64,000 nucleotides of DNA from Eukaryota sp. TZLM1-RC (taxonomy: Eukaryota > Protista > Metamonada: BaSk clade). Shown here in pieces: positions 1 to 64,000 of this stretch; position 1 is the first letter of the stretch, and each line of letters begins with the position of its first letter. The translations under genes were made by a program, and so were the position numbers. The notes under the pieces are model-generated. The model saw only the letters and a program-made list of their open reading frames with translations, was not told the origin of the DNA and made no database searches. The stretch covers positions 868,001 to 932,000 of the forward strand of contig JAUPSS010000003.1 of NCBI GenBank assembly GCA_040285825.1, given 5' to 3'.

Positions 1-972
1 TTTAAATTTGAAGTACACTCTTCGAACATTACAGAAACGATTGACTGGAATGTATGAAAAAGATCTTTATAATAATATATGCAGCTCGGCTGTTTTAAAT
101 CAAGATCTTCACTCATTGTTATTGGAAAAGGGTGTTTGTGAAAACAAGTCGTCAGATTCTTCACTTTTTGTAACCATGGTACCACGAAGATTTGGATTGT
201 GTGCCACTAATGAAGCATTTGTAACAAAAATGAGATTATATTTGAACATCCCCATTAACCAATTATTATCAAAAGAAAAATGTATTTGTTCGAATTCACC
301 TCAACTCACTTTGCGCCATGCTCTGAATTGCTCTAAATTGATAACTTATCGTTCTTCATTACATGATGCTGTTAGAGACACTGTTTTCAATATGGCACAA
401 ACTGCAAGGATATCGTGTATCAAAGAGCCCCTGCTGAAGGAAACACTTTCTCTGAATAATTTTGGTTCTGATGATAGAGGTGATGTATACTGTGATTGGA
501 TTGATAATTCTGAAGCTATTGTTGACTTTGTCTCATGTAATGTTGCAAATGATACTTTGGTTCACAAAAGAAAACTTAATCCTGTGGCTGCTCTGGATTT
601 TAAAGCAAAAGAGAAACAAAGAAAATATGACAAAGATATTGAAGAGGCTAATGCCGATAGAAATACACAGCTGGTTTTTATTGCTTTCCCATTTTCGATA
701 AATGAAAGATTATCAGTAGAAGCAGGAACTTTTTAGAATGATTTCCAAAAAATGGTTCAAGAAAAAACAATGAAAAGATTTGATATTTTTTTATGGCGTT
801 CACGGATTCAATTTGCCATTATCAATAGATAACCTCGGTTTTTCAATCGAATTAGAGAAGCTTTAGCTAGACAGCAAGCAGATCAAGATTTTGTAGAGGA
901 AATCTTGGTTCAATGATAGTCGTCCCATTAGTTATGAGTTAATTTAATTAAGTGTGCAAATTCAATAAATAC
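1..972 (+). mobile_element. 3' fragment of RLE-type (CRE-like) non-LTR retrotransposon, family R1
   Basis: ORF 8..736 has a CxC..HxxxC zinc knuckle, then HDAVRD/EP/RGD/D..K.KY restriction-like endonuclease motifs. It continues past a stop to QDFVEEILVQ* and a 3' UTR ending AATAAA. Near-identical copies at about 9.7k, 48.7k and 58.2k. Confidence 0.8.
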
Positions 973-981
973 ATTTTATTA

Positions 982-1112
982 ATGTTTACAGTTTAAAAAA
1001 TAAGTAATTGTAATCTTTCAAGAACATTTACAAATTAAATTATGAGGTAAATTATCAGGCCAGATAAAGGAACGAAATCTCATATTCAAAGTCCAAGCAG
1101 AATCAGTGCAAA
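982..1112 (-). mobile_element. Small inverted fragment of an R2-type RLE retroelement (zinc-knuckle region)
   Basis: Minus strand reads CTDSAWTLNMRFRSFIWPDNLPHNLICKCS*KITITYFLNCKH, similar to ORFs 53384..53701 and 46360..46578. Confidence 0.6.
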
Positions 1113-1271
1113 AATAGTTACGCTTTCGAATCAAAAGTTTCGATTCAGATCTTTCTAATCTTCAAGCATTTTTGGATACATTTACTAAATGGGATATATA
1201 CAATATAAGATCTCCTTTTACAGATATCTCAACATGACCAATCACATAGTTCCTCCTACTTTGGGTTGCCA

Positions 1272-2072
1272 ATGTCCCGTAATCGCACTTTGACTACAAG
1301 CTTTGAATCCATGAATAGAACCGTTGCTGGTGTTGCTGGTGTTATTCATGGTTCTATCATGAAATCACACGATGAACACCAGCTCACCACACATCGAACG
1401 CCCCCGCCTTTCCAGATCTTCGATAGTCACAAGTCCAATCTCAGTCCACCTTCCTTTTCGAACGTTTATATTTTCATATACGATGTCTTTCGTCGTGCCC
1501 AAGTTGAACCTGAATGGTATATTCGTCCTAACCCTAATTTTAGTATCATTTCCGCGTTTATCTACCTTGAACGACTTCGTCAAAAGAGACCCGACATCTA
1601 TCTTACTCCTTTGAATTGGGAAAAACTTCTTTTTACCTCCATAATGGTGTCCTCCAAGTTTGCAGATGACATTAGCTGTTCGTCTTACTCATTTTCTCTT
1701 TGCTCTGAAAAACTTGTTTCCCTCCATGAACTAAATCAATTAGAAGCCCTTTTTGTCACAGAACTTGACTTTGAACTTTATGTTGGGGAAGAACTCTATA
1801 GAGATGTCTATTACACCCTTAAAAAGCTTTGGGTTCATTTACGAACGAACTCTGTAGGCGAAGTCATTCCCTTACCTAAATCCACAATAGATTCTCTAAA
1901 TCTTCCCGGTCATTTTGGTCCTTACTTCCTTTTCAAGTGCCATTCAAGTTCTGAAGTTCCTGAAGCAGCTGGCATAGGCTCCTTGTCTTCCCCACGGTCA
2001 TTCAGCTCTGTTTTGACTGCATTTAAGGAAAGAAGGAGATCTCGCTTTGGTAGGCGAGGGTTGTCTATATAA
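1272..2072 (+). CDS. Cyclin Y/PHO80-like cyclin, probable 27-nt intron at 1517..1543
   Basis: Removing GTATATTCGTCCTAACCCTAATTTTAG gives AQVEPECIISAFIYLERL...NWEKLLFTSIMVSSKFADD...LNQLEALFVTELDFEL, matching the cyclin Y box. First ATG is at 1272. Confidence 0.85.
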   Translation: MSRNRTLTTSFESMNRTVAGVAGVIHGSIMKSHDEHQLTTHRTPPPFQIFDSHKSNLSPPSFSNVYIFIYDVFRRAQVEPEWYIRPNPNFSIISAFIYLERLRQKRPDIYLTPLNWEKLLFTSIMVSSKFADDISCSSYSFSLCSEKLVSLHELNQLEALFVTELDFELYVGEELYRDVYYTLKKLWVHLRTNSVGEVIPLPKSTIDSLNLPGHFGPYFLFKCHSSSEVPEAAGIGSLSSPRSFSSVLTAFKERRRSRFGRRGLSI

Positions 2073-2233
2073 CTCTTTTTTGTCTATGTGTTGATTTAAT
2101 AAACGATTTATTTAGTTTTTGTCTAATTGTTTTGGTATAACTTAATGAATTTATAACATTAGAGATGAGATTGAAAATAAATATACAGTTAAAATTAATG
2201 GTACAAAAAAGAAAAATACCTCCCAACCAAAGC

Positions 2234-4459
2234 CTAACTTGGAGGTAAACTTGGGGAATTCAACTCAAACGCAGAAGACCTAAATTCTTGAAGGGTATTG
2301 GAACTTGAAGAAATAAAGCTATCCTCTGGTTGATCCTCATCATCAAGCTCCAACGCCACAGTCAAAGTAGCCTGAGTTCTAGAAAGAAGGGTTAGGGTTT
2401 TCGAAAGTGCATCTGGCTCATTATTATCAAATAAATCAGAAGTGGCTTGCGAAATTAAAGTTAATTGTTGCTGAATTAGTGATTTGATTTGGTAATATTT
2501 GGCAACTAATGACTCATCGTCCTGTTGCCGGGAAAAACTCTCAAAAAGCTTTAACAAAAGAGGTTTCAAAAAGTCAAAGCTTTTCCAAGAGGCTGAGAAG
2601 GACTGTAGATTCGATAGTTCAGAAACATCACGTGATTGATTGATGTGTGATGTGGCATCCTGGAGAAATGAAGAAACCAATGATTCTACCTCCCCAAATC
2701 CAGTTTCCTCTGACTTGATTTCAATCAAAATTTCAATCAAACTCTTTGCCGATTCAAACGATTGAATAATATCAACTACCCGCTGTAAACTCTTTTCTTC
2801 TCCATTCTTTACAACATTAGAAACTAAATCAGCAATCAGGGGGACCTTGCTACTAGCTGATACTCCCAGAGCACCACATAATCGTGCCCTTTCTGTTTGA
2901 CTAAGACCATAAATAGAGTCAATAAGAACAACTGGAGCATTGGTGGCCTTTATCTTGCTAAGTTTTGCCTCATTTTCTTTATTCAAATGTCTTAGCTGCT
3001 GAATCTGTTCAGCTTGTCTTTCAATCAAACCCTCCCTTTTTTCAGTCTCTTGTTCCACTCGTTCTTGAAGTTCAGTGTATGCTTGGTGTAGCTGTGAAAG
3101 TTTTTGGGACAAATGACTGTTGTTCTTGACTTCAGTGGAGAGCTTTGACCGTAGCTCAAAAAGTTCTGGATCCGTCTTGACTTTGTTTGACTTTTCAGCA
3201 GAGGAATTGGTTTGAGTTGAATTGGTGGTTTTTGGTACAGGTTCTTGGAGAACAGTTTGGGAAGAGTTGATCACGTGATGGTCCTCGGAAGTCTGAGGAA
3301 CTACGTCATCATTTTGATCCCTTTTAGCCTCATTTAGAGCGGTTAGTGCAGATTTAAGTCTCTTCTTGACAGTTGAATATTTTTGACCTAATTGGTTTAA
3401 TTCTTGAGAAATCTGTTGAATTTTGGACTTTTGACTGTCAATCAACTGATCTTTTCCATTTAATTTCGCCACCAAGTCATCACGTTCCTTTTTGACTGTT
3501 TCAAGATTATTCTGATCTTCCTCAACACGAGTCAGAGTACTTTCCACCTCAGTCAACATTAATGAAGTTGCTTCTAATTGTTCTTTAAGTTCTTCATTCT
3601 CAGAAACTAATCTATTGAAATCAGCAGACTGATTAGGATGAATACGTGATTTTGACCTACTTTCCTGCATATTCTTCATCTTTTCGAGAGTCTCTGCGTA
3701 GTCAGACATCAAATCGCAACCATTCATTGCTGCTGATTCCAAGTTTGGCATCATTGACATTAACTTGACCAAATACTGCTTGGTACCATTATACCCTGAT
3801 TTTAGGCGGTGATGAGCACCTTTAAGTAAGTTAAACTCTTGGTCTTGGGTTTTCAAGGATTTTTGAGCGTTTGAAAGACTGTGTTTGTAAGAGGAAACCT
3901 CATCACGTAACTTGAAAGACTCTGATTGAATTTCTTCATATTTCTGGACCATTTCACAATGACTAGATTCTAATTCTGCTATTCTTTGCTTGTAAAGATC
4001 TTCACTCTTCGCAAAGGCTTCTGCGAGATCGGTGGGAGCTGATTGTTGTTCCAGCTCAGAAACGCGTGATCTGAGGGTCATATTGTCTGACTCTAGATGG
4101 CTATTACGTTCGCGTGACTCAGCAAGCTCTTCCTTAACGGTAGTAATGATGTCATCGTATGTGGTTAAACGGACAAGAAGTGAATCCCTTTCGGTGGTCA
4201 GATCGTGTAAATGACTGGCGAGCTCCTCAACACGGGAAGTCAGTGTTGAAAGCTTTTTAGAACGGCTTAGACATGATTGACAAGAATTGGAGGGTGTGAG
4301 ACCAGCAGAAGAGGTATAGGGACTAAAGAGCCATTGAGAATCAGATAATGTTGAAGTGTTCTGTGCATATGATCGTGAATCATCTACAAATGAGGAAGAT
4401 GGTAGAGATGGAGCTGGAGAAGGAACTGGAAAGGATGAAGATGGTTTCAGGTCATCCAT
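2234..4459 (-). CDS. Long coiled-coil protein of unknown function
   Basis: About 741-aa open frame from ATG 4459, with a Ser-rich N-terminus followed by heptad E/K/Q/L-rich segments. Confidence 0.8.
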   Translation of the reverse strand: MDDLKPSSSFPVPSPAPSLPSSSFVDDSRSYAQNTSTLSDSQWLFSPYTSSAGLTPSNSCQSCLSRSKKLSTLTSRVEELASHLHDLTTERDSLLVRLTTYDDIITTVKEELAESRERNSHLESDNMTLRSRVSELEQQSAPTDLAEAFAKSEDLYKQRIAELESSHCEMVQKYEEIQSESFKLRDEVSSYKHSLSNAQKSLKTQDQEFNLLKGAHHRLKSGYNGTKQYLVKLMSMMPNLESAAMNGCDLMSDYAETLEKMKNMQESRSKSRIHPNQSADFNRLVSENEELKEQLEATSLMLTEVESTLTRVEEDQNNLETVKKERDDLVAKLNGKDQLIDSQKSKIQQISQELNQLGQKYSTVKKRLKSALTALNEAKRDQNDDVVPQTSEDHHVINSSQTVLQEPVPKTTNSTQTNSSAEKSNKVKTDPELFELRSKLSTEVKNNSHLSQKLSQLHQAYTELQERVEQETEKREGLIERQAEQIQQLRHLNKENEAKLSKIKATNAPVVLIDSIYGLSQTERARLCGALGVSASSKVPLIADLVSNVVKNGEEKSLQRVVDIIQSFESAKSLIEILIEIKSEETGFGEVESLVSSFLQDATSHINQSRDVSELSNLQSFSASWKSFDFLKPLLLKLFESFSRQQDDESLVAKYYQIKSLIQQQLTLISQATSDLFDNNEPDALSKTLTLLSRTQATLTVALELDDEDQPEDSFISSSSNTLQEFRSSAFELNSPSLPPS

Positions 4460-4549
4460 AGCTGTGTTGTCCAATAATGGAAAATACTGTGAATTTCACT
4501 CATCATGCATTCCCTTGTGAAATTCACTCCTGTTTTCAACTCCCTCAGT

Positions 4550-4720
4550 GTCTACTCACAGGCTGTAAGAGACATGTAGCATCATTTGACAAAGACAATC
4601 ATGATCTTCATCAATGGGCTACCTCACTTAAATACACCTACTGCTTTCACAGAACAAAGCCTCGCGACTTGATGTATCCAAGTGGATCTACCAAATGCTA
4701 CTAAGGTATTTGTAGATCGG
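4550..4720 (-). ncRNA. Putative Fanzor omegaRNA scaffold (Fz-1)
   Basis: Consecutive hairpins downstream of the ORF: GATCTAC..GTAGATC; a 14-bp stem with G-U pairs enclosing two GNRA-capped arms (GCGA, GTGA); a long GTAGC..GCTAC hairpin; TGTCT-CTTACA..TGTGAG-T-AGACA. Confidence 0.7.
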
Positions 4721-4820
4721 TCTCAAAAGTTTTTCAAAAAAATTAAAAATAAAATAAAAAACTCAAAATAAAATACCAGTTTTTCAAAAGTTTTTGTTTC
4801 TGTATGCTCAGGTTCCCCAT

Positions 4821-6777
4821 TCAGTTCCTCAACAGAGCTTCTGGGCAGATGTATCCTTCCGGTCACAATTACGCTTTCTTCTTAATTTGAATATTTTTTG
4901 CAACGGAAATATCTCTGTCATATACTATTTGACACTCAATACAAATACGCATCTGCCATGAGCCTGCTTGAATATTCTCGGCCATGCAACAACTTGACAT
5001 TTTGCTTGTATTAAATTCACTGGTTGACAAGTGCTTCACGTCCTTTTGATAACACAACCATTTTCTGAAAGCCCTTGCTGATCCATATCGATTGACTTTT
5101 TGGCAATGAGAAGGGAAATTAGCAGAACCCACAGTAAGATAGAGTCTTTCAGGATGTCCAGCCAGCCTTTGAAATTTGTTGAGAGTCTCTCTGAACCGTC
5201 TCTCTTTTCGTCTGCGGTTATCAAATTTAATTATTTTCCATTTCTGGCGATTACTTTCCAAATACACTTTCCTCCTGACCAAATTCCAATGGTTCAAATA
5301 TTGGTTGAAATTTTGAACGGAATATTGGTTGGGAGAGTGTTTACTGGGTGAAGGTTTTGTCATGTATCTTCTGCCAGTTGGACAAGGGATAACCCCACAT
5401 TGATAATCATTTAAGAAGTAACCACATAATCTAGATTGGCCCAGATCAACTCCAATAAGGGGCCTTTCAGGTAAAATTTCGACTGGATGTCTACGTCTCC
5501 GACAAGGGCATTCTTTAAGTGCCCTTGAACTGTGTTTCTCTGGTTTTGTTGGCATCAGGGTCACTTTTAATTTCTTTTTTCGATCTTCGTTTCTTTTTCG
5601 GTGGTTCATCCAGCTCATCTGTGTTTTCTGAGTCATTATTTTTTCCTTCAATGGTCAAAAGCAGTTCATTACCATTAGTTTTCAATTAAATTTTGTTAAA
5701 TCTATTTTTCAAACTTTTTCTGTTGATATTGAATTTTTGGTAAGGACATTGTTTGAATATTCGTTTCAAACACGTATTTCTGATAAACTTTGTTTTGGAA
5801 GATATTCCTTCAATAATTGGAAATTTTTTCACAGAGTGGAAAATTTGTGAAGGTACCTCAATAAATTTAGAACCTTTATGAGAAGCTAAAGGTATTATTC
5901 TAAATTTCTTCCAGCAATGCACATGAGAAAAGAAAGTGAGTAAGTATTGTGAAATTTTAAGATTAAAGAGACAAAGCTCACCAATTTCCTTTGATGAAAA
6001 GGTGATTTTATCATGTGAGGACAGAAGGGAAGCAGTGGTAGGAAATCTTTGAAGGAGATTCAAGATAAACTTACATGCATTTAATAAAAAGAATCTTTCT
6101 CTTGAATTATTCAAATTGAAATTGATGAAGTATTCAAGAACAGAATCAACTACTACTTCCTCGGGTTGGGCTAATGGTTCATCTGGCAAAAGTGAAAGAA
6201 TATTATTTGCAAAGACATTTGTTTTATCCAGGGCTCTACAATGAGCACGAATAAAGTTTTTTGTCCAGGATTGACAAATTTTAGGTAAACTTGTCTTCAC
6301 GTTAGACGCCAATTGACGAGCCCGACAAGCAAGGTAAGGAGAAAGCCCTTTTTTATTGATAAAATTACAATTCTGGGATTGCAGCCAAGCATTGAGAAAA
6401 AGATTGAATGAATTTCTGTAAGGCACTAAAGAATTTTCCCACAAAGAAACAAGAGACCTGTCTTGTGGGCATTCTGGAAGAAATCCATTCTAAAAGATAT
6501 GGAGTAATTGGCGTTGGCCTTTAGATGTGGAAGGCTTTGGAAAAGAACCAGTGGTGATGACGGTCATAAAAAGATACCATACATCCTGTTCCACTAAAGC
6601 TCTAGATGCCAACGGAAAATTTAGAAGAAAAGATTGAAGTAATAAAGAAGCTTCATGACAAATCTCAGTGACCACAGGAAGGTCAGTCCGAATTTGTTGC
6701 ACCGCTGCAGGGGTCAGCAGCGAGTTAAGTGCACAAGACCGAGTGAATACACGTGACACAGAGTGGGTGTCTGTCAT
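4821..6777 (-). pseudogene. Fanzor1 (TnpB-like RuvC RNA-guided nuclease), disrupted, about 650 codons
   Basis: N-terminal TRSCALNSLL..EASLLL; RuvC-I LIGVDLG; RuvC-II SEFNTSK followed by CC; CIEC zinc site; RuvC-III YDRDISVAKNI; C-terminal CPEALLR. Contains several in-frame stops and a frameshift. Confidence 0.85.
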
Positions 6778-7507
6778 GTAGTGAGAATAAAGAACTCATC
6801 TATCAAATTTTACACTTGTCACCCCATTTTCGACTTCTTGTTGCCTGTTCTGGGAGGTTTTTAACCCTCAACTTGGTTTCGGGAGGTTTTCACTATTCCC
6901 ACACTTTCCCCTCACTTCATAAACTGGGTTCTTATTTCCCTCACTTACCTTCTGTTCCGAGCTTTAGGAATCCCCTATAATCTTTCAACTTCTTTCTAGT
7001 ACTCCCTCAGTCAATGCCCCACTACTGGCCCTCCACAAGCTGTAACTTATGAAAATAATAAATAATAATGGTGATGCAACTGTTCATCATTTCAAATCTT
7101 CACCACAATTATTCTTTTGTACTGAGGTTAGTGCTCAACCTGAGGTAACAATGACTATTAATGTGGACTTTTCAATATGAGTATAATTTTCATGTTCATG
7201 AATTTCCCTTAAGTATTTTGATTAGCACAATTGTTGTCGCAAGAAACTACCAACAATATTAATTAAAAAAAAACAAAAACTCAAATCGTTGGACCGGAAC
7301 AGCAATTTGCTCCATTAGTATATTGTATTGAAACCTACTTCACACTAAAGCCGGGCGAGAAAATGACCCTGTTTCGTCAATTCAACCTAAAGATAACACT
7401 TGACAAATGTTATTCACATTTTATAGGGCATGGGGGTGGTCTTGCTTATACAATTATCACTGAAAAGACACAACCAACAAAGTTTCAACACCGGGGTTTA
7501 TTTACAA

Positions 7508-9619
7508 CTAGAAAGCATCTTCTTCTTCCAAAATGAGTCCAGTACTCAACATCAAATACTTGGTGTCATAGGATCTCCCTCTAAACTCCCTAAATAAGTC
7601 TAATGGATGTCTGCCTCCTCCCGAAGCCAAGAAAGTCTTTCTAAACTTCCTTCCTAATTCACCAACCTTTTCGTTGTTATCTAATCCTACTTCTTCGAAT
7701 GCATACCAAAGATCCATGCACAACACCTCAGCAAACTTGTAACTCCAATAAGCAGCTGAGTAACCCCCTGCAAAGATATGCCTAAAACCACAAAGGAAAT
7801 AATCCTCTGCAAGTGGGGGAATGATGGTGTTTGATTTCGCACAAAAATGATAAACTTCCAATACATTTCTTGCAGTTTCAGTAGAGTCTGCAAGATTCGC
7901 CAGGTCTAATCCATGACCCAAACTGTCCATGGCCCTTGAAACATTGGGGGAGTAAAAATGGTGAAGATGCATATCAGTAGTTCCAAATAGGAGTTGTCTA
8001 ATGCTGGCAGTGCCGGCAAAGAACTTCCGCAACTTTTGAAGGTTTCGAATAACATCTTCAGATAATACCTCTCTTGTTTTGTAGTGAATAGCAATTTTCT
8101 GCAGAGTTGGCAAATCATACAGCCAATTCTCCATAAACTGAGAACAAATCTCAACTGTATCCCATTCCACCCCATTAATTCCAGCAATAAGAGGATTATC
8201 TACCTCAGTCAACACCCCTTGCAAGACATGACCCATCTCATGGAAGAGGGTTTCCACCTCATTAAAGGTCATCAAGCTTGGTGTTTCACCAACGGGTGGT
8301 GTTGAGTTGCAGACAGCATAAACGACTGGAACCCTTTCCTCACCAAGAATCTTGCTTCGTTGGCAACCATCATCCATCCAGGCTCCTCCTCGTTTGTTTT
8401 CTGGGCGGGAATAAGGATCTAAAATGATGTAGGAAAGGGGTTGTTGATCGCAAACTTCAAAAACCTTACAGTCGGCATGCCACGTTTCAATTCCAAGACT
8501 TTTCTGGACTTCTGGATCGAGTTCTTTCACTTTTGCACCAAAGACTCTCTCTACGATAGCCCACAGCCCTTGAAGAACATTATTAAGTTCAAAATAAGGT
8601 CTTAATGCCTCTTCATCAAGATCTAAATACTTTTCCTTATAACGTTGCATATAATAACTCAGATCCCATTGCCTCAACTCATTAACTGTATTGTTACTGA
8701 ATTCCTTGGCAAACTTCAAAAGTTCAGCATACTCCTTCTCAGCAGCTTGATAAGATCTAGTTCTTAACTGATCAAGGAAAGTGAACACGTCATGGGGGTC
8801 ATTACTGATTGCTTTAGATTGTAAAACTACCTCAGCATGGGTATTGAAACCCAATAACTGGGCCCGTTCCTTTCGAAGTAAAAGAATCTTTTCCATATTT
8901 TCAAAGTTTGAAAACTTGTCTTGAGAAGCAACTTTAATAAACGCCTTATAGACCTCCTCTCTTAATGACCTATTTTCTACATATTTCATAAAGGGGACAT
9001 ACACAGCATGATCCAACGTCACTACCATGCCGAATCCTTTTGTTTCTCCGTTTTGCTTCATTAATTGCTTGGTTGAGTCTGGAATTCCCTTGACTTCTTC
9101 CTCGGTAACTGGCCTGGCATATTCCTTAATAGAGTCCAGTACGTTGTCAGAAAACGTTGAAGAAAGAGATGCTAATTGTTCTTCAATTTCGTTAAATCGT
9201 TGCTTCTTTTCTCCTTCAAGATGTACACCAGATAGTTCAGCATCGCGGATTTTCATCTCTACGATCCGACGTTGATCATCTTGGAGGTGTTCGTTAGCCT
9301 TAATGTGGAGGATTTTCTCGTAAACAGGACGTGATTGTTCGATTGCAGAGGAAAGTCGAACAATTAAGGGTTGGCAGTGGTTATGAATTTCACGGAGTCT
9401 ATCAGAGTTTTGAACACCCATCAGATGAGTAACAATGCCCCAGGACTTTGATATACGATCTGAAAGCTGACAGAGTGGAAGTACGAGATCATCATAAGAT
9501 GGAGAGTCGAGTTGCTCCAATTCGCTAAGTTTGGATCGCGAGTACTGATCTAGTTCATGGAGTTGATCAGGAAACGTTTCAATGTCCAGTTTGAACGGTG
9601 GGAACTGTTGAAAGTTCAT
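7508..9619 (-). CDS. prlC: Oligopeptidase A (M3A zinc metallopeptidase)
   Basis: LFHEMGH zinc motif, DPYSRPENKRGGAWMD, VEWDTVEICSQFMENW, HIFAGGYSAAYWSYK; 703 aa, no intron. Confidence 0.95.
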   Translation of the reverse strand: MNFQQFPPFKLDIETFPDQLHELDQYSRSKLSELEQLDSPSYDDLVLPLCQLSDRISKSWGIVTHLMGVQNSDRLREIHNHCQPLIVRLSSAIEQSRPVYEKILHIKANEHLQDDQRRIVEMKIRDAELSGVHLEGEKKQRFNEIEEQLASLSSTFSDNVLDSIKEYARPVTEEEVKGIPDSTKQLMKQNGETKGFGMVVTLDHAVYVPFMKYVENRSLREEVYKAFIKVASQDKFSNFENMEKILLLRKERAQLLGFNTHAEVVLQSKAISNDPHDVFTFLDQLRTRSYQAAEKEYAELLKFAKEFSNNTVNELRQWDLSYYMQRYKEKYLDLDEEALRPYFELNNVLQGLWAIVERVFGAKVKELDPEVQKSLGIETWHADCKVFEVCDQQPLSYIILDPYSRPENKRGGAWMDDGCQRSKILGEERVPVVYAVCNSTPPVGETPSLMTFNEVETLFHEMGHVLQGVLTEVDNPLIAGINGVEWDTVEICSQFMENWLYDLPTLQKIAIHYKTREVLSEDVIRNLQKLRKFFAGTASIRQLLFGTTDMHLHHFYSPNVSRAMDSLGHGLDLANLADSTETARNVLEVYHFCAKSNTIIPPLAEDYFLCGFRHIFAGGYSAAYWSYKFAEVLCMDLWYAFEEVGLDNNEKVGELGRKFRKTFLASGGGRHPLDLFREFRGRSYDTKYLMLSTGLILEEEDAF

Positions 9620-9721
9620 GTTTCAAATCAGGGATGACTAAAGTGGTCCAAAATATAGAAAAGTAGGATTTTGCTAAACTTTTTGAATTAATTTATTTTT
9701 ATTCAACAACAAATATTTTTT

Positions 9722-11107
9722 AGTATTTATTGAATTTGCACACTTGATTAAATTAAATCATAACTAATGGGACGACTATCATTAAACCAAGATTTCGTCT
9801 ACAAAATCTTTATTTGCTTGCTGTCTAGCTAAAGCTTCTCTAATTCGATTGAAAAACCGCGGTAATCTATTAATAATGGCAAATTGAATCCGTGAACGCC
9901 ACAAAAAAATATCAAATCTTTTCATTGTTTTTTCTTTCACCATTTTTTGGAAGTCATCCAAAAAAGTTTCTGCTTCAACTGATTATCTTCCATTTATCGA
10001 AAATGGGAAAGCAATAAAAACCAGCTGTGTATTTCTATCGACATTTGCATCTTCAATTTCTTTATCATATTTTCTATGTTTTTCTTTTGCTTTAAAATCC
10101 AGAGCAGCCACAGGATTAAGTTTTCTTCTGTGAACCAAAGTATCGTTTGCAACATTACATGAGACAAAGTCAACAATAGCTTCAGAATTATCAATCCAAT
10201 CACAGTATACATCACCTCTATCATCAGAACCAAAATTATTCAGAGAAAGTGTTTCCTTCAGCAGGGGCTCTTTGATACACGATATCCTTGCAGTTTGTGC
10301 CATATTGAAAACAGTGTCTCTAACAGCATCATGTAATGAAGAACGATAAGTTATCAATTTAGAGCATGGCGCAAAGTGAGTTGAGGTGAATTCGAACAAA
10401 TACATTTTTCTTTTGATAATAATTGGTTAATGGGGATGTTCAAATATAATCTCATTTTTGTTACAAATGCTTCATTAGTGGCACACAATCCAAATCTTCG
10501 TGGTACAATGGTTACAAAAAGTGAAGAATCTGACGCCTTGTCTTCACAAACACCCTTTTCTTATAACAATGAGTGAAGATCTTGATTTAAAACAGCCGAG
10601 CTGCAATTATTATTATAAAGATCTTTTTCATACATTCCAGTCAATCTTTTCTGTAATGTTCGAAGAGTGTACTTCAAATTTAAAACATTTTTTTCTGGAA
10701 TATTGCCATTGAATGATTGGGGAAAACATCGACCCCATTTTTCTACATCAATTCTTGAAATTTTTTCATTTAATGCAAAAACAGTGGAACTTTGCGTTGT
10801 CATCAATAAATCTTCCCAATCTGCAAATCTTTCGGAAAACTCAAAGATTGCATTTCTGCATCCACCAACAAAAGCACACGAGGTAAGAATAGAAGCCTTC
10901 GTCCACCCTAAACCACCATAATGTGGACTAAGGTAAGCATGATCTGGAATTTGAAACATTTTACATCCCAGTAATTGAGACAGAACTTTTGCACGTAACT
11001 CATTAAACTTTTGAGCCAAAGGTCTAGTGACGAGAGGATTTGTAGATCGAAATATATGATTGAAATTGGAATTAAAACACAGTCTTATAATGGTAAATTT
11101 GATGTGA
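9722..11107 (-). mobile_element. R1 RLE non-LTR retrotransposon 3' fragment (RT thumb to endonuclease), frameshifted
   Basis: ORFs 10561..11127 (LSPHYGGLGW) and 9983..10405 (HDAVRD, RGD). Same 3' UTR as the copy at 1..972. Confidence 0.8.
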
Positions 11108-11730
11108 ACAACAAATATGAAATACACAATTAAAACTCCACATCCTCAAAACCTGCCTCCCCTACATCAAAACAATTAATAGCTAAAGATTCAGAAAATT
11201 TCCCAAAAGAAGATAGTGAATCAGAAATTAGTGTTACCATTCCCTTAAAAATAGAAAATACAATCCTGTTTTGCCAGTAAACACGATTGAAAATTCTTCC
11301 AGTTCTTTCCTTTACAACTACAACAAAATCCTCAAGGAAAGCCATAGCAGCCTTACCTAGAGATCCAAGCAAAGAAAAAACAAATGGACATAAATTATAT
11401 TGGGTATGAGAATTTTCATTAACCGAGGAAATGGGTTTCGCATATTTAGCAATGTTATATTTTTCGCCTGCAAGAAGAGGATTATTTACATCCGAGTTAA
11501 TGAAATGTTCGTTAGAGGAATTACAAGGGTCAATAGACATGGCGTCCAAAATAGTAAAACTACCATTTAAACCAGGAACAACTAGATCACCTCTAGTCAG
11601 ACCCATAGAAGCTCTGTTGTAACGCGTACTATCAATATTGGGATCATCAAGAATTAATTTTGATAACAGCGGTTCTAAAAAGGAATCTACTAGATATGAT
11701 TTGCACATTACATAAATTTGGTCCCTGACA
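11108..11730 (-). mobile_element. RLE non-LTR 3' fragment, family R3
   Basis: ORF 11130..11708: FLEPLL..RGDLVVPG..ILDAMSID..AKY..PFVFSLLGSLG endonuclease domain. Confidence 0.75.
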
Positions 11731-11734
11731 ATTA

Positions 11735-11788
11735 TTTGCTAAACTTGTACTGTTTGCTAAACTTGTACTTTTTGCTAAACTTGTACTT
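11735..11788 (+). repeat. 18-bp tandem repeat x3 (TTTGCTAAACTTGTACTK)
   Basis: Three direct copies with no spacers, at the 5' truncation point of the R3 fragment. Confidence 0.9.
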
Positions 11789-12412
11789 TATAAAATTTTA
11801 TCATGATACAACATCCTGAAGGCAATATTGCTGTAGTGGATGATGACACTCCCCTGCAAAAAAGTTCTTCATTCAGGATCCTCGTGGAATCTTGGAAAAG
11901 ATGGAGTAACAAACAAGGCTTTGCTTTTCACTTATATGCTCATAAACCTGGTGACTAAACAGAATTAAGAGTCATGAAGTTGCGAAGATTCATGGTGGCA
12001 GTGACAGTTGAAGCAAATGGATGAATGAATTTGAAAACAAGATTGGAGGTTTAGAAAATAACATTGTAGTTATGTGTGTTTGGAAGGAAACCAATTTTAA
12101 GCATCAACCACCAACAAAAAATATTGGTTATCGAAAAACGTTTAAAAACTGAACTTCCGTCTATTGCTGATGGATGAAGATAGGACTTGTTCTCGATGCC
12201 ACAGTAGTGAACTCGAGGGGAAAGAAGGTGAAAATGTAAGGAAAGATCAAGGACCTAAGCCAAGACTTTATAGAAGAGCAAATATTCCAATAAATGACTC
12301 ACTTGCAAGAAGTAAGGCAGTCAATGGCTATTGTCTATTGGATAGATGAGTCTCTTAATATTGCAAATTTGATTGAATTCATCTACATATACTATTTTTG
12401 TGATATTTGCCG

Positions 12413-12709
12413 ATGTCTCAACATGATTCATATGTTACACTTGTCTCTGCTGAAGACCATGAATTTCTAGTCCCTGCTTCCTCGGTCTTGTGTTCTAATC
12501 TTCTTCGCAACATCCTCAATTCTGATGTGAAGGAATCCGCTGAGCGCAGAGTTCTCTTGCAGGAGATTCCTACCAATGTTTTAGAAGTTGTGTGCCAGTA
12601 CATGATGTACAGGTCTAGCTATGGTTCTGTGAGGGATCCTCCACCTTTCAATATCCCAAAACACCTAGCGATTCACATCCTCAAAGCTGCACATTATTTG
12701 GAGATTTGA
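12413..12709 (+). CDS. ELOC: Elongin C (Skp1/BTB-like)
   Basis: YVTLVSAEDHEF..LQEIPTNVLEVVCQY..PPFNIP..ILKAAHYLEI; 98 aa from ATG 12413. Confidence 0.9.
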   Translation: MSQHDSYVTLVSAEDHEFLVPASSVLCSNLLRNILNSDVKESAERRVLLQEIPTNVLEVVCQYMMYRSSYGSVRDPPPFNIPKHLAIHILKAAHYLEI

Positions 12710-13099
12710 ATTTGAATTTTTTGTTTTTCGTTATCAATGATGTTTATGATTGTAGCAGTGTTTTTTGTGCATCTTTTAGCACTTTTCTTGGTTTTTTACT
12801 CTGTCGATTAAACGATGGTTGCTGCAAAAGTGTTCATCTCGTCGTTTGCCTAGTATTTTTGTGCTGGGTTTGTATTTTTATAAATTCTGTTTTAGAATAT
12901 TATGAGACAATTTACAATTTCATTCTTACCACACTACAGAAGGTTGTTAAGACATTGGTCAGCTTTGACCAATCTTTCAGGTAATCAAAGACTCTTTGTT
13001 TGTGGATGATTTGTAATACTGAAAGTTTGATCAGTTCAATGACAGTAAAAGGAAAGAAAAGAGGTTTAATGAAACTGGTTTTACATTACTTTTTTTTAA

Positions 13100-13657
13100 C
13101 AAAATTTTAATTTTATTCAAAACCTATAAATCAACATCTAGAAAATCCATCTCTCCCAGAACAAAAACACTAGATCAACTTTTTCATAGTGAGATCCAGG
13201 AGAAAGCAAAGCATCAGAAACCATCTTCAACATCCCCTTAAAAATAGAAAACACAATTCTATTTTGCCAAAACAATCTGTTGAAATTTCTCCCAGTTCTT
13301 CTCTTTGCAATCATTTCAAAATCATCCAAAAAACGTAAAGCAGTTGGTGCAAGTGAACCAAAAAGGGAAAATACAAATGGATACAAATTGTATTTTGCAT
13401 GCTGTAAACTGGCCAATTTGGACAAAGGTTCATTGTATTTTTTGAATTTAAAATTTTCAGCATTTGAAAGGGGATTATGAATCTCAGAATTAACTAGCCT
13501 TTCATTTGAGGCATTACAAGGATCAACAGACATTACATCCAATAAAATGAAACTTCCATCTAATCCAGGTAATATAACATCACTTCTATTAGTCTTATGA
13601 AAATCATCTTCAGCATCAAACAGATTTGACAACAGAGGTTCCAAGAAGGATTCAACA
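13100..13657 (-). mobile_element. RLE non-LTR 3' fragment, family R2
   Basis: ORF 13138..13644 is nearly identical to 52828..53379. Confidence 0.8.
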
Positions 13658-14086
13658 TTACATTAGAAGGTTTTACATTACAGTGGGTGAAATTACCACT
13701 GCTGAGTCCACGTTTATATCACTTGGTTCTTTAGTCACAACCAAAGTCACTAAGTCCTTATAATGAACGAATGAAAGGAACTAAATTGTATTAAATTCAA
13801 TATAACGTGTCCAATTCAGGCCAGTCTTAATTCAATGCATCTGTGAATGACTGCTTTTGTGGGCAAATGACAATACTGATTGCTGAATTGAACCAAAAAC
13901 GGAAGAAAAGGAAACTCTGAATCAATAAAACGATGACCAAAATAAGAAACACAAAATGTGATTTAAAAATATTTTATTAGTAAAGTAAAAAACTTAATCT
14001 TTACTTTGACTTAAATAATGTACAAAATAATTCACATAATGAATTTTGGAATAATTGATTTAATTATCTTTTTTACTATATTATGT

Positions 14087-17000
14087 TTAACTTTCTTCGA
14101 CAACTGCCCCATTTTCAATTAACAGTTGTGAAATAGATAAATTATCCATGTAAAAGGACAATTTCAACAAATGAGGATTATCCCTTGCCAGCGTAGCATC
14201 CAAATTAAGAATTAATTTCGAAAATTCTATATTTTGCCTAATAATTGACCCTTGTAACAGATTCAACAAGCAAGAAGAATCCTTTAAAGAATCAAGATCA
14301 GAACTATTAGCCAGAAATTCGGCAATTGAAGTGTATCCCCTGTATAAAGAACTTTGGAGTAGATGTGAAGAAGAAAACGCAGAGAGATCGTCCAACCCAG
14401 AGTTTTTGAGAAACGCCAGCACAAAAGGGATTAAATGATCTGAAATAGATTTGACATCAAATTGATTAAATTTGAATAAAAACTCTGTATTATACTTGTG
14501 ATTAGCTAAAAGAGATGCGATAATAGCGACTTGAAATGCTCTTGTACAACTTGTTTCTTCTAGAATTACACTCAAAAAAGTTAAAGAATCTGGAGAGAAA
14601 ACTGAAAGAAAAGCAGCATCCACACCAAGTTTGGCATCAACTTTAATCATTAATGCCATCAAGTCGACATCATTTCTAATTAATGAGCTAATCAAGGAAA
14701 ATTTGGCAGGTTGGTGATAAGAAAGCAAAAGGCTGGCAATTTCAGCACTTCCAGAAAAAGAAAAACAGTCAGAAACCACCTCAGAATTCAGATGACCATC
14801 ACGTGACAGTCGGTCAAAAACAATCTTGATCACGTCTACAGAACCTACCCGAACCAATTCTTGAAGTAAATCTCTTCTTATTGGAAGGGGTAAGTATTCC
14901 AAAATTAGTTTTACCCAGCAAGTATTGTTAAGGTAAATACTAGCCAAAAAGGTCAATAAAATTGAATTTTGGTCGCTTTTTTGAGCTAGTTTAACTGACA
15001 CAGTTGTTGGAATTTGATGGTAAAATAAAGAAAGAAGGAGGGGTGGTTGGCAAGATGCAAAATCAAAGGAAATATTCCAATCAAATGATGATGATTGGGG
15101 CAGATCAATCAACTCAATGACGTCAACAAGGTCAAAAACTGCTGTATAATGAGCTAACGTAAATCCGCAAGACAGAGGCGAATTGCAATGAAAATGGTTC
15201 AAAACAAATAATAAATGGTCAAAATAAGATCGACTGATCAAGTAATAGATCAAAAATGATTGAGCGTTTGATTGACTACAAGTATGAGACTCCCCACACA
15301 AACATTTAAAACTCTCGTCATTTCCCAAATCAAAACAATCATTGTTGATTAATAACTGGAAACAATCAAATGAGTAATTGATTGCGGTCAAAAGATAGGG
15401 ATCGACAGTTTGATTGAGATTGATTGATGTCGAAAAGTGAGTAACAATGGATTCAAAGTATTTTGACTGGTTTGATTTAATTAATTTGTTCATCAAAATG
15501 TGAAATAAATTAGAATTGAAAAAATTCTTATCTATTCTTTTAATCAGATTCAGAATATTTAATAAATCAGCTTTTTGCAGCAGAGGCAACTGGTCAACAA
15601 TGGTCAATAGCGAGTGATTGACGGTTAAAAACTTCTTGACTGGGATCAATGACTGAAAAAATTCTTTAAAACAGCCCAAACTAACCGAATGAATAATGAG
15701 TTGAAAAATGTTGACTTTGTACAATAAACTTTGAACTTCCCCAATTGCAAAAAAAGAAGGAATCAGAGCTAAATGACACAATGCTAAAATGTTGAATAAA
15801 ATTGATTGAATTAAGCTTGGGCTAAGTTTGGTTGCTATTTCAGAAAGAAAAGTTGTAAATAAATCATTTGAATTAGATAATACAACCTTTTTGGACAATA
15901 AAATCAACTGATTTTCATTAAGAGTTGATAAATACTTGAATAAATAAATAATTGTGGTATTAAAAGAAAAATCATTGGAAGCAAACAGTAAAGCTTTCAT
16001 TAAGATAGAAAAAATGTCCAAATTGGAATGAAAACGAGGTTCAAAAAGTTCAACTAAATCAATCAAATTCAATCGACAACAGCTCACAATAACTGACTCT
16101 AGTTGACTCTGAGGAAACTTCTCAATTAAACCTGCCTTATATCGACCAATCAATTCCCTAATCACCCCACAATTCGATTGGTCAAGACAGGTCAGCAAAA
16201 CTTCATTGACCCTCTCCCAACCAAGACCACTCAAGTCAACCTTCTTTCCAACCAAAGCATTGTCTCTTCCCTTCAGTCTTTTAATCTCCTCTAATGCAGC
16301 ATTCAATTGCGACTTGAGCTCCTTGTCCGTGCCAACTACATTCTGCCAAACTTCATTCTTAATCTTCTTAGCTCGTTGACCAAACTTTAAAGAAGAAAGA
16401 GTTTCAGAGTAGGAGAAAGAAGAGGGTGATACCATCACTATGATTGCCGTTTTGGAATTACCCCCTAATGAATCTTGAAGAATCCTGGTTAACTTGCTAT
16501 TTCGGTAAGGAATGTGATTTGATTGGTCAACTGAAGTCAAGCATGAAACTACTTGACCAAGAGCTAACAAAGAAGTGTTGATCCGTTTTGCCTCATCCAA
16601 TCTGCACCCAGTGGCTTGTGTCTTTGTCAACTTCTCACTTCCTGCCAAGTCACACATAAACAACCTAGAAACAACTTCCCCAGCAGGAGTGGTCCTGGAC
16701 AAACTAACAAGGAAGAGAGCATGGGAACGAGAGGATTCAAGGTTCATTGTGTTGGGAGCAGAGGCTCTGTGGTAGTTCCCTTGTTCTAGCAGATCAAGGG
16801 CTTGTTGAGGAGAGGTTACGTGGATGGAGGTCGCTCCTTGGACTGAGACTCCAGAGACAGGATCATCAATAACATTAAGGTTATCCAACTCGGGATTTAA
16901 AAGATCTCTAATTCGTTCCAAATATATTTCAAAATAAGAGATGTTGACCTTGTAGGAAGAATCAATGCTGGAAAAGATGTGATTAAGAGACTTTGGTATT

Positions 17001-17334
17001 ATAGCGTTCATTGTGTAGGTCTAGGGTTAGGGTTAGGGTTAGTTGATACCTTTCCGCTCCCAGTTTGTCCATAAGCTAAAACGGTGCTGTTATAACCCTT
17101 CAAAAACTGGAGGATAAGGGGTTTTGTTGAGTGGTTGTATACATCGTCTTGAGAGGAAGAAGGTGGAAAGACATGATCAAAAGTGAAAGAATGATAGGAG
17201 GAGTCGTGACACTCAGGATCTGTACATCTAAGTGATTGAGAAGATATGACAGAGACCACATTAGAGTATTCGTCTGATATCTCATATGATGAAGGGGGAC
17301 GGACTCTGACATGAACATTCACATTAGAGCTCAT
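14087..17334 (-). CDS. Kinesin motor protein with long helical/ankyrin-like C-terminal region; exons 17334..17050 and 17020..14087
   Basis: Removing the 29-nt intron 17021..17049 (GTATCAACTAACCCTAACCCTAACCCTAG) restores GQTGSGK|TYTM. SSRSH, DLAGSE and HIPYRNSKLTRILQDSLGGNSKT are present. Confidence 0.92.
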
Positions 17335-17854
17335 TTAGAAAGAAGATGTAGATGGCAATAGAATGAGGAGATTCGTTTTCCAAACGGCTATACAAGGGAG
17401 TAATGGGTAATCCACCGAGCCAAACTGCTCAAACTTTAACACTATGGCCAATATTTTTATTTACCATTATTACCCGCAAGTGCCCTCAATCTATATTCAT
17501 GTCTGTGACCAAGGAGTGACTCAAATTGTGGATCATTGTGTGACCAATATTCACACGTCCTATATGGTCAATATTCAGCAACATTTCTTCGAACATTTTT
17601 GCCACTGGTTCAATGTTGCTTTGGAAGTCAAAATGAATATTGATTCACCAGAAAACCACGAAATGGTGAAACGTATTTTTCGAATGTTTGAACATGAACT
17701 AAATAGTAATCAAACTGTTGACTTTTGTTGAGTATGTTGTACTGTGGACAATTAGTCTAGTACATTTGTATTTATATAGTATAGTTCACTAGTGATGGCC
17801 TTTATAAGGGCCGGTGAAATTCTAATAAATTACCCTTATTCTTTGTTATCATAT

Positions 17855-20125
17855 ATGGATAAAGCATCATTAATTAATGGCCTGAAAAGCCACAATGATA
17901 ACCCTCCTTCCTCTCTGAGGAAGAGTAATGTCCCTTCTTTGAAGGAGAACAATCCACCACCCACGGTGAGTAATCCTTCCTTCGGGAAGAGTAATCCTCC
18001 TAAGGAGAGTGAGCTTTCCGCTGAGAAGAGCCTTGCCTCTCAGAAAGAAAGCCACCTCCCCAATAAGGAGAGTGAACTTCACACTGAGGAGAGCCCTTCC
18101 TCCCAGAAAGGAAGTCACCTCCCTAATAAGGAGAGAGGTAACCACGTTGTGGATGTGACAGAACTGTACACATATCCCAATAACTCCTCGGAGCTCCTTC
18201 CTTGTAGGAAGAGTTTTCTCACCCCGAGCGAGCAACGGAGATTCAAAGCGTTTGTTGTAAGTAATAAATCTGACGCCTGTACAGAGGGTGAAGGAGGCGA
18301 AGGCGAGCAACAGTCTACGACTAGCTCCTCACGTAAAACTCCCTCCAGCAGGAGAGGGGATGAGAGCGATGATGAACCACCTCATACACCCAATCCTCCT
18401 AATCCAACTCCTAGTTTCCCATCTACGGAAAAGACTTCTCAGGGTCTTTACCGAAGGAAATTAGCAAAGGCAGTTGAGGCTGTAACTAGAGATTTCTTAT
18501 TGGACCTCATCGCCAATCCTCCCGAAGATGTAATGGATTGGAGTGATGACGAATTATTAAAAATGGCTGAGAATGAGTCAGAACGTTTTGCGGGAGACGT
18601 AGACCCAGCCGAATGTAAGAAGGTCCGACGTGACTATTTAGCGAAACGTTGGCCCTTCCTCTTTGGGGAAGCCCACGGCAAAACACTTGACGACGTCGTC
18701 TACGAGAGTTATGATCAAAGTCCAAATCTTTTAAAGAGATTGGATGATCTTACCGATTCGGCAGTCTCGTGTGGGATGAGTGCAGTCGAGGATTGCTATT
18801 TCAGCGCTCCTCGTTCAAAGTATCAAGCTGCTACTCCCAGGCCTGCCAAATGGCATAGGGATGCAATTGATGACCACAAAATATATTTCAGTGGAAATCA
18901 AGAAGCTTACGACTGACTATTTTGGATAGCTAAAATGTATCCTCATAATCAACAAGGTAGAAACCTTAGAGGCGTCGTACGGCATTTCCTAGTGGAGAAC
19001 GTACACCCAAAAGATTCCATTGCGGACATTTTTATTATGCTTGGGGGCAGATTCGATGAATCTCGAGGTGACACCCTTCAATTTCATACCAAAGAGTCCT
19101 ACATTAGAGAAATAGGCACTAGGGTAATTGAATTGAAAGAGCAGTGTGTTGGCCCCAACAAGTTAAAATTAGTATATCCTGATGCATGGATGGCTAAACT
19201 TAAGGCATGGGTTGATAGCTGGCCCGATCAAAATGTTTTTGAGAATGTCTTAATAAAGAGCAGTTGCCTTCCATATGATCATAAACTAGCAGGGGTCCCT
19301 AGAGGATCTAAAAATGCACCAGACTGGGTGGATTTAAGGCCACCAGCCCAGACTGTACCTGTGCAGGAGGAACCTCCTAAGACAAGATTTTTCATAAAGT
19401 TGGGCGAAACATTGCCTTCAGAAGAGAGGAATATGAACCTATTTAGTACACCTTCGGTAGGGCCTCTGGCATCTAGGAGAGCTTCTTGTTAAGCAACTCC
19501 TACACAAGCATCTGTTATAAAATCATCTATACCCACGCAACCCCTAGGAACGAATGCTCCTAGAGATTCTCTCGTCGACACCCTCGGTCTTTATAGAACT
19601 CCTGTAACAGACGAGGAGAAATTGAGGAAAAGAATAGACGACAAACTCAGATGCCTAGTTAAGTTAAATGAAGCGTTTGACGCCAAGAAAATCTTCGACT
19701 TCGTTCTTAACTTTGGCAATTGGGCTAAAACAGTTAGGGATCGCGATGGACCCACCAGAGCATTTACGCCGATCACCAAATACGGTCAACCTGTTCATCA
19801 GTACGACTTCGTTAGATCTATGTTCTTCGAAGTGGACCCTTTGTATTTGAGATTTATGATCGAGGGTAAGGTCATCGCAGAATGGCAGAGTTTTTATGGA
19901 GGCCGAACAAACGTGTTGGGCAACAACCCATCTGACGCCGAAATCTGGGAATATTTGCTACTCAGCACCCAATACAAATACACTACCGATGTTGAGAAGG
20001 CTTTAAGGTCTGTAAGACCACCTGAGATCAGTCGCAGAATGACTGCTGAATCTTCATGGACAGCCTTCATAGAGCAGATCATATATAATTCGACGCTCTA
20101 CAATTATGCCTGGAACGGATGGTAA
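17855..20125 (+). pseudogene. Element A N-terminal accessory/gag region (frameshifted ORF pieces)
   Basis: ATG 17855 lies inside the LTR. ORFs 17792..18916, 18935..19492 and 19622..20125; the last resembles the element C gag core (PVHQYDFVRS vs PVHEWDLFRS). Confidence 0.6.
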
Positions 20126-22948
20126 TCCGTCTGTCGTCTACCCAGCAAAGAGATTTCTCGAAACTATTAACGACAAAACAAACAATCAATTGATGGACAC
20201 ATATATCATTTGGATTGGCAAGTTTGATTTGCGTAACGAGAAACTGGGCGATGCGATTTACGATTTAGGTAACGCATTTGTTAATAAGGTCAACAGCCTT
20301 GAATTTTCGATCAAAGACATGAATTTGATAAGAACAGCTTTTGGTGCTCACGCTCCTGCGCAAAAAGGACGAAGCCAGTCAAAAGGTCCTTTTAAGAACC
20401 CTAGAGTAAGCAGTCGACCCATCCCTTCAGAGCAATGGTGTAACTTATGTAAAACCAATAAACATCCGGAAGAGAAATGTTTTAAATTAGTGGGAAGACC
20501 CGGTTCAAAAAAGCGTCAAGGAGGCGAAAAACGTGATAGAAAACGTAAAAGTAGTAGTAATAAATCAGATGATTATACATCTTTTAACAATAACCTTACA
20601 AATAATTCAATCAAAATTATTTATAAAATGAGCAAAGCAGATTCGAATTATAAGCACCTAAATCCATTTAAAAGATTTAGAGAGTCATCCAATCCTGTGG
20701 GTTCTATCCACAATGTTAGACTATCCAGAAGAGCAGAGGACCAAGAAATTTTTAACGGGGAACTTTGGTTAACCTGCACTATAAATAACGTGGAAGTACA
20801 AGGCGAAATTGATAATGGAGCTGCATTTTCAGCATTATCAATGGATTTAGCCTCTAAATGTAATATGACAGTTAATGACAATAAGACTGTCGAATACTTA
20901 TCGGCAAACGGTATTCGCTCCACGACCCTGGGATGTGCAAGTGGTGTTCTTGCACTAAATGTGGGTAGCTTGGCCACTCAAGTGTTTTTAAGGATCGAAT
21001 TCCAGATCATTCCTGGTACCAATAATTTTTTGATCGGAAGAGACTTATTACAAACCTTGGGGCTACGCACGAAGCACGGTTTTAATATTAATTTGGATCG
21101 CGAACATCGCACCATCTTAAATGCTGAATGTGAGTTCGATAATAGAATTTGTCAACCAATTAGATTCATAGAACAATTGAGTAATAAATCAGACTTAGGT
21201 AATGATTTTGGGCATTCCACATTTAGACATGAGTTAGATGAGTTGGGCTGTAGAATATGCCTGGATGACATTAGGGATGAGGAACGCCTAGTCGTGCTAC
21301 TCGAAAAATATAGAAATGTATTTAGTGGGCTACCTCACCCGGATGGAATTGATTGTCAGCCGATGACCATTCCATTTTATGACGAAAGTAAGGTCGTCAA
21401 AAGGAAACCTCGAAGATTAAACCCAGAAAAACAACGGGTAGCCGAGGAAATTTTTAACGAATTGATCCGTAATGGATTTGCTGTGCCCGCAAAGTCTCAA
21501 TTCAGTAGTCCCATCTGTCCTGTGATTTACCCTGATCACAGGAAACCACGATTAACTGGCGATTTTAGTGGTATTGGTGGAGTAAATGATTTAACTAAAC
21601 CTGTAGAGGCAAATTTGCCCAGGATTAGCGACATTTTAGAGTTTCTAAGTAAAGCTAATTATATAGCAACTCTAGATTTACCTAAGGCATTTTGGCAGCT
21701 CAAAATTGCAGAAGAGGATATTGATAAAACTACCGTATCAATTCCCGGGATGTTGATCAGTTTTAAAAGGGCTTGTTTTGGTTTGAAGAACGTTCCTGCA
21801 GTTTTCCAAAACATGATGATGGAATTATTTGATTCTGAGGGCGTATTTATTTATATCGATGATATAATAATAGTAGCTTCGACCCTGGATGAATTTCTAT
21901 CCAGAGTAGGTACGGTCCTAGAACGCGCCAAACGTTTTAGAGTTAACCTGGGCCTACCCAAGTGTAGCTTTACCACTTGCAAACATGAAATAAAAATTCT
22001 AGGTATTATTTTTGTAAACAAAACCCGTTATATAGATGAATCCAGGATCGAGGGACTGATCAATTTTACCCAAACCCAGGACATTACCTGAAGTTAGGAG
22101 TTTTATAGGTTCAATCAATTATATACGTGACTGGTTGCCAAATTTGTCTGACTTGATAGAACCAATCAACAAATTAACCAGAAACAAACCGTCAAAAATC
22201 AAGTGGACTCCTGATCATGACGAGGCTTTTGGTAAGATTATAAATCTTATCAAAGCAAATATCCCTCTTGAATTGCCCTCAGAAGACAAGCATATTTTAA
22301 TAAGTGCTGACGCGTCCGATGTGGCTGTAGGTGGAGTAATATGGCAAGAAGCTAACCCACCTAAAGATCCTACGACTCCGCTAATTAAGAGAAAGGTTGT
22401 ACCTATTGCCTTCCTTTGCAGATTATTATCAACTTCACAAAAGAATTGGTCTGTACTTCAGAAAGAGTTGTATGCAATTTTACTAATTCTCACTGACAGT
22501 AGTTTAGAAAATTATTTAATTTCGAGGAAATTAACTATTTTCACTGATCATAGAAATTTAGCATACCACATATCAGCTCCTGAAAAGAACAGAATTGTGA
22601 AGAGGTGGCAACCAATATTGTCAGAATTCAATTTTGATGTAGTCCACACTGCAGGCGAGGAGAATTATTGGGCAGACATGTTGTCTAGATTGGTTGACAC
22701 CAAACCCAAAACTCCTCGAGTCCAACAAGTGAGAAACTTGGCACCTCACAGAGTTGAAGAACAATTACCCTATTTAAATTTATTAACTAGAGTTAATTTG
22801 TTAAGGGATGATATTACTCAACCGTCCACAATTGAGCTACCCACGATTAATAGCTTATCTGCACTGAAAGAAGCAGTTGAGGATACTAAATTTGATTTAT
22901 TTGACACTTGGATCTCAAAGATTAGGCAAGAACAACTTATAGATGTTG
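20106..22948 (+). pseudogene. Element A gag zinc knuckle, protease, reverse transcriptase, RNase H
   Basis: CNLCKTNKHPEEKC, EIDNGA, LDLPKAFWQ, IYIDDII, ADASD..KELYAI..TDH..ADMLSR. Frameshift near 22.1k; interrupted by B. Confidence 0.9.
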
Positions 22949-23113
22949 TGTTGGCTTTAGTGCACGTTGGTTTTCCATAAACGAATAAAAACAGATGTTT
23001 ATAGAACAGAGGTAGAAAATCAATAATAAACTAAACAATAATAAATTTAAACTAGTGATGACGTGATACATCACGTCATACTGTCCGAAATTGGCAAGAA
23101 GAGTTTAGCCTGG

Positions 23114-23457
23114 CTAACACTGCCTCTTCTTCCTTCTTCCGCGTTTCTTCGGAGCAGGAGGATCGAGCAATTTCACATAGCGAGAGTAAGCGGAAGTGTT
23201 CGTTACTGAGGAAACCGGTTGTTTGGTAGTGGTTCCGTCAGACCACAGGATAGTGGCGATTTCCTGGGAAATGTCTAAAATAGCGTCTAAAAAGGTTTCG
23301 CCGGAGTCGGCAGCTGCATACGCATCTAGAACGGATTGGGGTAACGAGGAATAACAGGGCTTGATCAAATGAGTGGAGGTCTTGAGTTTCGAGCGGGTCA
23401 CGGGATTAAACACAAGGACAGAACTGGAGGATAATATTTCTTCAATGATGTAAGGAC
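23114..23457 (-). CDS. Element B integrase C-terminus (GPY/F, chromodomain-like)
   Basis: Continues GPY|IIEEI in frame after removing the hAT and one TSD. Ends RRKKRQC* overlapping the LTR. Confidence 0.8.
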
Positions 23458-25826
23458 TAGGCCCCAGCATTTGACTAACACGCTCAGACTCGACTCAACA
23501 TTTTCGAGTCGTACTCAAGCTCGACTCGGATAGACTGAGTTCAACTCGACTCCGACTCCATTCTGGTGAGTCACACTCAAACTCGACTCGAGCTTGAGTC
23601 GACTAATGAGTCTGAGTGAATTTTTTTCGTTTAGAGCACCTTGGATGAAATATAAACAACAAGGTCTATGTTTTAGGATAAACTTATTGTGATGTTGCAA
23701 TTTTGTGATGTTGCAATTGTATATGAACAAAACACTCATCTTTATTATTAAATCAAATCAAATCCATTCTCAAGCCATGACCGTAAGCACAAAACCGCAC
23801 GAACGGAATCATCAGCCAAACAGCATCTTTTCTCGGAAACCATATCCCCTGCTAGAGAAAAAAGCCGTTCACAGGGTACAGAAGTTGGCTGGATAGCCAA
23901 GAAATCAGCTGCTATTTGAGAAAGTACAGGAAATCGACGTTTGTTGTCATTCCACCATTGTAGTGGATTCACCGAAAGGTCAACCGGAGCTTCGGATAGA
24001 AAAGTGGAAAGTTCATCACCTTCTGCGTGTGATCTTCTGAGAAAAGGATTCCAAGAAGGTAAGCTGTCTATTTGCCACTGATGGGACTATTGACTCATAG
24101 TTTACATTGATAAGATCTTGCAATTTTCTAGAGAAATCGTCAGGAAATCGTAAATGAAGCCCCTTCAAAACGACGTACACGGGGATCAAGAATTGACGAA
24201 ACAAAGGCAGGGAAGTCGTAAAGTTCTTCTAAATACTGTTCCAGCTTTCCTAGCATCAAAGAAGCTGCTTCTTGGATAATCTGCGCTTCGTTTTGATAAG
24301 AATAGAGATGCGCATACAGACCGTCTATTAGCATAAGCACTAAACCACAGGTAGGATGCAATGCAGCTGAAAGGTAAACTGTACATTCGTAAAAAGGTGC
24401 AAGAAGATTAAGAATAGCTTCAATCTTCAGTTCTTCTTCTTCGGTGACTATGAGAGCCGTCATTCCCTCTTCAACCAATATTTTGGTAACAGCCGATTTA
24501 ATCTTCATGTAAGTATTCACCATCAAGTAGGTGCTGTTCCACCTAATTGCCGTATCAAGAGGGATTGTCTTCTTTTGAAGACCTTGTTCTTGTAGTTCTT
24601 CCCACAGTAACTGGTAGAGCTTGCTAGAAACATGGCATTGTCTAACAAAGTTGTGAATCTTCGACAAAAGACCATCAACCACCACAAGACCCTTTTTTAC
24701 AACCAAATTCAAAATATGGGCCATACATTTCTTGTGAAACAGCTTTGGTTGCTTTTCTGTGAAAAGTTTCAAAGCCTTTCTGACATTGGCAGCATTGTCA
24801 GATGTAATGGCGAGCAATTCAGCATTATCAGAGTTCTCAGAACTTTCATCAAAAAGTAATGGATATTATGTTTTCACTGTTGATATCCCTTAAAGCATCT
24901 TGTACAAAAAGCAAGAATTATTTCGGCTGAATGTGGGTGCGGAATTCTAACAACGTCCAGTGTTAGAGATGACAAGTTGAAATCATCACTAACAAAATGG
25001 GCAGTTATACCAAGATAAGGGCGCTTAGCTCTTGAAGTCCATAAATCTAGCGTCAAAGAATAGGAATGTCTATTTTGACCTAACCTCTGCAGCATTGATG
25101 GACGCATTTCGGAAAAAGCATTGCGAATGGAACGAGAAATGGACCATGAAGACATTATCACCGTATTCTCATTATAGAAATTCATTAAGTTACGAAAATG
25201 TGGGTTGTCCGCCAACGAGTACGGTGCGCCAGACTGAATGAACATCTTGAGCAAAAGCTTGCGGCCAGTTTCAACTTCTGCGGAAGACAAGACTGTTGCG
25301 GGAAGTGGAGTGAACGATGAAAGTTTTAAAGTGGGTTGCTGCTGCCTTATGGAACTAGTCCAGTTGGGATGTTCCTTTTCAAGGTGTCGTTTCAGTACTG
25401 TTTGAGAAGTCGAAACTGAAAAACTGGTTGACATTCCAGGGCACAGAAGACAGTGACGCTTGCCATTTTGTTCGGAAAAAAGACGATAGCCATTCCATCG
25501 TTGATATCCAGAAAGAGGGGAGAGGACAACAGGAAGTTCGGAGTCACTTACGTTATTAACTTCCTCGCGAATCCTCTTGGTAGGAGGAGTTTGGTTTACT
25601 GTCATTTAAGAAAGAATTATAGAAAAAGGATGTAATTATAAACAATAAGTGAGTGTGTGAAACTCGTAACAGACTCAATATTCTATGTTTATTAGTTCGA
25701 CTACACTCAGACTCCAACAAGTTGAGTTCGACTAGACTCGCACTCACATAGATAGGAGTTTGACTCAGACTAAACTCAAGTTTAGTCGGCTGAGCGCGGA
25801 CTCGCCGAGTCTGATGCTGGGGCCTA
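23458..25826 (-). mobile_element. hAT DNA transposon
   Basis: TIR TAGGCCCCAGCAT/ATGCTGGGGCCTA; 8-bp TSD GTAAGGAC (23450..23457, 25827..25834); subterminal GACTC repeats. Confidence 0.95.
23748..25605 (-). pseudogene. hAT transposase, frameshifted
   Basis: BED finger (CLLC..RHLEKEH), TLDLWTS, TSDNAANV, CMAHILNL, RWNSTYLM, LDPR, and dimerisation domain PLQWW..FPVLS..SVPCERLFS. The two frameshifts I traced fall in T homopolymers. Confidence 0.9.
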
Positions 25827-28800
25827 GTAAGGACCCACGTAGTGGCCATGGAGTTTGTCTGGCTTCTCGCGCAGAACAAAAACTCGATCGTTAACTTGTG
25901 GAGAGTATCTGGGAGGAGCTGGCGTAGACGTGTTCTTGGAAGTGGAGATTACGGAGGCCCAAGAACGAGTTAGCTGGTCAGTCAGAGAGGCAGTATGAAG
26001 AATATATTCTGGAATATCTGGTTCATGAAGTACGGAAGATAGACGATCTAGGATGGTATGAGGGAGCAAACGTGGAGAGGTCTCGGTACCAAATATTAGC
26101 TGATAGGGGGAGTGGTTCAGAGAGGAGCGATGTTGGGAGTTGATTAGCATCTGGCAGATTGGGACGTAGTGAGACCAATTGTCGTAATCAGAGAAGTCGA
26201 GCAATAACTTCCGGAGAGCCTGAAGAAAGGTTCGGTGTTGCCGTTCGACCAATCCATTAGACTGATGAAAATGAGGGATAGAGAGAGTGTGCTCGAGATT
26301 CAAGTAGGAACACATTAAGGTAAAGATCTGGTTAGAGAATTCAGGGCCATTGTCTGAATGAATTGACTTAGGCGCACCGAATATGGAAAACACATGGGTT
26401 AAAAAGGCATCAATTACGGTTTGGGCCTTAACATCGCGGGAGGGAACTAGAATACTGAACTTAGAGAAAGCATCCACGAAATGGATGATGTACTTGAAAC
26501 CAGCTACGTCGGGGGCAAGAGGACCTATGCTATCACAATGCAAGTACTCGAAGGGTCGGTTGGTGGAGTTGAGGGATCCAGTGGATGGAATGGATGGGGA
26601 AACCACGGGAGCGGTTTTCTGACAGGGAATGCAGTTCTTGATATGGGTAGTTAGATCAGATTTCATAGACGGCCAATAATAGTCAGAAGATTTTAGCCTT
26701 TTCCAGCAGTCATCAAGAGGAGCGTGGCCAGCTTCTGTTGCTCCGTGAATGAGCAGGAGGATCTCGGGACGCAGGACCGGCGGTACTAGAATCTTATGAT
26801 CCGAAGTTAGCTTCAGGCCAGACTGAGGGTCGATCTTGCAAGAGGCAAAGAGGGGGTCGTTGTCAGAGAGTTTCTGCTGGGCCTTGAATAATTTATTCAG
26901 CACGGCTTGGGCAGGGGAACTTCTTGGAGCGGGCGGAAGGTGGTCTGAGCTAGCAGAGGAATCTTCGGGAATGGCAGCAGTAATGGTTGATACGGTATGT
27001 TCGTCGCTGTCAGAAGAGATGTCAATCATTGCTGAATCAGAACCGAATCTTTGATCGTGTTCATCATCTTCAGACATGAATTGGGAACGGAGGAAACGAG
27101 GATGATCAAATACTTCTGGGTGGAGTTCAAAGATCTCTCTGCGGGTAGGCAAGTGGAACTGGGAACTAGGAAGGTAGTAAGTGGGGAGATCGTCTGAGGA
27201 GCGGTTGATGTCTATGAAGGCCTGACGACCATCTCTATAACTAATGATTTCGAGAACTTTATCTCGTAAAACAAAGTCAAGGCGGGAGTAATATTGAGTT
27301 GGGCCGTCAAACAGCAGAGAACGGATGTCCTCGAAGTGAGAACAAACTCGAGATGTTTCTAGCATGAACTGAGGTTCGTTTTCAGTTCCAAGGACAGAGT
27401 GATAATCCAGTGGCAAATAGAGGTAGTGAATTCTTCTGTCATGAGGGTCTATTTGAAGGCCATGAACCATCTCCAGGCATGGAATGGCTATAGGACAGGG
27501 AGTGATCTCGTCATCGTCGTAGTGGTAGACTGAGTGGATCTCGGGCTTGATTAGGCAAAGGGGAATGAAGGAAGTGACGTCTCGAGATGAAGGTAGAGTA
27601 TAGTCAGCGTAAAAGGGGTCAGGGAAAGGTTGGTGATCGGTTAAGGTGGGGCGTTTAGGGGTAGGTCTCAGGTCAGAGTATGTCAGAGCGGTAGGGAGTA
27701 AGCAAAAATCATATAGCTGTTCACCAGAAGGGGTACCGGTATGAGTATCAGGAATCCAGGGGAAATGATCACATTTAGGGGAGTTTGGACATTCTCTGGG
27801 GTTGCAAGGAGGGGGGGTTGAATCATGAAAGCAGCGGCTACTTTGGTTGGCACGTTTCCATAGGTTGGGGAAATAGAACGGCGGTGGATCATTATTTAAA
27901 TACGATTGATTGATTAGGAGGTGGTATCGGTGGATGAGGTGACGGTTTCTTTCCCAGCTAAAAGGGGCCATGTGAGTAGGGAGAGGAATCAGGTGGAAGA
28001 TATGCGCGTGGTCAATCAGAGAACCTAGGGTGACATTGGGATGAATATAGTTGAGGACAATAAGGTGAGCGTTCAGGGGCATAACCTTGGGAAGATAGTC
28101 TAACTGGGGCATCTTGGGATGCTGGAAGTATATGCGAGAGTTCCAGTTGGCCTGTTGAATCAAATCGTTAACCTTGAAGTTTCTAGCATAAAGACCAAGG
28201 GGTTCGGCATCGGGATCAGTAGGAACGGACACGGGTAGAGGGTCGAAAGCAGTTTTACCAAAATCTCTTGGAGCGATTGTGTTGTTAAACAGAAGTGGTA
28301 AATCAGTTGAGAGGACGAAGAAGCGGGCGGAGGAGGGAGAGAGTAGCTCGTTAGGTTCAGGATTCAAATTGTATTGGATAAAGTGTTTGCTGGAGTTGAG
28401 GTAAGCAGTAACAGAATGCTCAGGCCGGAGAGCAGAGGGGTGATGGGTTCTATGGGCGGTATCAAAGTCAATGTCATACCAATGAGGGGAGGAGTGCATC
28501 AGATCGTCGAGGTTCAGGTAATCCCACAGAGGAGATCTGGCCGATCCTCGATGAGTCATCATGCAGCACAGGGCGGGTGCAGGGTTGTCAAAGACACTTC
28601 TGGTCTTCTTCTCTTCTTTTTCCTCCTTCTTTGAGGCGGTTTTGACATAGTTAGCTCTAGACAAATAGTCAGCCCAGTAGTTCTTAGTTCCTTCAATATG
28701 AACGCAGTCGAAAGAGAAGGACTGAAGGACGGGGATCCATCGGAGAACAACTCGATTGTTGTCTGGGCAAGAGAACAAAAAGGCAAGGTTCTTGTGATCG

Positions 28801-31800
28801 CAGAAAATGGTTAGGTGCTTAGTCAGAAGATATGACGAGAGATTAGGTTGGTTCAGCGTCATGACAATAGCGAAAAGCTCTTTCTGAAGGGTGGACCATC
28901 GCTGTTGTGAAGGAGTCAGAATACGTGAGTAGAATGACACGGGCATTACCTTGCGTTTTGAAAGGCAGGTTCCTGGAGGGCAAGGTTCCAACTCTTTCCA
29001 GACAATACCAGCGATAGCTCTGTCAGATGCGTCGGTGGACACAAGAATTGTGTCATCTGGGTCAGGTAAGGCGAGAGGAAGGCTATTAATCACCATTTCC
29101 TTGATATTGTTGAAGCATTGGAGTTCTTGAGGTCCTAACTTGATGCGTTTAGGTTTGTTCTTCAATAGCGCAGTTAAGGGGGCAAGTTCTTTGGATACAG
29201 AGGGGAGCCAGTCACGGAGAAAATTGATCGAGCCAGTGAAGGATCGGAGTTCGGGGACGGAAGTCGGAGGGGCTAGGTTACGTACGGTTTCAATCTTAGA
29301 GGGATCGATGCGGCGCTTTCCATCTTCAAAGATGGTTCCAAGTATCTTGATAGGATGTCGGTCGGTCTGGAAGGAACACTTGTGAAGACCGATTCTCACA
29401 CGATAACGGCGAGCACGAGACAAGATGTAGTCTATTCTTTGTAAGAAGGCTTCTTTCGTTGAGGCGGCTACGATGATATCATCCATATAGATGAATACTC
29501 CTTCAGAGTCAAAAATACCCTTCATGAGGTTTTGAAACACAGCGGGAACATTCTTTAGGCCAAAAGCAGCGCGAGTGTATTTGATCTTCCTTCCAGGGAT
29601 GGCTATGGCCGATTTCTCTTGATCGTCGGGATGCAGGTTTAACTGCCAGAAGGCTTTTGGCAAATCCAGGGTGGCAATGTATTTATTACCAGAGAGGAAC
29701 TCACAGATATCAGAAATCTTGGGCAAATCGGCTGGAACAGGGACGGTTAGGTCGTTGATGCCTCCAGCACCGGAGTAATCTCCAGTTAGACGAGGAGGTT
29801 TTCCAGGGCGTTGGACAAGACATATGGGTGAGCTCCAGGGTCCATCATAGGGCACAGCAAAACCATTGTTTACGAGCACGTCCATTTCTTCGTTGGCAAC
29901 CTTCAGCTTATCCGGGGACAGGTAACGGAATTTCTTAGAAACAATCTTGGATTCATCGTGGAAAGGAATGCGCATCGGTGGACAGTCTATACCTTCAGGG
30001 GCTGGAAGCTTTGAAAATACTTCTGGGTATTTGAACAATAAATCTTTGATCGAAGTTTCCAGAGCAGGGTCGTTCAGCAGAAACGAGGTTTTGTCCAGAT
30101 CAGGGAGAGCGGAGAGAGCAGAGACTCGGTCAGACGGAGGAATGAACAGATCAGGGATTGATTCATCTTCCATTAACTGATAGTTCTTATCAGATAGGTT
30201 AAGGAAGAGGTAGTCGTTGGTTAGGATGCCTAGCCTTTTGAGGAGGTCGCAACCAATGATACATGAATTCTGGCAAGGGAGTACAGCAAGGGTTACGTCG
30301 ATAAAGGTGAGCTTAGCGGCGCCTCCAAGAGAGAAGGCGAGCTTTCCAGAAACAAGGGGGCAAACAACTTTGGTCCGATCAGCTAGTCCTACTTCAAGAG
30401 AGTTATTCGTGGGTTGGAGCTTGGCCTTTTTGGTTAGATCTTCAGAGATACAAGAGATAGTGGCTCCAGTGTCTACCATTCCGTACAGGAAGGTCTGTTC
30501 ATCGACTAGGATCTTCAAGTGGAGCAGCTTCTTGTCTACAGGCTTGTTGAGTCCTTTCTCAAATATTGAGATCGTAGGCTTAGCGAGGGAGTCGTCCTTC
30601 TCGAACAATTCCTTAGATCCTTTGGTCTTGTTCTTAGAGCGTTTCTTGGTTAATTCAGAGGCATCATGCGTTACTCCACCGTCGGCGTAAGCACAGTCGG
30701 CGTCGACCAGCCCAGACTCAGTGTCGAGGTCGGGACTAGCTTCCAACGACAAAGAGTCTATGTTACGGGAGGGAGCCTTTCCTGGCGGTACCACATGAGA
30801 TGAGCCTGAGGAAACTTTCGAAACTAACTCGTTAGAATCAGACACGGGATTAGAGGATGGTTCAGAGGAGGATGAGAAAGAACGAGAGATAAGAGCGTGG
30901 TTGGTATCTGAGACAGGAGGGGCTATTGAATCTAAGTTATCGAAGAGTTCTTGAAACTCTTGTGCTTCAGAGAACGACAGGGAGGGTGTTGAGCTTCTGG
31001 ATGTTGATGGAGATGTCGAGTAGTTATAAAGGTTTATTGAGGAGAAAGGGTTGAGGGTCAAACTATAAGAATCATTATCAGAACTAGAGGAGGATGAGGA
31101 CATTACTCCATGCGGGAAGATGCTCTCGACGGCAGTATCTTCTTTCAAGGCAGACTGAATCGAATCAACGATAGAATTAACTTGAGGCTCTTCAGGGTTG
31201 GTGTCAGTTACTTGGTTGACTTGGCGGCGAAGGTTGTGCTTTCTTTGGAGGGTAGGATTGTTTCCATATTTTCGGGGCTTGCTGGCTTTGCATCCAGGCT
31301 TTGGGCAGTCCTTCACCATATGACCAGGCTCCTTGCAATAAAAGCAAGTTATGGGAGAGGGAGACTTCTGAGGAGAGAAATATTTCTGCTCAGAACGAGG
31401 ACTTTGACGGGAAGGCGAGGACTTGGGGGTGGAACGGACAGAATAAGGCTTGTTAGCAGAGCGGTGAGTCTGGGGGGTTCGAGAATTCTGACGAGAGGGT
31501 TGAGGTCTAGGAGGAGGAGGGTTTGGGCCATGCAGAGTATAGTAAGCAGAGTACGGGAGGTGATAGGAAGGGAGGAGTTGACGGAGGCGAGAGACCAAGG
31601 AGGAGAAGCTATCAATAGAGCCAGTTTCTACGTCGGTTAGGATGATAAAGCGGAGTCTCTCGGGACGTATTCCATTCGTAAAGAACTTCATACGAGCAGA
31701 TTCAGGTAGTTCGGAGGGACAGAGTCGGAGTTTCTTGAGGAAGGCAGAGATGTAAGAAGTGATGGCTTCTTCAGCGTTAGGAGCGGACAGATTAAGTTTC

Positions 31801-32513
31801 AGAGATTGGAGCTTATGATAAGCCTCAGCAGAGTCTTCAAAACGGCAAAAGGATAACAAGTGGGAAAGAATGGCTTCAGGGTCGTTGGGATCGATTCCTT
31901 CGAAGATCTCGAAGGTCTCTAACACTACAGGGGCAATAGTACATAACACATACGGCAGCATAGCTTGGTGAAGCTGATTTTCAGAAACAAGGCGGCGCTT
32001 TTCGAAGGTAGCAACATTGGTGGTATCGGAGGAGTCAGAAGGCGGGTCTTGACTTTCTTCAAAATCCATCTCGGAGGGAAGTTTGAAGTTTCGAGGGTTT
32101 AAGGTCGAACTAGGTTTTTTTGTTCTAGTGGAGACGGGGGTAGATTCGGAGGTGTCTTCAGTACTCAATTCGGAATTCTCGGTGAGAGAAAGTTGGGATT
32201 TCAGAGCAGCGACTTCTTGAGCGAGAGCCTTGATAACTTCTCGGTCAGAATCACAGGAGGAGGACTCGGTTGCCTTCGAGCCGGAGGGAGACTGTGAGTG
32301 AGTAGAAGACGGATATCTTCTTGTCATGTCTGACGAGACATGATTGGAGGACATACGGGATGCGTACACCTTAAGCGCTTCCACATACTGGGAGATGGCT
32401 TCTCGACCAGTGTGTTGTAAATACGGAGCGACTTGAGGGTACCTGGCTACGGAGGTGGATTCTCTGGGGTCCACAGTAATTACTGTTGGCTTTAGTGCAC
32501 GTTGGTTTTCCAT
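25827..32513 (-). CDS. Element B Gag-Pol polyprotein (single ORF, about 2340 aa before the hAT insertion)
   Basis: CFYCKEPGHMVKDC, MVDTGA, IYMDDII, TDASD RNase H, HHCC plus D,D(35)E integrase. Ends at GPY where the hAT inserted. Confidence 0.93.
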
Positions 32514-32658
32514 AAACGAATAAAAACAGATGTTTATAGAACAGAGGTAGAAAATCAATAATAAACTAAACAATAATAAATTTAAACTAGTGATGACGTG
32601 ATACATCACGTCATACTGTCCGAAATTGGCAAGAAGAGTTTAGCCTGGCTAACAGTTG

Positions 32659-33522
32659 ATTCAAATCCTGATTATTATAAAGATTACAATTATAATTCAG
32701 ATATTCAATTGTATACCAACAATCGTGGGAAGATTGTCATCCCAGATAGTTTAAAGAAGCAGACTTTAACTATCATTCATGGACATGCAAATGTTGGCCA
32801 TCCTAGTGTGACGACTAGCGTAAAGAAATTACTCAATAGTGATTACTTTTGGCCCAACATGCGCAAAGACATGATTAACCATATTAAGAGATGTCCAGCA
32901 TGTCAAAAGACGGCACATGTGCCTAAAAATGTCATTGAATCATCTGGCTCTCTTTGGGCTGATCGACCTTTTGCACGTTTAAACGCAGACACTATTGGAC
33001 CATTACAACAAGATGATAATGGATTCAAATATTTAATAGTTTTTGTAGATTCGTTCACTAGGTATACGATCATTTGCCCTGTAAAGGAATTGAATGCAGT
33101 GGAGGCAACCAATCACCTCTTATGGAGTGTAGTATCAATTTTTGGTATCCCACTGTTGATTCATAGTGACAATGGTATTGAATTTGCAAATGCCATATTC
33201 AAAGGGTTATGCGATTTATTAAACATTGAAGTAAGTCGTTCACTAACTAGCTTTTCACAAAGCAATGGTTTAGTAGAAAGACGACACAGAGACATTTTAC
33301 AAAGTCTAAGAAAGATTTTGGTGGACTCTGGCGATTATAGCAATTGGAGTGAATATATCCCAATTGTACAACTTCAAATCAATTCAACTATTAGTAGAGT
33401 TACTTGTCATTCGCCCTACAATTTAATGTTTGGTAGCGACCACAGCCCTAGAGCTGATCCTAGTAATATGTTTGAACTAATAAAATCAGCCAATGTTAAT
33501 ATTCCCTTTGTTAAAGATCTTG
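32659..33522 (+). pseudogene. Element A integrase core (between the B and C insertions)
   Basis: HGHANVGH..CPAC, ADTIGPL, HSDNGIEF, NGLVERRH. Confidence 0.9.
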
Positions 33523-33640
33523 TGTTAGTCTTGAATAGTATTTATAGTTAATAGTTTAGTTATTAGTATTCCGCCTGTTAGCTTAAGAAGAGAGAATACA
33601 ATTCCTCTCGCTAATAAATTACTTTACATTTACACAAGCT

Positions 33641-36557
33641 ATGTCACACGATAACCCTAGCCATAGACCATCAATACGTATTGGGTCGTCCCCGGCTCAG
33701 CGTAGGATCCTTGAGGAAGAGACTGGTCCCTCTTCCTCACCACTAACCACAGACTCTGCTTCCGTGCCTCCTTCTTCGGTTGAAGCTTCTGCGCTTCCTG
33801 AAGCAACTCTTCCCGAGGGTTCTACCCCAAAGGAAGATAGTTCCCTTCCTGAGGATTCCGTTCCCATGGAAGGAAGTTCCTCTCCTCGGGATTCCGTTCC
33901 TGTAGAAGGAGACAACCCTCCCAAGGATTCTATTCCTTCGGAAGGAAGAAGCCCTTCATTAGTCTCCTACGACGATGAAGATGTTGAGGATTCCGTTGCT
34001 CCTCTTCCTCCTTCACATTTAAGGGCGTCTGAAGTCCCACCTTCTCCCCTCCCTGAAAGAAGTTCTGAAGTACCACCTTCACCTTCTACTCAGAACAGAG
34101 AGACTGTTCAACCTTCTCTCGCGTCAAAGGAAGGATTAGAAGATCAACCCTCTTCCTCCTCTACAAAGGCCATTGAAGTACCATCTTCATCCCTTTCATC
34201 TAGTTCTGAGGTTCCACCCTCTCATTCTCAACAGCTCCTCCCTCCAGTTCCAACTGTTAGGAGGAACATTCAAAATCCTGCTGTTCCAGCTTCAGGATCT
34301 CCTCTGACTTCAACAGTTAGTGGAGTTAATAATCTATCTGTTTCCCCTCACCAGGCTAGTGATTCCATTCCTAGCTTTTTCGAACCTTCCTTCGTATCTT
34401 TCCGAAGAGCAAAGGAAAAGGTACGAACAAATCTTTTCAGATTTGGTTGAGTACGAGGAACCTCCCAAGGAATTCTCCCTCTACCTCAACATCAGGTCCC
34501 TCCCACGGCACCTTCTTCTGAAATTGACAAAATTCCTGGTGAGGTCTCTAAAGAATATATAGAGCGTTTTCTCCAAGAAGAACGAAACTGGGAACACAGA
34601 AAAAGATTGGACAGAGAGATTGAAGCTAGAAGAGGAACATCCTCTACACCTGCTCAACTTACCCCTTCTCAAACTAGCTCCTACGCTAGCTCAAGTGTCA
34701 ATCATGGTGCTTCCCGTCAGCACAACCCTTATGCTAGATATAGGGACACACGAGTCATTCCAGGGGATCCAGAAGCCATCCCTCCCACGGAGATGAGCAA
34801 CAAACGGCCTCCTTTCTACGGTCCCAAAGTCGAGAACGACTTAGGATTATGGATCTCTCCCAGAATTGGTCCATTTCTTTCCGATGAAAGGATCACCCCA
34901 GAAACCTCCAGGAATGACCCTGAACCAACTTATGAACCAAGACCCGGAGTTAGGTTCATGAGAACTACTCGAGAAGGAGTATTCAGACGCTTCGCTGGAG
35001 ATGAAGACAACCTCTTCATAAATGTTCACAACCCTTGCCCATACCCTAGGTTCAGCCCTGGGTACAACGCATCTCTCGATATCCTCATCGACAGAGATTA
35101 TAGAACAGGGTGGTGGTTTACTGAAACCACATATGGTGAAAGACTCTTTCTTTACGACAGACGTCCTGACCATATAGCTTCATATTGTGGGCCTGACCAC
35201 AGAAGATCAGGCAATCTTCAAAGAGCTCTCCAGCTTGTCACAGTTTTCCCTGGATGCATAGAATCCAGGATGTTGAAATGGGTCATGGTAGAAGGTCGCA
35301 TAGAAAAGACACGCTTGGTACAACCAGCGATCTCTTCATATCAGGTTCCTGCCCAGATTGAAGAAACTGAACCTTCCCCTGAACCTCACCAAAACGAAGT
35401 TCCATCCTCCGTTGAACAACCTATGGAAACTTCTACAGAACCCCCCACACAACCCTCGCATAATCCTCCCATGGAACAAACTGAAGAGGACGTTGTAGTG
35501 GAAGTCAGTGATGAGTCTCCAACTCCTGACTCTATTCCAACTGTGTTAACACCCATGGAACACACTCCAGTACCTGCACAGCCAATGGAACAATCAGTGG
35601 TTCCACCCACACTCCTTTCCACTAGTTCTACAAGTTCTCAGCCCCCGGTTCAACCAACACCATCCACAGTAAGTTCTTCTCGTTCTACATTTTCGGGTAC
35701 TTACGACAGCAACCTTCTCCTATCTTCCATGGTGGGATCAAGAGACAGGGATAATAGACGTAGGGACCGTCCCAAACGTCCAACTCTCGATGCTTCTGAC
35801 TTAAGAGATGTTGATAAACTCCTAAAGTTTGTTAACAAATTCATTCTCTGGAGTCGCACCGACAGAATAGTCGATGAGGCTCGAGGTAATATCGAAGACC
35901 CTGCTCAAGTTGCTTTTGGCCAGCGAAGTTGCCAGACTTCGCGAAGAACTCGAACTAGCCAGATCAGCAGAATTGGCATCTGACCAACGGTTCGACAGCG
36001 AACCAGTTCACGAATGGGATCTCTTCCGATCCGCCATGCGCATCAGTCCCAGAGGTTTAGCTGAATGCGTTACACCTGAAGCTCTCAACGCTTTAAGGTA
36101 TCAAGGCACTGGCCTTTCAATTTCCTCTGCGATGGTCCCAACCAGCAGAGATGAACGCAACATTTGGGAACAGATCCTAAGGAGAACCCAATTCAGTAGA
36201 CTGGATCAAGCTCTGGACGCTCTACATGCAGTTAACATGGATTGGTCTGAGAGAGATTATGGTAACAGATGGATAGACTTCATGCTTAACATAGGCAGAG
36301 TCTTAACGCGTTCCACCGCTATCCAAGACGTTCGTGGCCTGACTCATCAAATGAGAAACATCACCATCCACGGAAACCCCGTAGACCGACTCCCCGAATG
36401 GGAAATTGCTTCTCACGTCATTGAAAGCATCGGTATTACCATCATCAGGGACAGACTCCTCAGGATCTGGTCCAACCCCTCCCATTACTACTCAGATGGC
36501 CACACCCTAGGTGAATTTTTCAGTGTTCTCCAAATAGAGTACGAAAACTTTTTGTAA
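33641..36557 (+). pseudogene. Element C N-terminal Ser/Pro-rich accessory plus gag region (frameshifted pieces)
   Basis: ATG 33641 lies in the LTR; ORFs 33641..34450, 34607..35983 and 35874..36557. Confidence 0.6.
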
Positions 36558-39500
36558 TGCTAGATCTTTTTAAGGAGCAGATCAATCACGTGGACTTCTT
36601 GTATCAAAATAGAATCTCGTTCCAGACTGAGAACCGTCGCAGACAGACGGTACCTTCTCCCCCTGCTATCCCCAAAACAAGAGGTTCCAGCTCTGGCAGG
36701 CGCCCAAAACAACAACGACGAGAAGGAAGCTCTACTCAACCGTCTTCCACTCAGTCTGATGTCAACGTCCAATGCAATTTCTGTAAACAAATGGGTCATC
36801 CGACTGAAAGGTGCCCTAGTGAGGACTGCCAAAGAAGCAAAAAGTGGAGAGAGCAACAAGCTCAACACAAAGCTCGAGGCAGAGGTTCTAGAGGTTCTGG
36901 TTTCCGTAGCCGAAGAGGCACTCGCGGCAGAGGCAAGGGCTCTTCATCATATAATAAACGTTCCCGTCACTATTTACACTGTTTTGAAACCATACCCCCT
37001 ACAACTACAACACATTCCCACACAGAAAACACAACATGGAAAGATTCCCTAATCAATCCTTTGGCCAACTTGGAACATACCAAGACGCATAACATTCAAG
37101 CTAATTTCTTCTCAGAACAAGCTGAATATGATTCCGATACAATATTTATGGTACAATCCATAAAGTCCACAACCAACTGCCTACAATTAAACTTCTTGAT
37201 CAACAATGTCGAAGTTAAAGGCATAATTGACTCCGGTGCAACATGCTCAGTAGTCACAGAAGACGTCATCAGTAATTGTAACATGGCACGTTCCAACGAA
37301 ACCATATCATACAAGATTGCTGATGGATCTACCTCACAGTCCCTTGGTACTGCTTCTGGAACCCTTAGCATTAGACTAGGCAGTGTTTCCCAGATTGTAC
37401 ACGTGAAACACAAGTTCAGCATCGTTCCTGGACATGAGACCATTCTCATTGGTGCTGACTTGTTGAGTCACCTTGGGCTGATGAACAACAAGGGCATTTA
37501 TATTAGAATGGACGACGCCTGTCGCACATTACTATTACCTGAAGCCGAATTCGACCATCGAATATCGCAAGCTTCAGAAGTCGTCAACGTTTCCACACGT
37601 TGGTTGGAACACATCAACTCATCTGGTTGTACCATCAACCTCGACAACGACCATTTCAAGAAGTCCCTACTTCATACCTTGAAAGAGTTCGAAGACGTAT
37701 TTACCCTCAAGCCTCATGCTGAAGGTATTGATTGCCCTCCCATGGAAATCAACTTCTACAACGAAGACGTCAGAGTTAGAAGACCCCCCAGGACCCTGAA
37801 TCCAGCCAGGTTAGAGGTCGCTAACCAAATTTTCGACGAACTCGTAGACTCAGGATTTGCTGTCCCATCGAACCATGAGTTCAGCTCCCCTGTCTGTCTA
37901 GTGGTCTACCCAGATCACCGCAAGCCCCGCCTTACTGGTGATTATAGTGGCAAGGACGGAGTCAACGCCAACACCATTCCTGTTGAGCCCAACCTTCCAA
38001 GGATCTCCGACGTGCTGGTATTTCTCTCCCAAGCGAACTACATAGGCACCCTTGACCTCCCCAAAGCCTTCTGGCAACTCAAGATTGCTGAAAAGGATTG
38101 GCAGAAAACAGCCCTGAGCATTCCTGGCAAAAGTATCATGTTCAAACGTGCAGCTTTTGGCCTAAAGAATGTCCCAGCCGTTTTCCAAAACGTCATGGCT
38201 GACATCTTCTCTGGAGACGGTGTCTTCATTTACATAGATGACATCATAATCATAGGTTCAACCTTTGACGAATTCATTGAACGCCTCCGTCGCGTCCTTG
38301 ATCAAGCCAGATGCAAAAGAGTTTCCTTGGGACTTCCAAAGTGCCATTTCGTGTCTTCCAGACACCCAATCAAGATACTGGGCAGTGTTTTCCAAAACAA
38401 GCAACGGACTATCGATCCCACTCGCGTTGAATCTTTGCTGAATCTACCTAGACCAAAGACAATCAAAGACGTCCGCAGCCTCGTAGGATCAGTCAACTTC
38501 ATTAGAGAATGGCTTCCTCAGGTATCTGAGCTCATCGCTCCTATCATCAGATTGACTAAGAAGGATGGAACTAACTCCAACGTTAAACCCAAACCCCGCG
38601 CGCAACGCCTTCAATGGACCGACATGCACGATGGACTCCTTCGAAAGATCAAACAACTGATAGCGAAACACATGCCGCTCAGCTTACCTCCGCAGGAAAA
38701 CCAAATTTTAATTAGTTGCGATGCATCCGACATTGCTGTAGGCGGCGTCATATGGGAACAAATCGAACAAGTCGACGACCCCGGTACCCCCCTGATCAAT
38801 AGGAAATGTAGGCCTATCAGCTTCTTCAGCCGGTTGTTAACCAACTCGCAAAAGAACTGGCCGACTAACCAAAAGGAACTCTACGCTATCCTACTCATGT
38901 TAACTCAAAGTGGTTTTGAAAACTACTTAAAAGGAAGGAAACTGGTCATATTCACAGACCATCAAAACCTTACCTACATGTTCACGGCTCCTGAGAAGAA
39001 CAGAATTGTAACAAGATGGTTACCCATATTCTCTGAATTCTGCTTTGACTTGGTACATACCAAAGGGGAAGATAACTTCTGGGCTGATATGTTGTCTCGA
39101 ATAGTTCCACCTATAGACCATCAAGAGATCAATCATTTGTCCCATCAAATGCCTCCAAATTTTCATCCAATATTTTACATTGATAAAATTGATGGAACAG
39201 AAAATGAAAGATACTACATCGAAGACCTAAACAACTTCGAACGTATCATGGTCATCAGAGAACGATGTTCCAACGACCTGCCTATTTTCGAGCCATGGCT
39301 CTGTAGGATTAGGTCCGAACAGAAGCTTGCCATAGCTTCCAAAGACCCTCTTTCAACAACTGTGTTCATAACAATCATCTTGATTTATATATGACTCACG
39401 ACAACAAGATAGTGATTCCCAAATCACTCATTAAGGACACCCTTAACCTGTTGCATGGACTTCTGCAAGGAGGTCATCCAAGCAAAGCTGAAAGCCTGAA

Positions 39501-40784
39501 CAAGCTCAGGAACAGCGATTATTGGTGGCCAAACATGCTCACCGACATGAATAAGCACGTCCAAGAATGCCCCTCCTGTCAGAAAACAAAGCCAGTTCCC
39601 AAACTGCATGTTCCCCCAACCGGTTCATTGTGGGCTGACAGACCTTTTGCTCGCGTCAACGCCGACGTCATTGGTCCTCTTCCAGAAGATCAAGAAGGCT
39701 ACAAATACATCCTCGTATTTATCGACAGCTTCTCTAGGTTCACGATCATCGTGCCTTTAAAAGAGATAAATGCCAATCTTACTGCAGATGCATTAATTTG
39801 GAAAGTCTGTGCCATCTTTGGTATTCCATTTCAAATCCACAGCGATAATGGACCCGAATTTTCCAAGGCTGTCTTTGACGAATTAAGCAAATTTTTGGGC
39901 ATAGAGGTGTCAAAGTCAATACCTAGGTTTTTCTCAGTCCAACGGCCTGGTAGAGCGCCGACACAGAGACATCCTGCAAAACCTACGGAAATTGCTCGTA
40001 GACTTCAATGCCTACGATGTGTGGTCTGAATACTTGCCTTATGTGCAATTATTGATCAACTCTTCCAAGAGCTCAATAACCAACCACACTCCATACCAAG
40101 TGATCTTTGGCTCTGATGTGTCTCCCAGATCTGACCCTGGCAAAATTCTTGAAATCATTGAAAGCTCGACGTCTGAGTCATCTTTTTATTCAAGAAATTC
40201 AATCTAAATTTCGAAGATTGAAAGAGAAACAAGAAAAGGCAGCACATCATCAAGCTTCCAAAGCTTCCAAGCTAGCTAGATCGTCAACTCCAAACCCTTT
40301 TGAAGTTGGTCAATTGGTATTGAGAGCATCTGGCTCTTCCGCTAAGCTTCATGGAGACTATTTAGGACCCTTCCTAATTACTGAAATCGTATCCAATTCG
40401 TCTGTGAATATTAAGAATCTCTGCACAGGTACGATTGTCCAAGCTAGCGTCAAACACTTAGCTCCCTGGCACTCCAGCTTGCCCACCAACGATGAGTTCC
40501 ACTCCTGGGTCGCTGCTGGTGATGTCGAAGAACACATCATTGAAAAAGTGCTCAGCCAGGAAGGTGACTTTTGCCAAGTGCAATGGCCAGGTAAAGAGAT
40601 CACCACTGAGCATGTGTCTACAGTCCAAAATACTGCCGCGTATAAAGACTTCATCAAGACTTCAAAAGCACGTCGCCATACTAAATCCGCTCCTCCCAAG
40701 AAGCGTCATAATTCTATTAGTTCACCTCCTGTGACTAGAGCTTCCAGGGCTCGTCGCTCGAAAGAGAGGAAAAGGCAGTGTTAG
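36557..40784 (+). pseudogene. Element C zinc knuckle-PR-RT-RNase H-integrase-chromodomain-like
   Basis: CNFCKQMGHPTERC, IIDSGA, IYIDDII, SCDASD, HSDNGPEF, GPF, IEKVL..QVQWPG. Several frameshifts; ends RKRQC*. Confidence 0.9.
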
Positions 40785-40933
40785 TCTTGAATAGTATTTA
40801 TAGTTAATAGTTTAGTTATTAGTATTCCGCCTGTTAGCTTAAGAAGAGAGAATACAATTCCTCTCGCTAATAAATTACTTTACATTTACACAAGCTATGT
40901 CACACGATAACCCTAGCCATAGACCATCACTTG

Positions 40934-41532
40934 AAGCAAAACTTGAAAGGATTTCAAAGAAGAGAGAAGAGGCAGAGCTCAGACAAGCTCAACAACTGCC
41001 TGAAGTTAACAAACATAGGAACCCTTTTAATAAAGGTGACTTAGTTTTGTGATTAAAGACTAATGGTAAACTCCATGGTTGCTTCGCTGGCCCTTTTCTC
41101 GTTGAAGAAGTTAAATCCAATAAAAGTTTGTTACTCAAGAATCTCGTCACTGGTTCAATGTCTACGACAAGTATAAATCATTGTAAACTATACCTTTCAG
41201 ACTTCCCTAAAGAAGATCTTGATTGGCATAAGAATATTGCTGCTGGCGATATGGAAGAATCTGTAATCATTAAAATTATAGATCACTTTGATTACGTAGA
41301 TTCGAACAATAATAAAGTTCCTTATTGTACCGCAGTTTGGTATGGCGGCGAGACTTCGTCTGTCCCAGTTGCTGACGTCAAAAGCACTGAGGCATATCAA
41401 ACATATTTGCGCTCTATTAGTCCTCACTCTACCAGGAAACGGAAGGCATCTTCTAATTATAAATCTAAGACTAATTCCCCCGCAGTCAGTTCTCGTAGCT
41501 CTCGTTCGAGATCTAAGAGAGGGAAAAGGTAG
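40934..41532 (+). pseudogene. Element A integrase C-terminus, chromodomain-like
   Basis: KLHGCFAGPF..IIKIIDH..CTAVWYGG; the stop abuts the 3' LTR. Confidence 0.75.
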
Positions 41533-41950
41533 TGTTGTACTGTGGACAATTAGTCTAGTACATTTGTATTTATATAGTATAGTTCACTAGTGATGGCCTT
41601 TATAAGGGCCGGTGAAATTCTAATAAATTACCCTTATTCTGTGTTATCATATATGGATAAAGCATCAAGTATCAGTATCATGCTGGAAAAAACCCCTGAT
41701 TGTTGTAAGTAATCCACTCAAAATTCAAAAACTTGTTGAGGGTGATGTTGTTCAAGAACTTGTGGATGAACAAGAGGAGTCAAGCAAAGAAGTTGAAAAA
41801 TGGAACTCATTACTCCTGGATTTACAAACTTCTTGTGAGGATTCATTATCAGAGTTTTCATTAAAATCGATTAAAGACAAAAAAACGATCAGGAAATTGT
41901 GAACACACTAAAGACGTTAAGGACATATTCCTGTGAATCACCTTTGCCAA

Positions 41951-43052
41951 TGTTGTTGTTACTGATAAACTAACTTGGTAGACAGATGAAGAATTCACAT
42001 GATGACGTGGCACTTGTTCAAGAACAAGTATTTCTATTAATAAAGTTCTCTTTTTTCTCTTTACTTCTTTGGTATTTCTGCCTAACGGCATCAATAATTA
42101 TTGGCCCTCATTGCAGATGAAATCTACACGCGTACTACATTTGTCCCTTGCTTCTATGGAAGTGGATGATGTTCTGTTGTTCCTACAACAGTGGAAGGTG
42201 TACTCTTCTGTTACACCGAAGAAGGACCTTGTTCCAGCAAGGCTCCTTGTTGACCCCTTCCTGTTAGAATCATTGGTTCTCACAAGTCCTGGGGTTGATT
42301 CATCCGATGAGGTGTTTCTGGATCATTTAAGATTCTCCACCTCGTTTTCCTCGTACGAAGAATTCAACTTGGTGATGTCTGAGTTGAAGGTTGATGTCCG
42401 TAAGAACGACGTCCGTGAACGTATGTCCTGCTACCTGAGACGTTTTCTTCAGGCGAAAAGCAGGGCTTCCGGACTGAAATTGCCTGACTCAGCCTTCATG
42501 ATCAGATTCGCCAAGGGTATTCTTCCATTAGGACTGCAGAAATCTCTGATTTCTCGAATTCGGGACGAGGTATTCCCCGATTTTCCAACATTGCTAAATA
42601 CCGCAGAGGATTAATTACTTGATTGCACGCGAGTAGCTTCTTGGAACAGGTCTTCAAAGACTGTTTCTGAAAATACTGACTCTGTGCGTCAAGCTGGTAT
42701 GAAGTCTCGTTCATCCCATAGGTCTTGCATTTTGACTGACGGGACATGTTTCAAATGTCATCAGAAAGGTCATCTAGCTCGTGATTGCCCCTCAAAAGTT
42801 AAGCACGAAATAAATCATTTACAACACGTGCCTCAGTATCTCACAAATCCCCTATCTTCATTATGCTAAATGGTTTACGAAACTGTTGAAAGAAAATGGG
42901 AAGAAGTAGTGTTGTTGTTACTGATAAACTAACTTGGTAGACAGATGGAGAATTTACATGATGACGTGGCACTTGTTCAAGAACAAGTATTTCTATTAAT
43001 AAAGTTCTCTTTTCTCTCTTTACTTCTTTGGTATTTCTGTCTAACGGCATCA
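41951..43052 (+). mobile_element. Small non-autonomous gag-only LTR element D (1.1 kb)
   Basis: 143-bp LTRs at 41951..42093 and 42910..43052 (about 4 mismatches); TSD CCAA; PPT; gag-like ORF 42069..42614 and CFKCHQKGHLARDC knuckle; no pol. Confidence 0.9.
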
Positions 43053-44947
43053 CCAAAATTCAAGAGTGCGTTTTTACACCAGGCCAAACACCATTTTAAG
43101 CATTAATTGTTGGCAAGGTACAAATCAATGAAACCATTGTTCATCTATGATTAAAAACTGGAAAACATTTTCACTTCAACAGAATACAATATTGTAAATG
43201 ATATGCTCCAGCAAATGAAATTCAATTTGGCCACCCCAAAATCCAAGTCAAAGAGAGAAAGCCTAATTTACCTAATATATTCTATGATATACAGGTACAT
43301 TGGGAAAAATAACTTAATGGCGGACTTCAGTCCTAATTTTGAAGAATTGATTAAAAACGGTGAATGGGAAAAACATAATCCTTTATTCATTTACAACGTT
43401 TTCATTATCAGATGATCCCTTTGTCCTGCGTATATGCGGGTTGAAACCACAAGTATGCAAATTATAACAAATCGATCAAAAAACCTGACTAGTGAATCCA
43501 TCGTCCCATCGTCCCATCACAGAGTTTGATGAAACTCAAGAAAGTGATGATCAAACGATTGACGTTGATTCAATAATTCTTAAAACTTGCGACGGAATAC
43601 TCAACATGCAGCATGGTGACATGACCAAAAATACTCATGGTTACTTGTTTGACGGCAACATTCTGACAGATGGCTTTGGACTTTCTGTTCAACACAAGCA
43701 CAATGATCTGAAAAAATGCAGAGACAAACAAAAAGATTCATGATCTCTGGAGAACGAACTGAATTCATTAATAGGTAAGGTCATTGCGGAATAGACCCTA
43801 ACGAATATGATGCCAAACTGGTATCAGTATCAGAAACTCCTAATCCAACAGAAATTCCTTACCAAATAAGTGAATCATATTCTGATGAAATGAGTAATAT
43901 TGAGTCCAAAGGAATCAATATGACTGAAGCAGAAAGAAAAAAAATCTGAAAAATTCAATCATAATAATAAACGTGTGGAAAAAAATAAGGAAAAAATAGA
44001 AAGAAAATCCAAAAAAAATGATTTAATGAAAAATAGAAAAAAAATTAATGAAAAAAGAGACAAAGTAATTATTGATTCTTACACTGCTGGTAGTCGAAAC
44101 TTTAACCTTCAAACAGAGAAGTTCAGAGAAACGGAGACAAACTACCTAAACTCGATCATTTTTACGATTGAGAGCAGTGAAAATTCTTTCAAAATTGCAG
44201 TTTTAAAAAATATCAACGGTGAAGAGGAAATCATTAGATCTCTTCCCGATTTTACATTCAGAGAATTCAATTTACCATCTACGCAATCGGAGGTCTCCGT
44301 ACAAGAAACATCTGATAAATTATCAGAATATTCGGAAAAGTCTTTGGGTCTGCAACAATTCAAGGAGTACATTAAAATGAAACTACTCCACGATGAATTG
44401 CTCTGTCCAATTTACCAAGACCCTCTCTTTAGGCGCCACACTCTGAACAAATACATAAATAAACAAAAGTGTGAGGCTGCCTGGGTTAACCAATTAAAAA
44501 CCAAGTTAAGGGCTCATGCTCAAAATATTGAAGGAAATACCAAATGTGATGTAAAGGTCAAAGATCCCAATGCCTTTGAGAGATTCAAACGTAAGAAGAA
44601 GAGGTTAAAGAATGACTTGTAAGTGGCTAAAAAGCAGGATTAAGGTGCTGATTCTATTCAAAATCTCGAAAACAAAATTCATGAACTTCAACACAATTGG
44701 AATCTCAAAAAGGACAATGCCAAACTAGTCCCATGTAATGGACTGTTACACTGGCAAAACAGTGATTGTGGCGTCTACTGGGATAGGGATGTTAACATTG
44801 CTCTAAACATGTACAGGATTACGTACTCTCATATTCAAGATAATTGTAGACCAATGGTACTGCAACGAGCAGGGAGTGTGAGTGTGGGAAAAAAGTTTAG
44901 AGTATTACTATTAAGATTTATTAGCATGGATAGACACATGCATTCTG

Positions 44948-45139
44948 TGAGTTACCAGCTTTTATATTGACGTTTCTGTTACTTTGTTAAACTGTTACTC
45001 TGAATATATTTATTTGGAAGCTTACTCATGTACCGGTGTTGAGGGATCATTTTGGCTAGGAAAAATTGTATAGCCACATTGAACTACAAATGGATCAGCA
45101 CTATCATCCCTATCACCACTGTTGACAAGCAGGGGTTAA
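44948..45139 (+). ncRNA. Putative omegaRNA scaffold of Fz-3
   Basis: Stems TGAGT..AGCTTT/GAAGCT.ACTCA, GGTG..AGGGAT/ATCCCT..CACC enclosing TGGCTA/TAGCCA, and a CTGTT-GACA-AGCAG GNRA hairpin. Confidence 0.45.
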
Positions 45140-45184
45140 GTATGGATATTAATTGAGTGGATTTTTCCTTCAATTAATATTTAT

Positions 45185-46500
45185 TTATTAAAAAACGTAA
45201 AAATCAACATTTGAATAATCCATTTCTTCCAAAACAAAACAACTAGATGCAACTGTCTCATTGTGAGATCCAAGAGAAAGCAAAGTATCAGAAACCTTTT
45301 TCAACATCCCTTTAAAAATAGAAAACACAATTCTATTTTGCCAAACCAATCTATTTCTGTTAGTTCTTCTCTTTACAATCATTTCAGAATCTGCTAAAAA
45401 ACGTAAGGCCGTGGGAGCAAGTGAGTAAAATAGAGAAAATACAAATGGATACAAATTGTATTTTGCATGCTGCTGGGTGGACACTATGGTCAATGGTTCA
45501 CTGTAATTTGCGAAATGATCTGTCTTGCAAATGTGGAGCTGGTTTAGCATTATCACATCTAGTCAATTACAATAGATTTATTTCTTATCGTTCCACTTTG
45601 CATGATGCTGTCAGAGATCAAATCCATGCAATGTGTAATTACTAAACATATTGAATCATTTGCAGAACCGTTGTTGAGGTCTCTTGAAATTAATGAAAAA
45701 GTAAGAGATTCAAAATAAGGAAAACGACGTGCTGATGTTGTTGTGCCCTCATGTGATGATGTCATAAATGTTGTTGATGTTGTAACAGTGGACGTTTGCA
45801 AAAAAAATGCACAATCCGAAGTATTTCCTCTTGATGATTCAGAATTGTACAAAAGGTAACAATATGCAAATCCCTTGAAGGAATTGAAACATGTTCGCCA
45901 TGTGGATTACCAAATTTGCCCATTTGCTATTTCTTTGTATGGACGCCTTGGAAAAAGTGACATAAATTTTATTGATGCTTTTGAAAATCTTGTAAAAAGA
46001 AGAACGAATAAGCGTTCTGATCGCTGTTTGTGGTTGAATTGTATTGTTTTTACCATTTTCAAAGCAGTTCATAAAATGATTTCGAAAGCTTTGATGTCTG
46101 TGAATGCACATTACGAAAACATTGCTGTTGTACGGTTTGATGGTGTGGAAGCTTGTTTTGAAGATATTGATTTGTAGATTGTATTTTTTTAGAATAAATT
46201 AATAGTTATTTTAAAAAAACAAGGATCTACAAACATTGCGTCCACTAAAATGAAAATTCGACTAATTCGGGTAATATGACATCCCCTCTATTATTCTTAT
46301 GAAAATCATCTTCAGCATCAAACAAAATCGACAACAGAGGTTCCAAAAAAGATTCAAATCTATGAGACTTTCAAATACATTATAATTGGTCTCTTACAGC
46401 TTCGTGAACCTTGCTTTATAAAAGTAATAAAATGTTTACAATTTAACAAATGAGTAATTGTAATTCTTCGAGAACATTTACAAATTATATTATGATTATG
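45185..46500 (-). mobile_element. Cluster of decayed RLE non-LTR fragments in alternating orientation (R2 -, R4 +, R2 -)
   Basis: ORF 45188..45556 (-); CKCG..HLVNY..HDAVRD and 45875..46177 (+); ICKCSRRITITHLLNCKH near 46.4k (-). Confidence 0.7.
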
Positions 46501-46519
46501 ATTTATTGTATTTAGATTG

Positions 46520-49401
46520 TATTTGGATATACAGCAACATATCAAATTTATTATTATGAGACTATGTTTTAGTTCCAACTTTAATCATATATTTCGATCT
46601 ACAAATCTTATTATCACTAGGCCTTTGGCCCAGAAGTTCAATGAATTACTTGCCAAAGTCTTGTCACAATTACTAGGATGTTAAATGTTCCAAATTCTAG
46701 ATCATGCTTATCTTAGTCCACATTATGGTGGTTCAGGTTGGACAAAGGCTTCTATTCTTACTTCATGTGCTTTTATTGGTGGATGTAGAAATGCAATTTT
46801 TGAGTTTTCTGAAACATTTGCGGATTGGGAGGATCTATTAATGACAACGCAAAGTTCTACTGTTTTTGCATTAAATGATGAAATTTCAAAAATTGAAGTA
46901 GAAAAATGGAGTCGATGCTTTCCCCAATCATTCAATGGTAAATCATTTATTCCGGAAAAATAATTTTAAATTTAAAAAACACTTTTCGAACATTACAGAA
47001 AAGATTGACTGGAACGTATGAAAATGATCCTTATAATAATATACGTAGCTCGGCTGTTTTAAATCAAGATCTTCGCTCATTGTTATTGGAAAAGGGTGTT
47101 TGTGAAAACCAATCATCAGATTCTGTACTGTCTGTAACAATTGTACTATGAAGATGTGGAGTGTGTGCTGCTAATGAAGCGTTTGTAACAAAAATCAGAT
47201 TATATTTGAAGATCCCCATTAATCAATTATTGTTCCCTTGAGTCTAAAGTGATTAAAGAAAGCTTGAGATAATATGAATGAAAAAAAGTTGATTTATTTT
47301 TTAATCATATTATAAAAGCCTTAGGGCGCCAACACTGCTTCTTCCTTTTTTCAAGATGAATCAGCTTATATAAATATGAAACTAAAACTATGAACCAATA
47401 ACTGAATAGCTAAAAATAACTAAATATACTAAGAACAAAATACTAAATTCTGAAGTTTTCTATTGTCTACAATTTTCCTGTAGTAATTGGGATTCAAACA
47501 AACACTAATTTTACATTTTTAAGATCGACAATTGATGTACTATGGCTCTCCCAAAATAATGTTAGTATAAGGTAGTAAGCAATAACTGAAAAGAGCCTCA
47601 TTCCAAGATCTGTGTGTTTGAATATTTTGTTGTGTATGTTTGAACCGCTACATAAAGACGCTCTGCTTTTTCTTTTTTTCGTAAACGAGTAACGTGGTAG
47701 TGTCGTTTAGTAAAGGTATCATGGAATCGAAGAATGGATTCACTAATGATCATGCAGAATCTATGTTGGATCAAAAACAACAGTAAGCGAAGTAACAAAC
47801 TTCAGAAACCTGAAGGCGGCCTTTTTTGTTGTTAACGTACTGCCTTTACGACTAAAAATATCAGAGAAGCAACGACTGTATTCTTGCCATTGAGTACAAT
47901 AATAGTAAAGGTGAAGTCTCTACTCATAAGCTCGTATGTAGTCGACTTTGTTTGTGTTTGGCTCCATAAAAGAGCGAGCTGCTTGAATGGATAAAATCCA
48001 TTGATTCGAGTTAAGGCTCCACGTTTTTGCTAGGAGTTTGTAGCATACATCACTGGAATCATCTTCCCCTTCCGTGTTATGTACTCTCCTTGAGGGGTTG
48101 ATTATGTACAGTGGGATCTGCATCCTTTTCTTCACAAGATGCTACATTAGGGAGGGGAGACCGAACTGGGTCCGTTCTCGTGGCCTTCTCTGACTCTGAA
48201 GGTTTTACTTCCTTTGTGAGGGGAGAAAGAGCCGTATCCGTTCTCGTAACCTCCTTATTTACTCTGAAAGGAGAGGTGGAATTTTGGTTCGCGCCTGTTC
48301 CTTTTGTAACCACTGTTGCAGAAGAATTGACCTCGTCCTGCCTTTCAACTGCTTCTTTCTTGAAGGGGGAGGTGGGATCCGGGACCGTTTCCTCGTCAAC
48401 CTTCTGTATGTTTGTTGTATGTTGTTGTTGTGTATCCTGCTGGTGCTGCAAGTTAGGTGAATGAGTGAAGTCAGAAAAAACTTTCCCTAAGATGTCTGAC
48501 ATGTTAAAAGGATATCTGGTTAGCTGTTACTGTGTAAATACTGAAGTTATAATGGTATACCTGGACTTAAAATGGTCAATAATTATTGTTGCCGTAAGTC
48601 TAAAATGATTAAAGAAAGCTTGAGATAATATGAATGAGGAAAAGTTGATTTATTTTTTTATCATATTATAGCAGCCTTGGGGCACCAACATTATTATCAA
48701 AAGAAAAATGTATTTGTTCGAATTCACCACAGCTCACTTTGCGTCATGTCATCAATTGTTCGAAATTGAAAACTTATCGTTCTTCATTGCATGATGCTGT
48801 TAGAGACACTGTTTTTAATATGGCACAAACTGTAAGAATTTCGTGCATCAAAGAGCCTCTGCTGAAGGAAACACTGTCATTGAATAATTTTGGTTTTGAT
48901 AATAGAGGTGATGTATACTGTGATTGGATTGAGAACTCTGAAGCTGTTGTTGACTTTGTCTCCTGTAATGTTGCAAATGACACTTTGGTTCAAAGAAGAA
49001 AACTTAGTTCTGTAAATGCTCTTGAATTTAAAGCTAAAGAAAAACATAGTAAATATGACAAAGATATCGAAGATGCTAATGCTGGTAGAAATACACCACT
49101 GGTATTTATTGCTCTCCCTTTTTCGATGAACGGAAGACTATCAGTAGAAGCAGAAACTTCTTTGAATGATTCCCAAAAATTGGTTCAAGAAACAACAATG
49201 AAAAAATTTAATATTTTTTTATGGCGCTTTTGGATTCAATTTGCCATTATTAATAAATTACCTCGGTTTTTCAATCGAATTAGAGAAGCTTTAGCTAGAC
49301 AGCAGGCGGATCAAGATTTTGTGGAGGAAATCTTGGTTCATTGAATTTCGTCCCATTAGTTATGAGTTTATTTTGTTAAGTGTGCAAGATGAATAAAAAA
49401 A
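46520..49401 (+). mobile_element. R1 RLE non-LTR fragment interrupted by LTR element E
   Basis: LSPHYGGSGW region, then ORF 48739..49344. The R1 sequence CAATTAT|TATCAAAAG is split at the E insertion. Confidence 0.8.
47231..48690 (-). mobile_element. Small non-autonomous LTR element E (1.46 kb)
   Basis: Diverged 104-bp LTRs at 47231..47334 and 48587..48690; TSD TTAT; PPT GAAAAAAGGAAGAAGCAG on the minus strand; internal broken ORF from 48502. Confidence 0.85.
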
Positions 49402-49512
49402 TAACCTTTAGAAATGGTGTTTAGTGGATTGTTGCTGTGAAAGTTTTGTTCATACATAGATTCACATTAGAAACTTACATTTTAACTACCCTTTACAGAC
49501 AACACTTGGTAC

Positions 49513-51992
49513 ATGTCAGCATCACAATCAACAGTCAATGTAGCTGTCCGTATACGTCCTCCTTTTTCTGATGAAACTTCCCAATCAGGTTATCAGCGTG
49601 TTCTTTCAGCTTTTGGTACCAGACCTTCAGATCACTTTTCTTCAGTTTCTATCAATCTCAGTTCCTATGAACAACGTGAGTTTTCCTATGACTATGTATT
49701 TGCCCCGTCCACCACTCAACATGATGTCTATTCCACTGTCGCAGATCCTGTTCTTGAAGGAATTTTTCAGGGAATTAATGGAGCTATCCTTACATACGGA
49801 CAAACTGGTACAGGAAAGGTATCTTATTCTTACCCCAATCTTAACCCTAGACTTACACATTAGGTATTCTTGACGATCTACGTACCACACCCCTGGAGGA
49901 TGCTGGTATTATCCCCAGAGCTCTACACAAGCTTTATGGAGAGATTGAAGAGGGCAGGAGGTCAAGGAGGATAAGCAAATACTCAATCAGACTGTCTTTT
50001 CTCCAAGTTTATCTAGATACAATTCAGGATCTCCACAAACCAGATTCTCAACTAAATATTAGGGAGCACCCAAGAAAGGGTCTTTATGTGGAAAATCTGA
50101 CAGAAGTTGAATGTCCAAATCTCGAGGATGCAGTTCATTTTGTCAATCAAGGGCTATCCAACAGAATTGTGGCTCCAACCTTGCTTAATTACACTTCAAG
50201 TAGGGCACATACAATACTTTCTGCAAATATAAGGCTGTTGGAAGTTAAAGATAATGTCCCTTTTAAGAAAAGTTCAAAATTAGTGTTTATTGACCTTGCT
50301 GGGTCAGAAAGGGTTAAGAAAAGTCTCAAGAGTAACGATTCTGGTTATAAAACTAGATTTCAGGAATCAAGAGCAATCAACACGTCACTTTCCGCTCTTG
50401 GAAATGTGATTAGTATACTTTCCAATCAATCAAGCCAATCTGATCACGTCACCACAGGTCACATTCCTTATAGAGATTCCCGTCTAACTCGTCTGCTACA
50501 GCCAGTCCTTTCTGGTTCTTGTAGAGTTTCAATGATTTGTACTGTCAGTGAAAACAAATGGAGTTGTAATGAATCTCTTTCCACATTAATGTTTGCCCAG
50601 AGGTGTGCTGGTATTCGAATTAAACCGGAAGTTAATGTCGAGATTGATAGTTCTGACCCTGACGTTGTGATTAAGCAGCTAAAAATGCAGATTTCTAAGC
50701 TAAAGAATGAATTGGATGGGTTAAAGCAAGAAAGGAAACAGGTCAAAATGGACGATAAAGTCAAGGAAAGTCTTGCTGATGATAAAGGAAATGACGTTTC
50801 CCCTCACGATACTAAATCTTTAATTAAAATTTATCATTCCTTAATTGATAGTTTACAAGATATTTCAACAAAAGCGGAATTAAGGAAAGAACTAGAAGAA
50901 AGGTCATTATTAGAGGACTTGGAGTCTGAAGTCAAGAGAGGTCAAGAAATTGATGGGTTACGTCAACATGATGAACGATTGATTGATGATGATTCTGTTG
51001 AGATTAGAAGAGATGTCACTTCGTTGATCAAGCAAAGGTTTCCATTTCCAGAACCGATTCTCAATCAGTCAAACAGTCAACATCAATCAAATATTCTGTC
51101 AGTCATTTTTGATTTGATTTCCTGTCTTTCTGTTTACACTTCCGCTGCCGAGGATACCTGTATTCAATTGCGGAATGAAGTGTCCTCTCTTTTGAAAAAT
51201 AAGCATGATTATGAAGAGGAAAAACGAAGTTGGAATAAGATTCTAAGGACTTTGCTGTTAAAGAATGGCGAATTGAAGAGTCAAATTCATAGACAATGTA
51301 CAATAATCGAGAAAACTAGTTCCGAAAATTATCTCCTTAGGCAATCAGTTGGTGATTCAAGAGTTTCTACCCCCCGATATAGGCAACCAGCCAATCAAAC
51401 AAATGGGTTGATCGATCCAATACAGTTGCCCAGAATAGTTAATGGGATTATAAAAATACAACGATTATGGCGAATTCGACAGGCAATCAAACGTGAGGTT
51501 GCCGCCAACCCAGTCAGCAACAGAGGAATTCGCGGTAGGATACGATCGAATACATTAACCTCTACTATTTCTGATAATTCAAATGTCTTTGCCAAAACCA
51601 AACCAATGTCCCAATCAGGTCCTTTGCATCGTTTGACTCAAGAAGTGTTTAATGTCTTCCAGTTTACTTTAGATTTTCTTATTCCAACTAATCACAAGAA
51701 AAGATCAAAGTCTACCGGTTCTTCGGAATCTAGCATTGATTCGGAACTTAAAACCAGACTGTCAAGCGTGTCTACCTGGACTGATACCTCCTCTGTCTCA
51801 TCTGTCAGTTCTTCCAGGGCTCCACTTTCCCTTCCACCAAAACCTTTAAGTACACCAGTGCAGAGGCTGAGTCTTGACTTGAATGTTCCACCTCGAAGAG
51901 TTGGCAGTATTAAACCTAAACCTAATGAAATTTATATCGATGATGAACCCAGCAGTTCTGATGATGAATTTGAGCAGTTACAGCTGAGTTAA
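49513..51992 (+). CDS. Kinesin motor protein with coiled-coil tail; exons 49513..49818 and 49851..51992
   Basis: Removing the 32-nt intron GTATCTTATTCTTACCCCAATCTTAACCCTAG restores GQTGTGK|TYTLG..GIIPRA, in frame with ORF 50088..51992 (SSRAH, DLAGSE, HIPYRDSRLT). Confidence 0.92.
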
Positions 51993-52825
51993 TCAATTAT
52001 CTTCTCAATCAAATTGTTTTTTGATTGGTGTATTTTTTTATTTTTTGAAATTATTACCTGGATTTCATCTTAAAAATGAAACTTCTTTGATTTAATTTTT
52101 TTTAACTTGTATATAATTTAATAATTTTTTCCTGAAGCAATTTCATTTGTGGCCTTCCATTTTGCATTCAACAAAGGCTCTTTTTTATCGTGTGAATAAA
52201 GTTTTACCCAGCGTAACGTTAGTCCTGCCAAATTCCAACCGTTTCTCACTTTTCTCTTCTCTGCCGAATCAATCAATAAATAAGTTTAAATCAATAAGTT
52301 TATTTAAATAAGTTTTATTAATAAAAAGAACAATTTTTCCTGTCAACAATCAACGTGAAATACTGAGCTTGTAACAATTTTAAACCACCGTCCATGGCGT
52401 GCTTCTATCATTCTACTCATTCTGACAACCATTATACGGGATTCTCTAGTAGAAAAAATGCGGTAGGAGCATTTAAGAGCAACCAAATAATTTAAATTTG
52501 ACAATAACAATTCAGGACTCTGTTATTTCGTACTTTTTAATGTATGTCTACTATTTAAATATTGTTCCATCGGAGAAGTTGACTCAAAAATCAAAACTGT
52601 ATTTCTTCTTTTTTCATCTGACTTTTTTGAGATAAAGAATTATGCTGGGCCTCACTTCAGTTACAACCAAAGGAAAATGATAAACTAAGACTTTTACTGG
52701 GTTTACATAAACTTGAAATCAATTCCACATTACATAAATTTAGCCTGTGACATAACTGTGCACTTTACTTCAAAATATAATGAAATCCTTGCATTTCAAA
52801 AACTGATTAAACAAGTGATTATATT

Positions 52826-53391
52826 GTATGTGTAAGTCTCATAGAATTGAATCCTTTTTGGAACCTCTGTTGTCGAATCTGTTTGATGCTGAAGATGATT
52901 TTCATAAGACTAATAGAGGTGATGTTATATTACCTGGATTAGATGGAAGTTTCATTTTATTGGATGTAATGTCTGTTGATCCTTGTAATGCCTCAAATGA
53001 AAGGCTAGTTAATTCTGAAATTCATAATCCCCTTTCAAATGCTGAAAATTTTAAATTCAAAAAATACAATGAACCTTTGTCCAAATTGGGCAGTCTACAG
53101 CATGCAAAATACAATTTGTATCCATTTGTATTTTCCCTTTTTGGTTCACTTGCACCAACTGCTTTACGTTTTTTGGATGATTTTGAAATGATTGTAAAGA
53201 GAAGAACTGGGAGAAATTTCAACAGATTGTTTTGGCAAAATAAAATTGTGTTTTTTATTTTTAAGGGGATGTTGAAGATGGTTTCTGTTGCTTTGCCTTC
53301 TCTTGGATCTCACTATGAGAGAGTTGCAACTAGTGTTTTTGTTTTTGGAGAGATGGATTATTTAGATGTTGATTTATAGGTTTTTAATAAA
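52826..53391 (+). mobile_element. RLE non-LTR 3' fragment, family R2
   Basis: ORF 52828..53379 with EPLL..RGDV..LLDV..KKY; AATAAA follows the stop. Confidence 0.8.
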
Positions 53392-53399
53392 GAAGTATT

Positions 53400-53740
53400 G
53401 AAGAAAAAAGATTAAACAAGAAAAGTTTTCCACATTGGCATTTTAAATGATTAGGTAAATTGTTTGCCCACAAAAAACAACGAAAACGCATGATCAAAAG
53501 CCATTTATTGTCTTTTAGAAGTAGTCCATAAACAGAGAGAATTTGAGTTACTAAAGCTGCAGCAAAACTAGGACGAATGTCTTTTAAAAAAGTTCCAAAA
53601 GCGAAATAGTTAGTTTTGGCCAAGCCAAGTCTCACTTCATAATCCACGCTTTCATACAATTTGACAAGATGGTGCTGCAGCTTTTTTAAACAGAAACGCA
53701 TATGAGGGAGTGGTCCATTTGAAATCGATAATTTGCAATT
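53400..53740 (-). mobile_element. RLE non-LTR fragment (pre-zinc-knuckle region)
   Basis: MRFRCFLWANNLPNHLKCQCGK, homologous to 982..1112. Confidence 0.6.
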
Positions 53741-54024
53741 TCACTAGTCCACTAGTGCACTAGTGAATAAGCTTCTTAAAGCATATCTGGAACATAAGAT
53801 TCGAGTGAGTTGAATCGTAGAGAGTGAACAAACGATACCAAAGGTGTAAGGGTGTATATTGACAACTGATGATAATACAAGTGAAGACAGTAGTTGGTAT
53901 ATCACGATGTATTCGTAGCCAAGTAGCAAGTTTTGGAAGTGAAAATAATTTGTATGGAGGAAAGATGAGTAGAAAGAGTGTGAAGAGGGCGAAGTAGAGA
54001 GACAAGGTAATAATAAGTATTCAG

Positions 54025-55967
54025 ATGTCTAGTTTCAAGACAAGAAGTGCCGCTAAAGGGGGTGACACAGCAAAAGTTGTTGGCACAGCTTGGGATGGAC
54101 GATCTGCAATAGACTCGAGTTTAGACTCAAGAATAGACTCAAGAATAGTCTGAACCTTCCGTTTTCAGTATGGACTATGCAGTCATGGACACGTGCCTGC
54201 TCCCTTCATCAGTTCTTTGAGCGGCCAGTGTGTGATTATATTGATGGACAGCTGACCAGAGTTTTTGCTGTGTGCTTCCCTGAAGACAGTCACTTCCTGA
54301 CTCAGCATCAATTCTGGATCCAGTGTCTTGACTTTGTGGCAATTTCCAAACCAAAAGTCAGACATCCATTCAACAGACTTAGCAAAGGCCATGTGTATGA
54401 GAAGCTCGAGCGAATCTCTACATTATGGCCGTTTGCTGTCCTGTTCTTGTCAAGAACAGGTCGTAATCATGCACTACCCCTAGTAGGCCTCTACAACAAC
54501 TAGTGGATGCAAAGTGCCGCCAGCTGCAAGGCAACTACCATCAGCTTCTTACTGATGGACTTGTGTCGTGGAAGCTTAACTTATTCCGCTCGTATGCAGT
54601 AGGTCATAACTGCCCTGCACCAGCCACATATACTGGCTTTGTTCTTCACAACAGGACGAACTTTCGTGAACCTCTTCTTTCTTGGTTTAACACACACCAT
54701 ATCATAGCTCTTACTCTGTTTAACTTCTTGGTTGGTGATCCTCAAAGGTACAACACTCTGCGTTCTTCTCGAAGAGTGACTTTTAATCAAGAGAACAGTA
54801 CCTACATCTTTCGTTGCGGCTTAACAATCCAAAACCACCTGGAACAAGCCTTTCCACATACCTTTAAACGACATAGACTCACTCCCATCGCTAGTTTGAA
54901 GCCTACTTTTGTCCCCTTTTCCACATGGGTTCTCAACCATTTTATCTCCAAAAACACATCACAAACAATTTTGAAAAACCCTTATTTATTGTTTAAAACA
55001 AAAGCTAATGACTACACCGTGTCTTCTAATGGTGATAGTGTCCGTATAACTTTCAAACCGCGCCCCAAAGCAACACGGGTGAGATTGGCTGGAGAAGCCT
55101 TGACTGATAAGAGATCCAGAGGGGAACTTGACTACTACGAAATCACTCGGAATAGAAAACATACCTTGCAAACCAAGGTTGAACGGCCACGACCTCGCCA
55201 GAAACCAAAAGCTACTGAGTGGCAGGCACCTGATGATGAGACGGAAATGGTGTACTGGGCCATCGACCCCAACCACTCAAATCTATGTGGTTTCGGCATT
55301 GGAACATGTTCAGGGCTGACCGTATCCAATATCTACTTGGCAGCTAAAGCAACGAAAAATCAATCACTCCGTTTCACTGACCCACTCATCAATAGATATT
55401 TATGACGTGCAGAAAATGAACCATTATCTGCTTGAAATATGAACTATCGGTGACTACAAGGATTATGAAGGTAATAACGTAAGACGATCATTGCTAAAGC
55501 AGCAATTATATCTGAGTGCTCGAAAAGCATTGAGGAGAAACACATTTGACTTCTTTATAAGAAAACAGAAAAGATTTAGCTCCATTATCAACAAAGTGAA
55601 AAACTTTGCAAACGGTCGAGAAGTAAAGGTGTGGTTTGGCAATGGAGGCGGTGGTAAATCAAGTCAAAAAGTGAAAACTCCACGTAAGGCGTTTCTCAAC
55701 TTGTTACAATGTTCATTTGCTAATGTGAAGATCGGAGATGAATATATGACATCTGCAAAGGTGAACTGCTGCAAGATGCTACACCAAAAGATCTATCGCG
55801 AAGTTGATGGTGAAGTTAAAGTTCACAACGCCTATTTCAGTTGTCCGGAATGTAATCAAGTATGGTCTAGAGACATATCTGCATCACTAAATCAGCTAGA
55901 AATTGCAATTAGTGAGCACTACTATGGAACAAGACCAGAAGCGTTCCAGAGACCACAAAGAAACTAG
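54025..55967 (+). pseudogene. Fanzor1 nuclease (Fz-2a), disrupted, about 647 codons
   Basis: WAIDPN (RuvC-I), FDFFIRKQK, VWFGNG, GDEYMTS..CC (RuvC-II), CPEC, WSRDISASLN (RuvC-III), TRPEAFQR. Confidence 0.88.
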
Positions 55968-56134
55968 CTTCAAAGCTACGTATTGTTCTAGAGGAGAAAT
56001 GGGCTCACTGAGATTGGTGGCCAATTATTCGAGGATTCTAGAACGTCTGTGGACGATCTCACCAAGAATGAAAGTTCTTGGAATAAGTTTGAATGATGCT
56101 TGACGAAAGTATGCATTTCAAATGAAAACCACAG
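55965..56134 (+). ncRNA. Putative omegaRNA scaffold (Fz-2a)
   Basis: GTTCTAGA..TCTAGAAC multibranch, CGTC-TGTG-GACG, CCAAGAAT-GAAA-GTTCTTGG, and GTTTGAA..AC-GAAA-GT..TTCAAAT. Confidence 0.7.
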
Positions 56135-56149
56135 AATCCCACTTCAGGA

Positions 56150-57277
56150 ATGACACTACCGCCCCATCTTTCCCATCTTTACATGAACATTGATAATCAA
56201 GTCTACATCCCCACAAAAATTGCACGGCTCTACGACGATCTCAGTGTACAACTTAAATTCAAGAACTTTAAAGTTATGGAGATACCGACAGCATTTCCTC
56301 CATCTGAAGTCCCACAAGTTTTATATCTTGTTCACAGTATAGAACACAGAAACATGTCCCTGTTTTTCCAGAGCCTCAATGATGTCACCATCCATCAGCA
56401 GACTGCACATCATGGTTGGTACCCTCTGCACTTTTGTGCTGAATTTGGCTTTTACACCGCTGCCAAAAAGCTATTAGATGTAGGCGCTTCCCCTTTAAGC
56501 CAGTCAGACGAAGGAGCCTTACCATTACATCTTGCAGCAAGGAGAGGAAACGTCAAAATAGTAGAATTACTGCTTCAAGCAGCCCCTTCCTCTGTCAACC
56601 ATCAAGATTCACGCGGAGAGTCTAGTCTTTTCTTACTTACCCAGCGTTGGTCAAAGGAAACAGGTCCTAGATCAGCCTTCAAATGTTTATATTATGCGGC
56701 TTGTGCTCTACTTTTACTCAAAGCCAATGCTCAGATTGATCTAAGAAACTTTAAAGATCAAATGAATGTCATTCACTTGGCCTCTCAGTCAGGTAGAAGT
56801 GATATTGTTTCTTTCTATCTCAATAGGACACCGAAGTCTGAGCTATTGAACTTAGTTAATAGTACTGATCGAGAAGGTGATACCCCCCTTATACTGAACT
56901 GTTATAAAGCCCAAAGTATCCAGCTCGCTAGACTGTTGATAAAGAAAGGAGCTGACGTGGAGGCTAGGAATGTTCGCCAACAGACTGCCCTTGATGTTAT
57001 CAGCACGTCTGCTTCGAGGAGAGCCAAACAAGTACGTTGTATTCTGGAAGCAGGCTCTTCTCTTTCATCTCTTAATGATTCTGATCAGCTATCCCCTCCT
57101 TACTCCCCCAATGTTTCCTCCCCTGAGATAAAGAGAAAGCTCTACTCGCCAATGTTTGAGTCCCCCTTCTCCTCCCCCAAACGAGATGGCCCTCCCCTCT
57201 CTCCCCTCCACTCACCACCTGTCAGTAATTGTAAGAGATCGGCTGGGCTTTTTATTTCAAAAAGAAAAGATGAATAA
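56150..57277 (+). CDS. Ankyrin-repeat protein with Ser/Pro-rich tail
   Basis: GWYPLHFCAEFG, GALPLHLAARRGNVKIVELLL, IHLASQSG, GDTPL..LLIKKGADVEARN. Alternative start at ATG 56354. Confidence 0.85.
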   Translation: MTLPPHLSHLYMNIDNQVYIPTKIARLYDDLSVQLKFKNFKVMEIPTAFPPSEVPQVLYLVHSIEHRNMSLFFQSLNDVTIHQQTAHHGWYPLHFCAEFGFYTAAKKLLDVGASPLSQSDEGALPLHLAARRGNVKIVELLLQAAPSSVNHQDSRGESSLFLLTQRWSKETGPRSAFKCLYYAACALLLLKANAQIDLRNFKDQMNVIHLASQSGRSDIVSFYLNRTPKSELLNLVNSTDREGDTPLILNCYKAQSIQLARLLIKKGADVEARNVRQQTALDVISTSASRRAKQVRCILEAGSSLSSLNDSDQLSPPYSPNVSSPEIKRKLYSPMFESPFSSPKRDGPPLSPLHSPPVSNCKRSAGLFISKRKDE

Positions 57278-57335
57278 TTATTAATAAAATGTACATTAAC
57301 CTGTAATTGTTTTTATTTACATAATTTAAATAATA

Positions 57336-57855
57336 TTAAAGTGGAACATATTTGGAAGCAATTACAAAAGTTAAAGTGTAAATAAACATAACAAAAGGAG
57401 TTCCAAACTTGTAAATCTTCCATGACCCAACCATAAGTGTTATAAAAGCGGCAACTCCAAAGAAGGTCATGACATAGATGAGTAGAGGATTCTCATCAAG
57501 AGTAAGTTGGGGTTTCATCTTGCAAATGAGAACCAAATAGATGTAAATCCACAAAAAAAGTGCTACATTGATAAGGACACATACTACTCCAATGGTAAAG
57601 AAAGGCATGTGGTTAGATATAACGATAAAGAACATACTGCAAGACAAGGCCAGACTGAACTTTCTCCCAGGTGTTGGTGAAGTAAAAGATGCAAAAAGAG
57701 ACTATTGACCACGCAAGAAATTCAAGGATGTCCTTGATTTTTTGAGTCTTACGTTTGGCACGGATTTCAAGATTATTATCAGCATCATTGACATCATCAG
57801 TATCAGCACCGGAAAGAAGGGCAGAGCTACTAGATGTTACGTGACGTCGAGACAT
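57336..57855 (-). CDS. TMEM128-like four-pass membrane protein; probable intron 57607..57637
   Basis: Two overlapping ORFs with hydrophobic helices join in frame on removal of a 31-nt GTATG..CTAACCACAT segment. Confidence 0.65.
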
Positions 57856-58156
57856 GTGTTGGTGAAGGAAAATGCAAAAAGTAATGTCACTTTCTCTGTT
57901 CGAAAAGTTTAATTCTTTCTAATGGTCAAAGTGACATGAAATACAATGAATAGATACCATATTAAATTGAAGAAGAAATCTTTGTATTCTTATGAGGGCT
58001 AAAGTTGTTGAAGGATATTCTATCGAAAAAGTGTTGGTCTTTCTAAGCTTTAACTCAATTTCACGACTTAAGGTAACATAATGAGGTAACAAAAAGTCAC
58101 CACTGAAGGAAACATAAATTTCTGTTGAAAAGTCCGTTTTCAAAGCAAAAGTCCGT

Positions 58157-58900
58157 TTGTAACAAAAATGAGATTATATTTGAATATCCGCATTACTCAA
58201 TTATTAAAAATGTACTTGTTCGAATTCACCTCAGCTCATTTTACGTCATGCTCTAAATTGTTCGAAATTGATAACTTATCGTTCTTCAATACATGATGCT
58301 GTTAGAGACACTGTTTTTAATATGGCACAACTGCAAGAATATCGTGTATCAAAGAGCCTTTGCTGAAAGAAACACTATCATTGAATAATTTTGGTTCTGA
58401 TGATAGAGGTGATGTATACTGTGATTGGATTGATAACTCTGAAGCTGTATTTGACTTTGTCTCATGTAATGTTGCAAATGACACTTTGGTTCACAGAAGA
58501 AAATTTAATCCTGTAGGTGCTCTTGAATTTAAAGCTAAAGAAAAACATAGAAAATATGACAAAGATATCGAAGAGGCTAATGCTGATAGAAATAGAGCAC
58601 TAGTTTTTATTGCTTTCCCATTTTCGATAAACGGAAGACTATCAGTAGAAGCAGAAACTTTTTTGAATGACTTCCAAAAAATGGTTCAAAAAAACAATGA
58701 AAAGATTTGATATTTTTAAATGGTGCTCTCGGATTCAATTAATTTATTATTGTCAGATTAGCTCGGCTTCTTAATCGAATTAGAGAAGCTTTAGCTAGAC
58801 AGCAAGCAGATCAAGAATTTGTAGAGGAAATCTTGGTTCATTGAATTTCGTCCCATTAGTTATGAATTAATCTTATTGAGTGTGCATGTTCAATAAATAT
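58157..58900 (+). mobile_element. R1 RLE non-LTR 3' fragment, decayed
   Basis: ORF 58360..58710 and the R1 3' UTR. Confidence 0.8.
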
Positions 58901-59586
58901 TTAGCATTTAATAAAAAAAGCAAAAGAAGAAACATCAATGATGGTAATGTTTATGTAAAATTAAGATCAAAGGAACAACTCATCATCAACATTGTCCCGT
59001 CTTCCATCAATGGAAGAAGAATTCCACTATATTTATATCTTCGAGAAGTTCAAATGCTTTTGAACAACATGCAATATCTCAACCAACAACAATGATGAAA
59101 CTCTAATTTGTCACGTATTTGGATTCAATGCACTAAATTGGACGAATTGTCTATCGTTTGATGTTATTCATCACTAGATTCAACTCTCAAAACAGAATTT
59201 ATGAGGGTCTTTGTGTTTTGGAATTCTGTGCTGTATTTGAGGCTGTAGTAGGATCTACCTACTTCAAAGCAATCTACAACAGTTCTGTTTCGACTCAATT
59301 GAGACAGCTGTTTCTGATCTTAACGTTCGGAATGATGATTACTTCATTAAATTTTGTGAACAACTAAATTAAATTATGACGAAAAGGGACAATAACATTG
59401 ATAAATTTAAATTTTCAAACTCATTGGAAGAAATTCTAAAATTTAATTGAGTCGTAAATTTGAATACATTGTGAAAATTGTTCTAGATTTTGGGCAACAG
59501 AAGAAATGTTGAGTAAAATGTTTCAACAATCACTAATCAAAAGGCATTGTTGTGGAGAACCGTAAAAGCGTTTAATTCTTATAAAA

Positions 59587-61698
59587 TTACCTCTTTCCAA
59601 GTAATTCATTCCTTTTCTTATCTCTCTTAATAAACAAATGATTCCTCCTATTCCCCGCACTGGTTAAGGACCTACTTGGAACTCTACTTCTCTGTACCCT
59701 TTGCTGGGACAATGGTCGACCTTCCACCACTTCATCTTCTTCATCTTTACTCTTCTCCGTTACCCCAGCAGAGTCATTAGCTCTCATGACGTCAGCCAAA
59801 AGTGCAAGCTCATCCTCCTTTGACACCATTTTCGTCAGCAAGGAAGGATCAAAACTTTCGAAATTTGGGTAAATCCTTGATTCGTAAGCAAACCCTTGAT
59901 TCATTAAAAACTGTTGTCGTTTCGCAGAGAAATACAGCTCCTTTGTGTCTCTGCTGACTAGTGAGTAGAAGAAGGCATTAAACTCACCAATTGTCTGTTC
60001 CTTAGGACGAAGAATTCTACCCAACCTTTGAGCTTCTTGTCTCCTTGAACCATATTGGGCGGAAACTTGAATAACAACATTGGCATCAGGTAAATCAATA
60101 GAAGTGTCTCCCACCTTTGAAATAAACAAGGTGTTTAATTCGCCTCGTTGTTTGAATTTATTAATAAAATGTGTCCTTTCAGCATGAGGGGTCGATCCAT
60201 CAATAAAAGGTCTATTAAACAATCTTGCATAAGTGTGAAGAGCATAAAGGTTATCACTAAATACAAGAATTTTATCATTCTTAGCTTCGTGGTACCTGAT
60301 CAGGAACTCACAACACCTAATTTTATTCGGATTCATGATCCAGAGTAGGCTTCTCTTATTGGCACTGGAAGGTAAGTATTGCCTGAAAAATTCACTAGTC
60401 ATTGGACACAAAACCTCACAACACTTAACATTAGCCAAGAATCCTTCACTACGAAGAAAGAGCCAATCTGCTTCATAAATCTTTGGGCCTATTAAGAAAT
60501 TCAAATCATCAATCTTCATATCTTCTCTGACCAATGTTGCCGATAAACCCAGCATACAGTGAGCCTTGACTGATCCAATTACTTTTCTGAATGACCTGGC
60601 TGGAGCAACATGGACTTCATCAAACACCAATAGCCCCCATTCAAGAGATGTTAATTGCTCAAAAGCTACTTGACTTTCTTCTTTTCTTTTCCCAGAGTAA
60701 GTCATCATTGAGTAGGTAGATAGCATGATGGGTCTGACGGGGTCACGCTTTTCTGAGGTAAAACAGCCAATCATTGATTCATCAATTGCTGCCCATTCCA
60801 AAAATTGATTTTTCCATTGTTCTAGAGAAAGATTGTTGGTGCAAAGGACAATGGTTCTCTTATCAACCTTGCACGTTGCATTAACTCCCACCAAAGTTTT
60901 ACCTGCACCACAGGGAAGAACAATAATCCCAGACCTCGCTCTTCCTGTACTGAACATCTTTGCCAATGCCTTCTCTTGGTAAGGGCGTACCATCGTAGTG
61001 GCGTTGAGTTTCATTCCGATAGACGGGAGAGTGGTATCATGTTTAAAATCATATTCCTCAATCAGAGGAAGAGAAAGTTCATGGGCACGTTCTCGAAGGA
61101 TAGAGACTGAATGGCCAAACACTTCATACCGCACCACCTCGTGCACACTTTGCATAAACTCAGAGCCTTCTTCGTCCTCATCGTTCAACAGGTGAGCTAC
61201 ACGGGCAAGGTCTTGGTCACCAAGCATGTGATTGCCGAGAGAGGGTTCATGCGACACGTCTATAGTTGTTGTAATAGGGTTGGGATTGATGCAAGCCATT
61301 ACGGCCTCATCAGTAATGAACTCGTTAATAACTTTAACGTACTTTGATTCAATAAAATATTTGTTGTGAAATAAAACCAATCTAATCTTTCCGCATCTTT
61401 CAGTTGCAGATTCGATCTTTTTGAGCACAGGGAGAGGGACCTCAGTCTTGCATAGACGATCCAGCGTGCCAATAATGTCATCGCAATCAAAACCCACTGA
61501 AACAGCTGCATAAAGAGAGTAATCGGTAATACAGTATTCATGAATGAATTCAGGACGGGATTGGGGTTCAGCGATAGCTACAAGGAAGTCTACGGCATTG
61601 GAAGCACCGGGAACAGTGGTGTCAAGAAAGATGTGTCCAGTTTCAGTAATCCAAATAGGAAGAGTTTCATGTTTGGGTTTTGAAAGAGAGATGTCCAT
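59587..61698 (-). CDS. XPB: TFIIH helicase/translocase XPB (Ssl2/Rad25)
   Basis: DFLVAIAEP, SGIIVLPCGAGKT, DEVH, LGLSATLVRED, GSRRQEAQRLGRILRPK; first ATG at 61698. Confidence 0.97.
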   Translation of the reverse strand: MDISLSKPKHETLPIWITETGHIFLDTTVPGASNAVDFLVAIAEPQSRPEFIHEYCITDYSLYAAVSVGFDCDDIIGTLDRLCKTEVPLPVLKKIESATERCGKIRLVLFHNKYFIESKYVKVINEFITDEAVMACINPNPITTTIDVSHEPSLGNHMLGDQDLARVAHLLNDEDEEGSEFMQSVHEVVRYEVFGHSVSILRERAHELSLPLIEEYDFKHDTTLPSIGMKLNATTMVRPYQEKALAKMFSTGRARSGIIVLPCGAGKTLVGVNATCKVDKRTIVLCTNNLSLEQWKNQFLEWAAIDESMIGCFTSEKRDPVRPIMLSTYSMMTYSGKRKEESQVAFEQLTSLEWGLLVFDEVHVAPARSFRKVIGSVKAHCMLGLSATLVREDMKIDDLNFLIGPKIYEADWLFLRSEGFLANVKCCEVLCPMTSEFFRQYLPSSANKRSLLWIMNPNKIRCCEFLIRYHEAKNDKILVFSDNLYALHTYARLFNRPFIDGSTPHAERTHFINKFKQRGELNTLFISKVGDTSIDLPDANVVIQVSAQYGSRRQEAQRLGRILRPKEQTIGEFNAFFYSLVSRDTKELYFSAKRQQFLMNQGFAYESRIYPNFESFDPSLLTKMVSKEDELALLADVMRANDSAGVTEKSKDEEDEVVEGRPLSQQRVQRSRVPSRSLTSAGNRRNHLFIKRDKKRNELLGKR

Positions 61699-61832
61699 TG
61701 AGATTGAGAACGGCACAGCAACCAGTGATTACCAGGTTCTGTTGTTGGGAAAATGAAGAAAGTGGACTAGTCTGTGGTTTTCATTCAGTAGATTGCAAAA
61801 TTGGTGAATTGCCATTCCCATTCCCATTGGGA

Positions 61833-62038
61833 ATGTTTCTGTGTTCTATACTGTGAACAAGATATAAAACTTGTGGGACTTCAGATGGAGGAAATGCTGT
61901 CGGTATCTCCATAACTTTAAAGTTCTTGAATTTAAGTTGTACACTGAGATCGTAGTAGAGCCGTGCAATTTTTGTGGGGATGTAGACTTGATTATCAATG
62001 TTCATGTAAAGATGGGAAAGATGGGGCGGTAGTGTCAT
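61833..62038 (-). pseudogene. Duplicated first 68 codons of the ankyrin ORF
   Basis: Matches 56150..56355 with one amino-acid change, then diverges into filler sequence. Confidence 0.75.
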
Positions 62039-62069
62039 TCCTGAAGATAATGTCTATAACAGAGGGATT

Positions 62070-62239
62070 CTGTGGTTTTCATTTGAAATGCATACTTGCG
62101 TCAAGCATCATTCAAACTTATTCCAAGAACTTTCATTCTTGGTGACATCGTCTACAGACGTTCTAGAATCCTCGAATAATTGGCCACCAATCTCAGTGAG
62201 CCCATTTCTCCTCTAGAACAATACGTAGTTTTGAAGCTA
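62070..62239 (-). ncRNA. Putative omegaRNA scaffold (Fz-2b)
   Basis: Copy of 55965..56134; the GAAA tetraloop is changed to GCAA (still GNRA). Confidence 0.65.
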
Positions 62240-64000
62240 GTTTCTTTGTGGTCTCTGGAACGCTTCTGGTCTTGTTCCATAGTAGTGCTCACTAATTGCA
62301 ATTTCTAGCTGATTTAGTGATGCAGATATGTCTCTAGACCATACTTGATTACATTCCGGACAACTGAAATAGGCGTTGTGAACTTAACTTCACCATCAAC
62401 TTCTCGATAGATCTTTTGGTGTAGCATCTTGCAGCAGTTCACCTTTGCAGATGTCATATATTCATCTCCGATCTTCACATTAGCAAATGAACATTGTAAC
62501 AACTTGAGAAACGCCTTACGTGGAGTTTTCACTTTTTGACTTGATTTACCACCGCCTCCATTGCCAAACCACACCTTTACTTCTCGACCATTTGCAAAGT
62601 TTTTCACTTTGTTGATAATGGAGCTAAATCTTTTCTGTTTTCTTATAAAGAAGTCAAATGTGTTTCTCCTCAATGCTTTTCGAGCACTCAGATATAATTG
62701 CTGCTTTAGCAATGATCGTCTTACGTTATTACCTTCATAATCCTTGTAGTCACCGATAGTTCATATTTCAACCAGATAATGGTTCATTTTCTGCACGTCA
62801 TAAATATCTATTGATGAGTGGGTCAGTGAAACGGAGTGATTGATTTTTCGTTGCTTTTGTGCCAAGAAGATATTGGATACGGTCAGCCCTGAACATGTTC
62901 CAATGCTGGAACCGCATAGATTTGAGTGGTTGGGGTCGATGGCCCAGTACACCATTTCCGTCTCATCATCAGGTGCCTGCCACTCAGTAGCTTTTGGTTT
63001 CTGGCGAGGTCGTGGCCGTTCAACCTTGGTTTGCAAGGTATGTTTTCTATTCCGAGTGATTTCGTAGTAGTCAAGTTCCCCTCTGGATCTCTTATCAGTC
63101 AAGGCTTCTCCAGCCAATCTCACCCGTGTTGCTTTGGGGCGCGGTTTGAAAGTTATACGGACACTATCACCATTAGAAGACACGGTGTAGTCATTAGCTA
63201 TTGTTTTAAACAATAAATAAGGGTTTTTCAAAATTGTTTGTGATGTGTTTTTGGAGATAAAATGGTTGAGAACCCATGTGGAAAAGGGGACAAAAGTAGG
63301 CTTCAAACTAGCGATGGGAGTGAGTCTATGTCGTTTAAAGGTATGTGGAAAGGCTTGCTCCAGGTGGTTTTGGATTGTTAAGCCGCAACGAAAGATGTAG
63401 GTACTGTTCTCTTGATTAAGAGTCACTCTTCGAGAAGAACGCAGAGTGTTGTACCTTTGAGGATCACCAACCAAGAAGTTAAACAGAGTAAGAGCTATGA
63501 TATGGTGTGTGTTAAACCAAGAAAGAAGAGGTTCACGAAAGTTCGTGCTGTTGTGAAGAACAAAGCCAGTATATGTGGCTGGTGCAGGGCAGTTATGACC
63601 TACTGCATACGAGCGGAATAAGTTAAGCTTCCACGACACAAGTCCATCAGTAAGAAGCTGATGGTAGTTGCCTTGCAGCTAGCGGCACTTTGCATCCACT
63701 AGTTGTTGTAGAGGCCTACTAGGGGTAGTGCATGATTCCGACCTGTTCTTGACAAGAACAGGACAGCAAACGGCCATAATGTAGAGATTCGCTCGAGCTT
63801 CTCATACACATGGCCTTTGCTAAGTCTGTTGAATGGATGTCTGACTTTTGGTTTGGAGATTGCCACAAAGTCAAGACAATGGATCCAGAATTGATGCTGA
63901 GTCAGGAAATGACTGTCTTCAGGGAAGCACACAGCAAAAACTCTGGTCAGCTGTCCATCAATATAATCACACACTGGCCGCTCAAAGAACTGATGAAGGG
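62237..64000 (-). pseudogene. Fanzor1 nuclease Fz-2b (inverted copy, runs off the window)
   Basis: ORFs 62314..62712, 62761..63639 and 63699..63974 are near-identical to Fz-2a. Confidence 0.88.

Follow-up and report, generated by a model that had tools for sequence, protein, structure and literature searches.

How does a Ty3/gypsy retrotransposon start reverse transcription when a palindrome lies where its tRNA primer-binding site (PBS) should be? To our knowledge, few steps in the replication of retroelements are more strongly conserved than the choice of primer; use of a tRNA is nearly universal, and among LTR elements the sole exception whose mechanism has been worked out is self-priming of the Tf1 type. 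To address this question, we present here an analysis of five LTR elements (A to E) in a 64,000-nt stretch of contig JAUPSS010000003.1 (the window) from Skoliomonas litria isolate TZLM1-RC, together with their relatives.

Sample and alignments

The LTR boundaries of A to E were checked independently using LTR pairs, TG..CA ends, 4-bp target site duplications (TSDs), and polypurine tracts. Eight further two-LTR elements were taken from three Skoliomonas genomes, for a total of 13. The covariation alignment contained 16 junctions, unpaired rows included. L001, L006, and L009, which have LTR-like ends and the 12-mer and no second LTR in the fetched stretch, were used only as unpaired rows, as were the junctions L005:4801, L009:7951, and L010:17417. 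Control gypsy elements (n = 29) came from metagenomes and were processed with the same pipeline. The larger tree was run with a lighter model. L086, a contig labelled as human-skin metagenome, was excluded from every analysis.

Elements in the window

All five elements are genuine Ty3/gypsy LTR retrotransposons (Table 1). Their LTRs are 104 to 171 nt long, and direct LTRs with TG..CA ends, a 4-bp TSD, and a polypurine tract before the 3' LTR were found in the five window elements and the eight elements from fetched loci. Pfam domains follow the order protease, reverse transcriptase (RT), RNase H, and integrase in B, C, and A; the pol domains of B lie within one ORF, and those of A, which is interrupted by nested B and C, are split by B. 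Elements B and E are on the minus strand, a correction to the initial annotation. The LTRs had been described as unrelated, and their bodies indeed cannot be aligned, but all share a TGTT start and an A(A/T)CA end. A paralogous empty site for E is present near 58190-58206. A candidate sixth element ("element F," 48704-49410 and 58206-58910) was rejected as an LTR pair and is a duplicated ORF-bearing segment.

Table 1. Coordinates of elements A to E and their parts in the window
Feature	Position	Strand	Details
Element A 5' LTR	17735-17869	+	135 nt, TGTTG..GCATCA; TSD AGTA at 17731-17734
Element A palindrome	17868-17879	+	CATTAATTAATG; begins on LTR terminal CA
Element A 3' LTR	41533-41667	+	99.3% identical to 5' LTR; after polypurine tract, before TSD AGTA
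Element B, whole	22949-32654	-	TSD GTTG
Element B 5' LTR	32484-32654	-	171 nt; 100% identical to 22949-23119
Element B palindrome	32474-32485	-	12-mer CAGTAATTACTG; A-T pair extends it to a 14-mer, 32473-32486
Element B 3' LTR	22949-23119	-	Polypurine tract 23120-23143 (minus-strand reading)
Element B gag-pol ORF	25824-32609	-	Single, 2261 aa
hAT insertion within B	near 24140-25605		
Element C, whole	33523-40929	+	TSD CTTG
Element C 5' LTR	33523-33673	+	151 nt; 100% identical to 40779-40929
Element C palindrome	33672-33683	+	CAATACGTATTG
Element C 3' LTR	40779-40929	+	Preceded by polypurine tract ending GGCAG
Element D, whole	41951-43052	+	Non-autonomous: 816-nt interior, no pol; TSD CCAA
Element D 5' LTR	41951-42093	+	143 nt
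Element D palindrome	42092-42103	+	CAATAATTATTG
Element D 3' LTR	42910-43052	+	97% identical to 5' LTR
Element E, whole	47231-48690	-	Non-autonomous; TSD TTAT
Element E 5' LTR	48587-48690	-	104 nt
Element E palindrome	48577-48588	-	CAATAATTATTG
Element E 3' LTR	47231-47334	-	~90% identical to 5' LTR; preceded by minus-strand polypurine tract ending AGCAG

Position of the palindrome

At the end of each of the five 5' LTRs in the window lies a perfect CA-N8-TG palindrome whose first base is the C of the LTR's terminal CA, and all five lie, with one fixed geometry, where the initial annotation had placed them. These are the only CA..TG 12-nt palindromes in the window, all of them at 5' LTR ends, versus 1.0 expected from Markov-1 simulations; the chance of a palindrome per site, given a CA, is approximately 3e-4. 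The 8-mer is absent after the 3' LTRs of A to E and after a solo LTR in L003, where the TSD follows instead. In the wider sample, the 12-mer begins on the terminal-CA C, the expected PBS position, in all 13 elements for which two LTRs and a TSD were confirmed, which bears out the fixed register claimed earlier. The palindrome is perfect in 12 of the 13. The other, L003, has identical LTRs and a single A.A mismatch at pair 2, so perfect symmetry is not strictly needed. The palindrome is found in elements whose LTRs are 100% identical, and thus in recently active copies; as had been pointed out, the non-autonomous D and E retain it. LTRs in the clade can be as short as 66 nt. A 14-nt palindrome in L008, from the sister lineage, could not be placed, and no LTR pair was found there; an identical 12-mer at L023:2860, inside a long ORF and without LTR features, was treated as a chance occurrence.

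Search for a primer-binding site

Canonical Ty3/gypsy elements carry TGG 0 to 5 nt past the LTR, as in the tRNA-iMet PBS of Ty3. The control elements agree: TGG lies within 2 to 4 nt in 28 of 29, and none has a palindrome of at least 8 nt. The outgroup element L012 (27% identical) has a textbook tRNA-iMet PBS, TGGTAGCAGAGG, 3 nt past its LTR. The Skoliomonas elements share with canonical elements the domain order, TG..CA LTRs, polypurine tract, and short TSD; unlike them, the clade lacks a TGG PBS, and no consistent TGG follows the palindrome across the 16 aligned junctions. We give almost no credence to an ordinary tRNA PBS that begins at the palindrome-closing TG(G), with the 8-mer merely a spacer. 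The next base is G, giving TGG, in 10 of the 16 junctions, and several families share TGGCC. However, E, L005, L011, L009, B, and L007 continue TGA or TGT (the lack of a directly following TGG in several families had already been noted), and the first 14 to 20 nt of E, L005, L011, and L009 hold no TGG. Such a PBS would imply acceptor stems with an atypical first base, C or another, and the TGGCC.TCATGG that families share reads as the context of a start codon plus the outer helix. The 3' ends of iMet, Pro, and His tRNAs match no junction (three host tRNA genes and the L012 iMet PBS were covered), and a spacer needs neither palindrome nor covariation. The tRNA genes in L002 (Pro twice, His) gave only chance internal matches of 7 to 10 nt to the junctions; the window holds no tRNA genes.

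Other known kinds of site were also sought. In B, C, D, and E, the junction zone has no Watson-Crick complement of at least 7 nt in the LTR, in keeping with the earlier statement that a Tf1-type PBS is missing; among A to E, only A has one, an 8-mer at +29. No GalEa-type downstream partner (6 to 7 nt or more) was found within 150 nt in A to E. The gag ATG lies within ~5 to 25 nt, or the ORF is continuous through the palindrome, leaving no space for another PBS, and neither a separate PBS nor another conserved block was found in the interval from the LTR to the gag start.

Covariation and predicted folding

In the junction alignment, 95 of 96 cells are paired. The sample contains five different 12-mers that are distinguished solely by compensatory changes, two central pairs included. 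These changes fall at pairs 3/10, 5/8, and 6/7, confirming that symmetry and not sequence is conserved. Pair 3/10 is AU in 9 cases, GC in 5, and UA in 2, and the central pairs change from AU to CG and from AU to UA. None of 500 shuffles scored as high for covariation, and every slid register was far worse. Around the 12-mer is an outer helix of 2 to 4 bp with a 1- to 2-nt bulge that is always on the 5' side. It occurs in five sequences (GGC/GCC, GACC/GGTC, GTCA/TGAC, GACA/TGTC, and CCA/TGG), and none of 5000 permutations reached its observed mean.

In 10 of 13 cases, the predicted homodimer reaches -21 to -30 kcal/mol, versus shuffled means of -8 to -21. The homodimers of A and L003 do not surpass shuffles, and a 12-bp duplex made mostly of A-U pairs is weak, which counts against a duplex. 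Of 12 monomer folds, 11 do not outperform shuffles (the exception is L004, z = -2.34), and a monomer hairpin was rejected as the selected structure, with unremarkable z-scores of -2.3 to +2.0 for 80-nt folds.

These results bear on priming by fold-back in cis, in which, after a cut behind a hairpin, the 3' arm of the RNA would serve as primer on its own 5' arm. Most families are predicted to form a bulged hairpin (outer helix, bulge, 4 bp, and tetraloop), the outer helix covaries, and the conserved hairpin site of fungal GalEa has been read as a hairpin (PMC5445492). The central pairs covary, yet they could not pair in a hairpin loop, which would not require pairing; this favors a duplex, and the monomer folds are no stabler than shuffles. 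Copying of the whole hairpin would shift the bulge to the other side, whereas it is always 5'. The geometric argument of the initial annotation also stands: because all 3' LTRs terminate in CA, a palindrome-paired primer can reach no further than position 10 if the terminal CA is to be copied, a cis hairpin then keeps at most 2 bp, and intermolecular pairing is favored. We consider fold-back priming very unlikely.

Symmetric covariation could also reflect co-evolution between a dimeric protein and the site it binds, since symmetric sites of homodimers likewise change on both halves. Such a DNA-level site for the element's own integrase, Gag, or a host factor is in our view highly improbable, although TAATTA, present in three of the five 8-mers, resembles homeodomain sites, TACGTA resembles bZIP sites, and a cluster of GTAATTAC motifs lies outside any LTR element (L002, 18700-19190). 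The three Watson-Crick types at pair 3/10 are predicted by pairing and not by protein recognition, as base pairing likewise predicts covariation of the outer helix with its asymmetric bulge. ACGT and TATA cores would require different protein classes, and the position is that of the PBS, with no other PBS present.

Distribution among families

The skoliomonad elements form one clade in the pol tree with full support (100/100), and the trait is confined to one gypsy clade. The five families can therefore not be taken as independent cases, as they had been, and multiplication of per-element chances is invalid. The sister group of this clade includes L013 and L014, which bear the same 12-mer and are probably further cases of a palindromic PBS slot. 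RT-RNase H identity between families is ~46 to 64%. Autonomous families within one genome, such as A, B, and C in S. litria, each have their own 12-mer. Between sister families the sequence differs, and distant families have one in common. This distribution fits a family-specific self-recognition site.

Family specificity recalls retroviral dimer-initiation sites (DIS), such as the palindromic loop of HIV-1 SL1, which exist beside, and distant from, a tRNA PBS. The palindrome could be a dimerization or packaging signal only, with minus-strand priming left to a protein or to a host RNA, either a short or internal piece of a tRNA or some other RNA. Like a DIS, it is a self-complementary 5'-leader sequence, one that may pair two genomic RNAs; the apical tetramer of its predicted hairpin (AAUU, ACGU, or UAUA) is self-complementary and could form a kissing complex that then extends, as that of HIV-1 does, and the different 12-mers of co-resident families recall HIV-1 DIS subtypes. 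The tRNA comparison, moreover, covered an incomplete host set of three genes. Unlike a DIS, the palindrome fills the PBS slot in register with the LTR end and has no separate PBS beside it. A dimer signal gives no reason for single-nucleotide register with the terminal CA across families with such divergent pol sequences, no other conserved block lies between LTR and gag start, and the control elements have their PBS at exactly the same spot. We regard a dimer signal alone as unlikely.

Proposed mechanism

Our preferred reading, on which we are about evenly balanced, is that an intermolecular RNA duplex is both primer site and dimer link. From the sequence patterns, we infer pairing of two RNAs, cleavage, and priming in trans as follows. 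In this clade of very compact elements, a 12-nt self-complementary sequence that overlaps the CA at the end of U5 has taken the place of the tRNA PBS. Genomic RNAs from one family would pair antiparallel, two at a time, via the palindrome, and the duplex would double as dimer link and minus-strand start site. One of the RNAs would be cut within positions 6 to 10 of the palindrome by the element's RNase H, much as Tf1 cuts its own RNA duplex. The new 3'-OH would be extended on the partner RNA through CA, U5, and R, and the 12-mer would then be copied back to provide complementarity for the second strand transfer.

The Tf1 cut falls at a duplex boundary, and we know of no direct precedent for an internal cut in an RNA-RNA duplex 2 to 6 nt from its end. 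A long RNA primer would also need trimming against copy-back, which counts against priming in trans. More tentatively, a whole clade of LTR retrotransposons may start reverse transcription without a host primer, via annealing of same-family RNAs at a palindromic PBS.

Relation to known systems and significance

Tf1 of Schizosaccharomyces pombe is of Ty3/gypsy type and has no tRNA PBS; its PBS is not palindromic and complements nt 1 to 11 of the transcript, and its primer is thought to derive from its own RNA by an RNase H cut in an ~11- to 12-bp RNA-RNA duplex beside U5. The Skoliomonas elements, like Tf1/sushi elements, are Ty3/gypsy without a tRNA PBS. Unlike in Tf1, their site is self-complementary, four of the five window elements lack the LTR complement, and the proposed priming would be intermolecular with an internal cut. 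Unlike Tf1/sushi chromoviruses, they show no match to the Pfam chromodomain (PF00385) in the window ORFs, and chromodomain-bearing proteins fall outside the skoliomonad clade in trees.

The initial annotation named no precedent, but a partial one is published. The fungal Ty1/copia element GalEa has a 10-nt palindrome (the A of the LTR plus 9 nt) in the PBS slot and, 12 to 41 nt downstream, CHSeq2, which is complementary to CHSeq1; the two form a hairpin with a conserved A/A mismatch (PMC5445492). Substitutions in this site are mainly paired, tRNA and Tf1-type models fail, and the mechanism is unexplained (PMC5445492). A literature search for "palindromic PBS" found only this paper and a bivalve TRIM paper citing it. 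As in GalEa, the Skoliomonas palindrome includes the last LTR bases, lies in the PBS slot, and varies by paired substitutions. Unlike GalEa, the elements are gypsy by domain order, the palindrome is 12 to 14 nt and starts on CA, and in place of a CHSeq2-type partner there is the short outer helix with its 5'-side bulge.

The palindrome in Skoliomonas could account for the unexplained GalEa site, and a monophyletic, recently active gypsy clade provides a clean natural system for a start of reverse transcription free of host RNA. Annotation tools that demand a tRNA PBS will miss or mis-score such elements. If the 12-mer is a family-specific self-recognition code, it would show how co-resident families avoid cross-priming and co-packaging. 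If the proposed mechanism is true, dimerization, primer choice, and family self-recognition would be merged in one 12-nt element, and LTR retroelements would have a third way of priming in addition to tRNAs and Tf1-type self-priming in cis.

The five Ty3/gypsy LTR elements of the window (A to E, of which D and E are non-autonomous) were reconstructed de novo: direct repeats were detected, the junctions were read directly, and BLAST was used for A, which is interrupted. Nested insertions B and C interrupt A. All five LTRs start with TGTT and end with A(A/T)CA, and a purine tract ending in GCAG or GTAG precedes each 3′ LTR. In Pfam searches, A, B, and C encode protease, reverse transcriptase (RT), RNase H, and integrase in this order, and D and E lack pol. 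The ends of E are fixed independently by an empty site near 58190-58206, a diverged duplicate of its flank.

In every element, a CA-N8-TG palindrome (the 12-mer; its N8 core is the 8-mer) starts at the C of the LTR-terminal CA, at the 5′ LTR/interior junction where a tRNA primer-binding site (PBS) is expected; all five occur exactly where the initial annotation had placed them. The TSD, rather than the 8-mer, follows the 3′ LTRs and also a solo D-family LTR in locus L003; the 8-mer is thus internal sequence outside the LTR. Five 12-nt CA..TG palindromes were observed in the window against 1.0 expected from Markov-1 simulations, and 5/5 are at 5′ LTR ends.

Features of the window (A to E) and of loci outside it (L numbers; the same genome, related genomes, or metagenomes). 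In each of the eight further elements, L002 to L003, both LTRs are present, with a 4-bp TSD
Feature	Source	Position	Strand	LTR (nt)	TSD	Junction or description
Element A	Window	LTRs 17735-17869 and 41533-41667	+	135	AGTA	
Element B	Window	22949-32654	-	171, copies identical	GTTG	
Element C	Window	33523-40929	+	151, copies identical	CTTG	
Element D	Window	41951-43052	+	143	CCAA	
Element E	Window	47231-48690	-	104	TTAT	
L002 element	TZLM3-RCL					CAGTAATTACTG
L010 element	TZLM3-RCL					CAGTAATTACTG
L004 element	TZLM3-RCL					CAATACGTATTG
L005 element	GEM-RC1					CAATTATAATTG
L011 element	GEM-RC1	LTRs 9951-10016 and 16541-16606		66	GTAT	CAATAATTATTG
L007 element	S. litria					CAGTAATTACTG
D-like element, 830 nt	S. 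litria	L003:12944-14816 (with solo D-family LTR)	-		GTAG (solo LTR, TTAC)	CAATAATTATTG
A-like element in L003	S. litria			copies identical		CATTAATTAAAG, one A.A mismatch
Outgroup gypsy element	Metagenome assembly	L012:8065-15651		358, copies identical		TGGTAGCAGAGG
Sister-group 12-mer	L014	2291-2302				CAATAATTATTG
Sister-group palindrome, 14 nt	ENA metagenome contig	L008:919-932				GTAATTAC core
LTR inverted repeat, A	Window	17780-17800				GGCC..GGCC
LTR inverted repeat, B	Window	32590-32612				TGACGT-containing
LTR inverted repeat, D	Window	42005-42025				CTTGTTC/GAACAAG
hAT-like ORFs inside B	Window	24140-25605				
Duplicated segment	Window	48704-49410 and 58206-58910				~700 nt, 85-91% identity
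ORF in duplicated segment	Window	48739-49344				201 aa
Duplicated segment	GEM-RC1	L001:2975-9792 and 14097-20913				6.8 kb, 99.6% identity
Intergenic repeats	TZLM3-RCL	L002:18700-19190				8 copies of GTAATTAC

Other features of the window include a perfect small inverted repeat upstream of AATAAA in each short LTR of A, B, and D, which may be a promoter or R-region hairpin, and the hAT-like ORFs between the end of the long gag-pol ORF of B and its 3′ LTR, with weak DUF659 and hAT RNase-H-fold matches below Pfam cut-offs. The segments duplicated 9.5 kb apart were rejected as an LTR pair; they are a duplicated ORF-bearing segment, the second copy of which preserves the empty site of E.

The pol of C has near-identical matches in Eukaryota sp. 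TZLM1-RC, the type isolate of Skoliomonas litria (PMC11603281), and matches of 40-53% identity in its relatives TZLM3-RCL and GEM-RC1, with none above 29% identity outside these three. Retrotransposons are not discussed in the genome paper. Exact protein look-up yielded 12 further loci, to all of which one LTR-pair script was applied, giving eight further verified elements. The 12-mer is perfect in 12 of the 13 verified elements, the window five included, in five different versions, and the palindromy reported in the initial annotation extends beyond the window; the exception is the A-like element in L003, mismatched despite its identical LTRs. The D-family element and solo LTR of L003 are inserted antisense in the RT region of this A-like element. 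The L011 LTRs, to our knowledge among the shortest described, include AATAAA as well as a short inverted repeat, GTACTG..CAGTAC; at this length the promoter, R, and U5 must be very compact. The L001 duplication, a tandem or segmental rearrangement, flanks a gypsy pol with a 3′ LTR-like end at 14096 and no detectable 5′ LTR. The L002 repeats, flanked by UQ_con and SRP14 genes, have no LTR at the site; several are in the context (C/T)AGTAATTACTGGACCC, a B-type junction plus leader, and they could be a leader-derived minisatellite, sub-terminal repeats of another element, or protein-binding sites.

Conventional primer sites were sought at the same junctions. As the initial annotation had noted, no Tf1-type PBS is visible: a complement of at least 7 nt between junction and LTR is lacking in B, C, D, and E. 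A GalEa-type downstream partner of the palindrome was not found. TGG happens to be read at 10 of 16 aligned junctions, and TGT or TGA at those of B, E, L005, L005b, L007, L009, and L011; the recurrent TGGCC.TCATGG is outer helix (described below) plus start-codon context. The proposed comparison with tRNA ends likewise gave no match, within a partial host set of three L002 tRNA genes and the iMet end. The palindrome is either followed by the gag start at a distance of about 5-25 nt or itself traversed by an ORF, which leaves no space for a second PBS.

Controls came from a metagenome scan by RT-RNase H alignment (80 loci; L086, labelled a human-skin metagenome contig, was left out), processed with the same script. 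It recovered 29 control elements bounded by two TG..CA LTRs and a TSD; in 28, TGG lies 2-4 nt past the LTR, and palindromes of at least 8 nt across the CA are absent from all 29. Outgroup L012 (27% identical), which encodes a zf-MYND domain in its polyprotein, has a classical tRNA-iMet site 3 nt past the LTR. The RT-RNase H tree unites all Skoliomonas elements in a single clade (support, 100/100). The LTR bodies of the five families, initially described as unrelated, are indeed unalignable, but the single clade indicates a shared origin. In a wider tree, built by quick search under LG+G4, the sister of this clade is a small group comprising P0049 (L008), P0062, L013, and L014 (SH-aLRT, 97 for the union), and all TGG-site lineages fall outside the union. 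The LTR start of L014 was confirmed via a partial 3′ LTR, with the gag ATG at 2316; L013 has the same 12-mer after an LTR common to tandem copies. The L008 palindrome lies 117 nt before a 1,546-aa gag-pol ORF; no LTR pair was found on its 6.4-kb contig, which opens with a 239-nt inverted repeat that may be an assembly artefact.

Covariation was scored in an ungapped alignment of the 16 junctions. Standard pairs occupy 95 of 96 cells of the 12-mer, bearing out the earlier view that symmetry rather than sequence is conserved. Pair 3/10 is AU 9, GC 5, and UA 2; pair 5/8 is AU 15 and UA 1; and pair 6/7 is AU 14 and CG 2. The observed score was reached by 0/500 shuffles, and slid registers were all far worse. 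Double changes keep the two central pairs complementary, though they are unpairable in a hairpin, which points to a full duplex of the 12-mer. Outside it, the last U5 bases form an outer helix of 2-4 bp with the first leader bases, in five different sequences (observed mean reached by 0/5,000 cross-pairings), with a bulge of 1-2 bases (A, AT, or AA) always on the 5′ side. ViennaRNA predicted homodimers at -21 to -30 kcal/mol for 10 of 13 junctions (shuffled means, -8 to -21), and among 80-nt monomer folds only L004 departs from shuffles (z, -2.34; the other eleven, -1.6 to +2.0).

The initial annotation named no precedent, but a partial one exists: in fungi, GalEa copia elements have a “conserved hairpin site”, an unexplained 10-nt palindrome that includes the last LTR A, plus a second complementary box (PMC5445492). 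Phrase searches of the literature returned no other, and this site is cited once, for bivalve TRIMs. The Skoliomonas elements belong to a different superfamily, their palindrome differs in geometry and lacks the second box, and the trait maps to one clade. The present analysis contributes controls run through the same pipeline, an argument from the central pairs that a simple hairpin is unlikely, a test of the outer helix, one exception with a mismatch, and further cases in the sister group.

Since every 3′ LTR ends in CA, the first deoxynucleotides laid down would have to copy the LTR-terminal CA, and a primer annealed via the palindrome would have to end at or before position 10. Such an end would leave at most two base pairs in cis, so pairing would have to be between two RNAs. 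That the bulge is always on the 5′ side also speaks against copying of a whole hairpin. Under the two-RNA model, RNAs would pair through the palindrome and RNase H would cut inside the duplex; such a combined dimer-linkage and primer site is the favoured reading, at about even odds. Weak points of this duplex model are its A-U richness and the mismatch in the L003 element, and no precedent is known to us for cutting an RNA duplex internally. In each genome, the 12-mer differs among autonomous families, as it does among A, B, and C in S. litria; it also differs between sister families and is shared by distant ones. This distribution fits a role for the 12-mer as a family-specific self-recognition site.
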